Shown: positions 1-64,000 of the stretch, piece after piece
Numbering within the stretch: the stretch's first letter is position 1
Layout: each line of letters opens with the position of its first letter
Assembly (NCBI GenBank): GCA_048213135.1
Contig: PS015071.1
Coordinates: forward strand, 124,555 to 188,554
Length of the DNA stretch: 64,000 nucleotides
Reading direction: 5' to 3'
From: Reclinomonas americana ATCC 50394
Taxonomy: Eukaryota
Notes under the pieces: generated by a model
Databases searched by the model: none
Seen by the model: the letters and a program-made list of their open reading frames with translations, nothing else
Told to the model about the DNA's origin: nothing
Translations under genes and position numbers: made by a program

Positions 1-280
1 GGAACAGGGGGAGGGACAAGGAACAAAGGGAAGGAACAGGGGGAGGGGGAAGGGACAGGGGGAAAGGAATGGGGAAAGGAATGGGGAAAGGAATAAGGGA
101 GAGTGTGAGAAGCGAGAGAAAAAGGAAGAGTGAAGCGAGAAGGCAGAGGACGATGAACAATAGAGAGATGGAGACAGCAGATGAACAAGGAGAGAGATGG
201 CAAAGCAGAGCAAAAAAGCAATCATCTATAGCAGGCAAGCATCACTCTTCTGTGTCTGTTCGCAAAAGCTCGCACGCAAC

Positions 281-1324
281 AGTAGTTAGGGACTGGATCC
301 GGTGGGAAGCCGGCAGAGTGGGTCTACAACGATGCATGCACGTAAGTGACAGCGGCTGAGAGATTAGCGAATGTATACTCAGCGCTCACCATGACATTCG
401 TGACGGTGATGGAGGCCTTGCCATTGACAGCAAACTGCGGTCCGAGGAGGCGCGGATCCGCAATCTTCCAGTCTGCGGAGAACAGCTGTTAATAAATGCA
501 GCACGAGGAGCTGATGAATTACGCACGAAAGATGCTCACCAAGGCCAAGCTCGCCGCGCTGCACGAATTGCGCGACAGCCGTGGTAGTGCTGAGCACCTT
601 GGTGCACGAGGCCATGTCGAAGAGGGTCTGTCACGCGGGGATGAACGGTGAGAAGACGACACAAGCATGCATTGTAAGCTCGCTCAATGTTCTTCTGCTC
701 GTTTCCCCACTCGCTGCGCTTGCTGCTCGTTTCCCCCACTCGCTGCGCTTGCTGCTCGTTTCCCCCACTCGCTGCGCTTGCTGCTCGTTTCCCCACTCGC
801 TGCGCTTGCTGCTCGTTTCCCCACTCGCTGCGCTTGCTGCTCGTTTCCCCACTCGCTGCGCTTGCTGCTCGTTTCCCCACTCGCTCTCGCTGCGCCTTGC
901 TCATTTCCCAGTCGCTGCGCTTTGCTGCTCGTTTCCTAGTCGCTGCGCTTGCTGCTCGTTTCCCCCACTCGCTGCGCTTGCTGCTCGTTTCCCCCACTCG
1001 CTGCGCTTGCTGCTCGTTTCCCCCACTCGCTGGGCTTCCGCTCGTTACCCATTCCATGCGCTTGCCGCTCGTTTCCACGCTTTCGCTCTTCTGCACATTT
1101 CCCGCACACACTATCGCTGCTGCTCTCCATCTCTCTCTTTTCTGCTCCCTCCCCCTCTCCTCTCCCTCTCCCTCTCCCTCTCTCCATCACCTTCCCCACC
1201 ACACACCTCATTCACATCCATTGCCGGATTGGTGCCCGTGACCGGCGCCGGCTGCCCATACGTGAAATGCCCGACTGCATGCGTAAACAAGAGGCCGCTG
1301 GCATTGCCGACCGCAGCCACCGCT
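281..1324 (-). CDS. Beta-lactamase-related serine hydrolase (SxxK family), partial; exons 1324-1207, 627-540, 472-390, 323-281
   Basis: Spliced translation AVAAVGNASGLLFTHAVGHFTYG...MDVNE|TLFDMASCTKVLSTTTAVAQFVQRGELGL|DWKIADPRLLGPQFAVNGKASITVTNVM|THSAGFPPDPVPNY. Has the F-x-x-A-S-x-x-K catalytic motif and the THSAG motif. The start lies in the N-gap at 1325 and the 3' end is off-window. Confidence 0.85.
694..1077. repeat. Intronic minisatellite, about 13 copies of a 27-29 bp unit CTCGTTTCCC(C)(C)ACTCGCTGCGCTTGCTG
   Basis: Head-to-tail copies without spacers, differing mainly in C-run length. Lies within intron 628-1206 of the serine hydrolase gene. Confidence 0.95.
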
Positions 1325-1367
1325 NNNNNNNNNNNNNNNNNNNNGCTGCGCAATCATCGTCAATAAA

Positions 1368-4300
1368 ATGGCGTCCTTTGCCTTGCGCGTCCGTGCAACC
1401 ATCGACGACCGCGCGCACTCTGTCACGCTCTCGCGGGACACTGCTGCGGGGATAATCCAGCTCGGCTCGACCTTGTCGGAGGCCGTGGAAGTGGCCGAGA
1501 TGCTGTTGGCGCGCTCGTGCGGCCGCGCCGGCTTTAATGTGCGCGCGGTGCAGGCGCCGGTTCCGTTTGCGCTGGAGCATGTGGGCGAGTTGACGCTGCG
1601 GCAGTTGGGCTTGCGTAGTGGCATGGAGCTGGTTGTGAGTGGCGAATGCACTTCTGATGACAATGTTCCGATGGCGACAAGCAGCAATGCTGTTGTTGCG
1701 GACGATGCTTTGGCGATTAACGATGGACGTGATCAGGCTGGCGATGTGGAGTCCTTTGATGGTGTGCTGGTGGCATTGAAAGCGGCGGCCAGTGACCCGC
1801 GTGCGACTGTTGTCGATGATTTGTTGCAGCAACTGGCGGAGAATTTGCGAGGCAGTTCGCGGCTGCGTCGGCGCATGATGGATGAGCATGGTGTGCCGGT
1901 GGTGGATCAGGTGCTGCGCAAGTTGTTTGAGTCGCGGAGCACTGTCGATGCCGTGTGTGCCGTCATTCGTGCCAACACACGTTGCGTTCCGGTGTCTTTT
2001 TTTGCAGTCGATCAGTAGCGCGCGGGTGTTTACCCTTTCCTGCAGTGGTGTTGGGCGACTTCCGCGACTGGGCGGCCGTCAATGTCAAGCCGCTGTACTG
2101 GAAGTGTGTGCCGCTGCTGGTCGACGCCATGCAACGGTATCACGAACACGCCGGGACGTGCGAGGCCGTGTGTGCGACACTGAGTCCGTTGGTGGCGAGT
2201 TGCGTCCTCGTGCCTGCGCTGTGTTTGTACGCGTCGTGTGTGACCCTGATCCTCCTCCTCCTCCTCCTCTCTCCCTCTTTCCCCCTTCTTCTTCTTGTCC
2301 TCCTTCTCCTCCTCCTCCTCCTCCTCCTCCTCCGCCTTACACCATCATCGACAGGTGGCAAGTCGGTGCCGCTGAAGAGTGTGATCGACGGCGGTGGAGC
2401 CGATCGCTTGATGCCCATTCTCCGCGAGCATCGCGTGGTGGCCGGCACCGTCATGTGGGCCAGCACGCTGATGGCTGACATTGCTGTGAGCGGTGCGTGT
2501 TTGCTTGTGTCTTTTTGCGCTCATTATCTCACGCCTCCTCGGACGCTGCAGATGAAGAAGCTCGCAATCGACTGGTCGCCAGTGGCGCCGTGGAACTCAT
2601 GTTGGAGTTGGCCCGTCATTTCACTGCCGTCGACCGCAAGACGCTGGCACAGATCTTGACTGCTCTCTCCAGTCTTCTCCAGCGTGCGTTTTGCGTGCAC
2701 TCTGCTTCCGCCTGGTCGCTGCTCACCGCTTTTTTCGACAGTCGACAGTTACAATGACGACGACGAGGAGGAGGAGGAGTACACTGAAGCGCAACGGAGG
2801 TTTGCTGACTCGAACGGCGTGGCCACGGTTGTCGAGACGGTGCTGCCACACTTGGAGGATCTGGAAACAATGCGCGCTGCGTCGTTTGTACTCGACGTGT
2901 TGGGCGGTACGTTGTGCAGTTCTCAGCATCCCGCTCCATTTTGTTTGTCATCACGCACGAGAATTCCTCCAGCTCCCGGAATGGCCGAGCCCATGAGCCT
3001 GACGGGGGGCATGAACTTGCTGGCTACCATTCTGCGCCTGCATGCAAGTGACGGTCACGTGGCGAGCATGACGGCGGACAACATTGCGAATGCTCTCGAA
3101 AGTTGTGATTCCTGCTCTTTGTGGATCACTTGCTTTTTTCGCTGTCTTTCTAACGTCCCCACTCCGGTTTGCAGTACACGCCAACCGCGCTGCCTTTCTC
3201 GAGGCCGGTGGCATTGCTGCACTGGCCGCCACCGTTAAAATGTACTCGGCAGAGCCAGGCATCGTTAGCCCGGCCATTTGCCGATGCCTGCCTCTCGTGC
3301 TCGCAGGTATTCCTCTCATTTTTTGAGCTGCCTGCTGTCATTTCCGTGTGACCACAATGGCGCGCGGGATTCTCTCTCGCTCGCAGACGACGCACATCGT
3401 ATGGAGTTTTCCGCGGCTGGTGGCATCCCGCCGCTGATTGCACACCTGGCCGAGTGCGACGTAGACGATTTGCACGCTGCGGTGCTGGCGGTGTACGCGG
3501 CAGTCGGTGATCGTACGTTCACTTGTTCGCTTGCATTCTCGCGCCAGGCATGTGAGCTCACGCAGGTCACAGTGGTTGAATGCATCGTCGCCTTCCTGGA
3601 GGACGGCGGGCTGCAGGTGCTCGTCGACCGACTGGCCGGCATTGATGACCCGGATGCCGCCGATTTGGCGCGCGATGCGTGCCTCGTCGTCGATCGGTGC
3701 CTTGTCGGTTGCGTTCTTTTTTGTGAAGAGGGGGTTCGTCTGTTGCATGGTGCCGACTGTTTGCGCGCAGCGTGCGCCGATGTGCGCCAGGAATTCGGCG
3801 AGGCCGATGGAGTTCAAGCCATGGTCGGATTGCTCCATCTGTTCTCGCCAGATCCTGTCACCGCAATGGTTGTTTGTGCAGCCTTGCGTTCTGCTCTGCG
3901 GGGTGCGTGTGCGTGTGTCTGTGTGTGCATTTGCTTCTTCTGTCGTTTCCGCACGCTGCTCACTATCCCTCCCCCTCGCGCAGCTTGTCCCGAGAATCGC
4001 GAACGGTTTGCGTTGGCTGGCGGGTGCGACGTCCTTGTGCAAGTGCTGAACTTGCACGTTGATCATCTTGATGCTCTGCTGGAGGCTTGTCAGTTGGCTT
4101 ACTCAGCCACTGCCGGTGTGTGAGAGAGAGAGAGTCATGTGCGGTTACACTGTCCTTGTCAAAGTGCTCACTTGTTGCAAGCAGACTGCAAAATCGGCCA
4201 GAGAGAATTCGGGTCGCATGGTGGCATCCCAGCTCTGTTTGCCATACTCGAGTCACCTGTGGCCACGACTGAGAATCCGCAGTTGCTCAGTGCAGTGGCA

Positions 4301-4746
4301 AACACGTTTGGCTGGGTCGTCAACGGTTTTGCTCGTCATCTCTCGCCTCTACTGCCCATGCCACACACTGCTCACGTCTCCTCCTCTCCCCCCCGCACAG
4401 TGAGTACCAATGCCGACTCTATTGTCGCTGCCAATGGTGCTGCCGCCCTGCTGCACCTATTTGATATGCTGGAGGATGATGTGTTGTGTGTCGCCATGCT
4501 GCTGGAGACAGTGACCTCATGCTGCTCGACGGATCGCGGTTTGTTTTATTGTGCTCGCACTGCGTATTGCCGTCTCTTCACACGATGCATTGGGATTGCG
4601 CCGCAGCCTCGGTTGCGCGACGCCAATTCGCCGCCGCCGGGGTGTGGAGCAGAGTGCTCGGTGTCATGCGGCGGCACATTGACGACCCCAAGCCGACCAT
4701 GGCTGCATGCTCGACGACAATCAGCTTGCTCAATGGTATGTGGATT

Positions 4747-4793
<47 letters not shown>

Positions 4794-5565
4794 GTGAGGA
4801 CGACTGTGTCTCTCACTCTCCGACGGCTGCAGCAAGCAAAGACAATGCGGAGGCATTTGTCGAAGCCGGGGGCATTGAGGCCGTGGTGGGCGTCTTGCGT
4901 GCCCATGCGGATCATGCCGGCGTGATGGGCAACGCGTGCGGAGCATTGTGGAACTGCATGATTGGTTTGTCTGTGTCATGTACACCAAAGAGGCTGCTCA
5001 ATAGCAGTAACTAATGGGGTACGAGCGCAGCCTTCCCGGCCAGCAAGCATCGATTTGGAGAGCTGGGTGGTATGGAGCTGCTGGTGTCCACGCTGCGGCA
5101 GCATGTGGACTCGTCGATGGTGGTGCACACTGGCTGCGGCGCCGCGTGGCGTGCGCTAATTGGATCCGAGGAGAACCAAGTCCGTTTTGGCAATGCCGGC
5201 GGCATGGAGCTCCTGGTCACGATGATGCAGAAGCACGGCGACGATCTCGAAACGGCAGAAAACGTCATTGGCACCGCATGGAAAGCCTGCTGTTCGTATC
5301 TTCCATGCGTGTCTTGTGGTAGTACCGTTGCAACGGTGGTTGACAATGCTGTTGCGCAGTGGTACTGGAGAACCTGCAGCGCTTCGAGGCCGCCGGTGGC
5401 ATGGCCGAAGTGAAGACCATCTACAAGGCTGCACAGCGTGCGCGAAACGACACGGTGGCCACGTTGGCGTATGTGGTTGGCGAGAAGCTGTTCCGCGATG
5501 ATGACGTTGGCGGCGGCAACGACGTCGATAGCAGCAGCAGCACGACCGACGACGATGAAAATTGA
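1368..5565 (+). CDS. Armadillo-repeat protein with a probable N-terminal ubiquitin-like domain; 17 exons
   Basis: Repeated ARM signatures (NRAAFLEAGGIAAL, FSAAGGIPPLI, NRERFALAGGCDVLV, NAEAFVEAGGIEAVVGVLRAH...GNACGALWN, ENQVRFGNAGGMELLV). The N-terminal region ends in TLRQLGLRSGMELVV, which resembles a Ubl. Sixteen GT-AG introns keep the frame to TGA at 5563-5565. Confidence 0.85.
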
Positions 5566-5608
5566 ATGACAACAAAAGACAAGTCTTTTTTTTGAGTCAG
5601 ACAGAGAC

Positions 5609-6117
5609 ATGGCATCCTCGTCATCCGCCGTCCCGATGCAAGTCGACGATGCCAGTGGCGCATCGACAGTGCCGGCTATCGACGAGAGCCTCTACAGTCG
5701 ACAGCTGTATGTCGTGGGCGCAGAGGTACCCAAATCGAGACACACATCCACACTTAACAAGCAATGAGAAGAGACAAAATATGCACGCTGCACTGTGCGA
5801 GACAGTGAGGCAGCACGCAATGCAGGCAGCAGGCAGAGGGATGGAGACAACATGCATGTGTATTTTTAGCATGCGCTCATGCATGCTTCCTCAGGCGCAA
5901 CGGAAGCTGCTGCACGCCAATGTGCTCATCTGCGGACTGGATGGCCTCGGAGTTGAGATTGGTGAGTCTACGCGTGAAGAGGAAACAGAGAGAGAGAGGA
6001 AATCACTCACATTGTGTGTGTGCAGCCAAGAATGTCGCGCTGGCTGGTGTGCGCTCGATCACACGTTGCGTTGTACACTATGTGCACATGTATGTGTCGC
6101 GTTTTTGCAAGGTCGTT

Positions 6118-6157
<40 letters not shown>

Positions 6158-7684
6158 ATCAGTGCAAGACGATGCGGATGTGGTGGTGGCCGATTTGGGC
6201 ACACAGTTCTATGTGCGCGAGGGCGATGTGGGTCGCAATCGGGCGCTGGTGACGGTGCCGCGGCTGGCGGAGTTGAATCCGTATGTGAGGGTGAGTGGGA
6301 AGGGGAAAGGGGAGGAGAAGGGGGTGAAAGGAGAAGGGGAATGCAAGGAGAAGAGAAGGGAGGAGAAGGGGATGCAAGGAGAAGGGGATGAGAAGGGGAG
6401 GAGAAGGAGAAGGAGATGGGGAGAGGAGGGGGAGGAGAAGGGGATGCAAAGAGAGGGAGGGGAGGAGAAGGGGATGCAAGGAGAGGAGAAGGGGATGTAA
6501 GGAGAAGGAGAAGGAGCAGGGAAAAAGAAGGATAAGGGGACCTGGAGAGCGGAGGTGGTGTGATAAGAGTCGCACAAGGAGAACTGGAGAGGCGGAGAGG
6601 CGAGCTGCGGCAAGAGACGACAGAAGAGACATTGACACCGATATTCGGCGTTCTCGCAAGGAACACAGCGCCGGTTATAATCCTCAGAAACAGACCTGTC
6701 ATGCATTCCATCCTCCTGCAGTCACTTGTCTTCTATCTCTCCTCCTGGCTGCTTCCTTTTCCAACTCAGCAGTTCCGTCTCTTCTCGTTCTCGTCTTCTT
6801 CCCGTTCGACACCATTGAATTAACTTTCTCTTTTCCTCTTCTGTTGTCTTTTCTGCCCTAATCTTTCTGCTGTTGTCTCTTGTTTCTCTTGTCTCCTCTT
6901 GCCTTCTCTTCTCCTTTTCCCCTAACCCTTCTGAGAGCTTTCTCTCTTCTCTTGTCTCCTCTTGCCTTCTCTTCCCCTCTTCATTTCCCCCTTCTCAACG
7001 TCCCGCTGCACCTTGCCTTGTCTTTTTCTCTTCTCTTTCTTTTCTCTTCCTCTTCCCCTCTCCTTTCCCCCTTGCTGGACCTCGCCTTCTCTTTCTCCCT
7101 TCTCTTTCTTTGTCCTTCTCTTCCCCTCTCAGAGAAGTGCAAGCAGAACACAGTCGCAGACACTCTTCTCACATTGTGCGACGACTCAACAATCCCTCCC
7201 TCCCCTCATCCTTCCCCCCTTGTCCCCTTCCAGATCGAGCACTGCGCCGCTCAACTCCATGAACTGCCGCTGGACTACTTTTCACGATTCAAGTGCGTGG
7301 TCATTGTCGGCCAGCCGGTGCACAAGCTGTTCCGTATCAACGTGCACTGCCGCGAGTTGCGCTCCTTTCATCTCCCCCATTTCGAATCCCACTCTTCATT
7401 GCTAAATGTGGTACAGAAATGGAGTGGCGTTCATCGCCTGCCAGTGCCGCGGCGTGTTTCTGCAGGCGTTCAACGATTTTGGCGACGACTTTTACGTGTA
7501 CGACCAGGACGGCGAGGAGGCCGTGGAGATCTTCCTGCGCTCCATCTCCAACAGCGATCCCGGTGAATGCTGCGTACTCGAGCATCACCGGCACGGTCTG
7601 AGTGACGGCGATGTGGTGCGTTTCTCCGAAGTGCACGGCATGGTGGAACTCAACAGCACGGAGCACGTCGTCAAGGGTGAGTTC

Positions 7685-7764
<80 letters not shown>

Positions 7765-10700
7765 CGGAACTGGCATTCACCGCCTCTGTGTGTGTGTGTG
7801 TGTGCAGTCATTGATGCACAGACGTTCAGCATCGGGCCGACCGCGCACATGTCGCCGTACGAGCGCGGCGGCGTGGCCACGCAAATCAAGCAGGGCAAGC
7901 ACGTGAACTTTGTTGCGTTCGTGTCTCCCACGCTTCCACCCCTAGCTTTCCTCCATGGCTGACTTGTCCTTTTCCTACTTCTTCTCCGTCTTTCCTTTTT
8001 ATATTCTCTTTGTCTCCTTTCTTCTTCTCGACTTATTCCTCCTCCTCCTGCTCCCTCTCCTCCTGTCCTTTTCCTTCTCCTTCTCCCTCTCTCCCTATAC
8101 GTCTCCCTCTCTCCCCTCTCCCTCACCCTCACCCTCTCCCTCTCCCGCTCCCGCTCCCTCTCCCTCTCCCCTCTCCCCTCTCCCCTCTCCCCTCTCCCTT
8201 TCTCCCGCACGTCCGACAGACGTCACTGGCGCGCTCGCTGGAGACAGCCACCTTGTTTGAGGACTTTATGATTGCCGACTTTGCCAATGTCGACCGCTAC
8301 ATGGTGCTCCACGAGGCGTTCCACGCCGCGGGTCTTGTTGGTATGCCGTGCTGTGTCGATCTTTTTTTATATTTGGCCTTGTCACTCACCACCGTCACTT
8401 CGTCGCAGCTCCACGGCCGTGGAATGCAGAGGATGTCGAAAAAGTCTGCAAAATTATGCCTCACGGCGCAGAGGTGTGGTGACTCGTGTTCCATGGCAAC
8501 ACCTTCTCCTATCTCCTCACGCTCTGCGCGTCGTTGCTCAGCTCTCGGTGGCCGATCGTGCCACAGTGGAGCGCCTGTGCGGCGTGTGGCAGGCGCAGCT
8601 GCAGCCGCTGGCGGCCTTTGGGGGTGGATTTGTCGGGCAGGAGGTCATCAAGGCGGTGACTGGCAAGTTCACGCCGCTGAAGCAGTGGGTGCGTCATATT
8701 GTCCACCGATGTTCGTGCACAAGTGCACACGCAATGGACTCATCATCCTGTTGCACTCTCGCAGTTGTACGTGGATGTGGAGAAAATCATGGCATCCGCG
8801 TCCGTCATGGCGGCCACTGCGCCGCGAGGCGATCGTCTCGACCACCTGCGCCTGTGCATCGGCGACGAGATGGTGGAGAAGCTGTCGCAGGCGCGCCTTT
8901 TCATGGTCGGTGCTGGTGCGATTGGTTGCGAGCTGATCAAGAATTTTGCGTTGATGGGCGTCGGAAGCGGCGAGCGCGGTCTCATTCGAGTCACCGACAA
9001 CGACATGATTGAGCTGAGCAACCTCAATCGCCAGTTCCTCTTCCGTCAGGCGGACATTCAGGTTGAGTCCAACACTTGGTTGGGGGAAGAATGACTGTGG
9101 AGGAGCTGACACCATCGTCGCACAGAAACCCAAGTCGGCGACTGCGGTGGCCGCCGCTCTCGACATCAATCCGCAGCTCCATGTGGCCGCCGATGTGAAT
9201 CGAGTTGGCGAGGAGACGGAAAGCATCTACACCGACAGCTTCTTCGAGAGCATGGATTGCATTGTGAATGCGCTGGACAATGTGGCGGTGTGTGGCTGAA
9301 CTGTGTGAGTGCGCCACATGATCTCTTGTACCGCTGACATTCTCTCCATGGCACAGGCTCGTCTGTACGTGGACTCGCGGTGTGTGGCCGCCGAGCGACC
9401 GCTGCTGGAGAGTGGCACGCTCGGCACGAAGGGGCACACGCAGATCATTGTGCCGCACCTCACCGAGTCGTACGGCAGCCGTCGCGATCCCCCGGAAAAG
9501 GTCGGTAGTGTACTTCTCCTACTCCCATCTCGTCGTGGACGACTCACCGTTGTCTCACGACGCAGGAAGTGCCGTTTTGCACGCTGCGCAGTTTCCCGGC
9601 CGTGATCGATCACACGATTCAGTGGGCACGCGACCGCTTCGAGAACATGTTCAAGAGCAAGCCGGAGGAGTTCTCGGTGGGTCCATCCATGCCTTTCCGT
9701 CCTCTTTCTCTCGTTTCTTTTCTCTGTCTCACACTCCGCGCAGCGCATGCTGAGCGACCCCGATGCGTACGTGCGAGAGATGCGCAGTACGAGCGCCGAA
9801 GGAGCGCGCAATGCACGCTTTGTGGAGCGCCTGTGCCGCAAGTTCCCCCGGTCGTTTGCCGACTGCGTGCGCTTTGCCCGACAAAAGTTCGAGCGCATGT
9901 TCAACCACGCCGCCAAGCACCTGCTGACCGTATTCCCGCCCGACAAGCGAATGGAGGATGGAAGTGCGTGGAGGGCGCTTGTCGCCCCTTTCTCTCCGCT
10001 CTTGTCTCTCATCATCGATCGTAGGTCTGTTCTGGACGCTGCCGAAGCGACAGCCGACGCCGCTGGAGTTCGACGTCAACGACGACCTGCATCGCGAATT
10101 CGTCATGCACTGCGCGCTGCTGCAGGCCAGTGTGTTCTCCATTGCCGATGTGCCCGCCGATGTCGAGGCGTTTGTGCGTGAGGTGAGTGTTTGTGTATCG
10201 ACACTTTCTGTGCATCACACAGTGTCTCACTGGAATGTCTGCGTAGTTTGCGCCGACCATCGAAGTGCCGGAGTTTGTGTTCTCCGATGCCAAGAAGGTG
10301 GAGACCGACGAGTCGGTCACCAAGGCGACTGCGGGTTCGTCGTCTTCGTCCTCATCGGCGGCTGATGACTCCACCATTGGAGCCGTGATTGACCGAGTTG
10401 CGTGTGAAGGGGAAAGGAGGGGGAAGGGAGAGGGGGGAAGGAGAAGGGGGAGGGGGAGGAGAAGGAGAAGGGGGAGGAGAAGGAGAGGGAGAGGGGAGAG
10501 GGAAGGGGAGAGAGAGAGAGAGAAGAGGAGAGGGAGAGAAGGAGGAGAGAGAAGAGGAGAGGGAGAGAAGGAGGGAAGATGGACGAGGGAAGTGGAAAAT
10601 AGAAGCAAGAGAGAGAGGGAGAGGAGGAGATGAGAGGGAGAGGAGAAGATGAGAGGGAGAGGAGAAAGGAGAGGGAGAGGGGAGAGGGAAGGGAGAGAGA

Positions 10701-12327
10701 GAGTGGAGAGAGAGGAGAGGAGAAGAGGAGAGGGAGAGAAAGANNNNNNNNNNNNNNNNNNNNNNNNNNNNNNNNNNNNNNNNNNNNNNNNNNNNNNNNN
10801 NNNNNNNNNNNNNNNNNNNNNNNNNNNNNNNNNNNNNNNNNNNNNNNNNNNNNNNNNNNNNNNNNNNNNNNNNNNNNNNNNNNNNNNNNNNNNNNNNNNN
10901 NNNNNNNNNNNNNNNNNNNNNNNNNNNNNNNNNNNNNNNNNNNNNNNNNNNNNNNNNNNNNNNNNNNNNNNNNNNNNNNNNNNNNNNNNNNNNNNNNNNN
11001 NNNNNNNNNNNNNNNNNNNNNNNNNNNGGAAGAAGGACGAGGGAGAGGACGAGGAAGATGGAGAGGAAAGAAGGAACATCAACGATGGAGACGGGATGAG
11101 TGGAATAGGGGCATTGAGAAAAGGAGACAGAAGAGATTGGGGAGAGGAAACAAGGAAAAGGGAGAGTTGACGACTGACGCTAAGGGGAAAGTGAGAAGAC
11201 TGAGCAAGGATGTGGGCCACGACGTCAATCCTCTGCACTCTATTAACATTCTCCCTTATCGTCACAGCTCGCCGCCGCCGCCCCGTCACTACCCCGTGAG
11301 CTGGCGGTGAATCCACAGCCTTTCGAAAAGGTTCGATTGTCAACCGTCCTCGCTTTATTTGTTCCCTGCCATCCTCACGACAGGGGTGCAGGACGACGAT
11401 CGGAACCATCACGTTGACTTTATTCACGCGGCGTCGAATCTGCGTGCGCGGAGCTACGGCATCCAGGAGGCCGATAGGTGCTCATCTCTCGCAGTCCATG
11501 CTGGTGATGCAAACCTTCTCTCACTCCCTTGTCTCTCGCGCAGGGGCAAGACCAAGCGCATCGCAGGTCGCATCATGCCGGCCATTGCCACCACTACGGC
11601 AGCCGTCTCCGGCCTGGTACGCTGACACGAATGTTTGCTCCTTGCTCGTCGTTTTATTTTGTCGCTCATGATTGCGAGTTTGCAGGTGAGCATCGAGTTG
11701 ATCAAGATCCTGCGTGGTGATCCGCTCGAGTCGTACTGGTGTGCGTTCATGAACCTGGCGTTGCCGATGATGAATGTGGTCGAACCGGGTCCGGCACCGC
11801 GTGTTCGCATGTCGAGCCGCGCAACGTTGCGTTCTTTTCTGTCTGTCAGTGGGTGCTGCAAGACGTTCGTGTTGCTGACTGTGTGTGTGTGTGTGTACAC
11901 AGCTTCACGCTGTGGGACACCATCAAGGTGCGCGAGGGCGACATGACGCTGGCCAACTTCCGCCAGTACTTTGAGGTGATTTACTGCGTGCGTGTTTGTT
12001 TGCGTGTTTACGGTCGCTCATCGGATGTGAATAACAACAAAATAGGACAAGTACGGCGTGACGATCAAGTCGTTCACCGAGGGCAATCGACCCGTGTGGT
12101 TCTCCTTTAACCCGAAGCATCGCAAGATGCTGAGCGACAAGTTGCGCTCTCATCTCGGTTATTTGTGTGCGTCTCGCACACATGTTCATCTGCTTGTTTT
12201 ACGCAGGATGAGCAAATTGTGCAAGAGTGTGGGCGACGGCGGCTACACAATGCTAGATGTGGTCGGCGTCGATGCAGAGACAGGCGAAGAGGCCACTATT
12301 CCTCGTGTTCGTCTGTACCTGCGGTAA
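5609..12327 (+). CDS. UBA6: Ubiquitin-activating enzyme E1, UBA6-type; 24 exons
   Basis: [63 protein letters not shown], catalytic Cys (9578-9580) in [61 protein letters not shown]. PFCTLxSFP, GHT, KTKRIAG and VSGL match UBA6 rather than UBA1 as I recall them. E1 identity is near certain; the paralog call is less so. Confidence 0.85.
7687..7762. repeat. (GT)n microsatellite in an E1 intron
   Basis: Perfect dinucleotide run. Confidence 0.95.
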
Positions 12328-12544
12328 TACAAAGGAAAAGCTATCTCGAAGTCGTTGTTCTTGTGGACTCCAGATGCCGATGAGTTTGCGGGGACTGATA
12401 GATGTGCCATGTTTGTTTGATTCAGAAAGGTTGCGATCGGGCCGCTGTCAAGCCATCACCCCTCATGTTGTGTCAAAAAGAATTCTCGCGCACACGTGTA
12501 CTGATTGCGGTGAGCGCGGTGACAGGGCAATGAGGCGGGTGCGC

Positions 12545-14610
12545 TCAAGAGTCCCAATCGACGACCGAGCTAACACGTGAGAGAATTGTCTGTCGAATGC
12601 TCGAGGCCCGCGCCATCAGCGTGTTGCCCTCGCCGAGGAGGCGCGAGGCCTCGTGAGTTGCCGCGTCGAGCACTCGCAACGCCTCTTCGGGTCGGTCACC
12701 GTTGGTCAAACAAATGGCTGCGGGCAAGCACAAAGAATCGCATCTCAGTACGTGCAACAACTCCCCCTTGTCAACCTCTTTCCCACTTCCCATCTCACCT
12801 TGCTCAATGCGATTCCGCAAGCGAACCTCAGCACCATTGATACTGTATCGACTGATTTCCAAATTTGCCGCCGCCCCATACATCTCGGCTGCTCGCAAGT
12901 GCTCCTCTCCCATGGAGTACACCCTCCCCAGCCCATTCAGTGCGTCGCCCAGCAGCTTGCGGAAATTGTGGCTGCGAGCTTCGGCGACGACACCTGTACA
13001 TATGCGCGACGAGTATGTTGTGAGAATGTGCCAAAGCTCCACAGAGACGCAAGAGAGTCACCTTGCAGCTCCTCGGCCGCCGCTGCCAGATGGTTGCGCT
13101 CGCGCCAGGCGAGTCCGCGAATGTAGCGTAATCTGAGCACGAGTTCCGGGTAGCTCTGTTAACGCGATGAGATTTTGGACACAAGAAGAAAACAACTCGC
13201 ACTCGACGTACCGCAAACACATCCTGGTTGCCGGGCAATCCGCGACTCAAGCGGGGCGACAGGCGCGCCACCGAACCGACAGGTGCTTGGCGGACGTCCT
13301 CGATAAGCGCGAGGATGGTGTCTACCAGTCGTTCCGAGGCCTCCCAGTTGCCCGAGTTGGCCAGCAGGACTGCGAAGTCTGACAAGGGAAAGGGGGGAGG
13401 GAAGGGGAAGGTGGGAGATAAGGGGAAAGGGTGGGAGAGAAGGAGAAGAGGGGTGGGAGAGAAAGGGAGAAAGGGTGGGCAAGAGAAGAGAAGAGCAGAG
13501 AGAAGAGGAGAGAAGAGGAGAAGAGGAGAGAAGAGGAGAAGAGAGGAGACAAGAAAAAGAGACGGGTAGAGCAGAGCAGGCAGCGGACAACACAGCAGAA
13601 GAGCAGAGCAGAGGGAAGGAAAGGGGAGGAGAGAAGAGCAGACAAGTGCAGAGAAGACCAGAACAGAGAGGAGAAGAAAGCAGAGCAGAGGGGAGGAAAG
13701 GGGAGGAGAAGAGCAGAGCAGAGATGAGCAGAGAAATAGTGAAAGAGGAGAGCAGAGAATGGAAGAGAAGAGAAGACAAAAAACAGATGATTAGAGCAGA
13801 ACAGCGAACAACACAACAGAGACGAAGAGCAGAGCAGAGCAGAGGGGAGGGGAGGAAAGGGGAGGAGAGAAGAGCAGAGAGCGGACAGCAAAGCAGAGCA
13901 GAGAAGCGCAGAGAAGACCAGAACAGAGAGGAGATGAGAAGTGGATAGCACAGAAGATAAGAGAAGAGAGGAGAAGAGCACAGCAGAGCAGAGCACAACA
14001 GAGCAGAGCACAGTACTCAAGAGCATCGAGCAGCGGACAACAACTCACTTATCTGCGCCTCCAACGCCTCCGGATGCAACAATCCATGCTCCTCCACGCG
14101 GAAACGCACAAGCCATCGGTGCAGCGGAAGCAGGTTGGCATTCACTGCGCCCAGCAATGGGGAGTGAATGACTGAATGAGAAGACCACAAAACCGAACAC
14201 ACAGCCACAACACTTGTGCTCTCTGCTCCNNNNNNNNNNNNNNNNNNNNGTGCTCTCTCTCTCTCACACACTCACTCACACACACTCACTCACTTTCTCT
14301 CTCCCCCCTCCTCTCTCTCTCTCACTCACTCACATCGACGCTCAGACGCCTCCTCATCGTCATCATCCTCTTCCTCATCATCATCCTCCTCCTCCTGCTC
14401 TCGCTGCTGCCTTCCCCTCGCCGACGCCGGTGAGAACAAGTAGCGCACGCCGTAGTAGACGACGGCGGCCACCGACACGCCCACAACCACTGCATCGTAC
14501 AGATTTTTCCCGGTGAAGAACGATGGTGCATGCGACGGTGGCGAGCTGAAGGCGCTCACTAGCAGCCGCGCACTGCTGGCCGGAGGCGCCTCGAAGGCCA
14601 AGTCGGCCAT
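12545..14610 (-). CDS. Protein with an N-terminal transmembrane segment, acidic linker and TPR-like helical repeats
   Basis: MADLAFEAPP...LYDAVVVGVSVAAVVYYGVRYLF (TM), an E/D tract, then spliced exons with LRYIRGLAWRERNHLAAAAEEL, LGDALNGLGRVYSMGEEHLRAAEMYGAA and AICLTNGDRPEEALRVLDAA...LLGEGNTL. Stop at 12545-12547. Confidence 0.6.
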
Positions 14611-15170
14611 ATTCACGCGCGTCGACGCGAAGTGATTGATGTTTTGTTGTCATGCGGGACTCATTGGTCACTGCGGCAACCACGTGAGCGGTCCTGAAGG
14701 GAGCGCTATGTGTACTCAGCTTGCCGTGTACTCGGTGGAGCTTTCCCCCACGACGTCGCGTCCAGGTCAACGCGAAGTGATGATGTTTTCGGTACCATGT
14801 TTGTGATCATGCATGCGAGACTGACGTCGACTGGTGCTCTGGTGATTACGTGGTGTACGCGGCTGCAAGAGGAGTCCGGAAGGCACCCCTGCTTTGTACT
14901 CAGCTTGCTGCATGCGCCCTGGAAGCTTTCCACCGCGCGCGACGACTACGAAGGGTCCGGTCGCGTCGACGCATCCACAATTGCAATTCCCGATCGCGCT
15001 GCGTGGTTGCTCTCGCCTCTTTTCGCCATGCACCCACCTGCATCGTTTGCCAACCGGACTGCGCGCGCGCGTGTGTCAACCTGTGTCTCCTTCGACCATG
15101 ATGGGCGTGTGTGACACTTGGGCCAGCGGGTGATCACCGCGGTGCATCACACGGCGGTTTTTTTTTCGAG

Positions 15171-18100
15171 ATGGGTCGCCGCCGTCCGCACCGCATCGAG
15201 CCCTGGTCAGCCTCCTCCACCGCACCAAGCACAGCGCGTGCTGATGAAGACTATGACGACGACGATGAGGATGAGGACGATGATGGCATGGAAAAGGGAG
15301 AGCAGGCGCTGTCGGCGTTGAGCAGCGGGCGCGGTCTTGCTCCGCAGCGACGCGCAGTGCTGGTGGTGACTCCAGAGTCGCCGAATGGCACCGCCACTGG
15401 GCAGCAGCGGAGACCTGCGTCGGCGCGAGTGAGACCGAGGTCTTGTGATATTCAGACAGACAGAGAGAGTGTTCGCGCTCATGAAGTTGTTTTCAGCTCG
15501 GCGCAAGCGGCTCTGCGTGGTGCGTTGTCGGTGAGTCGACGCACGAATAGCACCGAGGCGGTGCGCGGGAAGCGGCATGGAGATGTGTCTGATGGGCAGC
15601 TCTCGGATGTGATCACCGTGGACGAGGATGATGATGATGATGATGTCGTTGTTGATGATGATGATGATGATGATGTTGGAGGTGGTGAAGAGGAGGAGGA
15701 GGTGGACCGCGAGTTTAGGGGGATGGGTGGTCGCACGCCTCCGTCGCGGTCGGGTCGGGCAACCAATTCGAGTTCGGCGGCCAGTTCGCATGGTACCAAT
15801 GGTGGGATATCACAGAGGGAAGGGAGGGTTGGGGGGAGGGATAGGGGATAGAGGGACAAAGAGATAGGCTGCGGTTGGGGAAGGGAGAGAAGAAGTCGAG
15901 AAATAGAGGCAACAGAAGGATCAGAGGAGAGGTGGACTGGATAGACCAGCGCAGAGGCAGTTTTACTTGCTAACGACAGATGGATAGGAAGAGAACAGAC
16001 CAGTTGTTTACAAGAATTATGGCCTGAGAAGCAGAGACAGAGTGCACATACGCAGCGGGATCAGAGGAGAGGAGGACTGGGGCAGCTCAGCGGCAGTTTT
16101 ACTTGCTTATGACAGATGGATATGAAGGGGACGGGCAAGATGTTGGCAAGAATAGTGGCCTGAGAAGCAGAGACGAGCTGCCCATACGCAGGAGAAGTGG
16201 ACTGGGAATAGACAAGCACAGAAGGATAAGAGAGGGACGGGCAAGATGTTTACAAGAATAGTTGCCTGAGAAGCAGAGACGAGCTGCCCGACCTCAGAGA
16301 GAAGGAGGGCAAGAGTTGTTGCTTGCAAATGACAGAAGGATCAGAAGGGGAAAACGAGCTGCTTATAGTCCACTGTCTCATCCCCCTTGAACTCTATTAC
16401 CGATATTCTCTCCCTGCGTGTCGCTCTTTCTCTCGTTTTCTCAGTCTATGCGCAGTCCACCACTCCTCTCATCCTTTTCCTGCGTGTGAGGAGTTCGCAG
16501 ACCACGCGTTTTCCTACCCATTCGATATTATCAAGCAAAACCTATCTGTGCACCACGCCTTTCATCCCGTTTCTCTGGAACCGTTGTTTTACTGTGAGAG
16601 ACAGACAGAAAGTGGGATAGAGGGCGAGAGTACTGATTGATTGGGAGGTAAACAGAGAATGGATGAGGTTGACTGTTTGCTTTTCCGCGAGAAAATGAGA
16701 AGAAACCCCTGCGCAGAGATAGACTACGAGGCACAAGGCATCACACTTGTCTCACTTCGCCCCGCCAACAGAACGTGCCTCCGGCGACGACGACCCCGCC
16801 GATCCCGACTACTTGGTGCCACTGTGGGCACGCTTACTGCGCGCAGTTAGCTCGAAGACCATGGTTCGTGGGCGATGCAATGCCAGTGCTTTTCGCCACC
16901 CTTGTGTTGGCTGAACCCTTTCATGATTTTGCAGGGCGGGCCTCCATCCCTGCGACCCGGCGAACCACACAGCGCGTGGAGCGCGCCTGGCAAGGGATTC
17001 AATTCGCGCTCCGGGTCTCCTCTTCTCGCCGCTCCTGCCGGTATGTGCATGCTCCACCGTTTTCATCATTCCATGACCTCGCAACTCAGTGTCGGTTTGC
17101 AGACTCGACGCCCCTGTCAAAAATGGATCGTATTCGCCTCGGTGGGTCCCCTCTATTCTGCTTTTTCATCTCTCGCTTGTCCTCACCTGTGTGATGCCAA
17201 CAGACCAACGCGAACTCGTCACGCTGCTGCGCATGGGCTCACTCGTGCTCACGGTTGACGAGTCGCAGCCATTGTTGCGTCAAACGCACGACCTCTTTGT
17301 TGTAGCTCTCCTTTGAAACTCATCGAATATCCTGTTTTTTTCCCGCAGTGCTCGTGAAGCGCCCTATCGCAAGACAGTTGCGTGCAGGCACTTGCCCTCT
17401 GTCCCTGTTGTTGTTGTCGCGTACGACTTACATCCTGCGTTCGCAGTCGGAGGCCACTCGGTTGAGACGGAGCACCGTGCGTCAGTCGTCGCTTCTCATC
17501 ACGTTGATCAAGAATGTTGCGTGGGGGCTGGACGTGCGAATTGGCGCGACTCAAGTTCCCTCATTCTGCTTGTCTTCTCATGCAGTGGTGGAAGTGTGCC
17601 AACGAGAGTCGCACCGGCATATTGACCCGCGATGAATTCGCCGTGTTCTTCAGCCAGCTGACGCTGCCACTCAGCCCGCTGTCGTCGACGAATGCATTGC
17701 GTCACGAGCTGGAGGTGCAGTGCACTCGCGCGCGCGTGTCACTTACTCATGAGTGACCGACCCATCACTGATTCATCTCTCACGTCACAGAAAGAGTGGG
17801 TCACTCGCCTCGGTTCTGGTGCCACGGAGATGACCTTTCCGCAATTCTTCGAAGGTCCGCCTGGGTGCTGAGTGTTCATCCCTCGTCGGTTTTCTCATGT
17901 GGGTGCTTTGCAGCTGCCTTTGAGCTGGTGGAGAGCTGGACGGAGACGGCGGACGAGAACGAGTATGTGGAATTCGCACAGCGTGTGCTGGCCCGCAGCT
18001 TTCCGGATTTCCGCGCTCTGGCGCTCGCCTACGATCGTTGCGACCATTTTGTTCCCCTTTTCCCTCCTCCTCCTCTCTCCATCGTCACTCACCCTGTTCA

Positions 18101-20570
18101 CGTTGTCGTTGATGCAGGCGAGGTCGAAGAAAACTCGGCGGCGAGTCGTGAGGGTCGCGCTGCACTGTGCAGTTTCCGGCGGCGCTCGGTCAGCGAACCG
18201 CAACGCATGGCCTCCTCACCCAAGTACGCTCATCGCGCCAACACCGGACCGAGTGCCAACCCGTCGCCAACCGTACAACAGCCATCAGTGGCCGCCGCTG
18301 TTCCTACGCCTGTCCCCCTGCGTCCCACGACCGCGCCGACTCCCACTTCCTCCTCTGTCGCCCCAGCTGCCGCTGCGGTGTACATCTCCGACGGTCATGG
18401 TATGCTCTCCAGGAAGATGATTACAGATTCTTGCAAGTTTTGCTCACGTCGTGTGGCGCAGGGAGTCCGTCCAAGAGACGACCGCTGTCGGCAACCGCGA
18501 AGCGCATTCGTGCTGCTGGCAATGAGCACCTGGCCACTGCGCAGCAACAACTGGCCACCCTGTCGTCCATGGCCAAGAATCGGAAGACGCAGTTGCGATT
18601 GCACTCACACACCTGACTCTCCCACTCACTTTTTCACTCATCGCATCTCCAGGGGCGCATCGTCATCCTCTTTATCATCGTCTTCGTCATCGACTTTGGT
18701 TCCGTCATCAGCGGCCGCCATGAACACCGGCAACACAACGACCGGTGCCACTGGAACCGCGTCGACGACGACGAGTACGGCACACTCCGCCGTCGCCCGT
18801 CTCACTCGCCGCGGCCGCGGCTGCATTCCGTCGTCCACCGAACCCGGTGATCCGGTGCTGGCCGAGGCGATGCAAGTGCGTCAGGTGGCCGTGTGTGGCT
18901 TTGTCCCCCACGCTCCGGTGCTCGAACATATGCGACGCGGCTCACCACCGCGCATCGCTGCTCCGAGTGGTGGCCAACTCGTCACTGGCTCCGGCACTCT
19001 CTCGCGCCGACCTCTGTCGGCATCGTCGGCCTCCGCCGCCGTCATTGTACCCCCTCCGGCGGCCGCTCCGTTTTCTCCGCCTCGCGGTGGCGGTGCTGTT
19101 GCTGCTGGCAATGGCGGTGGCCACGGGGTCGATCCACTGTCTGCACTGCAAGGGGTGCTCTCTATTCAGTCGCCAACAGGCTCGCAGGGGCGAACGGATG
19201 GCGGCGCCATTTTTGTGCCACATCCACGACCACACAGCGCATCGTCGGTTCGTGGAAAGGCCGGGCGGCCAGCCAGTGCCGCCATTAACAGTCGCCTGCA
19301 GCACCAGCAGCGACCACAAGTTGCGTAGCGTGCGGGTGGAATCAAGGGCGTCCCCAGAATTTGCACAGCTGACCCTCCATGATGGCCGTCGCAGAGTGCC
19401 TCGCCCACGCGGAGAGCAGGATCGAGTGTCGATTTGTCCGCACCGGCGGCAGCAGAGGCGCCCCCAGCAGTGGCGCCGCCCAAGGTGCGTCCAGCCTCCG
19501 CCACGGCGATCGGACGGATGGTGGCCGCCGCTGCTGTACCGCGGGCAGCCGACGACAGCAAAACCAAGGAGCGTCTGCTGGCCCGCATGCACATGCGGCG
19601 GCAGGCCAGTGCCAACGTGCACATTCGGTTCGTACGGACACCATCGTGCTGTGTTGTGTCATGTTGTCGCTGACCTTTCGTTATGAGCAGGAAAGCGGGG
19701 GGCGACGGATTCATGTTGGAAAAGGCGGTGCTGGCGCGCGGTCGTGTGCTGGCCGTTGATCTGGAGCAGAAACTCGCCGAGGCCGTTCATGGGCGTCTCC
19801 CAGTTCACGAGGACGATGTGTCCGGTGAGTGTGGTGTGGGAGGGGGGAAAGCAATTCGTGGAGCTCACTGTGTGCGCTCCTCCACGCAGATCTGGCGGGT
19901 TCGTCGCACCGGCGAACACAGTCCATGCCAGCGCACATTCACTCGCCACTGGACACGCTCTTCAACCTTGTGCATCGCGAGCGCATCACCGGCTTTGGTA
20001 TGAGCAATGTGCAAGAGGAGGGGAGCTGTTGTTCTGCTCACTCACTCACCTCATTGTGTGCCACACAGATCGCCGCAAGCTCGAGCAAGTCTCCAAGCAC
20101 CAGTTGTATGGCCTGTATGCCAGCATCAACGGGGCCGAGCCGGAGTGCACTCCGCGCCTCGAAGAGGTCGAGATGACGGTGCAAGCCAAGAGGTGAGAAG
20201 GGCGGGTGGTGAGGCCGAACAAGGCAAGGTCTCATGGGGTGTCGACAGGGAGGAGGTCTCGGAGGTCGAACACTCGTCGCTGGCCGCCACTGCGCATCGC
20301 CTGTTGGGCACTGCCTTGGAGAATGCTCCGCTGCCCGACGGCGAGGACTCGTGGGGCGCATACGTGCTGCAGAGCAGCTTGCAGCGCCTGTACCCGACAT
20401 CTGGTCGCGTGCGTCACCTCAAGTTCGAGGACGACTTTGAAAGCGCTGCCGCCGCTGCCGCTGCCGCTGCCGCTGCCGCCAAGGTCGAGGAGAGCAAGCA
20501 GCAGGTGCATCATGCACGTGTGCGACCAGCCTCTGCCGGCGCCTATCGTCGCTTGCGGCTGGACTTGTGA
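15171..20570 (+). CDS. Large low-complexity hypothetical protein with a central EF-hand-like region
   Basis: ATG 15171, acidic and Ser/Ala/Pro-rich exons, repeated RPASA motifs. Central exons read WWKCANESRTGILTRDEFAVFFSQL...MTFPQFFE|AAFELVESWTETADENEYVEFAQRVL. Some exon boundaries are uncertain. Confidence 0.55.
15915..16350. repeat. Degenerate tandem repeat, about 3 copies of roughly 110-135 bp, in an intron
   Basis: Recurring blocks CAAGAAT...GCCTGAGAAGCAGAGAC near 16011, 16147 and 16252, and GGCAGTTTTACTTGCT near 15956 and 16092. Confidence 0.75.
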
Positions 20571-20692
20571 GAAGTGAAGAATATATTGATGAAAACAGTG
20601 TGCGAAGTTTTCGCGCGAGCTCCTTCCTGTCCGGGCAAGACGCACGACACTCGCAAGCAAAAAGTGGCCACAGGGCGTGTGCAGGTGGTGTC

Positions 20693-20810
20693 ATGATTCG
20701 TGCCGGTTGGGCCACGAAAGAGGTGTGTGTGTGTGTGTGCGTGCGTGCAAGTGTGTTTGAATGTGCAACTTTGTGAAAGTGGGTGAGGGGGTGTGAGAGT
20801 GTGCACGTGT

Positions 20811-20859
<49 letters not shown>

Positions 20860-21687
20860 GTGTGCGTGGTAGTCGTATACTCCTTACGTTTCGACGACGA
20901 CGAACGGTAACGGTAACGTACGTAGTAAGTAAACGTCGGTAGGAACGGTCGNNNNNNNNNNNNNNNNNNNNNNNNNNNNNNNNNNNNNNNNNNNNNNNNN
21001 NNNNNNNNNNNNNNNNNNNNNNNNNNNNNNNNNNNNNNNNNNNNNNNNNNNNNNNNNNNNNNNNNNNNNNNNNNNNNNNNNNNNNNNNNNNNNNNNNNNN
21101 NNNNNNNNNNNNNNNNNNNNNNNNNNNNNNNNNNNNNNNNNNNNNNNNNNNNNNNNNNNNNNNNNNNNNNNNNNNNNNNNNNNNNNNNNNNNNNNNNNNN
21201 NNNNNNNNNNNNNNNNNNNNNNNNNNNNNNNNNNNNNNNNNNNNNNNNNNNNNNNNNNNNNNNNNNNNNNNNNNNNNNNNNNNNNNNNNNNNNNNNNNNN
21301 NNNNNNNNNNNNNNNNNNNNNNNNNNNNNNNNNNNNNNNNNNNNNNNNNNNNNNNNNNNNNNNNNNNNNNNNNNNNNNNNNNNNNNNNNNNNNNNNNNNN
21401 NNNNNNNNNNNNNNNNNNNNNNNNNNNNNNNNNNNNNNNNNNNNNNNNNNNNNNNNNNNNNNNNNNNNNNNNNNNNNNNNNNNNNNNNNNNNNNNNNNNN
21501 NNNNNNNNNNNNNNNNNNNNNNNNNNNNNNNNNNNNNNNNNNNNNNNNNNNNNNNNNNNNNNNNNNNNNNNNNNNNNNNNNNNNNNNNNNNNNNNNNNNN
21601 NNNNNNNNNNNNNNNNNNNNNNNNNNNNNNNNNNNNNNNNNNNNNNNNNNNNNNNNNNNNNNNNNNNNNNNNNNNNNNNNNNNNNNN

Positions 21688-21726
<39 letters not shown>

Positions 21727-23709
21727 GTGTGCGTGGAGTTCGATATCCATTTTCGCACGCACAGGGTAACACTGTGAAATCGTGGAAGCGGCGGTACTTT
21801 GTGCTCACAGACCACCAACTGGCGTACTACACCGACGAGACAGTTGCGCATTCTACTTCAATCTCTTCATCTCTTTCTTTGTGACTCACACATACACACG
21901 CGCGCGCGCGTTGTTCACTCCGCCGCAGCGCAAGTCATGCAAGGGCGTCATTGAGCGATCGCAAGTGCTCAGCACACGCAAGGCGGAGGATAGGCCGAAG
22001 CATCCGCACATTTGCTGCGTGGAGACTGCGGCGGCCAAGAGTTAAGTGTCACAAGAGAGAGAGAGAGAGAGAGAGCGTGTGAAAGCATGTCTTGTGTGCG
22101 CCTGTCCACGCTGACCCTCTCGCCGCAGAGCTGAGATCGTATTTCATCTCGTTTGACTCGGTGGAGGAACGCGACGATTGGGCCGCTGTGCTCTCGCAGT
22201 GGCACAAGGGACCCGAGGACCTGGCGCCTCTCGACTCGGTACGCCAGCCAGACGCGTGCGCGGGTACGATTGAGAGAACTCACGAGTGTGTTGTGGCGGC
22301 GCAGTTGGCCAGTTTCTCCGACTCGATGGGCTCGGGTGGTATGCTGGGAGGAGGAGGAGGAGGGGGTCCGCCGGCGCGAGGAACCGGCTCGCTGTTCAGT
22401 TCATCGGCTGGCGGACGCACGCCGCTGAGCACGCCACTGGGGGCGCCTGTGTCGTCTGGCCCGTTGCGCGTGTTCATTGCACTTGTCGGTTCTCATCATC
22501 CGCCCGAGCTGCGCGCGCTGGCCGGTGCGGTAGCACATGCCGTCCTCCGGCTGCGCTCGCTCCTGGTGGTGTTTGGCGCCACGAGTTTGGAAGCGGTGCG
22601 TGCATGCGTGTGCTTGCCGTTCTTATCTGCTTGCGCATTGACCGTGGTGCACAGACGGACGACTTGGCGGAGGCCGGCTGCAAGACGGTTCTGCTGGATG
22701 TCTCCGACGAGAGTACGATCGCCGATGCATTGGTCGGCTGTGATCGGCTGTTGATTGTGCCATCGTATTCCTCACGAACAGGTGGGAGGCTGTTGTGAGT
22801 GCTCGTCTCCGTTGAAACGTGGTGCTTACCACGTCGCAGTGTCGTCGGATCTGGAGCGGCTGTTGCGAACGTCTGTCGAAGCCGGCATCCAGCAATGCCT
22901 CCTGCTGTCGACCATGGCCGCCAATGCAGGGTCTAGTGTACCCACGGCGAAAGCGGTGAGTTATGGCTCTGTGTGTGCACTCTCGACATCCTCGCTTATT
23001 CGACTGATCGCATCGGCTGTTGTGCTCACAGGCAGCGGCGGCGGAGAATCTCGTCTCGCGAAGTCGGATCCCGTGCTGGACGGTCCTCCGACTCGCACCG
23101 CTTATGGAGTACTTTGACCACGAGGCTCGGTACCTGGCTGCCAACTTGCAGTTTCTCGGAACCACGGGTTGCGTCCGTCGCGAAGATCTTCTGTTTCTCT
23201 CTTGTGTCGCCTCGCACTCATTCTGCGGCGATTGGTTAGGCGTAACGTCCTATGCAAGTGTCAGCGCCGACGATGTCGCCGAGGGTGTTGGGCGCATCTT
23301 CTCCGCCCCCGATTTTCACCACCGCGCCGTGTACAACTGGACCGGTCCACAAGTGAGTGCATGTGGGGCAATGGGCGCAAAGCACGTTGTTGAGTCCTCA
23401 TTTCACGTGCAGGCCATGAATGAGTCCGAGTATGCGGCGTGCTTGTCGGCCGTGCTGAAGAGACCAATCGAATACGTCGAGGTGACGAGGGACGAGAAGC
23501 GCGCACAGTTGCACTCGGCTGGCTTTCCACCAGCTGCTACTGAGGTGAGTGGTGGGGGGAAAGGGAGGGCACGGAGTGAGGCGGTTTAGGAAGGGGCAAA
23601 TAATGCTACGGTATGAGATGGAGAGGGAAGGAGAGTGAAGAGAGAGAGAGAGAGAAAGAGGGACTGAGAGCGAGAAAACAACAAAAGTGAGGTAGAGAGC
23701 GAGCGAGCG

Positions 23710-23746
<37 letters not shown>

Positions 23747-26741
23747 GAGTAGTAAGNNNNNNNNNNNNNNNNNNNNNNNNNNNNNNNNNNNNNNNNNNNN
23801 NNNNNNNNNNNNNNNNNNNNNNNNNNNNNNNNNNNNNNNNNNNNNNNNNNNNNNNNNNNNNNNNNNNNNNNNNNNNNNNNNNNNNNNNNNNNNNNNNNNN
23901 NNNNNNNNNNNNNNNNNNNNNNNNNNNNNNNNNNNNNNNNNNNNNNNNNNNNNNNNNNNNNNNNNNNNNNNNNNNNNNNNNNNNNNGCGTTGGAGAAGGA
24001 GAAAGGAGAAATAATGAGAGAATGATAGAAGGAGAGAGGGAGAAGGGAGAGAGTGTCTGTGTATGAGAGGAGAGAGAAGGATGAGAGGGAAAAGAGAGAA
24101 GATAGAGAGACTATGGATTTCGAATGTAGAAGTGTTGTCACTCTTTCCCTCACTTTGGCTTGCTTGTGCGTGTACTGCTGCAGACAATTCTCGACATGTT
24201 CGACTGCAAGCGCGGTGGGGCATTCGCCACTGTCGAGTCGGGGCTTGGAGGTTGCGTTTCACTCTTTTTTAATTCTTCTTCTCGCTTCTCTCGGTTGTCG
24301 CCCACTCGTCCCTTCTCGCGCTGCAGAGTTTCTTTGTCGGCCACTCGTGAAGTTTGCCGAGTATGTCGCACAGAAGTCGTCGCGATTTGGAGTTGCGCGA
24401 AATCTCATCCATTATCTCATTCTGCTGCATGCTGATCCCTAGCAAATACCTGCAGACGTCGTACGCGCGCGTGGAAGCTGTCCTGGCGTCGTCGGTGCAA
24501 ACTGTGTGGGATCGAGTGGGAGATTTTTATACCATGGAATCGTGGTTTCCGCCAGCCGAGGTGTGTCCTGCTGATGTACACCGTCTGTGATCTCGAACCT
24601 CGCAAAAATGTTGACCTGTCTGCTCGCAGCGCTGTGAGAGGCTGTCGGATGGTCTTCGTCGCGTGCACCGCACCGGCGGTCTCGTGGTCCTCCATGCACT
24701 GGTAACGTGTAGTTGATGTGCAAACCGACGGCGATTGAAGAGACTGACTTGCATATTCCACTCTAGAAACCGAGTCCGCGAAGCACGGTAAGCGATCCTC
24801 ACACGCGTGCGATTTCGTGGACGCTGGTGGATCGCGGCGACACGTTGATTGTGCGAGGATCGTTGCACGTTGCGTGCGGGTGCTGTCATTGTTCGTGCGC
24901 GTTTTTTTACTGACCGCCGGTGCAGTCCACCATCAAACTGTGGCCAGTGGCGGGCGACCAGACGTATTTCTCATGGCATGCCGTGTGGGATCCAGTTGAT
25001 TGGCGAGCTGGTTTGTTGGGCATGTGCAGAGGATAGAGTGGGAAAGTGAGATCGGAGTCAGTGAGAGTTGGGGGAAACTAAGAGAAGAGGCATATTTGCA
25101 TGTTCTACGCACCCGTGCTCACAAAGCGACTCCGTACAGCCGACGAGGCACTCTCCATTGTACAGCAAGATTTCTCACGTGGTCTCTCCCGCCTCACCGA
25201 GCTGTACGGCGCGGGTAGGGTGGTGATCGCGTCCGAGGACATTCTTCTGGCTTCATTTGCGGCTGACTCGCTGGCGCTCGGTTTCCACTGGGCACACAAT
25301 CCCGAATGTGCGTACTGCTGTCTGCCTGCATCATCTCGCACGCAGTCGTCGGCTCATGTGTGCTTTGCAGTGGTTTCGGAGCGTGCTTCACATCTCAGCT
25401 ATCTCCGCCCGCCGACCACTGTGTCGCATCATCCGCAAAAGGAGGCTGGCGACTTGACCAACAAGTTGCGTGTGCACATCACGAATCTCAACACTCGTCG
25501 CAGCCTGTCTCACCTGCTTGGACATTAGTGGTGACCAAATGCTCATGCTGCTCGAGTCGCTGGTCGACCACCGCGGAGAGTTCAACGCGGACGAGTACTG
25601 TGAGGTGCGCAAAGCACATCTGATTATAATAGTGTGTGTAGATTGCACGACACTCATCGATCCCTCGATGCAGCACCTGGTGCGATCGTATCTGGAGCGC
25701 GATCACCTGTATCGGTATACATCTCAGTCTTACTCGTCGCGGCGTCGTACCCAGTATTCTCAAGCGCCCTGTGTGTTTTCTTTTTTGATTGTCAGCGATC
25801 AAGCCATTCAGACACTGATCGAACGCCGCGGTGCCAGTCGGCGTTTCACCGAATTTGCTCTCGACAGCAGGGACATTTGTGGTTCATGTCGCGTTCCACC
25901 ACTGCTGTTGTCCAAGGCAGTTGTGGCCTCCAAGGCCGACGAAGATTTGCTTGTCGGGTATGTCAACTGGAGATTATTGAGGTACTGATGTTATGGTACT
26001 CATTGGTGCAACAAAAATCCATCGCAGCTTGGCCCGCGAGCAGGCGCGCAGCACCCACAACACTCCGGAGGCGATGCTTGTTGCTGAGTTTTTTTCGCGC
26101 TCGCTCGTGCGGCTGCAACAGGCGGGTGGTGAATTGCGCCCGCATCGCGTGTTTGAGATGGTGTTGCGCGACATGGACGACGTGTGGCTCTCTGAAAGAG
26201 TTGCGTGTGTGCGCATTGACACAACGCAACTTGTGCGCTTACGGGAGTGACTCGTACAGATCAACGCCGGTCTGCACAGCGCAGATGTCGACGATCTCGA
26301 ATTCATGAGCGCCTTGTCACCCGAAGGCTTGCAGAGCTCTCGGGAGCTGCCCGTCGGCCTCGGCGCGTCGTGCACATACGCCGTGCCGTCCATCGTACAT
26401 TTTGTTGTCAAGTACGAACGGGTGCGTCCTCTTGATGGTCATAGCCGAGCAGGATTATTCGCGGGTTGACTCAACTTGTTTTTTGTCTGGATCAGGACGT
26501 CGAGTTGGCCCTGGTGCGCAACTGCGCGGTGGGCGGAGAGTGCGCTGCTCGCGGCGTTATGATTGCCGCCCTGTTGACGGCGGCCAACGGCACGTGCGAG
26601 TTTGTACGCCGTCTGTTTGCGGGCGTGCGGCAAGGTACACGCATTCGGCGGTTAATCGGCGAGCTGAAGGGAGGGTGCAGCAGCGAATCCGCGCCACCGG
26701 CACCGTCATCGTCGGGCCCCGTGCGCTCCTCTCTACGATAG
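20693..26741 (+). CDS. Multidomain protein: PH + NmrA-like NAD(P)-binding Rossmann fold + SRPBCC/START (polyketide cyclase-like) + ADP-ribosylglycohydrolase-like
   Basis: PH: MIRAGWATKE|GNTVKSWKRRYFVLTDHQLAYYTDET...YFISFDSVEERDDWAAVL. NmrA-like: DVSDESTIADALVGCDRLLIV, VSADDVAEGVGRIF, YNWTGPQAMN. SRPBCC: SVQTVWDRVGDFYTMESWFP. ARH: ASFAADSLALGFHW, HPQKEAGDLTNNGDQMLMLLESL, ALVRNCAVGGECAARGVMIAALL. The SRPBCC-ARH junction is inside a single exon. Confidence 0.8.
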
Positions 26742-26787
26742 CAATAGTAATAATTCTGCGCTACTACGAAGACAATGTGATGATTCT

Positions 26788-29700
26788 TCACTGTTTCGGC
26801 GTGTGCGCCACCATCGAGGGTCGACGAGATGCCGTTCGCTTGCTGCTGCTCATGGCCGAGGTGAAGCTGGGCATGCTTCCGGTGGCCGACAGCGGGATGC
26901 GGCTCAACAAGGACGGCTCCACCGAGGCGGAGCGCTTGCGCTGCGACTGCATAGGAGAGGAAGTGGATGAGGATACGGAAGAGAGGACATGGAGAGGACA
27001 CAGCGGGGTGCCAACCTGCGCCGCAGACTCGGAAGCACCACCGCGAGGCGGGCTCGGGTTGCGTAGTCGCTGCTCCAAAAACCCATAGCCAATCTTGTCG
27101 TCGATCTCTGCCAGTACCTCGTCCGCGTGACACGACGCCGAGATGGGCCGTTGGCGCCAGAGGGACCGGCGACCTCGCTGTCAACGGCTTGAGTCAGTGA
27201 CGGCACCCTCCATCGCGACACCAGAGGTAAAATAGCGACTCACCACGGCACTCTTGTTGGCGCTTCCATGACTGGTTGGCGACCCGTGTCCGCTGGCGTG
27301 TGACACGGGCGATCCGGCGCCGCCAGCAGGTGCGGCACCACCCCGCGCGGCTTCACGCTCACCTCCACCGGCCGTCCCGCCGCCCGGATGGATGATGGAG
27401 CGCAAGCCGAGAGCCTCCGTGAATGTGGTGGTTTCCCGACGGCGACGATCCTGCCGCTCGCGCAACGACGCAAAAATGGCGCGCTGCTGCGACTTTAAGC
27501 TCTCAATGTGCGCCTCACGTGTGCGCACTGCGAAAAAAAGGGTGGTCAGCTGCGCGCAGCATGAGACAACATTGGCTGCTATGTCACTAAGACGACGCAA
27601 CTGTCCTGCTGTGACTCCTTCCGAATATCCTGCTTCACACGGCTGTACTCCTGGTCGACACGTGCGATGCGATCGGCAACGGCCTGCCATCGCGGTGCAC
27701 CGATCTCGTCCGTCACGCGCATTCTGTGAACCGCCACATGAGCGTCAGCATGGAGTGACGACGGAAATGAGGGGGAAGAGGAGAGTTACTTACGCTGAGC
27801 GCGGAGAGGGGACGTGGCGAGAGAGGACTCGATTCCGACGCTCCATGTGATTCGGTTTCTCGCGCCCAAGATAGTGCTGTCGCGTATCGATGAGCGAATA
27901 GTGGAACGCGAACGACCGATACGCCCGCTCTCCCACGCAACTGCGACGACTGGCGACAGCTGGCGCAAGTCGAATACATCTTCGCGGAGCGACAACAGCT
28001 CCTTTGGTCGCATGCGCGCCGGGTTCTCGGTGCGCACCTTGACTCGGCTGTCGCGGTACTGTGTACGAGAGGTGATGATGAGAACTGCTCACAATAATAC
28101 TCTCTCTTTCCCCCCAACACCGCGCAACTGCTTGAGATGGCGTGGTGCCGCCGGGGAACTTCTTCTGCGGCTCGAGAGCCGACTTGTCGCCACGAATGGT
28201 CATGCCGTAGCGATCGGTCATTGTCGGCACCAGGCGACCACTGCGTGTCAGTTCCCAGTTGCTCTTGTGCAGCGCCGCTCGCTGTGCCGAGCGGTGGTAG
28301 GCGTAGCGCGTTGTCAGAGAGCCGCGTTTTTCTGCGAAAGGGGGGAGGGCGGTGACCAAGGGAACATGAAGAGAGTGGTGGATGGAGGGTCAGGAACAAA
28401 AAATTGAACGGAGTGGTGACTACGAAAATGATAAAGGAGTGAGAGAACGTGACATTGGAGAGAAGGAGAACAAGGGGAAAAGAGCGAGAGAGAGACACAC
28501 AAGAGAGAAAGGAGAAGGAGAGAACGCGGCATCGGGGAGAACAGAAATAAGCGCAGAATGAACAAGGGGTTGAGGCGGACAAGCAGATAAGAGAATGAGA
28601 GAACGTGGTATAGGAGAGAACGAGAACAGAAAGAGCGCAAAATGAACAAGGGGACAAAAAAGCGAGCGAAAGGGCGAGAGAGAGAGAGATACACACCCAC
28701 GAGAGAAGGAGAAGTAGACAACGCGGCGCCAGAGAGAGCAAGAATGGACAGTGTCGCAGAAAGAACATGGGCTGAGAGAGAGAGAGAGAGACAGGCGTCA
28801 TCGATTGCGTGTGTGTATGTCTGCGTGTGCGAACGCGAGAGAACGGAGACAGAGACGGCGATGCACTTCTTCCCGCACACTCTCGACTCACCTCCTGTTT
28901 CCGACATGCGGTACTGGAGAATGCGTGTCTCGACGAGATCGCGTTCCGTGAGTGCGCTCGGATCGTGCGAATCACGAGCGACTGGCTTGGAGTACGCGAC
29001 AATTTGTTCGACAACGCCACTTGCCAGCTGTGGTGTGTCAGAAAAAATATCGGCGCTCCGCACCACCCTCTCCAGTTTCGTACGCACCTCTCGGTCGACT
29101 TCTTTCAGCAAACTCTCAAACGCCACCTCCTCGTCAAACAGCTCCTCGAGAGCCATGACGAGGCGTGGCAAGAACAACTTCTCGCCCGTCAGCAACTCAA
29201 ACACGTGCTTGAGCATGGCCACTCGCAGGCTCTCTTCGGGTATCGGCGAACTGCTGGGCAACTGCAACAGTTGGAGGAGGGCGCGCGTGATGGATTGCGC
29301 CAAACAAATGGCCATGTCCTGAGCACGGCGAGTGAGAAAATCGGGGGGAAAAGCAAATAAAAGGAATACAGAGAGAGAATACCGTCAAGTGCAACTGCAC
29401 CGCCTGCGTCTCGTCTGCATGCAGCAGGTACACAATCGTGAGCGACACTCCATCCAGCTGCTGCTCCATGTGTTCGCGCCAGAGTTCCCACGAAATGTCG
29501 ATGGGCACACAGAATTTGGAGACCTGTGCGGTGCGCAGCGAGTAGTCAGAGAATGGGAGGCATCCCACAGAGGGGGAACGGACACGCACCAAAAAGTCAA
29601 AAATAAAGCGCAAGAGGTAGGGGACCTCCTCCTTGCCGAGAAAATCGGCAAACACCTGCAGTTTGCGATTGGTCTCCATCAACTCGGCCTGCGTGCGCAC

Positions 29701-31641
29701 GTTCTTGCACAGATTGGTGCGCATCGCATCGAGCGAGCGATCGAGCTCCACTCGTGGTCGGAAGTGGAACCATGCTGTGTCGGGGTGCTCCGAGGTGTCG
29801 AGTGTGCCCGTCTGATTGGATCTGTTGACAAACAAAAGGAAGGGGGTGTGTCAGAAGGGGGGAGAAGAGAAAGTGCTCAAAGATAACGCAACCCAAGGTG
29901 ACCGTCCAGCTCCGCGGCACGCTGCCGACGTTTGTGGAACTCTGCAATTGCCACTTTGACTTGCTGTGAAGAGAGGAAGGAGGTGAGTCCAAGAGAATGG
30001 GGGAAAGAGGGGAGAAGAAGGGCATAAGAGGGGGAAAGAGGGAGAAAGGACAGAGGAAAAGAAGGAAAGAAGGAAAGAAGGAAAAGGGGAAGAGGGAAAG
30101 AGATAAAGAGAGCGAGAGTGAGAAATAGAGGCAGAAGTACCACCTGCCAGTACATCGGCTTTCGGAAAACGAGAGAATGAAGAGAGGGAGAGAGAGAGAG
30201 AGAGAGAGAACGAAAAGGACGACGACCCAACAACCTACCGNNNNNNNNNNNNNNNNNNNNCTGCGACGAGAGACACGGGCAGTGAGAATGCCTGAATGCA
30301 GATAAGGAGAGAGGCAGACGAGACGAGGAAGAGAAATAGAGGTCGAGAGAGGACAGAAGGTCATTCAATGAGCAAAGAGAAAGAGAGAAGGAAGGAGAGA
30401 GAAGAAAGGGGCGGAAAAGGAACGGATAAACGACGCCGATATAGCGTGACTGGAACCCGAGAGAGCAAGAGAAGCAACGGGGTGGAGCAAGGAGGATATG
30501 ATGCCGATACGGTGTCATCGGAGCCAGAGGGGGAAAGAGAAGAACAGCTGCGAGCTGGACTGAGAGAGAAAGATAGCGAGAGACGGAAGGAGGGAAGAAA
30601 GAAAGAAAGAAAGAGAGAGATATAGAAAGAGAGAGAAGGACGGGGAGAGGAGAACGGATCGACAACAGTGATACAGCGTGACTGGAACGAGCGAGAGCAA
30701 GAGAAGAAGAAGTGAGCTGCGAGCTGGCCTGAGAGAGAGTCGAAGTGTCACGCACTCCCTCCCTCCCTCTCCTCACCCCCCCTTCCTTCCCTCTTATCAC
30801 ACAACTGCGGTGGCGGACTCATCGAGGCCGCCCGAGAGTGCCGACGGTTGCCCGGCGATCCACTCCCGTGATGCGGAGGCGTTCCCGCACCCGCTCCTCC
30901 TCGGTGCGGCGACGTGTGACCCGCCGATCCGCCAGCTCCCGAACCCGCGTGCGCACTCGAGGCAGCCAACGAGGCCGTGTTCGCCGTGCGCCGCAACTTT
31001 TCCGAGTTGCGCGCCTCATCCTGCATTTGCCGGATCTTTTTCTCTGCGTCATGGTGATTGATTGAGACAGAGAGGGAGAGGGAGATAGGAGGGAAAGAGG
31101 GAGGAACAAGAAGCAGCACTGATCCAGTTGCAAGAAGAATGAATGGGGGCAAAGAAGAAAAGAGACAGAGAGAGAGAGAGAGAAGGAAAACGAAGTGTGC
31201 GCAAACCTTGAGCAAACTCATGCAGCTGCTCAACCTCGCGCTGGAACTGCACTCCGCGTCGAAAGCAATCGACCTCCTGCACAACAGCGACGTGAGCAAC
31301 AAACAAGCTCTCTCTCTCTCTCTCTCTCCCTTATTGATCTCTCATCGCAACATTCTCCGACGAGGCCGCCTCGAATGCACCCTCAGTGAACAGCGTGTGA
31401 AACACCTCAATGCGCAGTCGATCCAGGTCAATCTGTGAGTGTGCTCTCTCTGTGTGAGCGAGCACACACACTGCAAGAGAGAGAGCAAGCAAGTACCAAC
31501 ACAAACCTCCACAACGCCCGGTTCTCCGTGAGTCGAGTAGAGCGCCGAGCTGAGCATTGTTGCGCCGTCCTCGTGCATTGGTGAGGGCATGGCGGTGGGT
31601 GTGCCCGCAGCAGACACCGCGGCGAGCGCGCGGACTGCCAT
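26788..31641 (-). CDS. Hypothetical multi-exon protein, helical core with low-complexity ends
   Basis: Exons join in frame: MAVRALAA...GVVE|IDLDRLRIEVFHTLF...|...DTAWFHFRPRVELDRSLDAMRTNLCKNVRTQAEL...|DMAICLAQSITRALLQ...; ends ...HTPKQ*. No family recognised. Confidence 0.6.
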
Positions 31642-31814
31642 GTGTGTGTGTGCAAACGACCAGACACATGTCGCATCGGCACATCATCACGATCATCATC
31701 ACACCGACTCATTCATTGTGGATGCGCCTCCCATATTCACACCACCCTCCTTCTCCATCAAAACAACAAAGCAGAACGATAACCAACAACAAAATAGAGG
31801 CCGCGATATTGGGA

Positions 31815-34549
31815 TTACGGATTCATCTTGCTGATTTCCGTGTGGACCTTGGTGTAGTAGGCCTCCAGCTCGCCGAGTTTTGAGTGCACGTACTCCTTGT
31901 GATCGACAATCGAGGAGAAGGCCGGAAGCAGCATGTCGCGTACTTGCTGGCGCTCGGCGGCCAACTCCTCGGCCAGTTCCTCGTACCTGCGGTGGCGATG
32001 TGGTGGGGTGAGCATCTTTTTCCATAGGCGTTGGCCTCTGTGGACGCAACTGCTCCTCCAGCAAGCGGATTTGCATTTCGCTCTCCTCCACAGTCATGCC
32101 CGTGTTGGCCTCCATGGCGCGGATCTCGCTCCAGATCTCCGCCTCCTCTCGCTCGCCGTCGCGCACGCGCTGCTCCAGCAACTCCTTGTCGTGCTTGTAC
32201 TGCTCCTCCAGCTGCGCAAGCGTGAGCTCCAGCTTGCGGACTTCGTCGCTTCGCTCCTCCAGCTCCTCTTCCACGCGAGCCAGCTGCTCCCGCGCCTGCA
32301 CAGCCTCCTGCTGCTTCCTGCGCGCCTTGTCCACGTACCGCTCGCGCACCGCCGTCAGCTTGGGTCGCAGTGTGCCTTTGAGATCGAGAGCCACTGGCTC
32401 CTGGAAACCCGTGGCGTCTCGGTTGACCGACACCTCAAACACACGACCACCAGCGTGCTTGGCCTGCTGGGGCACCAGCTTGAGACGAGCCGCAATGCTG
32501 TTGTAATCAAACACGCGCAAATCGAGCTGCGTGGGCGAAGGAGAGGCAGAGAGGAATGAGATGAGCTCCCGCAGGCTTGGTTAGCGCAAGTGTACACACC
32601 TCGTCCATCAACTTGCCGTACATGGATTCGGCCTCCCACAGCTCGCTTTCGATCTTGGCACGCTGCTGCATCAACGTGTGCAACTTTTCGTCGAGTCGCG
32701 ACCGGTCGCGCGTCATGCGCTCCACATCCGCCGGGGTCAGCTCCTGGCGTGACAGTGCGTCCTGCAGCGACGCCTGCAACTGTCGCAATTCCTCCAGCTC
32801 GGTATCTATAGGAGGCATGGAGTCAGTCGCGTGCTGCATCCGTGCAAAAGCACGGAGGGTGCGCGCAACTTGTTGTCGCCAGCGACTGCTGCTTCTCGGC
32901 CAGCTTCACCTCCAAATGCGCAATGTAGGCCGACGTCTTCTCCACCAGTTGCTCAAACTTGGCCACGTCGCGCCGTGCATCCTCTCGCTCCTTGCTGTAT
33001 TGCAGCAGGAGCGACGGATTGTTGCGCATCTCCGTCAGTGCCTCAATCAGCTTCTCGCGCACCGTGTACAGCCTCTCCGTCTCCTCAATGACTCCGGCAT
33101 TGCGCTCATCTGCGCCCAAATGATTTTCCGTTGAGTTCACGACACTGGTGGCGACGGCGACGACAAATTCATCGCTCAACTGATGCTCTCACAGAGTCGC
33201 TGCTCGACATCTGAAAAATCGTCGGCTCCTGCCAAGAACTGATAGTAGGCGTCGCTGACGTACGCCAGCACGAGATCTTCGTCGGCGGCCGGCGATGAGG
33301 CACGGCGCTCCTCGTACTGTTGTTGGCATGCAGGTGCGTTGAGTGCGACAGCGGAAGAGGGGTGTCAGTCACATGCACTAACTTGTGCGACACGTACCTT
33401 CAACAACTCGATGAACCAGTTCAGGTATCCGAGAATGGTCGGCCACGTATGCTGCGTGCCGACCGACTGCAGCTGTCGCTTGCTGACGGGGAAGGGGTAC
33501 TTGAGACGCGCAATAATCGCCGCAATGTCATCCTCCGCCTGCGATCGGGTGAGAAACCAGCCAACACAGAGAGGGGGAGTGTTGAGAGTTGAGGCGCGCA
33601 CCTTGCCAGAGTAAAAGTTGAATTGTGGGTCGAGCTGGCGCACGAGGAACAGGAAGATGGAGGTAAAGTCCTTCATCGACGGCGCAGTGAGACTCTTGGG
33701 TGAGATGGCTTCGGGGTAGCCGCGCTCGACCAGATACTCAATGAGGTTTCGCAGGCTCTGGGCAATGTAGCCGCGGTCGCCGAGAGGACGTGGGTCTTTG
33801 CGGCGCTGCAAGTGCTGCAGGTTGGATGGAGCTGCGGCTGCCGACGATGGGCTGTTGAGGGGGAAGGAAGAGAGAGTGAATTGCACAATCGTGAGATGAT
33901 TTTGATGATGATGAAACAAACTTCAGAGTTGCACACAGATGCCATAAATCTTTCTCACTCTCAAGAGCACAAAAAGGAACGAGCTGCAAGAAGGCACACA
34001 CGCTCGCACACAAGCACGAAATCTACCACAGACGATCTCGCTCTGACAGTGAACACGATCACACATGAAAAGAAGACATTTTGGGCTCCGCTCGCACGCA
34101 GAGACTCGCTTTCTCAGTCCCTCTCTCGAGGTNNNNNNNNNNNNNNNNNNNNNNNNNNNNNNNNNNNNNNNNNNNNNNNNNNNNNNNNNNNNNNNNNNNN
34201 NNNNNNNNNNNNNNNNNNNNNNNNAGACACACTCCAATGCTGCGTCTGAATAACAATCACCCACATCTCACCGTCCACCACTGGCAGTCGACGCTCGTCC
34301 ACCGCCCAGCGAGCTGTTGCGAGCCGCGCCCATCTGACCTGGTGCTGCCAATGCGCCACCCATGGACGGCGCCATGCTGTGCCTCTCAGCACCCCCCTGC
34401 AACGACGCTTTGCCGGGCACACCACCCGCAGAGTGTCGAGCGCCAGGGCCCAGCGATGCGCGACTGTTGAGTGCGCCCATGGACAGTGGACCGAGGGTGC
34501 GCCGCTGTGCGGCACCACCGCTGCTGCCTTGACTGTTCTGCGATGCCAT
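31815..34549 (-). CDS. NDC80: Kinetochore protein Ndc80/HEC1
   Basis: Basic disordered N-tail, then KDPRPLGDRGYIAQSLRNLIEYLVERGY...PSMKDFTSIFLFLVRQLDP...LKYPFPVSKRQLQSVGTQHTWPTILGYLNW (HEC1 CH domain), YQFLAGADD, and a long coiled coil with a loop region. Confidence 0.92.
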
Positions 34550-34934
34550 ACTCTTTCTCGCACAAACAATCAAACAACAAGACGCGTAACGGTCTTGAAA
34601 TTGCTGGCAAATTCGTCCCGCGCGTTTGTTCTTCGTCGCTAAAAAGTAACGGTCTCCGCGCAGAGTGAGAGGGAGTGAGTGAGTGCGCGTGTGTGGGGGA
34701 GAGCAATCACGCACGTTAGTGCTCGATTCTACAAGAGGGTGCGTGGTTGTGTCCCGCGTCGCTGTGCTGTTGTTGCCTCGTTCTTTCCTCTTTGGCTCTG
34801 TGGGGAACTGTGTGTGTGTGTGTGTGTGCGTTTGGCGCAGTGCACGTTTCCATCAGTTCATCTCTCCCTCCGCGCGCCACTCAATTTCCTTATTCTGCAG
34901 CAGGCACAGATATCCTTTCGCGAGTGTCGTTCGC

Positions 34935-37900
34935 ATGGGCCGCTTCACGTGGGAAGGTGTGCTGGCCGTCGGCGCCCTGGCGCTCTTTCTCGGCGTGTTC
35001 TTTGGCCTCCTCTTCCCCGATCTGAGAGTGCGCGACGACTATGAGAGGTGAGTGCAGGCCACACACGCGCGCGCACACATCGTCATCATTTCTCATCGAT
35101 GCGATGATGACGACACACAGCGCGGTGTGCGATAATTTCCGTACAAACGTGGCACCGGACGTGTGCTGCGACACCTCGTGCGCCTCCAACACGTGCGAGT
35201 GCTGTTCGTTGCGTGGTTGGGAGAGGGAAGGGAGGGGTATAAGGAAAGGGCGGAGAGAAGACGGGAGGGAGGGAGGGAGAGGGGGATCACATGCCCTTGA
35301 GTTGCCTGCAGCAGTGTGGGTCGAGAGGAAGGAGAGGGAAAGTGAGTTAAAGTGTGAGCGGCAGAGGGTTAGGGAGAACAGCATGGGCATGTTGGAAGGG
35401 ATCACGTGCGCTGGGAGAGGATATAAAGACATAGGCTACTGTAGCAAAGCTTGTTGAGGTGCGACGATTCTCTGGATTGGAGAGGAGCGCGCTATAGTTG
35501 AGCTTCGTGAGCTGCAAGAAACTTTGTACGTCGAAAGAGTGAGAGGGAGTATGTAAAGGCAGAGGCAGCGCTAACTGTAGCAAAGCTTGTTGAGGTGCAC
35601 GACGCTCCGTAGATCAGAGAGAAAGAGAGAATGAATGAGCGCACATGAGCAGAGGCCTCTTGAGCTGCAAGCGCCTGTGTGGGTCGAGTGTGTGCGAGCA
35701 GGAGGAGACAAGGAGTGAATGTCAGGGAAAGTGACGAAGTTCGTGTGTGTGCACGTGTGTGCCAGAGGGCAGCAATCTGTAGCAGGAGTATGTTTGTGTG
35801 TTGTGAGAGAGATACTTTTCGACGAGCGTGACAGAGAGAAGATGTGAAGAGAGATCGCAGGGGTGCAAGTGAGCGAAGAGACCAAGAGCGCGTCCACTTT
35901 GCCTCACTCTCTCGTCCCCTTAACCCCCCCTTCGCAGCCTGTCCATGCCCATCTGCGATTCGTTTGTTNNNNNNNNNNNNNNNNNNNNNNNNNNNNNNNN
36001 NNNNNNNNNNNNNNNNNNNNNNNNNNNNNNNNNNNNNNNNNNNNNNNNNNNNNNNNNNNNNNNNNNNNNNNNNNNNNNNNNNNNNNNNNNNNNNNNNNNN
36101 NNNNNNNNNNNNNNNNNNNNNNNNNNNNNNNNNNNNNNNNNNNNNNNNNNNNNNNNNNNNNNNNNNNNNNNNNNNNNNNNNNNNNNNNNNNNNNNNNNNN
36201 NNNNNNNNNNNNNNNNNNNNNNNNNNNNNNNNNNNNNNNNNNNNNNNNNNNTAGGTACGCAACGAGTTGTGGCAACAGGCAGCAGCACCACCAACGGCAG
36301 CAGCACACCGAGCCACAGTACCATGGTGGTGGTCTTGGAGCGCTGCACTCGCACCTTGCGGTACAAGACCAGGTACGAGAGGCGAATGCCCATGATCAGC
36401 ACGAGAAGAGCAGGCACCGCCAGAATGGCAAACTGCAGAGAGAAGAACACGGGTGGTGCGTGAGGACTGCGACGATACGAATGTGTTCGCCTGTACGTCC
36501 ATCTCACCTTCCACCACGCAATCGGCAACTCGAACACCACGTCGCATTCGTGTGCACGATCGGGCGCGCTCAAGCACGAATTGAGTGGTCGACCGGCCAC
36601 CCAGTCGGCTCGGTCGCGGCGAATGAGGCTGCGCAGCGGCAACCCATTATGAGAGAGAAGCGTCGGCGCGGGGAAACCCCACCAAAACATACGCACCATT
36701 TCACGCTGTCTCGGTTGTTGACATACTGCTCAGCCATAGTGCGACATGCAGGACTCGGCTCTTGGCCTCGGCACGTCGTCGACGAGATGGCAGTGAACAA
36801 GGAGCCACCACCAGCGGTCACCACGAAGCCGGTGCTGGACTTCGCACACGCCGTGCAAGTGATGGAGCACTTTTGCGAGCAACCTCCGAGACTGTGCATG
36901 TGGGGGAGGGAGGTCAGCACCCACCCCAGTGCTCATTGGCGACAAAACACGCGAGGGGGAGGGGAGGAGCGCAACTTTTCACACTTCGTTTTGGAGCCAC
37001 AACAACCACTGCTGCCGATCACGGGNNNNNNNNNNNNNNNNNNNNTTTTTTCATCGCATTGTGCACAATATCGCACGCCCCCTGCCTTGTTTCTGTTCGC
37101 GTGTCCGCCCGTAGCTCCTGCCATTTGTTTCTATTGCTTTTCCTTGTTGCATGCTTGTTCGTTTGCTAGCCTCTATACTGCGCGTCTTCTTTACTTGATC
37201 TTGTCATTGTTCTCCACATTGCTTGATTTCACGACCATGTTTCGTCTCGCTGCGGTCCCTATTTCCGCTTTCTGTCGCACTTGATAATCTCGAGGCATCC
37301 TTTCTGTGTGGTGCAATGCTTGGTCTTTCGCGACGCTCACTCTGCACCGATCCAGGCATCGTCAACGAGACCGTGGGCATTGCGCTGACATTTGTCGCTT
37401 GCGGCCTCATTGCGGTTTGCCTACCGGTGACCCTCTGGCTGTGCTTGCCGTCTGTGCTGCTGCTCTTGTCCGTCATTTTTGTGTTCTCGGTGCCGACGGT
37501 GGCGTTTGTTCCGGTGGTGGCGGCAGGTGACTTTTCCGCATTGTGCGCCTAATGGCACATTTTTTCGTCTCAACCTTGCATTTTCCATCGCAGCCTGGGT
37601 GCGTGGCGTCAATGCTCGCATTTTGTTGTCATTGGTGATTGGTGTACCGGCGTTTACTCTGGCGTCGGCCATGGTTGCTTTTTGCATTCGACGGAAACGC
37701 GAGCCGCAAGGCACGGTGCTTCGCTGGCTGCTCGGTCTCGCTCGCTGGGAGTCGCGAGCGTTTCCACCGCTCTACTCGGCCGGCTACAATTCCGCCGCCA
37801 AGTATCACGAAACAGTCACATTCCTCGTTTTTCGCATGTGCATCACGGCCGCTGTGTGTGTGGTGAGCAGGCATGTCAACTGTAGCGATTCTTCAGCGGT

Positions 37901-39313
37901 GAACTCACCGTCATTTTTCGCTCGCCAGGGTGGTGGCCTAATCATTCTCCTCACCGTTGGCGATCACGCGCACAACGCCGGTTGGGCGGGAGCAGCAGCC
38001 TACGTGATGGTGGGAGTCGGCACCGTGGCATTCTATGCCGCGCGTAAGCGATTCCACAATCTGCATCTATTTGTTGCGTTTTTCATGACGGGTTCAGCTG
38101 TCCACCGTCGACAACGACGTTGCTCACCACTCATCTCTCTCTCTCTCTCTTGCAGTGCGCGGTGACCGGTTGGCTGGCGGGAACGGCGTTTTTGTGCGTC
38201 GGCTTGTGGGTGGAGGCGACCTTTGTGGCGCAGTGCCGAGCGGTCGTCAACGCCAGTGGCGCTTGTGCCAATTATGACCAGCTTCAGCATTTTGCATTCC
38301 TCGCTCTTGGCTTGGCGTCACTCGACATTATCATCTTGGTACGTCACAAAGTCACGTAGCCTCCCGTGTTTTTTTTTTCAGAGCGCACAGTGTGCATCAT
38401 GCACACGCGAGCACACACACGCAGAGGCATACACATACGCACACACACGCGCGCCGGTACACACATTCACAGAGTTTGATCAGACCATCACGAGAACACG
38501 CACATTCGATCACGACTGCCGTCAAGTGCACACCATCATGTTGTCAGGATGGCAGATGCATATTCGTTACCATCCACACAAACACAGCACGTGCTGACTA
38601 TAAATCCGCAGTTCTACATGTTTGTCACGGCATTTTCCTTTTGGTCGGCGAGCACCGCGATTCCGGGAGACGAAGACGAGTTGCTTCTCGGTCGTCGAGA
38701 TGCGCAACAGCGCGCACGTTGCGTCGAAGCTGACCGTCTCGCTCGTGCTCGCCTTCGTGTTCAACGCAGAGTTTTGTGTTGCAGGATCGTGCGCTCTGGA
38801 GGTCAAGGCCGGTAGCCGATTGGAGACCGTTTTCATGGATCGACATGATGTGTTCCAAAACGGAGTCACAGTGGAGGTGAGGGATCAGAGGAACTCTTGT
38901 AGAGGCATAGGAGGGGGAGGAGGAGCAGTAAGAAAGAGTGCTGTGTGCGACGTTCGAGGTATTCGTGGTCCTTTTGCACTTGCTCACGGACGTGGTGTGT
39001 CACAGTGGTGGACCTGCATGAACGATCGCAGTCGCGTCGATCGAGTTCGCAAGTATGATGTCGAGGAGAGTGGAGGCATGGGTTTGGCAAGGTTTGTGAA
39101 GAGAGGGAGAGGGAGGGAGAGAGATGAAGGGAAAGAGAGGGGGAGAGACAGAGATGAAGGGAAAGAGAGGGGGGGGAGAGAAAGGGACAAAGCGATTGCT
39201 GTCTGTCTGTCTGTCTATCTGTCTGTCTGTCTGTCTGTCTGTCTGTGTGTCTGTCTATCTGTCTGTCTGTCTGTCTGTCTATCTGCCTGTCTGTCTGTCT
39301 GTGTGTCTGTCTA

Positions 39314-39399
<86 letters not shown>

Positions 39400-41306
39400 N
39401 NNNNNNNNNNNNNNNNNNNTAAGTCTATCTGTCTGTCCTCCCGTCTGCCCTGTGCCGTTTCTCCCTTGCTCTCTATGTATGTGACAGAGTGAGGCTGTTT
39501 CTGTCTGGCTGTCTCTCTCTCCCTCTTTTTCTCTCGCCCTCTCCCTCTCCCTCTCCCTCTCCCTCTCCTCCTCTCTCCCCCTCCCTTCCCCACCCCCTCT
39601 CCTCTCCTCCCTCATTCCGCGCCTTCTCACTTGCTGTGCGTTACCTGCTGTAGCCCGCCCGCGCCCACCTTGCTCGACGTGGAACTGGGTGACGATGATG
39701 GCAATCGTTTCCTCTCACTGCGCGTCGATGTCGATGGTCGCATGCGCTGTGCAGCGCATCGTGTGGGCGGCAAGCAAGCCGCCGACGACCAAGATGACAC
39801 GCTGGTGGTCACTCACCATTCCGCATATGTTGTGGGCGAGGTTTGGCGATCATCCTCTCATTTATTTTGTGTTTGTGTGTGTGCGCTGTTTCTGACGTCG
39901 CCTCGTTGCAGTGGAAGCACATTGCCGTGACTCTCTCGAGGCAGTCGCTGGCGCTTTACGTCAATGGCCAGCTGGTGCCTGGACAGGGCGACCGATACGT
40001 GCAAGAGTTGCGTCTCTGCCAGATTTTCCTTATTGTTTGTCGCTTCTTACCTCTCACACCCGCCGCAGTCCGCAGCAGCTAAACATCTTCTCTGAGCTGG
40101 TGCGGTCACGTGAGCCGAAGCTGGCCTTCGCTTCCGGTCTCGCGGATGTGCTCTTGTGCGAAATCCGGGTGTGGAACATGGCTCGTTCGTTTGCCGCGAT
40201 TCAGGACTACTTCAACTGCGCCTTGCGCGCGTGCCACCAAAAGGCCAACGATGTGGTGTCGGCGGTGGCCGATTCTCTGGTTCTGTGGTTCGAGTTCAAC
40301 ACCAACCTGGCGCCGCGCTATCTCGAGTCGGCCTCGTCACGTGGTCACGTGTTTGAAGTGCTTGGAGAGTCGTCGTCGCTTGTGACGAAGACCACGCTCA
40401 TGCAGCAGGAGCGAACGGACCCGCAGTTGGATGTTGCTGCGGCCCGGCGACTCTACGATGCGTTTGGTGAGATACGCACGTCACTCATCTTTCTCTTGTT
40501 GTATCCACGCGACATGTCTCTGCTCTCTCATTGCCTTCCCCGCCGCGTCACCACTCACATCCCTCCTTCTCCGCTTCACCGCAGTTCCTGGCCCTGTTCC
40601 ACTTCTCAGCATTCGCGCCGTGCAAGATGGCTTTGCTGTGGTAAGCGTTGTGTTTTGCGCCGCAGTGCCATGTGTCATTGTTATTCTCACACTCGTCTTG
40701 TTTTCTGTCTCTGCAGCGGTGGATGCCATACGAGTTCAACGTCCCCATCACCAGCTACCTCATCATGTACGAGGAAAAGGACAAGGTGGACTCGGATCCC
40801 GGCCACGAGTACTTGCCAAAGAAGGATGCCACCCATGTGGCGCGAGCGGATCTGGCCTGTGACGAGTGGAACGAGGCCGGTGAAGGCGCTTCAGCCAGCG
40901 TGCTGCTGCGACAGCAGCAGGAGCCCGTGGAGTACACGGCACGCGGGTTGCGACCGGACACCGACTACCTGGTGTGGGTGGCCGCAGCGCAGACCACACG
41001 GTATGGGCCGTGCTCGGCGCCTGCATCGGTGTGCACACTGCAGTCGTCGTCGTCGACTACAACTACCCGGTCCCACGCACCGCAACAGCAGCAAGCGAGG
41101 GGGCCACGGCCACCGCCTCCGAGCTACGAAGACTCACTCTCTCTGTTGCGTATATTTTTGGTGCTTTGTTCTCGCGTCATCTGCGATGGCTGTCTGACGT
41201 TGCGTTTGTGGGTAGTATACCGGCTCGCGTCGGGCGGGACGGAGAGGATGCAAATGGAACTGTGCAGCCAGCTGCCAGGCCGCCACCGTCGTACTCCGAG
41301 GTGTGA
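34935..41306 (+). CDS. Multi-pass membrane protein with Cys-rich loop, LamG/ConA-like domain, FN3 domain and two PPxY motifs (one contig apparently inverted)
   Basis: N-terminal [21 protein letters not shown]; Cys-rich exons; many hydrophobic helices at 37355-38650; LamG-like [22 protein letters not shown] and [14 protein letters not shown]3 [10 protein letters not shown]...[18 protein letters not shown]; tail PPPPSYED and PPPSYSEV*. Exons at 36252-37025 read on the minus strand between two gaps. Confidence 0.7.
39200..39399. repeat. (TCTG)n microsatellite, intronic
   Basis: Near-perfect tetranucleotide run ending at a gap. Confidence 0.95.
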
Positions 41307-42459
41307 GGCAGAAGACGCTGTGATGAGCTCAGTGTAAATTTGAGAAAAAAGTGGTGTTGAAGAGACAACACAACACGGCTGCGTGGTAATTATCATCATC
41401 ATTATGAGTGAGCACTAGAAATGGAGGCATCATTGAGACAGAACGAGAATGCAAACAACAACAACTAAGCCTACCACACCATGCCGCAGCGATATGAGCC
41501 TCGCCAGCAACATGACATGCTCACTTTTGTAGTATACCTGTGCCACAGTTTATTCACCAATTACAACAACACGCAATATCTGTTTTGATGAGCAAGTCTA
41601 CAAACAACACAACAATTCATCACCAACAAACAAGCAACAGCTGTCTTGATGACCATGTCCAACCGTTCGCAATAATCAACAACACAAACACCAATCCTGA
41701 GGCTGCTGATGAATTCAGCACCGAGCACCAAACTTCCTAGGACCCGGCTTTGCTTTGTTTGCCTGGCTCTGGCCTTTTCCCAAATTGCATGTGCCGTATA
41801 CAGTCACAGACAACTCTATACGTCTCTCCTGACTACGTTTGGAGAGAGTTCCGTATTTGAGCTTGCTCCACACTTATCAGTCTCGACAACCAATTGTAGT
41901 GTCCTCTACTGCCACCACCAGTCCACCACTGAACAGCACCGTCACTAACGTGGCACTCTCTACTCGATTCAACACCGACAACTCCAAACAGCGATGCACC
42001 CCAACCACAACCGACTATAGTTTGACTTTATTTTACATGCCTTCGCTTAGATCGGGCAAGCATTGTGACCAGCAAAACCCTCCCTCGAGCGTGTGTGCGG
42101 CCCGCTGGTCACGATCCTGGCTCCCGCCTGAGTGCTCACCGCTGGAGCGTCTGTATGCAAGTGCGTCAAGTCCACTGTTCAACCACGCTTCATACTGTGA
42201 AGATCACACTTCTTGATATCGATCTTTGTTTCGACCTCGACTTGTTCGGATCTCCGAGAGCGAACACACGCACGCAAGGAACCAGCTGCGCTCTGCCTCA
42301 AGACTGGCGTTTGTGTTGATGTTTTGGGATATGGCCGGACTTGGTCATCACAGCTCCTGTTGATTTTTTGTTGGCGAGGTTTCATGCATCCAACGAACGC
42401 TGCGAATTCCCGCGCATTTTTTTGTTCACGTGGTTTGCATTTTCCCCCCGTGCGCAACA

Positions 42460-45400
42460 ATGCGTCGTCACGCGCTCCCTCTCCTCTTTCTCTCTCTTCT
42501 CTGCATTGCTTGTGTCGCCCATGTGGCTTACGGTGAGTGACTTGCACACCCAATATGAAGAGAACACCGCGCGCAGAGCTCTGTGCGATCGTTTTTGTAT
42601 GTTCAGAATGGCATCCATCACACACACACACACACGCATCACTCCGCTTTGTTGTCGTGGCGCACGTCTTCGTCCTTCGCATCGTGCGTGTGCAGCGTGG
42701 CAGCCTTGAGAGAGGGTGGCCATGGGCGCGAAAAACTTTCTCCACATGTCCGCCCCACGCACTGCACTCTCTCAGTTTCTTAGTCTCGTGCGTTCACGGT
42801 TTTGACACACTCGTGCGTGCCACAGTGAGAGCGCAGAACGAGAGAGAGAGAGAGAAATGAGAAAAATTATGCGCATGCGGAGTTATAAGCGAAAAATGGT
42901 GCATCCGTGTGTGTGCGCGTGTGCGTGCGTGTGTGTGTTTGTGTGTGTGCGTGTGTTGTGTGCGTGTGTGCGTGTGTGCGCGAGGGAAGCGGTGTATGTG
43001 AGTGCGCGCGGGGTTGTTTCACGCACTTGATTCATGTTCNNNNNNNNNNNNNNNNNNNNCTCTCTGCTCTTTGTCTCTCGCTGCGCACGCTCTTGCACGC
43101 GCAGCATATTCCTTCTCCTTCGTACTCTCTCTCTCTCTCTCTCTCTCACGAATATGCTCAAATCGAGCCACCCCTCTTCCCAAGCCCTCTCGCCCTCTCC
43201 CACACCCTACTCCCTCTCTCTGCCTCCCTCTTTCCCGCTCTCCCCTCTGCCTGTCCCTCTCCCTCTCCCTTTTTATTCATGCACCTCACACCATCCGGCC
43301 TTCCTTCTCCACAGCTTCGTCGGCAACCACAAACGCTGCCACTTCAATCTCCACTCAGGCGGCGACGCTCCACGCCTCGATTGACAACACGTCGGCGTCG
43401 GCGAGCAACAACTACTTTGAGCTGGCCGTCGTCAGTGGGGATTTCTCGACGGCGTCGGCGGTCAGCACGTTTGCTGGCAGCTACAATACCAGCGGTTTCA
43501 AGAACGATGACCGCTTGCATGCGATGTTCAATGGCCCACTTGTTGAGTAGCTGATCGCATGATTTACCATGCAACATGCTATGTATGAGTTGTTTTCCGA
43601 TCTTGATCTCATGTCTTTTCATTTGTTAGGGAATGACAACGGATGCACGCGGCAATCTGTATGTCGCCGACTACCTGTTGCGTTGATGCCTGCATGCATT
43701 GCCGTGATGACGAAGACCCGATTTGACTCTGGTATGTGCTTCCGTGCAGCAATCAATGCATTCGATTTGTCGACATTCACTCGGGAGATGTGTCGACGTA
43801 CACTGGCGGATGTGGCCAGACGCACGACTACGTGAACGGGGGGCCGTCTGTTGCTCGATTCTACAAGTCGCGTTGAATGACTCTTTGTGTGTGGGGACTT
43901 TCCTCTCTAGTTACGAGCGAGATGCTGACACGAAACTACGAAACACAGTCCTGTGGGATTGGATATGGATCGGCAGACGACGACGCTGTATGTTGGTGAT
44001 GTGCGTCACTCACAGTGAGGCATGAATGCTGGATATGTGTGCTATCTATTTTTCTCTGGGCTTGTGAGAGCGGTGCCTACTGTTGTGTTGCACTATGGAT
44101 GATTCTCTGGTTGCGTTGATCCTGCCTGAGATTGCCATTCCATTGTGTTTGTTGTGCTTTTGTGAGTGCATGTTCGGCAGTGTGTCTGAAGACTGTGTGA
44201 TCAATTCATCATCTGTTTCCTCTTTTTCTCTCATAATCATTTGCACGCTCCCACTATTTTCCGCTGCATTCTTTTTTCTTGTATTCTTGTTCTTCTTCTT
44301 CATCTGGTCTTGTTAGATCATTTGGTCCCTACCCATCTTTTCTATACCTTGCCCTTGTAGTGTGACTTTATAGTTGTTCTATACTCCTTTACCCTTGACC
44401 CCTTACCCTTGCTCCGTCGAGAAACCCGTCACCCGGTCACCAGGGGCCGTTCTTGTTGTGACCGTCAATGAGGAAATCTGGGAAGGGAACAAAAGTTCCA
44501 ACAGTCTTATGCCTACTCCTCCTCCTCCTCCTCGTACTCTCTCCTCCTTCTTCTATTCTTCCTCCGTCCGCGTTCTCCCTGCTGATCGCTTCCACCACAC
44601 AGGCCGACAACCATGCCGTACGTAAAGTGACCTCTGATCGAACGACTTCAACTTTGGTGGACAACAGCACCAACTTGAATGGCTCGCCTCCAATCGACAG
44701 CGCTTTCAATGTCGCGTACGATTCTTCGTCGCAGTACGTGTACTTTAGCTCGTTCAACACGCACACCATTCGGTACGTGAAGTCGCGCATCAACTGTGTT
44801 TGCACTCTGACTCATTAGTTGGCGCACACAGTCGCATCAAGAGCGACGGGACTGGCGCGATTGTGTTCTGCGGACAGCACAATGCGAGCGGGGCCGTCGA
44901 TGGCGACTGCGGAACGACGGCTACATTCAATCAGTCGTCTTCCTTCGCGGTCGATCAGGCACGCAATATGCTGTATGTCGGCTCTGATACCGACAGGGTT
45001 GTTCGACAAATCAATCTGACCACGAACCAAGTGACGACGATTGCGGGCACTGGGGCGCCTGGATCTGATGACGGGGCTGCGCTCAGTGCGACTTTCCAGT
45101 CGACAATCAGTGTGGTTCTGGATATCACACGCGATGTGTTGTACGTTGCCGAGCGCGACCGTGGCAGGGTCCGCCAGCTCGACCTGTCGAGCATGAGTGT
45201 GTCCACTCTTGTCCAAGGGCCAGCAGGTAGTATTAACGGGCCGCTGGCAAGTGCGCGATTCAACTATGCGGTGAGGATCTTGCTTCTCTGCTGCGCTATT
45301 GTTTCTCTGAGTCCAAAGGAATGGACTGACACGCTACTCTGTGTACAGTTTGGCATTGTTGTGAACGGTAATCGGTTGTACATCACCGGTGAGTCAGAAA

Positions 45401-46801
45401 ATGAGCAGAGGAGAGGGCTCGTGAACTGCTGGAGGTATTGAGCATCTTACACGTGGGATTGTTGGTACAGACTTTACCGCGAGTGTGGTCCATCTCATCA
45501 AGTTGCAACCATCAACTGCTCGGATCACGGCATCGCCGAGCACGACTGGGGCCGGCTCTTCCGCCTCGGTGTCGAAAGCTGTCGCGCAGCTCAACAGCGG
45601 AGCGACGTACTACTTCCGTGCGGTGACTGTGCTGTCCGACTCGACAGTGCTTACCGGATCGACACTGTCCTTCACGAGTGCGTCTGCGCGTGTGTATAAT
45701 ATTTGTGATTGATGGACTGCGATGCCTGACACATGCCGTGGTGTGGAATGCAGCAACTGGCGCACTGACGACAGGATTCTCGCCGACGTCGATTGCAGCG
45801 ACGACGAGCAATGTGCAGATTGTGGTGACTGGTGTGAACTTGTTGGCGAGCGATGTGGTGCAGGTGGAGTCGGGGGCAACGTGCAGCGGCAGTGGGACGG
45901 GGCTGACACACGTGTCGGTGTCGAGTGATGCTACAATCAAAACAGTCAAGACGCCGAGCCCGTCGACGGCACTGACGAATGGATTGTACTCTGTGTGGTG
46001 CGTGGCTGTTTGAGGAAGAGAGAGAGAGAGAGAGTGAGAGGTAAGGAGATAGGAAAGGGTAGAAGGAGCAGATGAAGATGGAGGAGGAGGAGAGAGAGGG
46101 CGAGAGAGGGAGAGAGAGAAAGAGGAGGAGGTGGAGAAGGAGAGAATCGTGGAACTCGGTGCGCTGTCTGACGTTTTTTTGTTGTTGATGTCACTGTTTT
46201 TTTTGCTGTTGTGCGTGTTCAGTTACTTGTACGGAGGCGTGGGAACGGCAGAGCGTGTCGGAACGACGTCGCTTGTTGTCGGGAATGGTTTGTTGGGTTG
46301 GTGGAGGCAGTTTGCCTGTTGTCGCTTGTCGATGATTGAATCTCTCTCTCTCTCTCCTCCATCTCGTGGATGCGACAGCTGCACTTGCGACGAGCAGCGG
46401 GGCGACAGCCGTGTCTACGTACTCAGCTACGGTGAATGGGTCGATCACGAACAACTCTGGTGCGACGAGCAGCAATTATTTCGAGTTGGCGCGATCGAGC
46501 AGTGATTTCACGACAGCGTCGTCGGTGACGACGTATGCTGGTACGCTGGGCACTCCTGGAACGACCAATGGACCACTTGCGAGTGCGCTGTTCAATGATC
46601 CGCGAGTTATGTCTCTGATGTTTCATATGTTTTGCAACCGATCACGAATGATGCTTCTCCTGACACTTGATTTTCGTGATGTGTTTGCACTGCAGGGCAT
46701 TGTTGGCGACTCTGAAGGCAACTTGTACCTTGTGGAAGCAGTGTTGCGTGCTTGTGCTGCGTCTTGCGCTGATGAGCAGGCGATAAGTTGTCGCTGAATC
46801 A

Positions 46802-46834
<33 letters not shown>

Positions 46835-47153
46835 GCTCTCTCTCTCTTCTTCCTTAATGTGTGCCATTGCTCTTGCGCAGCAACAACTGCATTCGGTTCA
46901 TCGATGTGTCGTCGGGCATGGTGTCGACATTTGCTGGTGTATGTGGAGCAACTGGAGCGTTGGTAGATGGTGTGGCGACTACGGCGCGGTTTAACGGGTT
47001 CGTGTGGTTTTGCGTTTCTGAAATTGTGGTCACTTTTGAGGTCGTGTATCTGACAATTCGTCGATAATGTTTTGTGCGCGTGTACAGTCCACGAGGCCTC
47101 GCCATTGATCTGGAGTCGAGCACGCTGTTTGTTGCTGACGTGCGTAAGATTAT

Positions 47154-47200
<47 letters not shown>

Positions 47201-47757
47201 GTCGTCTCNNNNNNNNNNNNNNNNNNNNNNNNNNNNNNNNNNNNNNNNNNNNNNNNNNNNNNNNNNNNNNNNNNNNNNNNNNNNNNNNNNNNNNNNNNNN
47301 NNNNNNNNNNNNNNNNNNNNNNNNNNNNNNNNNNNNNNNNNNNNNNNNNNNNNNNNNNNNNNNNNNNNNNNNNNNNNNNNNNNNNNNNNNNNNNNNNNNN
47401 NNNNNNNNNNNNNNNNNNNNNNNNNNNNNNNNNNNNNNNNNNNNNNNNNNNNNNNNNNNNNNNNNNNNNNNNNNNNNNNNNNNNNNNNNNNNNNNNNNNN
47501 NNNNNNNNNNNNNNNNNNNNNNNNNNNNNNNNNNNNNNNNNNNNNNNNNNNNNNNNNNNNNNNNNNNNNNNNNNNNNNNNNNNNNNNNNNNNNNNNNNNN
47601 NNNNNNNNNNNNNNNNNNNNNNNNNNNNNNNNNNNNNNNNNNNNNNNNNTTACGTTACCGTTACGGTACGGTACGGTACCGACGTTGTAGTCGTCGTACG
47701 GTACGGTACGGTACGTCGACGTCGTTGTTGTCGTGTACGTAGTCGTACGTAGTATAA

Positions 47758-47797
<40 letters not shown>

Positions 47798-50700
47798 TCT
47801 CTCTCTCCCTCTCTCTCTCTGCGCACCCTTCGTTCCCGTCTTGAACATCTTCCCGTGACTCTGTATTCTATCGCTTCATTCCGTTTTCATCCCCTTCGTT
47901 GCTGTATATTCGCTTCTGCTTGGCTGTTGGGTATTGATCTTCTGCGTCTCTGCGTGCTCACCCACTTGCCGTCGTAGTCGTCAAACAACGCCATTCGTCG
48001 CGTATCGTCGACTGGGTACACGACATCATTGGTCACGAGCAGCAGTGCGACACCGGCTCCGGACTTTATCTACAGTGTGGCGTATGACGCAGGCAACCAG
48101 CTGCTTTACTTTTCCGAGTTGAACCGGCATACTGTAAGGTGAGGTGGCACGCAGCATGTGGAGTGTGTGAGAAGGAATGTGGAGCGTGTGCTTTGTATTT
48201 GGAGAGATTGCCTAGATCAGTGTTTGCAGTTGCTACGTATGTGTTGCTCTTCCGCTTCCCGATGCATGTCTCTGACGCGGTAATCGGAGTTTGAACGTAT
48301 TTGCTCATATCTGTATGTTTCCTCTTTTTCTAGGCGTGTGAACGCCGACGGCTCGTCCATTACACTGTTGTGTGGTCAATACGGCACTTTTGGTTCCGTC
48401 GACGGCGACTGCTCTACTACAACTCCAAAATTCATCAGCCCCGCCGGGCTGGCGTTGGATTTATCCGCCAACAAGCTGTATGTGGCTTGTGCTAGTACCC
48501 CTAAGGTTAGGCAGCTGGACTTGGCGGCGAGTCCGATGCAGCTTGGCACTCTTGTCGGTCAAGACTCCCAGGGGTACACTGTGGGCCCCACTGCGTCTGC
48601 GCTGTTTGTCGCCCTACGTGCGCTGTATCTGGACGGGGTGCGACGGATTCTGTACATTGCTGACGCTTCAGTGGGCGTCAAGCAACTGGATCTCAACAGC
48701 ATGGTCGTGTCGGCTCTCACGGTGCCTGCACTGGGTGTGTCGTCTGTGGATGGGCCGTTGACGGATGCCGTTGTAGCCTTCCCGGTGCGTGAGTATCACG
48801 GCAGCGTAGCTGGAAGTTTGATGAGATCGTTGCTTGCACTCGTATATATGTGTACTTCCCATGAATGTGTGTTGTGTGTATATCTGTGTGTGACTTTGTA
48901 CATTGATGGAACACGTATCTTGTTGTCGTTCGATGTTGTGTGAGAAACCAGTCACTATGTCAACAAAGTAGCATGGGATTTAGAGGAGTGGATGTACAAC
49001 ATCATACACTTTGCTGTTGCACAACGCGTGTCTGAGGCCTGCATCTCCTTTACAGTTCGGCATGTATTTGGCGCAAGGCAATCAACTCTATGTGACTGGT
49101 GAGTTGCAGAATTCCTTTTGCGCGCTTGGCTGATTGACGGCGACTGTCCCGCTCACTGTCATTTGTGTTCGTCAGAGTTTTTCAATGGTCCCGGATTGGG
49201 GAACACGATCCGCTTGATTACGCTGCAGCCTGGAGAGTGCCGCATCACTGCCGGTCCATCAACTACTGCCTCTGGATCGACAGCCAGCATCAGTGATGCG
49301 CTGTCGCAGCTGACGCCTGGATCGGCCAACTATTTCCGTGCGGTGACTGTGCTGTCGGATTCGACTGTGGTGGCTGGATCGACACTGTCGTTCACGACAA
49401 GTTGCGTTGGTGAAGCGAGTGGTTCCCTTTGCGCAGCTCGTGTTGATGTACGCTTTTCCTTTCGCCCCATCTCAGATGTGGCGCCATCGGCGACGAGCTT
49501 TTCGCCGAGCAGCATTACTGCGGAGACGAGTGGCGTGCAGATTGTTGTGACGGGCACTGCGTTGTTGACGTCCGATGTGGTGCAAGTGGAACTGGGAGCG
49601 GACTGCACTGGCGGCGGCACAGCACTGTCGTCGGTATCAGTGAGTGGTGGTGGAACGACGAAGACGGTGCAGACGAGTGGCGTGTCGCTGGCAGTGGGAT
49701 CGTTCGCTGTGTGGTGCGTTTTGTGACGAAGAGAGTACGAGAGAGAGAGGAGAAAGTGAGAGAGTGAGAGAAACAGGGGAGAACAGAGTGGGAGAGAGAA
49801 AGAGGGAGAGAGAGAGAGAGGAGGAGAAGAAGAGAGAAGGAGAGTACGAGAATGCGGAGGAGGGATGAGGAGGGCTACAAAGCATGAGATGTCNNNNNNN
49901 NNNNNNNNNNNNNNNNNNNNNNNNNNNNNNNNNNNNNNNNNNNNNNNNNNNNNNNNNNNNNNNNNNNNNNNNNNNNNNNNNNNNNNNNNNNNNNNNNNNN
50001 NNNNNNNNNNNNNNNNNNNNNNNNNNNNNNNNNNNNNNNNNNNNNNNNNNNNNNNNNNNNNNNNNNNNNNNNNNNNNNNNNNNNNNNNNNNNNNNNNNNN
50101 NNNNNNNNNNNNNTCAGAGTGCAAACACAGTTGATGCGCGACTTCACGTACCGAATGGTGTGCGTGTTGTACGAGCTGAAGTACACGAATTGCGACGAAG
50201 AATCGTAGGCGACACTGAAAGCACTGTTGAGCGCAGGCGACCCATTCAAGTTGGTGCTGTTGTCCACCAATGTTGAAGTCGTCCGATCAGAGGTCACTTT
50301 GCGAACGGCGTTGTTGTCGGCCTGTGTAGTGGAAATGAGGAGTGATGAGAACGTGGATGGAAAAAGTAACGAAGGAAACGAGGAAGACAGAGGAGGTAGA
50401 CGGAGGAGGAGGCGGAGGGAGGCGAGAAAATGGAGCAGAAGACCAGGAGAAGTCAAGAACAAGAACAAGAACAAGATAGAGAACAATAAGACGAAGAAAA
50501 CAAGAAAAAAAGCAGCAGACAAGTGTGAAAGAGTGTGAATGAGAGAGAGAGAGAGAGAAAGAGGAAACAGATGATGAATTGATCACACAGTCTTCAGCCC
50601 TCGTGACCTCTTATCAGCACAATGAACAGGCAATATCACGCACAATAAAGACAACGAGAAAATCATCCACCAAGCAACACGACATCAGGCACCACACTTC

Positions 50701-51677
50701 GACATAGCCAGAGGAATAGCAGATGGCACACACACACAGCACACACGCCTCACTGTGAGGAACGCACATCACCAACATAGAGAGTCGTTGTCTGCCGATC
50801 CATGTCCAAACCCACGGGACTGTGATTCGTAACATCCGTGAGAAATATTCATGGTTGGGGAAGCCCCGCGCGCACACAACAGCCATTCAACACAACTTGT
50901 AGAATCGAGCAACAGACGGCCCTCCATTCACATAGGCGTGCGTCTGGCCACATCCGCCAGTGTATGTCGACACATCTCCCGAGTGAATGTCGACGAATCG
51001 GATGCACTGATTGCTGCACACCCGCACATACACCGAAGTTAATACACATGGCACCACAACAGCAGTGTCGCACACAGACATCAACGCAACGTGTAGTCTG
51101 AGATATACAGATTGCCACGTGCATCCGAAGTCATTCCCTACTCACACACAACACAACACACACACATGTGTGTGAGCAATTCAATGCCAAATAACAGCGA
51201 CAAACTTAGCCACTGACACTCACCCACGGCTGATTAAATATCGCATGCAGTCGATCGTCGTTCTTGAAGCCGTGTGTGCCAAAACTGCCAGCAAACGTGC
51301 TGACCACCGACACCGTCGAGAAATCCCCGCTGTCGACGGCCAGCTCAAAGTAGTTGTTGCTCGCCGACGCAGAAACGTTGGTGACCAGACCNNNNNNNNN
51401 NNNNNNNNNNNCGGTTCATTGATGTGTCGTCGGGCATGGTGTCGACATTTGCTGGTGTATGTGGAGCAACTGGAGCATTGGTAGATGGTGTGGCGACTAC
51501 GGCGCGGTTTAACGGGTTCGTGTGGCTTTGTGTTTCTGAAATTGTGGTCACTTTTGAGGTCGTGTATCTGACTTGCCATCGATAATTTTGTGCGCGTGTG
51601 CAGTCCACGAGGCCTTGCCATTGATCTGGAGTCAAGCACGCTGTTTGTTGCTGATGTGCATAAGATCGCGGGCTTTG

Positions 51678-51718
<41 letters not shown>

Positions 51719-54700
51719 TCCTTCTGCATACATACACATTTAGATTAGCGATGTGCACCATTCGATCTTGTCTCGCCATCCTCCTGTAGCCTTGCATTGT
51801 GTCCCTTTTGACTCGAGATCCCCGTTGCTACTGCATTTTTTCACCTCTACTTATCTGTTGGACCTTTGCCGTCTGCGTCTCTGTGAACTCACCCATCGTT
51901 TGAACACAGACCGGAAGCAATGCCATTCGACGAGTGTCGTCGACTGGGTACACGAGAACACTGGTCACGAGCAGCAGTGCGACGCCGGCTCCAGATTTCA
52001 TCTACGCTGTGGTGTACGACGCGGGTAACGAGGTGTTGTACTTCTCCGAGAATAACAAGCATACTGTAAGGTGAGTTGCGCAGGAAGTGAATAGTAGAAC
52101 ATTAGATAGTGAAAGGGAGTGGAGCATGCGTTCTTGTGTTGGAGCGTGCGTGTTCCTTGAGCAACATTTGCAGTCGTCTATGTTTAAGATGCTCTTCTGC
52201 TTCTCCGTGCGTGTCGTTGATACGTCAGTCGGAGATGAGATGGGTCAACTCATTGCTTCCACTTTGCTGTATGTTTGTGCCAGGCGTGTGAACGCAGACG
52301 GCTCGTCCATCACTCTGCTGTGTGGTCAATACGGTACTGCTGGTGGCGCCGACGGTAACTGCTCAACCACCACACCAACATTCAACCAACCCGCCGGGCT
52401 CGCTCTCGACATGTCAGTCAACAAGCTGTACGTGGGGTCACTAAGTGGTCGTAAGGTTCGGCAGCTGGACTTGGCGGCCAGTCCAATGCAGCTTGGCACT
52501 CTTGTCGGCCAAGACACTCAAGGGTACGCTGTGGGTCCCGCTGCATCTGCCAAGTTTTTGGATCCACGCACGCTGTACCTGGATGAAGTGCGACGGACTC
52601 TGTACATTTCTGATCTGGGATATGGAATTAAGCAATTGGATCTCAACAGCATGGTCGTGTCAGCTCTCACTGTGCCTGCACTGGGTGTGTCGTCAGTGGA
52701 TGGGCTGTTGACAGATGCGGTTTTGCCGTTACCGGTGCGTGCAAATTGTGTGTGTGCGTTTGCAGAAGAGAGAGTTTGACACACAGAGAGAGGGAGGGAC
52801 AACGCTTTTGCGTCTGTGCAACTCCTGAGTGCCATGCAGTGTGTCGCACTGTGTGTTACTGATGTTCTTCTCTTTTACAGTTTGGCATGTACTTGGCGCA
52901 AGGCAATCGACTTTATGTGACCGGTTAGTTTGAGATTCGGTTTCTGCTGATAGCCATTGTCCCGCTCACTGTGATTCTTTGTATTAGAGTTTTCTGGTAC
53001 TCCTGGAGCTGGTAACATCATTCGATTGATCACGCTGCAGCCTGGAGAGTGCCGAATCACTGCCGGTCCATCGACAAGTGCGTCTGGAACAACCGCCAGC
53101 ATTAGTGACGGCCTGTCGCAGCTGACGCCTGGATCGGCCAACTATTTCCGTGCGGTGACTGTGCTGTCGGACTCGACTGTGGTGGCTGGATCGACGCTGT
53201 CGTTCACGACGAGTTGCGTTGGCGGAGTGGGTGGTTCCCTTTGCATAACTGTTGTTGACTTTGCTCTCGTCCCGCGTCGTGATTAGATGTGGCGCCATCG
53301 GCGACGAGCTTTTCGCCGAGCAGCATTACTGCAGAGACGAGTGGCGTGCAGATTGTTGTGACGGGCACTGCGTTGGTGACGTCGGATGTAGTGCAAGTGG
53401 AACTGGGAGCGGACTGCACTGGCGCGGGTACAGCGCTGTCGTCGGTGTCTGTGAGTGGGGATGGAACGACGAAGACTGTGCAGACGAGTGGCGTGTCACT
53501 GGCAGTGGGATTGTATGCGGTGTGGTGCGTTTGTGATGGGGAGAAGCAAGAGAGAGTGAGAGAGAGAGAGGAGAAAATTCAGGGAGGCGGAGAGGGATGC
53601 GAAAAGTCGATACATGAGATTTAGTGCGTTGTTTGCGTGTTTTATTAAGAAAATGAGGGAGGCGATGAGGAGGAAAGAGGTGAGTGTTGTTAGAGGATGT
53701 AGTTGTTGTGTTGGGTGTTTGCATTGACGAGTAGCTGGCGTCAATAGATAGACAGTGTGGAGCAAGATGAAAGAGGGGGAGTTGGAGTATGGCATCNNNN
53801 NNNNNNNNNNNNNNNNNNNNNNNNNNNNNNNNNNNNNNNNNNNNNNNNNNNNNNNNNNNNNNNNNNNNNNNNNNNNNNNNNNNNNNNNNNNNNNNNNNNN
53901 NNNNNNNNNNNNNNNNNNNNNNNNNNNNNNNNNNNNNNNNNNNNNNNNNNNNNNNNNNNNNNNNNNNNNNNNNNNNNNNNNNNNNNNNNNNNNNNNNNNN
54001 NNNNNNNNNNNNNNNNNNNNNNNNNNNNNNNNNNNNNNNNNNNNNNNNNNNNNNNNNNNNNNNNNNNNNNNNNNNNNNNNNNNNNNNNNNNNNNNNNNNN
54101 NNNNNNNNNNNNNNNNNNNNNNNNNNNNNNNNNNNNNNNNNNNNNNNNNNNNNNNNNNNNNNNNNNNNNNNNNNNNNNNNNNNNNNNNNNNNNNNNNNNN
54201 NNNNNNNNNNNNNNNNNNNNNNNNNNNNNNNNNNNNNNNNNNNNNNNNNNNNNNNNNNNNNNNNNNNNNNNNNNNNNNNNNNNNNNNNNNNNNNNNNNNN
54301 NNNNNNNNNNNNNNNNNNNNNNNNNNNNNNNNNNNNNNNNNNNNNNNNNNNNNNNNNNNNNNNNNNNNNNNNNNNNNNNNNNNNNNNNNNNNNNNNNNNN
54401 NNNNNNNNNNNNNNNNNNNNNNNNNNNNNNNNNNNNNNNNNNNNNNNNNNNNNNNNNNNNNNNNNAGAGAGACTGCACTCTCTATAAAACACACGAAGGT
54501 TAACACACCAACAGTCAGCGTCCCCGGCACAGTGCTCCACAGTCCCGTTCCTCCAAACTGGATGCTGTGGAGATCGAAGAAGTCAGTTTCGTATCAAATC
54601 CGCTCNNNNNNNNNNNNNNNNNNNNNNNNNNNNNNNNNNNNNNNNNNNNNNNNNNNNNNNNNNNNNNNNNNNNNNNNNNNNNNNNNNNNNNNNNNNNNNN

Positions 54701-55821
54701 NNNNNNNNNNNNNNNNNNNNNNNNNNNNNNNNNNNNNNNNNNNNNNNNNNNNNNNNNNNNNNNNNNNNNNNNNNCTCTCTCTCTCTCTCCATGTATGTGC
54801 ATGTGAATGTTCATGCTAATTGTGGTGTGTGTGTGTGTGTGTGCGTGTACAGTGGCTTCGGCGGAGTCGTTTTCTCCATCATCGATTACACCCAACACGG
54901 CCGGGCAGACGGTGACGGTGACTGGGCGAGCATTGTCAGCAAGTGATACTGTGCGATTGGTGTCTGGTGGTACGTGCGCGAGTGGCACGACGACGTACAA
55001 CATGACGAGTGGAGCAGTGGGTGGTACGGCTGGGGCGCGCACGCTGACCGTGTCGACGGGTAACACCAGTTTAGCGGCCGGATCGTATCTTGTGTGGTTC
55101 GTCTCTGCATTCAGTGTGCGACTCTCCTTGTGCACTGTTTGTATGACATCCTCGTGTTTGTGTTTGCAGTTACTTGTACGGCGGAACGGGCACGCCGGTA
55201 CAAGTTGGCAGCACGTCATTGACCGTTGCAATAGGTGTGTTCTCTGCTTATAACCTTGCATCCATGTCTCTATTTTTCTCACTCTCTCCTTTGGCAACAG
55301 GAACAAGCGTGACGAGCTTTACGCCGAGCAGCATCACTGCGGAGACGAGTGGAGTGCATGTGACTGTGAGTGGCAGTGGTCTGGCGGATGCGGATGTGGT
55401 GCAAGTGCAGAATGCGGGATCGTGTACGGGTGCTGGCACCGTGCTGTCTCTCGTTTCGACGGCTGCCGATGGACTGACCACGATTCGGCAAACCACGGGC
55501 ACGTCGCTTGCGGCGGGATCGTACTGGGTGTGGTGCGTGTGTTTGTGTCGTTCGGATTGGAAGACATGCATGTGTGCAACGAGCGAAGAAGCGTTCGTGC
55601 TTTAGCAAGCAAGCAAGAGAGTTAGAGAGAGAGAGGGAGAAGAAGATCTACGAACGAGATCGCGTGTCTTGATTTCGTCTTGAGCTGATCACACTGGCGT
55701 GTGCTTTCTCTCCAGCATTCACTTTGCGAGCGCGGGTGCGGGTGTCTGGCAGCAAGTACCAGGCGTACTGACAGTAGGTGCGTGTCTGTGTGGCATGTGT
55801 TGAACAGAGAACTGTCACCCT

Positions 55822-55859
<38 letters not shown>

Positions 55860-58094
55860 GTGTGTGTGTATGTGTGCGTGTGTATGTGTGTGTATATGTG
55901 TGTGTTGTGTGTGTGTTTTTTTCGTAACGAGTTGACCTCATGCTGATTGTGATGTGTGATGTGCAGTGGCGTCGGCGGAGTCGTTTTCTCCGTCGACGAT
56001 TACACCCAACACGGCTGGCCAGACGGTGACAGTGACTGGGCGAGCATTGTCAGCAAGTGATGCTGTGCGATTGGTGTCTGGTGGCACCTGCGTGAGCGGC
56101 ACGACGACGTACAACATGACGAGCGGAGCAGTGGGTGGGTCGGCTGGAGCTCGCACGCTGACCGTGTCGACGGGTAACACCAGTTTAGCGGCCGGATCGT
56201 ATCTTGTGTGGTTCGTTTCTGCGTTCACTTTTTGTTTCTCCTCGTGCACTGCTTGTGTGACATTCTGTTATTGCCGTGTAGTTATCTGTACGGCGGAACG
56301 GGCACGCCAGTGCAAGTTGGCAGCACGTTGCTTCTCGTTAGCAACGGTAAGTTTATTTTCATGATATTATCCTCATCACACATGACTATTGACTGTCGTA
56401 TTCTCGATCGTATCAGCGTCGTCGGCGACGACAAGCGCCGCGTCAGCAGTGTCTTCGCTCTCTGCGACACTGAATNNNNNNNNNNNNNNNNNNNNNNNNN
56501 NNNNNNNNNNNNNNNNNNNNNNNNNNNNNNNNNNNNNNNNNNNNNNNNNNNNNNNNNNNNNNNNNNNNNNNNNNNNNNNNNNNNNNNNNNNNNNNNNNNN
56601 NNNNNNNNNNNNNNNNNNNNNNNNNNNNNNNNNNNNNNNNNNNNNNNNNNNNNNNNNNNNNNNNNNNNNNNCTCATTAGTTGGCGCACACAGTCGCATCA
56701 AGAGCGACGGGACTGGCGCTATTGTGTTCTGCGGACAACACACGACGGGTGGCACTACCGATGGCGACTGCGGAACGACGGCTACATTCAATCAGCCATC
56801 TTCGATTGCTGTTGATCAGGCACGCAATATGCTGTACGTTGGCTCTGGCATCAGTATGATAATTCGACAAATCAATCTGACCACGAACCAAGTGACGACG
56901 ATTGCGGGCACTGGGGCTGCTGGATCAGATGACGGAGCTGCGCTCAGTGCGACTTTCCAGTCGACATTCGGCGTGGTTCTGGATGCAACGCGCGACGTGC
57001 TGTACGTTGCCGAAGGCGGCCATGGTAGTATTCGTCAACTCGATCTTTCGAGCATGAGTGTGTCCACTGTCATTCATGGGCCTGGCACTGTGAACGGTCC
57101 ACTGGCGAGTGCGCGGTTCCAGTATACGGTTTGCATTTCCTTCATTGATTTCGTTGGTGATTCCAACGCAACGAACTGAGGCGCAACTCTTGTGTGCAGT
57201 TTGGCGTTGTCGTCAACGGTAATCGGTTGTACGCCACCGGTGAGTCGAAGAAGAAAAAGGGAGGTCCTGTGAATTGTCGGGCGGATAGAGCATCTTACAT
57301 GGCGTTGTGGGTTCAGGTCTTGCTGAGTGTGTGATCCATCTCATCAAGTTGCAACCATCAACTGCACGGATCACGGCATCGCCGAGCACGACCGGGGCCG
57401 GCTCTTCCGCGTCGATATCCAAGGCTGTCGCGCAGCTCAACAGTGGCGCGACGTACTACTTCCGTGCCGTGACTGTGCTGTCCGACTCGACGGTGCTTAC
57501 CGGATCGACACTGTCCTTCACGAGTGCGTCTGCGCGTGTGTATGATATTTGTGATTGATGGCCTGGAATGCCTGATACATGTCGTGATGTGGTATGCAGC
57601 AACTGGCGCATTGACGACAGGATTCTCGCCGACGTCGATTGCAGCGACGACGAGCAATGTGCAGATTGTGGTGACGGGTGTGAACTTGTTGGCGAGCGAT
57701 GTGGTGCAAGTGGAGTCGGGGGCAACGTGCAGCGGCAGTGGGACGGCGCTGACACACGTGTCGGTGTCGAGTGATGGGACGACGAAAACTGTGCAGACGC
57801 CGAGTCCGTCGACGGCACTGACGAATGGATTGTACTCTGTGTGGTGCGTTGATGTCATGGAGAAAGGGAGAGGAGAGGAGAGGAGAGGAGAGGAGAGGAG
57901 AGGAGAGGAGAGGAGAGGAGAGGAGAGGAGAGGAGAGGAGAGGAGAGGAGAGGAGAGGAGAGGAGAGAGTGGAAGAGAGGCTGACGGACATACTGCATGA
58001 GCGCAGACGAGAAGACATGAGCGAGAAAGGTAATGGGGAGAGAGTGAGACAGATAATGATACACATACACATATACGAGTATGTGTGTGTGTGT

Positions 58095-58153
<59 letters not shown>

Positions 58154-58250
58154 TAGTAGCGAGAGAGATTTTTTGCATGTGAGTGAGAAGATAAGTGGTA
58201 AGGGAAATTGTCGTTGAGCGAGTGCACGATGCCATGTCCTTGGTCTCACT

Positions 58251-58338
<88 letters not shown>

Positions 58339-58728
58339 CGTTTGTTGCTGCTGCGTATGTCCAGCTACTTGTATGGAGGCTCGGGTACGGCGGAGCGTGT
58401 CGGAACGACATCGCTTGTAGTTGGTAATGGTTTGTGGAGCGTGCTGGACGCAGTTTGCATGTAATCGCATGTCAATGACGGAATCTATCTATCTCTCTCA
58501 CTCTCTCTCTCTCTCTCTCTCTGCTCGTACGACCGAGGCGATGTACGGTACAGACAGAATGTACGTTCGGAGTCGCGTACGGTGGACTAATTCGTCGTCG
58601 TAGACGTACGTCGNNNNNNNNNNNNNNNNNNNNTTAGGTTTGGTTTGGTACGGTCGGTCGTCGGTACGGACGACGTTAGTTCGTACTAGTAATACGTCAC
58701 TGTCGTAATAGTACGGAACGTACTACTA

Positions 58729-58794
<66 letters not shown>

Positions 58795-61474
58795 GCCCGT
58801 CCTCTCGTGGGCGCAACAGCTGCACTTGCGACGAGCAGCGCGGCGACTGCTGTGGCGACATTTACGGCGACTGTGAACGGGTCGATCACGAACAACTCGG
58901 GTGCGGCGAGTAGCAACTATTTCGAGTTGGCACGATCGAGCAGCGACTTCACGACAGTATCGTCTGTGACAACGTATGCTGGTACCCTGAACACTCCTGG
59001 AACAACCAATGGTCCACGAGCGAGTGCGTTGTTCAATGATCCGCGAGTTTCGTCACTGTGCCGTTCATCATTGCATGTGTCTTGTCACCGTCGGAAATGT
59101 TATTTCTCCTGACGGTTGTGATTTACCGTGATGTGATGCAATTGCAGTCCATTGTTGGCGACTCGGATGGCAATTTGTTTATTGTGGAAGCAGGGTTGCG
59201 TGCTTGTGCTGATTTTTTTTGTATTTTACAGGCCGGCGATCTCACTGAAACATACCATCTCTTTTCCCTCGCATCGTGTGTCTTTACTCTCGCGCAGCAA
59301 CAACTGCATCCGACACATTGACGTTTCGTCGGGCATGGTGTCGACATTTGCTGGTGTTTGTGGAGCTACTGGTGCGTTTGTCGATGGTGCGGCGACTACG
59401 GCGCGGTTCAACGGGTGTGTGTATGGTTTTGTGGATTTGAGAATATTTTTTCGAGGATGCATGCCTGACATGGTGGACGATCATATTCGTTTTGTGTATG
59501 CAGCCCGCGAGGCCTTGCCATTGATCTCGTGTCGAGCACATTGTTTGTTGCTGATGTGCGTGATTAGGGTCGCGCGATTTCTGTTTTCTCTCTCTCTCTC
59601 TGCACGATTTAGATCCCCTGTTCCTGTATTGCCGCCTTCCTGTGGCTTTGCACTCCGTTGCTTTGTGTTGTTGTTACTTGGGTCCCCTTTGTTTGTTCGG
59701 TTTTGTTCAGCTCTGCTTGACTGTGAGATGTTGGGCATCTCTGTCTCTCTGATCTCACTTATCCTCTGAGGCAGTCGGCAAATAATGCCATTCGACGGGT
59801 GTCTTCGACTGGTTTCACGACGGCGTTGATCACTAGCAGCAGCGCCACGCCGGCTCCAGATTTTATCTACAGTGTGGTGTACGACGCGGGCAACCAGGTG
59901 TTGTACTTCTCCGAATTCAACAAGAATACTGTGCGGTGAGTGGCGCGCAGCAAGCAGATATGTTGCAACAGAGCAATGGGATGTGTGAAGGAAGGTAGAG
60001 CGTGTGAGTCAGAAAGAGTTGCTTGATAAGTGTCAGCAGTTGTCATTTATTGCGGCTTTCGTGAATGTGGTACCATTCCCTCTCATCAGCGTTTGTCGCT
60101 GATGCGACAGTCGGAGATGGAATGCGTCGACTCATGCCTGTGTATTTGTGTCTTTGTCACAGGCGTGCGAATGCCGATGGTTCGTCGATCACACTGCTGT
60201 GTGGTCAATACGGTACTTCTGGTGTCGCCGATGGCGACTGCTCTACCGCCACACCAACGTTCATCAACCCCGGCGGGCTAGCATTGGATTTTTCAGCCAA
60301 CAAGCTGTACGTGGCATCGACAAGTAACCACAATGTTCGTCAGCTGGACTTGGCGGCCACGCCGATGCAGCTCGGCACTCTTGTGGGCCAGATTGCCCCT
60401 GGATATTCCGTGGGTCCCACTGCAACTGCCCAGTTCCTCGATCCACGCACTCTGTATCTGGACCAAGTGCGACGGATCCTGTACATCGCAGACGCTTCAG
60501 TCGGCATCAAGCAACTGGATCTCAACAGCATGGTCGTATCAGCTATTACAGTGCCTTCGCTGAGTGTACCTTCTGTGGATGGGTCGTTGACGGAGGCTGT
60601 TGTTGAGGCACCGGTGCGTTGACATCTCATGAGCGTGGCAGAATTGGGCAGAAAATTATAGTGGGTTGTGTGTGTGTTTGTTTGTGTGTGTGTGTTTGTT
60701 TGTTTGTGTGTTTGTGTGTATGTGTATGTGTGTGTGTGTGTGTGTGTTTGTCAACGTTACGTGTGCGTGTAACTGATATGTGCGCACGTGTATCTGTACT
60801 GCAGTTTGGCGTGTACTTGGCACAAGGCAACCAGCTTTATGTGACTGGTGAGTCGACGATTCGATTTTCTGTTGATTGCGACTGTGCTGCTCACGGTGTT
60901 TCTTTCTATCATCAGAGTTTGTCAACGGTCCCGGTTTTGGTAACACGATTCGGTTGATTACGCTGCAACCTGGAGAGTGCCGAATCACTGCCGGTCCTTC
61001 GACGAGTGCGTCTGGAACAACCGCCAGCATCAGTGATGCACTGTCGCAGCTGACGCCTGGATCGGCCAACTATTTCCGTGCGGTGACTGTGCTGTCGGAC
61101 TCGACTGTGGTGGCTGGATCGACGCTGTCATTCACGACGAGTTTCGTTGGCGGAATGTGTGGTTCCCTTTGCGCAGCTCTTGTTGATGTACGCTTTTCCT
61201 TTCGTCCCATCTCAGATGTGGCGCCATCGGCGACGAGCTTCTCGCCGAGCAGCATTACTGCGGAGACGAGTGGCGCACAGATTGTTGTGACGGGCGCTGC
61301 GTTGCAGGCATCAGATGTAGTGCAAGTGGAACTGGGAGCGGACTGCACTGGCGGCGGCACAGCGCTGTCGTCGGTATCAGTGAGTGGTGGTGGAACGACG
61401 AAGACTGTGCAGACGAGTGGCGTGTCACTGGCAGTGGGATCGTATGCAGTATGGTGCGTTTGTGATGGAGAAAA

Positions 61475-61522
<48 letters not shown>

Positions 61523-61905
61523 AGAAAATCCACGGAGGCGGAGAGGGATGAGAAGAGTCGATACATGAGATTTAGTGCATTGTGTTTGATGAAGAAGAGG
61601 ATGTGAGAGACGACGAGGAAGAACTAGGTGCCTGTTGTTATTTGACAGGGTGTAGTTGGGTCAATGTATGAACGCTGGGGTGAAGATGAAAGAGGAAGAG
61701 TAGAGTATGGCTTCATCAAGCCGACTTGGTACGAAACTGACTGTTTTTGACCTCCACAGCATCCAGTTTGGAGGAACGGGACTGTGGAGCACTGTGCCGG
61801 GGACGCTGACTGTTGGTGTGTTAACCTTCGTGTGTTTTATAGAGAGTGCAATCTCTCTCTCTCTCTCTCTCTCTCTCATGTATGTGCATGTGAATGTTCA
61901 TGCTA

Positions 61906-61948
<43 letters not shown>

Positions 61949-62913
61949 TGGCTTCGGCGGAGTCGTTTACTCCATCGACGATTACACCGAATACGGCTGG
62001 GCAGACAGTGACGGTAACGGGGCGCGCATTGTCAGCAAGTGATACTGTGCGATTGGTGTCCGGCGGAACGTGCGTGAGTGGCACGACGACGTACAACATG
62101 ACGAGTGGAGCGTTGGGTGGATCGGCTGGAGCGCGTACGCTGACTGTGTCGACGGGCAACACCAGTTTGGCGGCCGGATCGTATCTCGTGTGGTTCGCTC
62201 ACTGCATTCATTTTTGATTCTCCTTGTGCAGTACTTGTGTGTCACCCTCGTGTTTGTGTTTGCAGTTACTTGTACGGCGGAACGGGTACGCCAGTGCAAG
62301 TTGGCAGCACGTCTTTAACCGTTGCAACAGGTGTGTTCTATGTTGTATCACTTTGCATCCATTTTCCCGCTTTTCACTCTCTCCTTTGGCAACAGGAACA
62401 AGCGTGACGAGCTTTACGCCGAGCAGCATCACTGCGGAGACGAGTGGAGTGCATGTGACTGTGAGTGGCAGTGGTCTGGCGGATGCGGATGTGGTGCAAG
62501 TTCAGAGTGCGGGATCGTGTACGGGTGCTGGCACCGTGCTGTCTCTCGTTTCGACGGCTGCCGATGGACTGACCACGATTCGGCAAACGACGAGCACGTC
62601 GCTTGCGGCGGGATCGTACTGGGTGTGGTGCGTGTGTTTGTGTCGTTTGGATTGGAAGACATGCATGTGTGCAACGAGCGAAGAAGCGTTCGTGCTTTAG
62701 CAAGCAAGCAAGAGAGTTAGAGAGAGAGAGAGGGAGAAGAAGATCTACGAACGAGATTGCATGTTTCGTCTTGAACTGATCACACTGGCGTGTGCTTTCT
62801 CTCCAGCATTCACTTTGCGAGCGCGGGTGCGGGTGTCTGGCAGCAAGTACCAGGCGTACTGACAGTAGGTGCGTGTCTGTGTGGCATGTGTTGAACTGAG
62901 AACTGTCACCCTT

Positions 62914-62949
<36 letters not shown>

Positions 62950-64000
62950 CGTCTGCGTTTTTTTATGTAGATGCTCATGCTGATTTTGATGTGTGATGTG
63001 CAGTGGCGTCGGCGGAGTCGTTTTCTCCGTCGACGATTACACCCAACACGGCTGGCCAGACGGTGACAGTGACTGGGCGAGCATTGTCAGCAAGTGATGC
63101 TGTGCGATTGGTGTCTGGTGGCACCTGCGTGAGTGGCACGACAACGTACAACATGACGAGCGGAGCAGTGGGTGGGTCGGCTGGAGCTCGCACGCTGACC
63201 GTGTCGACGGGCAACGCCAGTCTGGCGGCCGGATCGTATCTCGTGTGGTTCGTTTCTGCGTTCATTTTTTTGTTTCTCTTCGTGCACTGCTTGTGTGACA
63301 ATCCTCGTGTTTGTGTTTGCAGTTACTTGTACGGCGGAACAGGGACGCCAGTGCAAGTTGGCAGCACATCGCTTCTCGTCAGCAACGGTGAGTTCATTTA
63401 CTCATGATAATATTAGCCAGCACACATGATTATTGACTGTCGTATTCTCGATCGTATCAGCGTCGTCGGCAACGACAAACGCCGCGTCAGCAGTGTCGTC
63501 GCTCACTGCGACACTGAATGGCCTGGTCACCAACGTTTCTGCGTCGGCGAGCAACAACTACTTTGAGCTCGCGGTCGACAGCGGGGATTTCTCGACGGCG
63601 TCCGCGGTCAGCACCTTTGCTGGCAGTTTTGGCACACACGGCTTCAAGAACGACGACCGACTGCATGCGATATTTAATCAGCCGTGGGTGAGTGTCAGTG
63701 GCTAAGTTTGTCGCTGTTGTTCGGTGTTAAATTGCTGACTTACACATGTGTGTTGTGTTGTGTTGTGTGTGAGTAGGGAATGACTTCGGATGCACGTGGC
63801 AATCTGTATATCTCAGACTACACGTTGCGTAGATGTCTGTGTGCGACACTGCTGTTATGGTGCCATGTGTATTAACTTTGGTGAATGTGCGGGGTGTGCA
63901 GCAATCAATGCATCCGATTTGTCGACATTCACTCTGGAGATGTGTCGACATACACTGGCGGATGTGGCCAGACGCACGACTATGTGAACGGCGGTCCGTC
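42460..64000 (+). CDS. Giant secreted or surface protein with repeated FN3-nested NHL beta-propellers and IPT/Ig-like domains; runs off the window
   Basis: Signal-peptide exon 42460-42532 (MRRHALPLLFLSLLCIACVAHVAY, phase-1 GTGAGT donor) joins the phase-1 acceptor at 43315. NHL blades such as FNDPRGIVGDSEGNLYLVEAVNNCIRFIDVSSGMVSTFAG. FN3 ends such as QLTPGSANYFRAV...GSTLSFTT. IPT-like starts such as TSFSPSSITAETSGVQIVVTG. Confidence 0.85.
50114..51391 (-). other. Inverted, probably misplaced contig carrying the first half of an A-type FN3/NHL module
   Basis: Its reverse complement begins GGTCTGGTCACCAAC and ends TGCACTCTGA, which abut exactly the two edges of gap 56476-56671. Confidence 0.85.
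54790..63560 (+). repeat. Intragenic super-repeat (A-a-B-b-c-d-c'), apparent period about 7 kb (about 8 kb once the undersized gap is filled), introns included
   Basis: 54790-56475 is near-identical to 61870-63520 in exons and introns. 44806-47150 corresponds to 56672-59560. B-module copies near 48335, 52285 and 60165. Confidence 0.9.
57867..58337. repeat. Compound intronic microsatellites (GAGAG)n, (GT)n, (GA)n, (GCT)n, (GTT)n
   Basis: Directly visible runs within one intron of the giant gene. Confidence 0.9.

Follow-up and report, generated by a model that had tools for sequence, protein, structure and literature searches.

The window analysed here, a single stretch of 64,000 nt from Reclinomonas americana ATCC 50394 (GCA_048213135.1, PS015071.1:124,555-188,554, forward strand), contains, besides introns with ordinary donors, many introns that seem to begin with GT, one extra base and an otherwise usual donor tail (class 2 donors). 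This raises the question of whether class 2 is a genuine kind of 5' splice site and, if so, how it might be read by the spliceosome. The motif (GT + one base + G/A/T-C/A/T-G-T/C) was found at 36 of the 36 donors listed in an earlier note on this DNA, as well as at the two sites the note considered likely additions (17516 and 19320). The heptamers among the 36 sites were GTTGCGT (23), GTTGCGC (5), GTTGAGT (2), GTTTCGT (2), and GTTGAGC, GTTAAGT, GTCGCGT and GTTATGT (one each). The motif exceeds the expectation from composition: counting both strands, the window has 39 copies of GTTGCGT compared to 12.58 ± 3.59 in 100 dinucleotide-preserving shuffles, a 3-fold excess that none of the shuffles (0/100) reached. 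Within predicted gene chains, GTTGCG[TC] was found 33 times in sense and 12 times in antisense orientation.

The class also emerged unsupervised. EM with the donor position latent, applied to 136 introns predicted by a donor-blind intron chain finder (first pass), separated a G/GTGCGT-like class (73%; the slash marks the exon-intron boundary) from an A/GTTGCGT class (27%, weight 0.27), whose columns were +3T (87%), +4G (87%), +5C (79%), +6G (96%) and +7T (66%); T at +8 and C at +9 were weakly favoured. In this class the conserved G and U are displaced to +6/+7, +5 being mostly C. The two-class model raised the log-likelihood from 449.7 to 568.4 with 37 extra parameters; antisense decoys gained only 44.8, and no GTTGCGT-like class emerged from them. 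The sequence evidence confirms class 2 (GT-T-GCGT versus the ordinary GTGCGT) as a real, sharp and distinct type of predicted 5' splice site in the window, accounting for roughly one in four to one in three of its introns: 27% in the EM above, 33% when the EM was restricted to intron columns, and 27 of 119 introns by strict pattern in a second pass (the same finder with the learned donor model). The earlier manual estimate was one intron in four to five, our own estimates being one in three to four. The ordinary class comprises G/GUGCGU, GUGAGU, GUACGU and similar donors; the class-2 consensus is (C-R-A)/GUUGCGU, with cleavage predicted ahead of the first G of GUUGCGU, and a single base distinguishes the two (AG-G-UGCGU, ordinary; AG-U-UGCGU, class 2).

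Boundaries in the ubiquitin-activating enzyme E1 gene were set by spliced alignment of 12 homologues, using a protein-to-genome aligner that demanded only GT/GC..AG. The count of seven class-2 introns among the 23 of this gene was upheld, as the homologue alignments chose the class-2 starts and the frame remained open once the 23 introns were removed (a single open frame of 1018 codons, 43-44% identical to E1 proteins). The junctions at 6065, 7912 and 9062 were gap-free in the comparison with 10 homologues, and at 12141 the window row was gap-free with one gap among the homologue rows; a boundary displaced by one base, or an exon longer by one codon, would not fit at these sites. Free to pick GC, the aligner took GT at the class-2 sites, except at 11826, where a GC three bases downstream (11829) was preferred in 2 of the 12 alignments. 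The weakest of the seven sites is 10397, where conservation is poor and the intron contains an N gap.

Across the window, at least one independent line of support was found for 29 of the 36 listed sites (Table 1). The donor-blind finder supports 17 and the second pass 21 (union 23); beyond these passes, 7912 is supported by homology and 46606, 46743, 53213, 59047 and 59195 by paralogue alignments, while at seven candidates the motif is the sole support. Both likely additions were recovered, 17516 in both passes and 19320 in the second. The Ndc80/HEC1 gene on the minus strand was identified by a PF03801 match on the exon 33602-33781; in the second pass its chain is broken at the 33174..33180 donor. 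At seven paralogous sites (alignments A1 and A2), conservation breaks or indels occur at the proposed boundary, and in the 53213 copy the upstream frame stops there and the next exon sequence turns up in a separate ORF. The predicted introns at 49401 and 61141 are 75 nt long, and an open ORF reads through the 61141 copy in frame. Some class-2 sites are paralogous copies and hence not independent.

Table 1 The E1 gene and the class-2 donors of the window. Positions are those of the window; on the minus strand the higher coordinate is the first intron base, by which the site is named. Both passes, donor-blind and second pass; new, absent from the earlier list.
Feature	Positions	Strand	Support and remarks
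Ubiquitin-activating enzyme E1 gene, 23 introns, 7 class 2	5615..12326	+	spliced alignment, 12 homologues
E1 donor GTTGCGT	6065..6071	+	12/12 homologues; gap-free junction vs 10 homologues
E1 donor GTTGCGC	7356..7362	+	10/12 homologues; both passes
E1 donor GTTGCGT	7912..7918	+	6/12 homologues (7903 in 2/12); gap-free junction
E1 donor GTTGAGT	9062..9068	+	12/12 homologues; gap-free junction; both passes
E1 donor GTTGCGT	10397..10403	+	1/12 homologues; second pass; keeps E1 frame open
E1 donor GTTGCGT	11826..11832	+	10/12 homologues; both passes
E1 donor GTTGCGC	12141..12147	+	7/12 homologues; both passes
Donor GTTGCGT	1981..1987	+	second pass; donor-blind pass took in-frame GT 12 nt upstream (1969)
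Donor GTTGCGT	2199..2205	+	second pass
Donor GTTGCGT	3708..3714	+	both passes
Donor GTTGCGT, new	17274..17280	+	both passes
Donor GTTGCGT, new	17377..17383	+	both passes
Donor GTTGCGT	17516..17522	+	both passes
Donor GTTGCGT	19320..19326	+	second pass
Candidate donor GTTGCGC	21843..21849	+	motif alone; adjoins N gap
Donor GTTAAGT	22041..22047	+	both passes
Donor GTTGCGT	23168..23174	+	both passes
Candidate donor GTTGCGT	24251..24257	+	motif alone
Candidate donor GTTGCGC	24392..24398	+	motif alone; both passes took 24379
Donor GTTGCGT	24869..24875	+	both passes
Donor GTTGCGT	25465..25471	+	both passes
Donor GTTGCGT	26200..26206	+	second pass; donor-blind pass took 26182
Donor GTTGCGT, new	38073..38079	+	second pass
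Donor GTTGCGT	40007..40013	+	both passes
Candidate donor GTTGCGT	41145..41151	+	motif alone
Donor GTTGAGT	43542..43548	+	both passes
Donor GTTGCGT	43677..43683	+	both passes
Class-2-like donor GTCGCGT, extra base C	43867..43873	+	second pass
Class-2-like donor GTTATGT, paralogue of 59047	46606..46612	+	A2: indels, divergence start just past site
Donor GTTGCGT, paralogue of 59195	46743..46749	+	A2
Donor GTTGCGT, paralogue of 53213 and 61141	49401..49407	+	both passes; A1
Donor GTTGCGT	53213..53219	+	A1; 1-nt indel within intron of this copy
Class-2-like donor GTTTCGT	59047..59053	+	A2
Donor GTTGCGT	59195..59201	+	A2
Class-2-like donor GTTTCGT	61141..61147	+	donor-blind pass; A1
Candidate donor GTTGCGT	63824..63830	+	motif alone; close to window end
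Candidate donor GTTGCGT	274..280	-	motif alone
Donor GTTGCGT, new	27595..27601	-	both passes
Candidate donor GTTGCGT	29886..29892	-	motif alone
Donor GTTGCGT, Ndc80/HEC1 gene	32044..32050	-	both passes
Donor GTTGCGC, Ndc80 gene	32863..32869	-	both passes
Class-2-like donor GTTGAGC, Ndc80 gene	33174..33180	-	donor-blind pass: one chain 31818-33781 spans site

Apart from the donor, class-2 introns resemble the others. Their median length is 70 nt compared to 69.5 nt for ordinary introns; the branch motif CT[CG]A[CT] (CTSAY) lies 6-40 nt before the AG in 16 of 25 class-2 and 58 of 82 ordinary short introns, counts biased upward equally in both classes because the finder rewarded the motif; and C precedes the acceptor AG in 21/25 and 76/82, respectively. 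The GT..AG ends of the predicted class-2 introns follow from the construction of the search, the E1 aligner allowing GT or GC. When the interiors of all 119 predicted introns were compared with one another by blastn (E<1e-3), there were four non-self matches, none of them between two class-2 introns; the sole match involving a class-2 interior covers 18 nt. The common length, branch motif and acceptor, together with the lack of mutual similarity, indicate that the predicted class-2 introns are ordinary U2-type GT-AG spliceosomal introns and not a repeat family. U12-type (minor) introns have a [AG]TATCCTT 5' end and a TCCTTAAC-like branch site; this type was rejected for class 2, given its GTTGCGT consensus and its branch motif and acceptor, which are as in ordinary introns.

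The last exon base bears on how U1 may engage these sites. The previous tally over the 36 sites (A 19, G 6, T 6, C 5) was reproduced exactly, and the 33 sense-strand GTTGCG[TC] gave A 15, C 7, T 7 and G 4. The reported lack of -1G in class 2 was confirmed in E1, using homology only (1/7 versus 13/14 at ordinary donors; Fisher p = 0.00085); the contrast in the second pass (3/27 versus 66/92) is partly circular, since this pass used exon columns. The -1 composition of class 2 is like that of ordinary -2 (A>C~T>G), and in the second pass 16/27 class-2 donors have C at -3 and 19/27 have A/G at -2. With the donors and classes set on intron columns alone, a shifted mapping of the exon columns outscored a same-register mapping by 10.4 nats, a gain that came entirely from -1, and did not improve on background composition (-188.1 versus -189.1); what the exon columns say about the register thus comes down to "no -1G, some -1A". 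As to the suggested association with -1A, A is the commonest base (15/33) and G is depleted, but the shifted mapping equals background. The missing -1G and A-rich -1 modestly fit U1 binding in a +1-shifted register, where the exonic AG would be replaced by A(-1)G(+1), and the C at -3 fits either register.

The reading we favour, with a probability of about 0.5, is that these are real U2-type donors which U1 binds one base out of step (+1 shift) before a hand-over to U5/U6, a shifted U1 appearing to be the most likely mechanism. U1 snRNA would bind the class-2 site as a rigid block, with A(-1) and G(+1) standing where exonic A(-2) and G(-1) normally do, and with GCGU at +4 to +7 in the positions of +3 to +6; the only new mismatch would be the U in the canonical +1 G slot. 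U1 would mark the site only roughly and, after the hand-over, cleavage would take place at the GU that lies one base 5' of the junction in the U1 register, with the U6 ACAGA helix formed on +5 to +7 and one intron base looped out, as cleavage would need. The near-invariance of class 2 compared to the loose ordinary class would suit a site compensating for a mismatch or loop. More tentatively, the spliceosome may routinely (in about 1/4 of introns) cleave six, not five, nucleotides upstream of the G pairing with U6 C42, after U1 has bound one base off-register.

U1 might instead pair with the exon and with G+1/U+2 in the usual register, with one U (+2 or +3) bulged and GCGU at +4 to +7 pairing as +3 to +6. 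The C at -3 and A/G at -2 would then pair unshifted with U1 G11 and U10, which we take to be their partners in the normal register, and the number of base pairs would equal that of the shifted model. Such a bulge is known from human donors (PMC4856993). It predicts, however, -1G at least as frequent as at ordinary donors, and -1G was neither kept nor strengthened in E1 or among all sense sites (4/33); with the 10.4-nat deficit of the same-register mapping, this makes a bulge rather unlikely. The earlier proposal of shifted or bulged recognition is partly supported: there is a distinct GT-AG donor class lacking -1G, and the shift is only modestly favoured over the bulge. If the U1 5' end were canonical, GUUAAGU would presumably be the best shifted site; it was found at only 1 of the 36 sites and GUUGCGU dominates, so canonical U1 pairing alone does not explain the class-2 consensus. 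The ordinary class is likewise unexplained by such pairing alone, GTGCGT leading and GTAAGT being absent from the listed ordinary donor hexamers. A dedicated or altered snRNA reading the sites unshifted (a U1 paralogue with an extra 5'-end base, perhaps with an altered U6, U5 or protein, giving two U1 specificities) would suit a class this sharp (GTTGCGT in 23/36), whose preferred sequence is probably not optimal for canonical U1 whatever the register, and the ordinary preference for GTGCGT over GTAAGT hints at a non-canonical U1 5' end. We consider it improbable, as hardly any variation is known in the U1 5' end or in the U6 ACAGAGA box across eukaryotes; an Rfam search of the 64-kb window gave no match and no snRNA gene.

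Misplaced boundaries are a further explanation, the true donor being the GC three bases downstream or a nearby in-frame GT, or there being no intron, with GTTGCGT a frequent word of coding sequence or of intron starts rich in T and G. The GC at 11829, the two 75-nt introns with one copy read through in frame, the choice of 1969 for 1981 and of 26182 for 26200 by the donor-blind finder, and the 7/36 sites identified by motif alone speak for it. Against it, the GT was picked by 10-12 of 12 homologues at four E1 sites, three E1 junctions are gap-free and a fourth has a single homologue gap, leaving no extra codon, and the 1018-codon frame is open only with the class-2 boundaries; moreover, the motif is in excess over shuffles and sense-biased, the class arose unsupervised and was absent from decoys, and the 53213 copy carries its 1-nt indel in the proposed intron, where the upstream frame ends. 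An artefact is very improbable. The GC-AG donor was rejected, there being no space for an extra residue at 6065, 7912, 9062 and 12141 and GC being chosen in 2/12 alignments only at 11826. Finally, the uniform donors and the weak +8 T/+9 C preference might reflect copies of one mobile "introner" family bringing an odd 5' end; the absence of blastn matches between two class-2 interiors, and lengths and 3' parts like those of ordinary introns, make this extremely improbable.

The shifted-U1 reading has counterparts in human cells, where experiments have established both shifted and bulged registers of U1 (PMC4856993); that paper agrees with what the earlier note cited as known of human donors (+1-shifted register, bulge +2/+3). 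The +1 register was described by Roca and Krainer (2009, per PMC4856993; test oligonucleotide ACA/GUCAAGUAUA). Like class 2, these human sites have GU, an extra base and the usual tail, with G and U moved from +5/+6 to +6/+7, an A and not a G as last exon base, and cleavage (predicted for class 2) at the GU situated one base before the junction implied by U1 pairing. They are, however, rare and have an AAGU tail, whereas class 2 makes up 25-33% of predicted introns here with a GCGU tail; all validated non-canonical registers together account for 1.5% of 201,541 human donors (PMC4856993). Human bulge +2/+3 sites (68 predicted, 54 after curation; Roca et al. 2012; Tan et al. 2016, PMC4856993) share the GUU + RAGU-like tail form and show that the U1:5'ss helix can accommodate an irregularity of one nucleotide, as is proposed for class 2, but -1G, which should persist under the bulge model, is not retained in class 2. 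U1 defines the site only roughly and U5/U6 fix cleavage (PMC11162779), and the same source gives experimental support for one non-canonical U6 register, at the tandem donor of STAT3 exon 21. There, as proposed for class 2, the G-U for U6 C42/A41 lies off +5/+6, which implies that the distance from the cleavage site to the ACAGA helix is flexible. STAT3 differs in being one site only, whose pair is nearer by a base (+4/+5); in class 2 it would be one base further away (+6/+7), and in a large fraction of introns. By inference, U6 may take part in class-2 recognition.

If the spliceosome does routinely cleave six nucleotides upstream of that G after off-register U1 binding, the U1 and U6 registers would be naturally bistable in this organism, perhaps via a changed snRNA or Prp8/U1-C, and it would be the first organism with non-canonical 5' splice-site registers as a major, selected mode instead of rare exceptions, offering a natural system for how the cleavage site is measured. 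No published description of a comparable lineage-wide donor class was found in the literature. Lineage-wide departures of other kinds include the GC/GA donors of dinoflagellates and the non-canonical introns of Oikopleura/Fritillaria and diplonemids. As in class 2, a whole lineage there tolerates a donor that is rare elsewhere; in those lineages the terminal dinucleotide is altered, whereas class 2 keeps GT-AG and alters the spacing of the downstream consensus.

The claim that seven of the 23 introns in the ubiquitin-activating enzyme E1 gene begin at class-2 donors (GT plus one extra base, nearly always T, followed by a GCGT-type tail) was upheld by a protein-to-genome aligner that used no donor matrix and demanded only a GT or GC donor and an AG acceptor, run with 12 E1 homologues: removal of the 23 consensus introns leaves one open frame of 1018 codons with a terminal stop. 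Around each junction, a 15-residue alignment with 10 homologues has no gaps at 6065, 7912 and 9062, a single gap, among the homologue rows, at 12141, and a gap-free row for the window itself at 11826. As the well-conserved E1 junctions are near gap-free, neither a cut displaced by one base nor the extra codon of a GC donor fits; a GC donor three bases downstream was ruled out at four E1 sites by the homologue choices and the junction alignments. The G at the last exon base (-1), which this class had been said to lack, is present at 13 of 14 ordinary and only one of seven class-2 E1 donors placed by homology only (Fisher p = 0.00085). The ordinary class (G|GUGCGU, GUGAGU, GUACGU and similar) is very loose, much looser than class 2. 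Five weak E1 donors without G at +5 (5726, 9501, 11331, 11478 and 11976, + strand; sequences GTACCC, GTCGGT, GTTCGA, GTGCTC and GTGATT, all with G at -1) are backed by 10-12 of the 12 homologues.

Genes of the window and class-2 donors placed in E1 by protein homology.
Feature	Position	Strand	Evidence
Ubiquitin-activating enzyme E1 gene	5615-12326	+	Protein homology
Class-2 donor	6065	+	12/12 E1 homologues
Class-2 donor	7356	+	10/12 E1 homologues; junction in gapped region
Class-2 donor	7912	+	6/12 E1 homologues; 7903 instead in 2/12
Class-2 donor	9062	+	12/12 E1 homologues
Class-2 donor	10397	+	Only 1/12 E1 homologues; non-conserved stretch, N gap in intron, gapped junction
Class-2 donor	11826	+	10/12 E1 homologues; GC three bases downstream in 2/12
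Class-2 donor	12141	+	7/12 E1 homologues
Ndc80/HEC1 kinetochore gene	31818-33781	-	PF03801, E = 9.8e-16 on exon 33602-33781
Arm-like repeat gene	1.4-5.6 kb		Pfam match under curated cut-off
fn3-containing gene	near 40 kb		Profile match
Tandem copies, repeat-rich surface-protein-like gene	43-64 kb		Weak NHL match

Homology-guided intron mapping was confined to E1, since the further genes had no usable homologues: none was found for the Ndc80 coiled-coil exon at E<=1e-5 or for exon 26029-26199, and exon 40070-40513 matches only short stretches in giant proteins. Searching metagenomes with an E1 exon yielded 12 loci, none above 57% identity; the nine that were aligned contain four introns in total and no class-2-like donor, and, being AT-rich (19-26% GC) and nearly intron-free, they were dropped as comparison relatives.

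Donor classes were then sought window-wide without a donor model. A plain codon-usage chain finder was too weak and was replaced by one that also weighed intron length, through a prior, the branch motif and, as acceptor context, the base before AG; GT was its only donor rule, and its codon usage was learned from E1 and then updated by iteration. This donor-blind finder predicted 136 introns once chains with a score below 20 had been discarded. An EM with the true donor hidden among every in-frame GT leaving the frame open (mean 3.2 candidates per intron) reached a log-likelihood of 449.7 with one matrix and 568.4 with two (37 extra parameters), the two classes being G|GTGCGT-like (weight 0.73; -1G 59%, +5G 63%, +6T 51%) and A|GTTGCGT (weight 0.27; +3T 87%, +4G 87%, +5C 79%, +6G 96%, +7T 66%; -1 composition A47 C20 T17 G16). 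On 128 antisense decoy sets, a second matrix gained 44.8 and no class-2-like class appeared. A second pass with the learned donor model, partly circular and used for descriptive comparison only, gave 119 introns from chains scoring at least 25: 27 follow the strict class-2 pattern and three more have GTTGCGA. These predicted donors with A at +7 lie at 12430 and 18037 (+) and 31351 (-); that at 12430 falls downstream of the stop codon of E1 and could be a spurious prediction or an intron of the 3' UTR.

The motif is present at all 36 sites claimed in the earlier note, 23 of them exact GTTGCGT, and at its two further candidates (17516 and 19320), and a recount of the last exon base reproduced its tally (A19 G6 T6 C5); these site counts come from one 64-kb window and include paralogous copies. 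Seven of the 36 are supported by the motif alone, and a frame check of the unsupported sites, one by one, found compatible acceptors too numerous to single out introns. GTTGCGT exceeds compositional expectation, with 39 occurrences compared to 12.58 ± 3.59 in 100 dinucleotide-preserving shuffles, none of which reached 39. Within predicted gene chains, GTTGCG[TC] occurs 33 times in sense and 12 in antisense, and the dinucleotide most often preceding TGCGT is GT (39), followed by GG (30), the latter corresponding to ordinary G|GTGCGT. Judged from sequence, we place the probability that class-2 donors are real at roughly 0.85-0.9.

Several other origins for the pattern were weighed. A homopolymer sequencing error converting GTGCGT into GTTGCGT was dismissed on the reasoning that errors would neither track the last exon base nor preserve reading frames. 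Class-2 and ordinary introns are alike in median length (70 vs 69.5, second pass), branch motif (16/25 vs 58/82), C before AG (21/25 vs 76/82) and GC content (0.53 vs 0.54), and an all-against-all blastn of intron interiors returned four non-self matches, none joining two class-2 introns, which excludes an introner family. The common features and the lack of interior similarity indicate that these are ordinary U2-type introns, belonging neither to the minor spliceosome nor to an introner family. Intron phases 0/1/2 in the second pass were 9/9/9 for class 2 and 41/37/14 for ordinary introns (small numbers, without significance test).

The paralogous copies give a further view of the proposed introns. 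In alignment A2 (pairs 46606/59047 and 46743/59195), the copies are near-identical and free of indels up to the proposed donors, past which indels of 9, 1, 2 and 35 nt are found until the proposed acceptors. In alignment A1, a 1-nt indel lies within the proposed intron of the 53213 copy, whose upstream frame stops at that intron and whose next exon sequence is found in a separate ORF; consequently, an intron is required there. The proposed class-2 intron at 49401-49475 and 61141-61215 (+) is 75 nt in both copies, and in the 61141 copy an open ORF reads through it in frame; as retention would add 25 residues, the 49401 and 61141 introns could be optional.

Aligned on the tail, the two consensus sequences are identical but for a single base (AG-G-TGCGT vs AG-T-TGCGT). 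The earlier note had proposed shifted or bulged recognition: in the shifted form U1 binds one base out of step, A(-1)G(+1) replacing the exonic AG; in the bulged form the exon register is normal and one U is bulged at +2/+3. G is also scarce at -1 when every sense-strand GTTGCG[TC] is counted regardless of gene model (A15 C7 T7 G4 of 33), and in the second pass the class-2 -1 position (A14 C5 T5 G3) resembles the ordinary -2 position (A38 C26 T19 G9); C occupies -3 in 16 of 27 class-2 donors, compatible with either register. When the EM was repeated on intron columns alone, leaving exon bases without influence on class assignment, the class-2 exon columns fitted the ordinary profile better shifted by one (-188.1) than unshifted (-198.5), but did not surpass background (-189.1), the ordinary positions -2 to -4 being nearly flat. 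This exon-side pattern points, only moderately, to U1 being shifted rigidly by +1 rather than to the bulged U; the exon-side G signal would have moved onto the +1 G of the intron itself. We regard the shifted register as the best reading of class-2 donors, at about even odds. The canonical U1 5' end is best matched by an A-A-G-U tail. Among the ordinary hexamers listed in the second pass, GTGCGT is foremost and GTAAGT absent; base composition, or an snRNA that is non-canonical, may underlie the preference of both classes for G-C-G-U over A-A-G-U. Rfam at gathering thresholds found no match within the 64-kb window.

During splicing, U1 binds first and approximately, and U5/U6 decide later; how the exact phosphate to be cleaved is selected remains under debate, on the evidence of a few human and yeast sites. 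According to the STAT3 report (PMC11162779), every cleavage observed earlier lay five nucleotides upstream of the G that pairs with U6 C42/C48, and no alternative U6 register was known until STAT3, where the pair is one base closer. The class-2 GU at +6/+7, if paired with U6, would instead lie one base further, lengthening the spacing by one base in a large share of introns. Both the shifted register and the bulge at +2/+3 are described for human donors in PMC4856993, which gives 68 predicted bulge +2/+3 sites (54 post-curation), GUU+tail donors numbering in tens and 3119 validated non-canonical registers of all kinds, 1.5% of 201,541 donors; class 2, in contrast, makes up about a quarter of the window's predicted introns. 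A literature search of limited coverage found no lineage-wide GT+1 donor class. If true, an organism whose consensus lies one base further from the cut in a quarter of introns would make hundreds to thousands of introns available as natural tests, and such abundance would predict a specific adaptation or unexpected tolerance in U1, U6, Prp8 or U1-C. Gene finders with a single donor matrix would misplace class-2 boundaries; the donor-blind pass itself misplaced those at 1981, 2199 and 26200.

The window is intron-rich eukaryotic sequence (GC about 42-59%, numerous N gaps), with introns mostly of 55-80 nt, branch motif CT[CG]A[CT] and acceptor CAG. Three of the six predicted introns of the Ndc80/HEC1 gene are class 2 or class-2-like. 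Choanoflagellate transcriptomes are among the best E1 matches; over its full length the protein is no more than 43-44% identical to those of many different holozoans, so E1 gives no closer placement of the organism. The gene copies at 43300-64000 (+) share 81-94% DNA identity, introns included, and carry weak-NHL repeats followed by many near-identical short 'SFSPSSITAETSG...VTG...' exons. A tandem array of GCTGCGCTTGCTGCTCGTTTCCCCCACTC-like units of ~29-30 nt occupies 690-1030 (+), with low-complexity sequence rich in purines and pyrimidines on either side (1-230 and 1130-1200). Many introns contain long (GA)n, (GT)n, (CTC)n or G/A-rich runs (e.g. 6291-7233, 7677-7807, 4741-4800), and the commonest heptamer in the window is GAGAGAG (424 occurrences).

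Follow-up and report, generated by a model that had tools for sequence, protein, structure and literature searches.

Repeated NHL propellers apparently nested within FN3-class domains of a predicted secreted protein in Reclinomonas americana

The 64,000 nucleotide stretch analysed here, called "the window" below (positions 124,555 to 188,554 of contig PS015071.1 in the Reclinomonas americana ATCC 50394 assembly GCA_048213135.1), contains a single intron-rich gene on the plus strand that extends from position 42460 to the window end, with GT-AG introns in our predicted splice model. A signal-peptide exon is followed by seven 8-exon modules (whole or partial, of types A and B) with IPT-like domains between them, and each module would comprise an FN3 N-half of about 45 amino acids (AAs), an NHL propeller of about 340 AAs and an FN3 C-half of about 60 AAs. 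The features are as follows, where E1 through E8 are the exons of a module and "FN3 HMM" is the profile described below.

42460..42532, plus strand: exon 1, start codon and signal-peptide-like N-terminus (from the ATG of the ORF, donor phase and hydropathy)
43315..45677, plus strand: module A1, 8 exons (splice model, FN3 HMM)
43315-43541, 43630-43676, 43750-43866, 43949-44000, 44603-44772, 44832-45270, 45349-45388, 45471-45677, plus strand: the A1 exons (splice model)
Within A1, plus strand: putative FN3 N-half about 43315-43450, six-bladed NHL propeller, putative FN3 C-half about 45512-45677; FN3 HMM matches 43311-43481 (N-part) and 45536-45679 (C-part)
45754..46287, plus strand: IPT-like spacer after A1, 2 exons (45754-45997, 46223-46287), in frame with B1
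46379..49400, plus strand: module B1, 8 exons (exon mapping, FN3 HMM)
46379-46605, 46696-46742, 46881-46997, 47088-47139, 47978-48138, 48334-48784, 49056-49098, 49176-49400, plus strand: the B1 exons
47209-47649: N gap inside B1 intron 4
Within B1, plus strand: FN3 HMM matches 46375-46542 (N-part) and 49262-49402 (C-part)
49476..49719, plus strand: IPT-like spacer core after B1
50152..51391, minus strand: mis-oriented contig between N gaps, with A-type E5, E4, E3, E2 and part of E1
51412..53212, plus strand: module B2, partial, E3-E8, with E1-E2 lost to a gap or mis-join (exon mapping); FN3 HMM match 53077-53214 (C-part)
53287..53530, plus strand: IPT-like spacer core after B2
54858..56217, plus strand: three IPT-like spacer cores, 54858-55103, 55312-55539 and 55972-56217 (at 19.8 and 16.3 bits, below the Pfam TIG cutoff of 20.9)
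56416..57523, plus strand: module A2, partial; E1 start 56416-56475, then N gap 56476-56671, then E6-E8 at 56693-57128, 57200-57239 and 57317-57523 (exon mapping, FN3 HMM)
57600..58429, plus strand: IPT-like spacer after A2 (57600-57843, 58365-58429)
58820..61140, plus strand: module B3, all 8 exons present and no gaps (splice model, FN3 HMM)
58820-59046, 59148-59194, 59298-59414, 59504-59555, 59775-59935, 60163-60613, 60805-60847, 60916-61140, plus strand: the B3 exons
61216..61459, plus strand: IPT-like spacer core after B3
61948..63254, plus strand: three IPT-like spacer cores, 61948-62193, 62407-62634 and 63009-63254 (at 19.4 and 20.0 bits, below the Pfam TIG cutoff of 20.9; TIG clusters nearest in the atlas)
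63461..64000, plus strand: module A3, first three exons (exon mapping; FN3 HMM N-part 63460-63624); the gene continues past the window

Exon 1 begins at the first ATG of its ORF and ends at a GTGAGT donor at 42533 (phase 1) that is phase-compatible with the acceptor at 43314; the 24-residue N-terminus that it encodes is signal-peptide-like, with a mean Kyte-Doolittle value of 2.3 over residues 5–21. This exon (42460-42532) had been overlooked in an earlier note on this DNA, as had the minus-strand A-type fragment at 50152-51391 between N gaps, which carries A-type exons and is therefore a piece of the same gene. The predicted 12-exon model from the 42460 ATG is 1,905 nt long with no stops, and modules A1, B1 and B3 each splice to 432–440 AAs (432 in A1, 440 in B1), also with no stops. 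Exon sizes are equal in every copy, and the splice sites of A1 and B3 are homologous. B1 and B3 are 83.6% identical in exons and 56.5% identical in introns, and a Ka/Ks of 0.146 indicates purifying selection, so the gene is functional. It is extremely improbable that faulty assembly, pseudogene decay or contaminating bacterial DNA accounts for the array; the assembly is indeed a draft, and the region from 43040 onward has eight N gaps and two or more mis-oriented pieces, but three complete modules are open once spliced, exons are far better conserved than introns, the Ka/Ks given above is low, canonical introns lie at identical positions in all copies, and the same scaffold carries eukaryotic housekeeping genes (the neighbours are Ndc80, ubiquitin E1 and Arm-repeat genes). 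We read the locus as one large eukaryotic gene for a predicted secreted modular protein.

The module limits proposed in the earlier note coincide with independently derived splice sites (A1 43315-45677, B1 46379-49400, the B2 end at 53212, the A2 end at 57523, B3 58820-61140 and the A3 start at 63461), and its approximate A2 start near 56417 corresponds to an N-half match (56416-56478) whose end overlaps the N gap 56476-56671. Both peptides that it quoted are present in the plus strand translation, the N-half in ORF 43002..43550 and the C-half in ORF 45425..45712, and its distinction of two alternating module types is borne out by per-exon identities of 38–58% between A and B versus 75–95% between copies of the same type. 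Conservation within the module is highest in the C-half, where 39 of 75 columns are invariant between the two types. The alternating A and B modules are linked by one or four IPT/TIG-like domains, and the resulting super-repeat is about 7 kb long. Pfam TIG (PF01833) matched 4 of 11 spacer pieces, all of a single subtype and at 16.3–20.0 bits (cutoff 20.9); the ten nearest named atlas clusters for the spacers are all TIG (0.87–0.90, a lead only), and a spacer profile found only chance-level matches among PDB sequences. The spacers had been described as having paired cysteines. One Cys is in fact invariant in all 11 cores; the second, within a conserved VWC(V) string, arises by translation through the splice donor TG|GTGCGT in the spacers that have this string, and in A1 a Cys codon is re-formed across the splice junction.

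The central parts of the modules are NHL propellers. A profile of exon 6 retrieved 50,797 proteins at E ≤ 0.001, and all seven proteins that were scanned with Pfam from among the top 150 matches are strongly NHL/TEN_NHL (the latter PF25021). A spliced module aligns with Pfam-positive NHL arrays at 30–38% identity over about 270–370 columns, with E values down to 8e-36; the best-scoring window exons reach 18.9 and 15.8 bits against Pfam NHL itself (PF01436), for which the cutoff is 20. The count of six blades per window module comes from collinear alignment with modelled bacterial homologues, which have 24 propeller strands (four per blade), and agrees with the earlier note.

The assignment of the two flanks of each propeller depends on a chain of profile comparisons. 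A profile of the C-half retrieved nine bacterial proteins; Pfam scans of five of these gave PF16656 (Pur_ac_phosph_N) in all five and also PF00041 (fn3) in four, above cutoff. In the nine proteins 43 of 55 C-half matches are preceded by an N-half match within 45 AAs, inside single 99-AA FN3 units, and the half-profile pairing controls gave no matches in reversed sequences, in shuffled sequences or in 411,055 residues of NHL arrays. Reciprocally, alternating C-half matches are present in two proteins retrieved with a profile that contains the N-half. We then used an HMM of 99 positions built from the 43 contiguous bacterial units (the FN3 HMM). On spliced B3 its positions 3–57 match residues 3–58 and its positions 54–99 match residues 400–445, collinearly, with about 340 propeller residues separating HMM positions 57 and 54, so the FN3 domain is not contiguous there. 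Over the whole window (1,390 six-frame ORFs, 112,830 residues) the FN3 HMM matches only 10 places, all on the plus strand and all at module exons 1 and 8, always in the order N-part then C-part. Pfam searches of the window half-domain exons gave no FN3-class family at E ≤ 0.1, and both half-profiles found only chance-level matches among PDB sequences. Judged by sequence homology, then, the two flanks of a module together make up a single FN3-class domain, one half on each side of the propeller.

The same nesting is found in bacteria. A search for other proteins with the same discontinuous FN3, which the earlier note had suggested, found L001 (CALEOR010000535.1) and L002 (JBIIAI010000010.1), which are intron-free, uncharacterised giant proteins of Verrucomicrobial MAGs, as well as P0024 and P0043, the latter two among 150 NHL arrays. 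Like the window protein, these four have tandem repeats of FN3 N-part, six-bladed NHL propeller and FN3 C-part, and Ig-like spacers lie between their modules; they are collinear with the window modules at 28–32% identity (for example, B3 with L002 AAs 1168–1563, 32% identity, E 1.5e-25), and their insertion point matches that in the window to within a few residues. They differ from it in that their genes are intron-free whereas the window gene is intron-rich, and in their spacers, which are HYDIN/VesB-like Ig or choice-of-anchor D domains rather than IPT-like; the window spacer profile has no match in them.

We modelled module 1 of L001 (1933-3225) with AlphaFold2. In a first model, built from an alignment of four sequences, strands A and B did not form (residues 1–34 at pLDDT < 50). 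A second, from a deeper alignment, reached pLDDT 88.8 and pTM 0.84 and has three FN3 strands before the propeller (A 6–13, B 21–27, C 34–40) and four after it (371–375, 385–390, 400–408 and 414–423), in flanks of pLDDT 78–87; the pairing of these strands is read from their order and the model's confidence. Between residues 49 and 367 lie the 24 propeller strands, the first of which (49–56) joins the last three. Foldseek matched the NHL domains of NHLRC2, TRIM71, PknD and teneurin with E values down to 1e-22 (for example 6gc1, rmsd 2.7 over 340 columns). In silico, therefore, the bacterial module folds as A-B-C, six-bladed propeller, C'-E-F-G. The window's own two halves, folded as separate chains, scored 0.60 versus 0.02 for the best control, and each half reached pLDDT 78–85 with its partner versus 37–51 with an unrelated one, with at least 90% of contacts in agreement between runs. 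Among 78 solved complexes 51 reached the mark applied in this comparison, as did 2 of 108 mismatches. Only 5 of the 78 passed with scores of 0.60 or less, and so did each of the 4 mismatches (out of 180) that passed. We rate the result as weak support; it may stem from resemblance to FN3 folds that have already been solved.

The flanks might be FN3 remnants that no longer form one sandwich in the eukaryotic protein and serve as linkers or pack on the propeller. We think this unlikely. The Pfam silence of the half-exons, the disordered strands A and B of the first bacterial model and the modest two-chain result would fit such remnants, but the purifying selection, the strong conservation of the C-half (39 of 75 columns, above) and the collinear retention of FN3 profile positions in both halves would not, nor would the full 3+4 strands of the deeper-alignment model and the rise in confidence of each window half when it is given its partner. 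A domain swap, in which each C-half would combine with the following module's N-half into a permuted sandwich between propellers, is less likely still and would be quite a surprise. In P0024 a C-part is followed by the next N-part within 5–8 residues (for example 720–749 and 754–801), where sequence alone is ambiguous; however, the N- and C-termini of an FN3 domain lie at opposite poles, so a link of 5–8 residues could not close a permuted sandwich. In the window one or four IPT-like domains lie between a C-half and the next N-half, the first N-half directly follows the signal peptide and would lack a partner, and one bacterial module modelled in isolation folds with good confidence in both halves. 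The earlier note's proposal that an NHL propeller interrupts a split FN3 domain is thus supported by half-profile matches in contiguous units, the reverse HMM search, the intron-free bacterial proteins, the AlphaFold2 model of a bacterial module and, weakly, the two-chain fold.

Bacterial ancestry, which had also been proposed, has a more mixed standing. The shared insertion point is consistent with it, and an AU test did not reject one clade (p 0.605); in the free tree, on the other hand, the bacterial nested propellers form their own group and the window propellers lie outside it on a long branch. It is plausible and compatible with the data.

To our knowledge no propeller has been known within the C-C' loop of an FN3 domain, and we found no description of this nesting in the literature, Pfam or NCBIfam. 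On the bacterial nested proteins Pfam and NCBIfam show only NHL and a C-terminal FN3 fragment (PF16656 positions 45–93 of 93 in L001 and 68–93 of 93 in P0043, both below cutoff), in agreement with the earlier opinion that this is not a described family. Insertion of one domain in another is itself familiar: the integrin β subunit has an I-like domain inserted in its Ig-like hybrid domain, and prolyl oligopeptidase has a propeller inserted in its hydrolase domain. In both, as here, a whole guest domain with adjacent termini occupies a host loop, but the guest/host pairs differ. The NHL arrays P0055, P0061, P0011, P0089 and P0062 are giant repetitive proteins that share both domain types and the same FN3 subtype with the window protein (35 full-length matches to the same HMM); their FN3 domains are uninterrupted between the propellers, so they are beads on a string rather than nested. 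Teneurins and their bacterial teneurin-like counterparts (FN-plug, NHL, YD shell) are extracellular proteins of bacterial ancestry that resemble the window protein in having an FN-type domain beside a six-bladed NHL propeller, and in structural searches teneurin 9ifo_A ranked first for model 1 and fifth for model 2. The teneurin order, however, is sequential, whereas the window order is FN3-N, NHL, FN3-C, and Pfam found no RHS/YD families in 28 window ORF pieces. In Tc-toxin B/C (YenB/YenC2) the NHL propeller is an inserted domain, which provides a precedent for nesting in another β structure (PMC5851990). There the host is a YD-repeat shell in single copy, and in the window it is an FN3 sandwich in a tandem array. 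The nested design is an unusual one made of known domain kinds, present but unannotated in some bacterial surface proteins.

Under standard FN3 topology the C-C' loop lies at the C-terminal pole. We suggest that the FN3-class β-sandwich would be interrupted after its third strand (C), that the chain would then build a complete six-bladed NHL propeller whose last blade is closed by the propeller's own first strand, so that entry and exit would be side by side, and that it would return to complete the sandwich by adding strands C', E, F and G. In this picture a chain would be formed by the FN3 and IPT domains, from which the propellers may hang near each FN3 C-terminal pole, with their free faces as putative repeated binding sites; the stalk geometry and a role as an adhesin or in prey binding are what we infer from this arrangement. 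The propellers could instead be enzymes, which would make this a secreted multi-enzyme protein of the same architecture, since six-bladed NHL/SGL-type propellers include lactonases and lyases and the bacterial relatives match Pfam SGL, Vgb_lyase, Arylesterase and Phytase-like, families that share the fold. We doubt this: those matches overlap NHL and are much weaker than NHL/TEN_NHL, the window exons have none of the four families above threshold, and the relatives combine tandem repeats, Ig-like spacers and choice-of-anchor domains, an organization typical of surface proteins. The signal peptide of the window gene and the choice-of-anchor D/Q domains of the bacterial relatives, which are surface-protein markers, point to secretion or surface location, and an adhesin or ligand-binding function is plausible. 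Taken as a whole, the gene probably encodes nested FN3/NHL modules within a secreted, multivalent extracellular protein for adhesion or ligand capture.

Comparison of the stretch from 43000 to 64000 with itself reveals repeats of two unit types, A and B, and a translated comparison of a type A with a type B unit leaves each with some ten conserved coding blocks. The ORFs of the window are fragmented into short pieces, and the gene model was built by enumerating GT-AG introns that preserve an open frame. For the gap-free unit B3 this gives a single clean model: eight module exons plus the IPT one, joined at donors that include GTGAGT and GTGCGT and at pyrimidine-rich CAG acceptors. The spliced product is 526 amino acids long and contains no stops. 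Unit A1 is spliced at homologous positions, and its reading frame carries on through an IPT-like domain to B1. Exon sizes are identical in every copy mapped on the window, and three modules, A1, B1 and B3, are complete with open frames. An upstream exon, from the ATG at 42460 to a phase-1 GTGAGT donor at 42533, splices in frame to the acceptor at 43314 and encodes a hydrophobic, signal-peptide-like N-terminus; from this ATG the reading frame is stop-free through 12 exons (1,905 nt). The module peptide has no matches upstream of 43308 within the window. The N-flank and the first propeller strands are encoded by exon 1, the last propeller strand and the C-flank by exon 8 (five conserved copies each). 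Both peptides quoted in the earlier note are found in the window translation, and the module boundaries it drew coincide with splice sites of our GT-AG model; the signal-peptide exon and the minus-strand A-type contig at 50114-51391 are absent from that note. The exons of B1 and B3 are 83.6% identical and their introns 56.5%, with a Ka/Ks of 0.146, so the array is a functional gene and not debris.

The window is draft eukaryotic assembly of about 53% G+C in which microsatellites and N gaps are abundant. Upstream on this scaffold lie genes of ordinary nuclear type, for Ndc80 (E 1e-36 to PF03801), a ubiquitin-activating enzyme and armadillo repeats. The main features are as follows:

5559-10178, + strand: ubiquitin-activating enzyme E1 (ThiF and UBA_E1_SCCH matches; low-complexity insertions interrupt the gene)
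31699-33919, - strand: kinetochore protein Ndc80 (PF03801 and PF24487)
42460 to the end of the window, + strand: the gene under study, with modules A1, B1, B2 (partial), A2 (partial), B3 and A3 (first three exons)

Upstream of the signal-peptide exon, an ORF at 40645-41334 (+ strand) contains an ordinary contiguous fn3 domain (PF00041, E 1e-5; 26.1 bits, cutoff 25); this ORF probably belongs to a separate upstream gene at 39896-41337. Within the array, a contig of about 1.3 kb between N gaps (50114-51391, within 49894-51411) holds A-type exons E5 to E1 in minus-strand orientation, and module B2, which follows it, is without its first two exons. The contig looks like a mis-oriented or collapsed piece of scaffold in the repeat; the real gene is therefore likely to contain modules beyond those seen here. 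Another small mis-oriented fragment is the 139-nt piece between N gaps at 54466-54604, an inverted copy (94%) of 61719-61858. (CT)n and (CA)n microsatellites are common in introns across the whole gene, and a long CAG/GCA-type trinucleotide repeat with a (CA)n tract lies at 58200-58420, in the intron that splits the IPT-like spacer upstream of B3.

Pfam applied to 28 ORF pieces of the window reports only sub-threshold NHL and TIG matches plus chance matches, and none for the flanks. Searching PDB sequences with profiles of the C-half, the N-half and the spacer gave best E values of 0.29, 0.24 and 0.26, respectively, which we take as chance, and a word-based search with the ORF containing exon 8 and the IPT core found no homologues within 404-2000 amino acids. 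A profile of the C-flank retrieved nine bacterial proteins (several of them named as Parcubacteria-group MAG proteins); Pfam, run on five of these, finds PF16656 in all five and fn3 (PF00041) also in four, above cutoff. These proteins are tandem arrays, chosen with no role for the N-flank profile, and in them an N-half match lies at most 45 amino acids upstream of 43 of the 55 C-half matches, with a median unit of 99 amino acids. The half-profiles match nothing in reversed or shuffled sequences, nor in 411,055 residues of NHL arrays. The reciprocal test agrees: two FN3 proteins obtained with a profile containing the N-flank show alternating C-flank matches. When an HMM of the 43 contiguous bacterial FN3 units is placed on spliced B3, its positions 3-57 fall on residues 3-58 and its positions 54-99 on residues 400-445. 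On a six-frame translation of the whole window the same HMM has ten matches only, all on the + strand at exons 1 and 8, and these run N, C, N, C with breaks in the order only where gaps delete an exon. The FN3 domain is interrupted between its C strand and its C' strand.

The inserted propeller is of a very common kind. The exon 6 profile matched 50,797 proteins, Pfam finds NHL or TEN_NHL in all seven of those scanned among the best 150, and the spliced window propeller is 30-38% identical to the best NHL arrays.

The same nesting is present in bacteria. When genomes of bacteria and archaea were scanned with the exon 8 profile, three loci emerged, two of which (L001, CALEOR010000535.1, and L002, JBIIAI010000010.1) are from Verrucomicrobiales and Akkermansiaceae MAGs and have uninterrupted ORFs of more than 1,700 amino acids; the third, from a Saccharibacteria MAG, has a plain FN3 C-part at the contig end and nothing more. 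Each of the two Verrucomicrobial ORFs runs twice through the series FN3 HMM N-part, NHL repeats, FN3 HMM C-part. Both ORFs extend past the 5' end of the analysed loci, and their amino acid numbering is not from the true starts. The two modules of L002 are:

L002, first module: N-part 615-654, NHL 668-984, C-part 1007-1042 (amino acids; N- and C-parts by FN3 HMM)
L002, second module: N-part 1160-1201, NHL 1202-1525, C-part 1537-1578 (amino acids; N- and C-parts by FN3 HMM)

The window exons align with these ORFs at both FN3/propeller junctions, and B3 residues 12-426 are collinear with L002 amino acids 1168-1563 (32% identity, E 1.5e-25). On the bacterial nested proteins Pfam reports NHL and at most a C-terminal FN3 fragment; NCBIfam has no model for the nested module and reports in them choice-of-anchor D/Q domains, which are markers of secreted or surface proteins. 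The choice-of-anchor Q and D domains lie at amino acids 105-160 and 1074-1174 of the L001 ORF and 129-184 and 1056-1145 of the L002 ORF, and L002 also has Chlamydia-PMP-type repeats toward the N-terminal part of its sequenced ORF.

The 150 best NHL arrays from the exon 6 search gave no matches to the window-derived half-profiles. A general bacterial FN3 HMM finds this FN3 subtype in 13 of the 150, mostly contiguous between propellers (35 units); in P0024 and P0043, both missed by the window half-profiles, it finds FN3 domains split around a propeller (six N/C pairs). Five of the database proteins (P0055, P0061, P0011, P0089 and P0062) are giants in which contiguous FN3 domains of the same subtype alternate with NHL propellers every ~500 amino acids. 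Such contiguous arrays may represent either a forerunner of the nested form or a sister architecture to it. A profile of the exon 1 junction, searched against proteins of 140-2000 amino acids, gave six matches, four NHL-only, two FN3-only and none with both parts, and its genome scan gave 39 pattern matches with none confirmed. With a bacterial module as query, the ESM Atlas returned mostly NHL-only clusters and, as a lead only, one in which 94% of members have NHL and 40% have fn3. Alignments A4, in which the window fragments were shifted by one blade, and A8, in which the C-strand of the N-half was misplaced onto the F-strand, were dropped.

AlphaFold2 was applied to bacterial modules rather than to the spliced window module. 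The first model, from a four-sequence alignment, has a confident propeller with strands A and B unformed. With the alignment enlarged by window half-domain rows, the model of the L001 module has pLDDT 88.8 and pTM 0.84, with strands at 6-13, 21-27 and 34-40 before the propeller and at 371-375, 385-390, 400-408 and 414-423 after it; the 24 propeller strands include a last blade closed by the first strand, and strand order and confidence in this model suggest that the two FN3 halves would pair. Foldseek matches the bacterial models to the NHL propellers of SOQ1, NHLRC2, a bacterial teneurin-like protein, TRIM71 and PknD. When the two halves from the window itself were modelled as separate chains, the median score was 0.60 and that of the best control 0.02; partner pLDDT was at least 78 (37-51 in controls), and the runs share at least 90% of their contacts. 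Of solved complexes 51 of 78 passed this mark, as did 2 of 108 mismatches, and passes at 0.60 or below came from only 5 of the 78 solved complexes and from all 4 passing mismatches of 180. This result weakly favors pairing of the window halves, and a pass by halves of so well-known a fold may stem from resemblance to FN3 structures already solved. The observation in the earlier note is confirmed, and its reading as a propeller nested in a split FN3 domain has good support from homology and more indirect support from structure prediction.

The eleven spacer cores between modules align well and have one invariant Cys. Pfam TIG falls just under threshold, in one spacer subtype only, and the nearest atlas clusters are TIG, so the spacers are likely IPT/TIG domains. 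The spacer profile has no matches in the Verrucomicrobial ORFs, the 150 arrays or the nine FN3 proteins. The VWC(V)/VWF(V) found at the ends of spacer ORFs (45995-46003 and equivalents) is largely the donor TG|GTGCGT read through, so its conservation, which resembles protein conservation, is partly that of a splice site. Of the paired Cys first proposed for these spacers, one is the invariant residue and the second lies in VWC(V), which is splice-donor read-through; in A1 a Cys codon is re-formed across the junction.

A quick maximum-likelihood tree was made of 33 propellers, with rows hand-picked from the matches (3 from the window, and 10 each of bacterial nested, contiguous-FN3-flanked and plain-array propellers). 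The nested propellers from bacteria group together (SH-aLRT 90), and the three window modules form a long-branched group outside it. A tree with all nested propellers together is not rejected by the AU test (p 0.605; 2.17 log-likelihood units better), which is compatible with a single origin of nesting and hence with transfer between bacteria and this eukaryote; the window gene may be of bacterial ancestry. A broader proposal, tentative and on balance somewhat improbable, is that the FN3/NHL module is a single-origin, unrecognised "propeller-on-a-stalk" surface family, mis-read by domain libraries as NHL repeats plus an FN3 fragment, which was transferred horizontally between PVC-type bacteria and a eukaryote, where intron gain and amplification would have produced a giant secreted multivalent binding protein.

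Full-text literature searches turned up no account of a propeller set inside an FN3 domain; in YenB/YenC2 an NHL domain is inserted in the YD-repeat domain (PMC5851990, figure legend). The module is a new combination of known kinds of domain, shared with a few uncharacterised bacterial proteins, whose nesting standard annotation misses. Two very common extracellular building blocks can be combined by nesting and not by stringing alone. Since Pfam and NCBIfam report NHL repeats and at most half an FN3, giant bacterial and protist "NHL-repeat proteins" may hide more nested modules. For protein design and fold evolution, the module is a natural FN3 scaffold whose C-C' β-hairpin loop tolerates a 340-residue guest domain. 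The insertion point common to a eukaryotic gene with eight exons per module and to intron-free Verrucomicrobial genes is a rare-change character that could test whether a gene was transferred between domains of life and then gained introns and was amplified in tandem. For the organism, the gene would encode a secreted multivalent binding or adhesion protein, very large and likely important at the cell surface.
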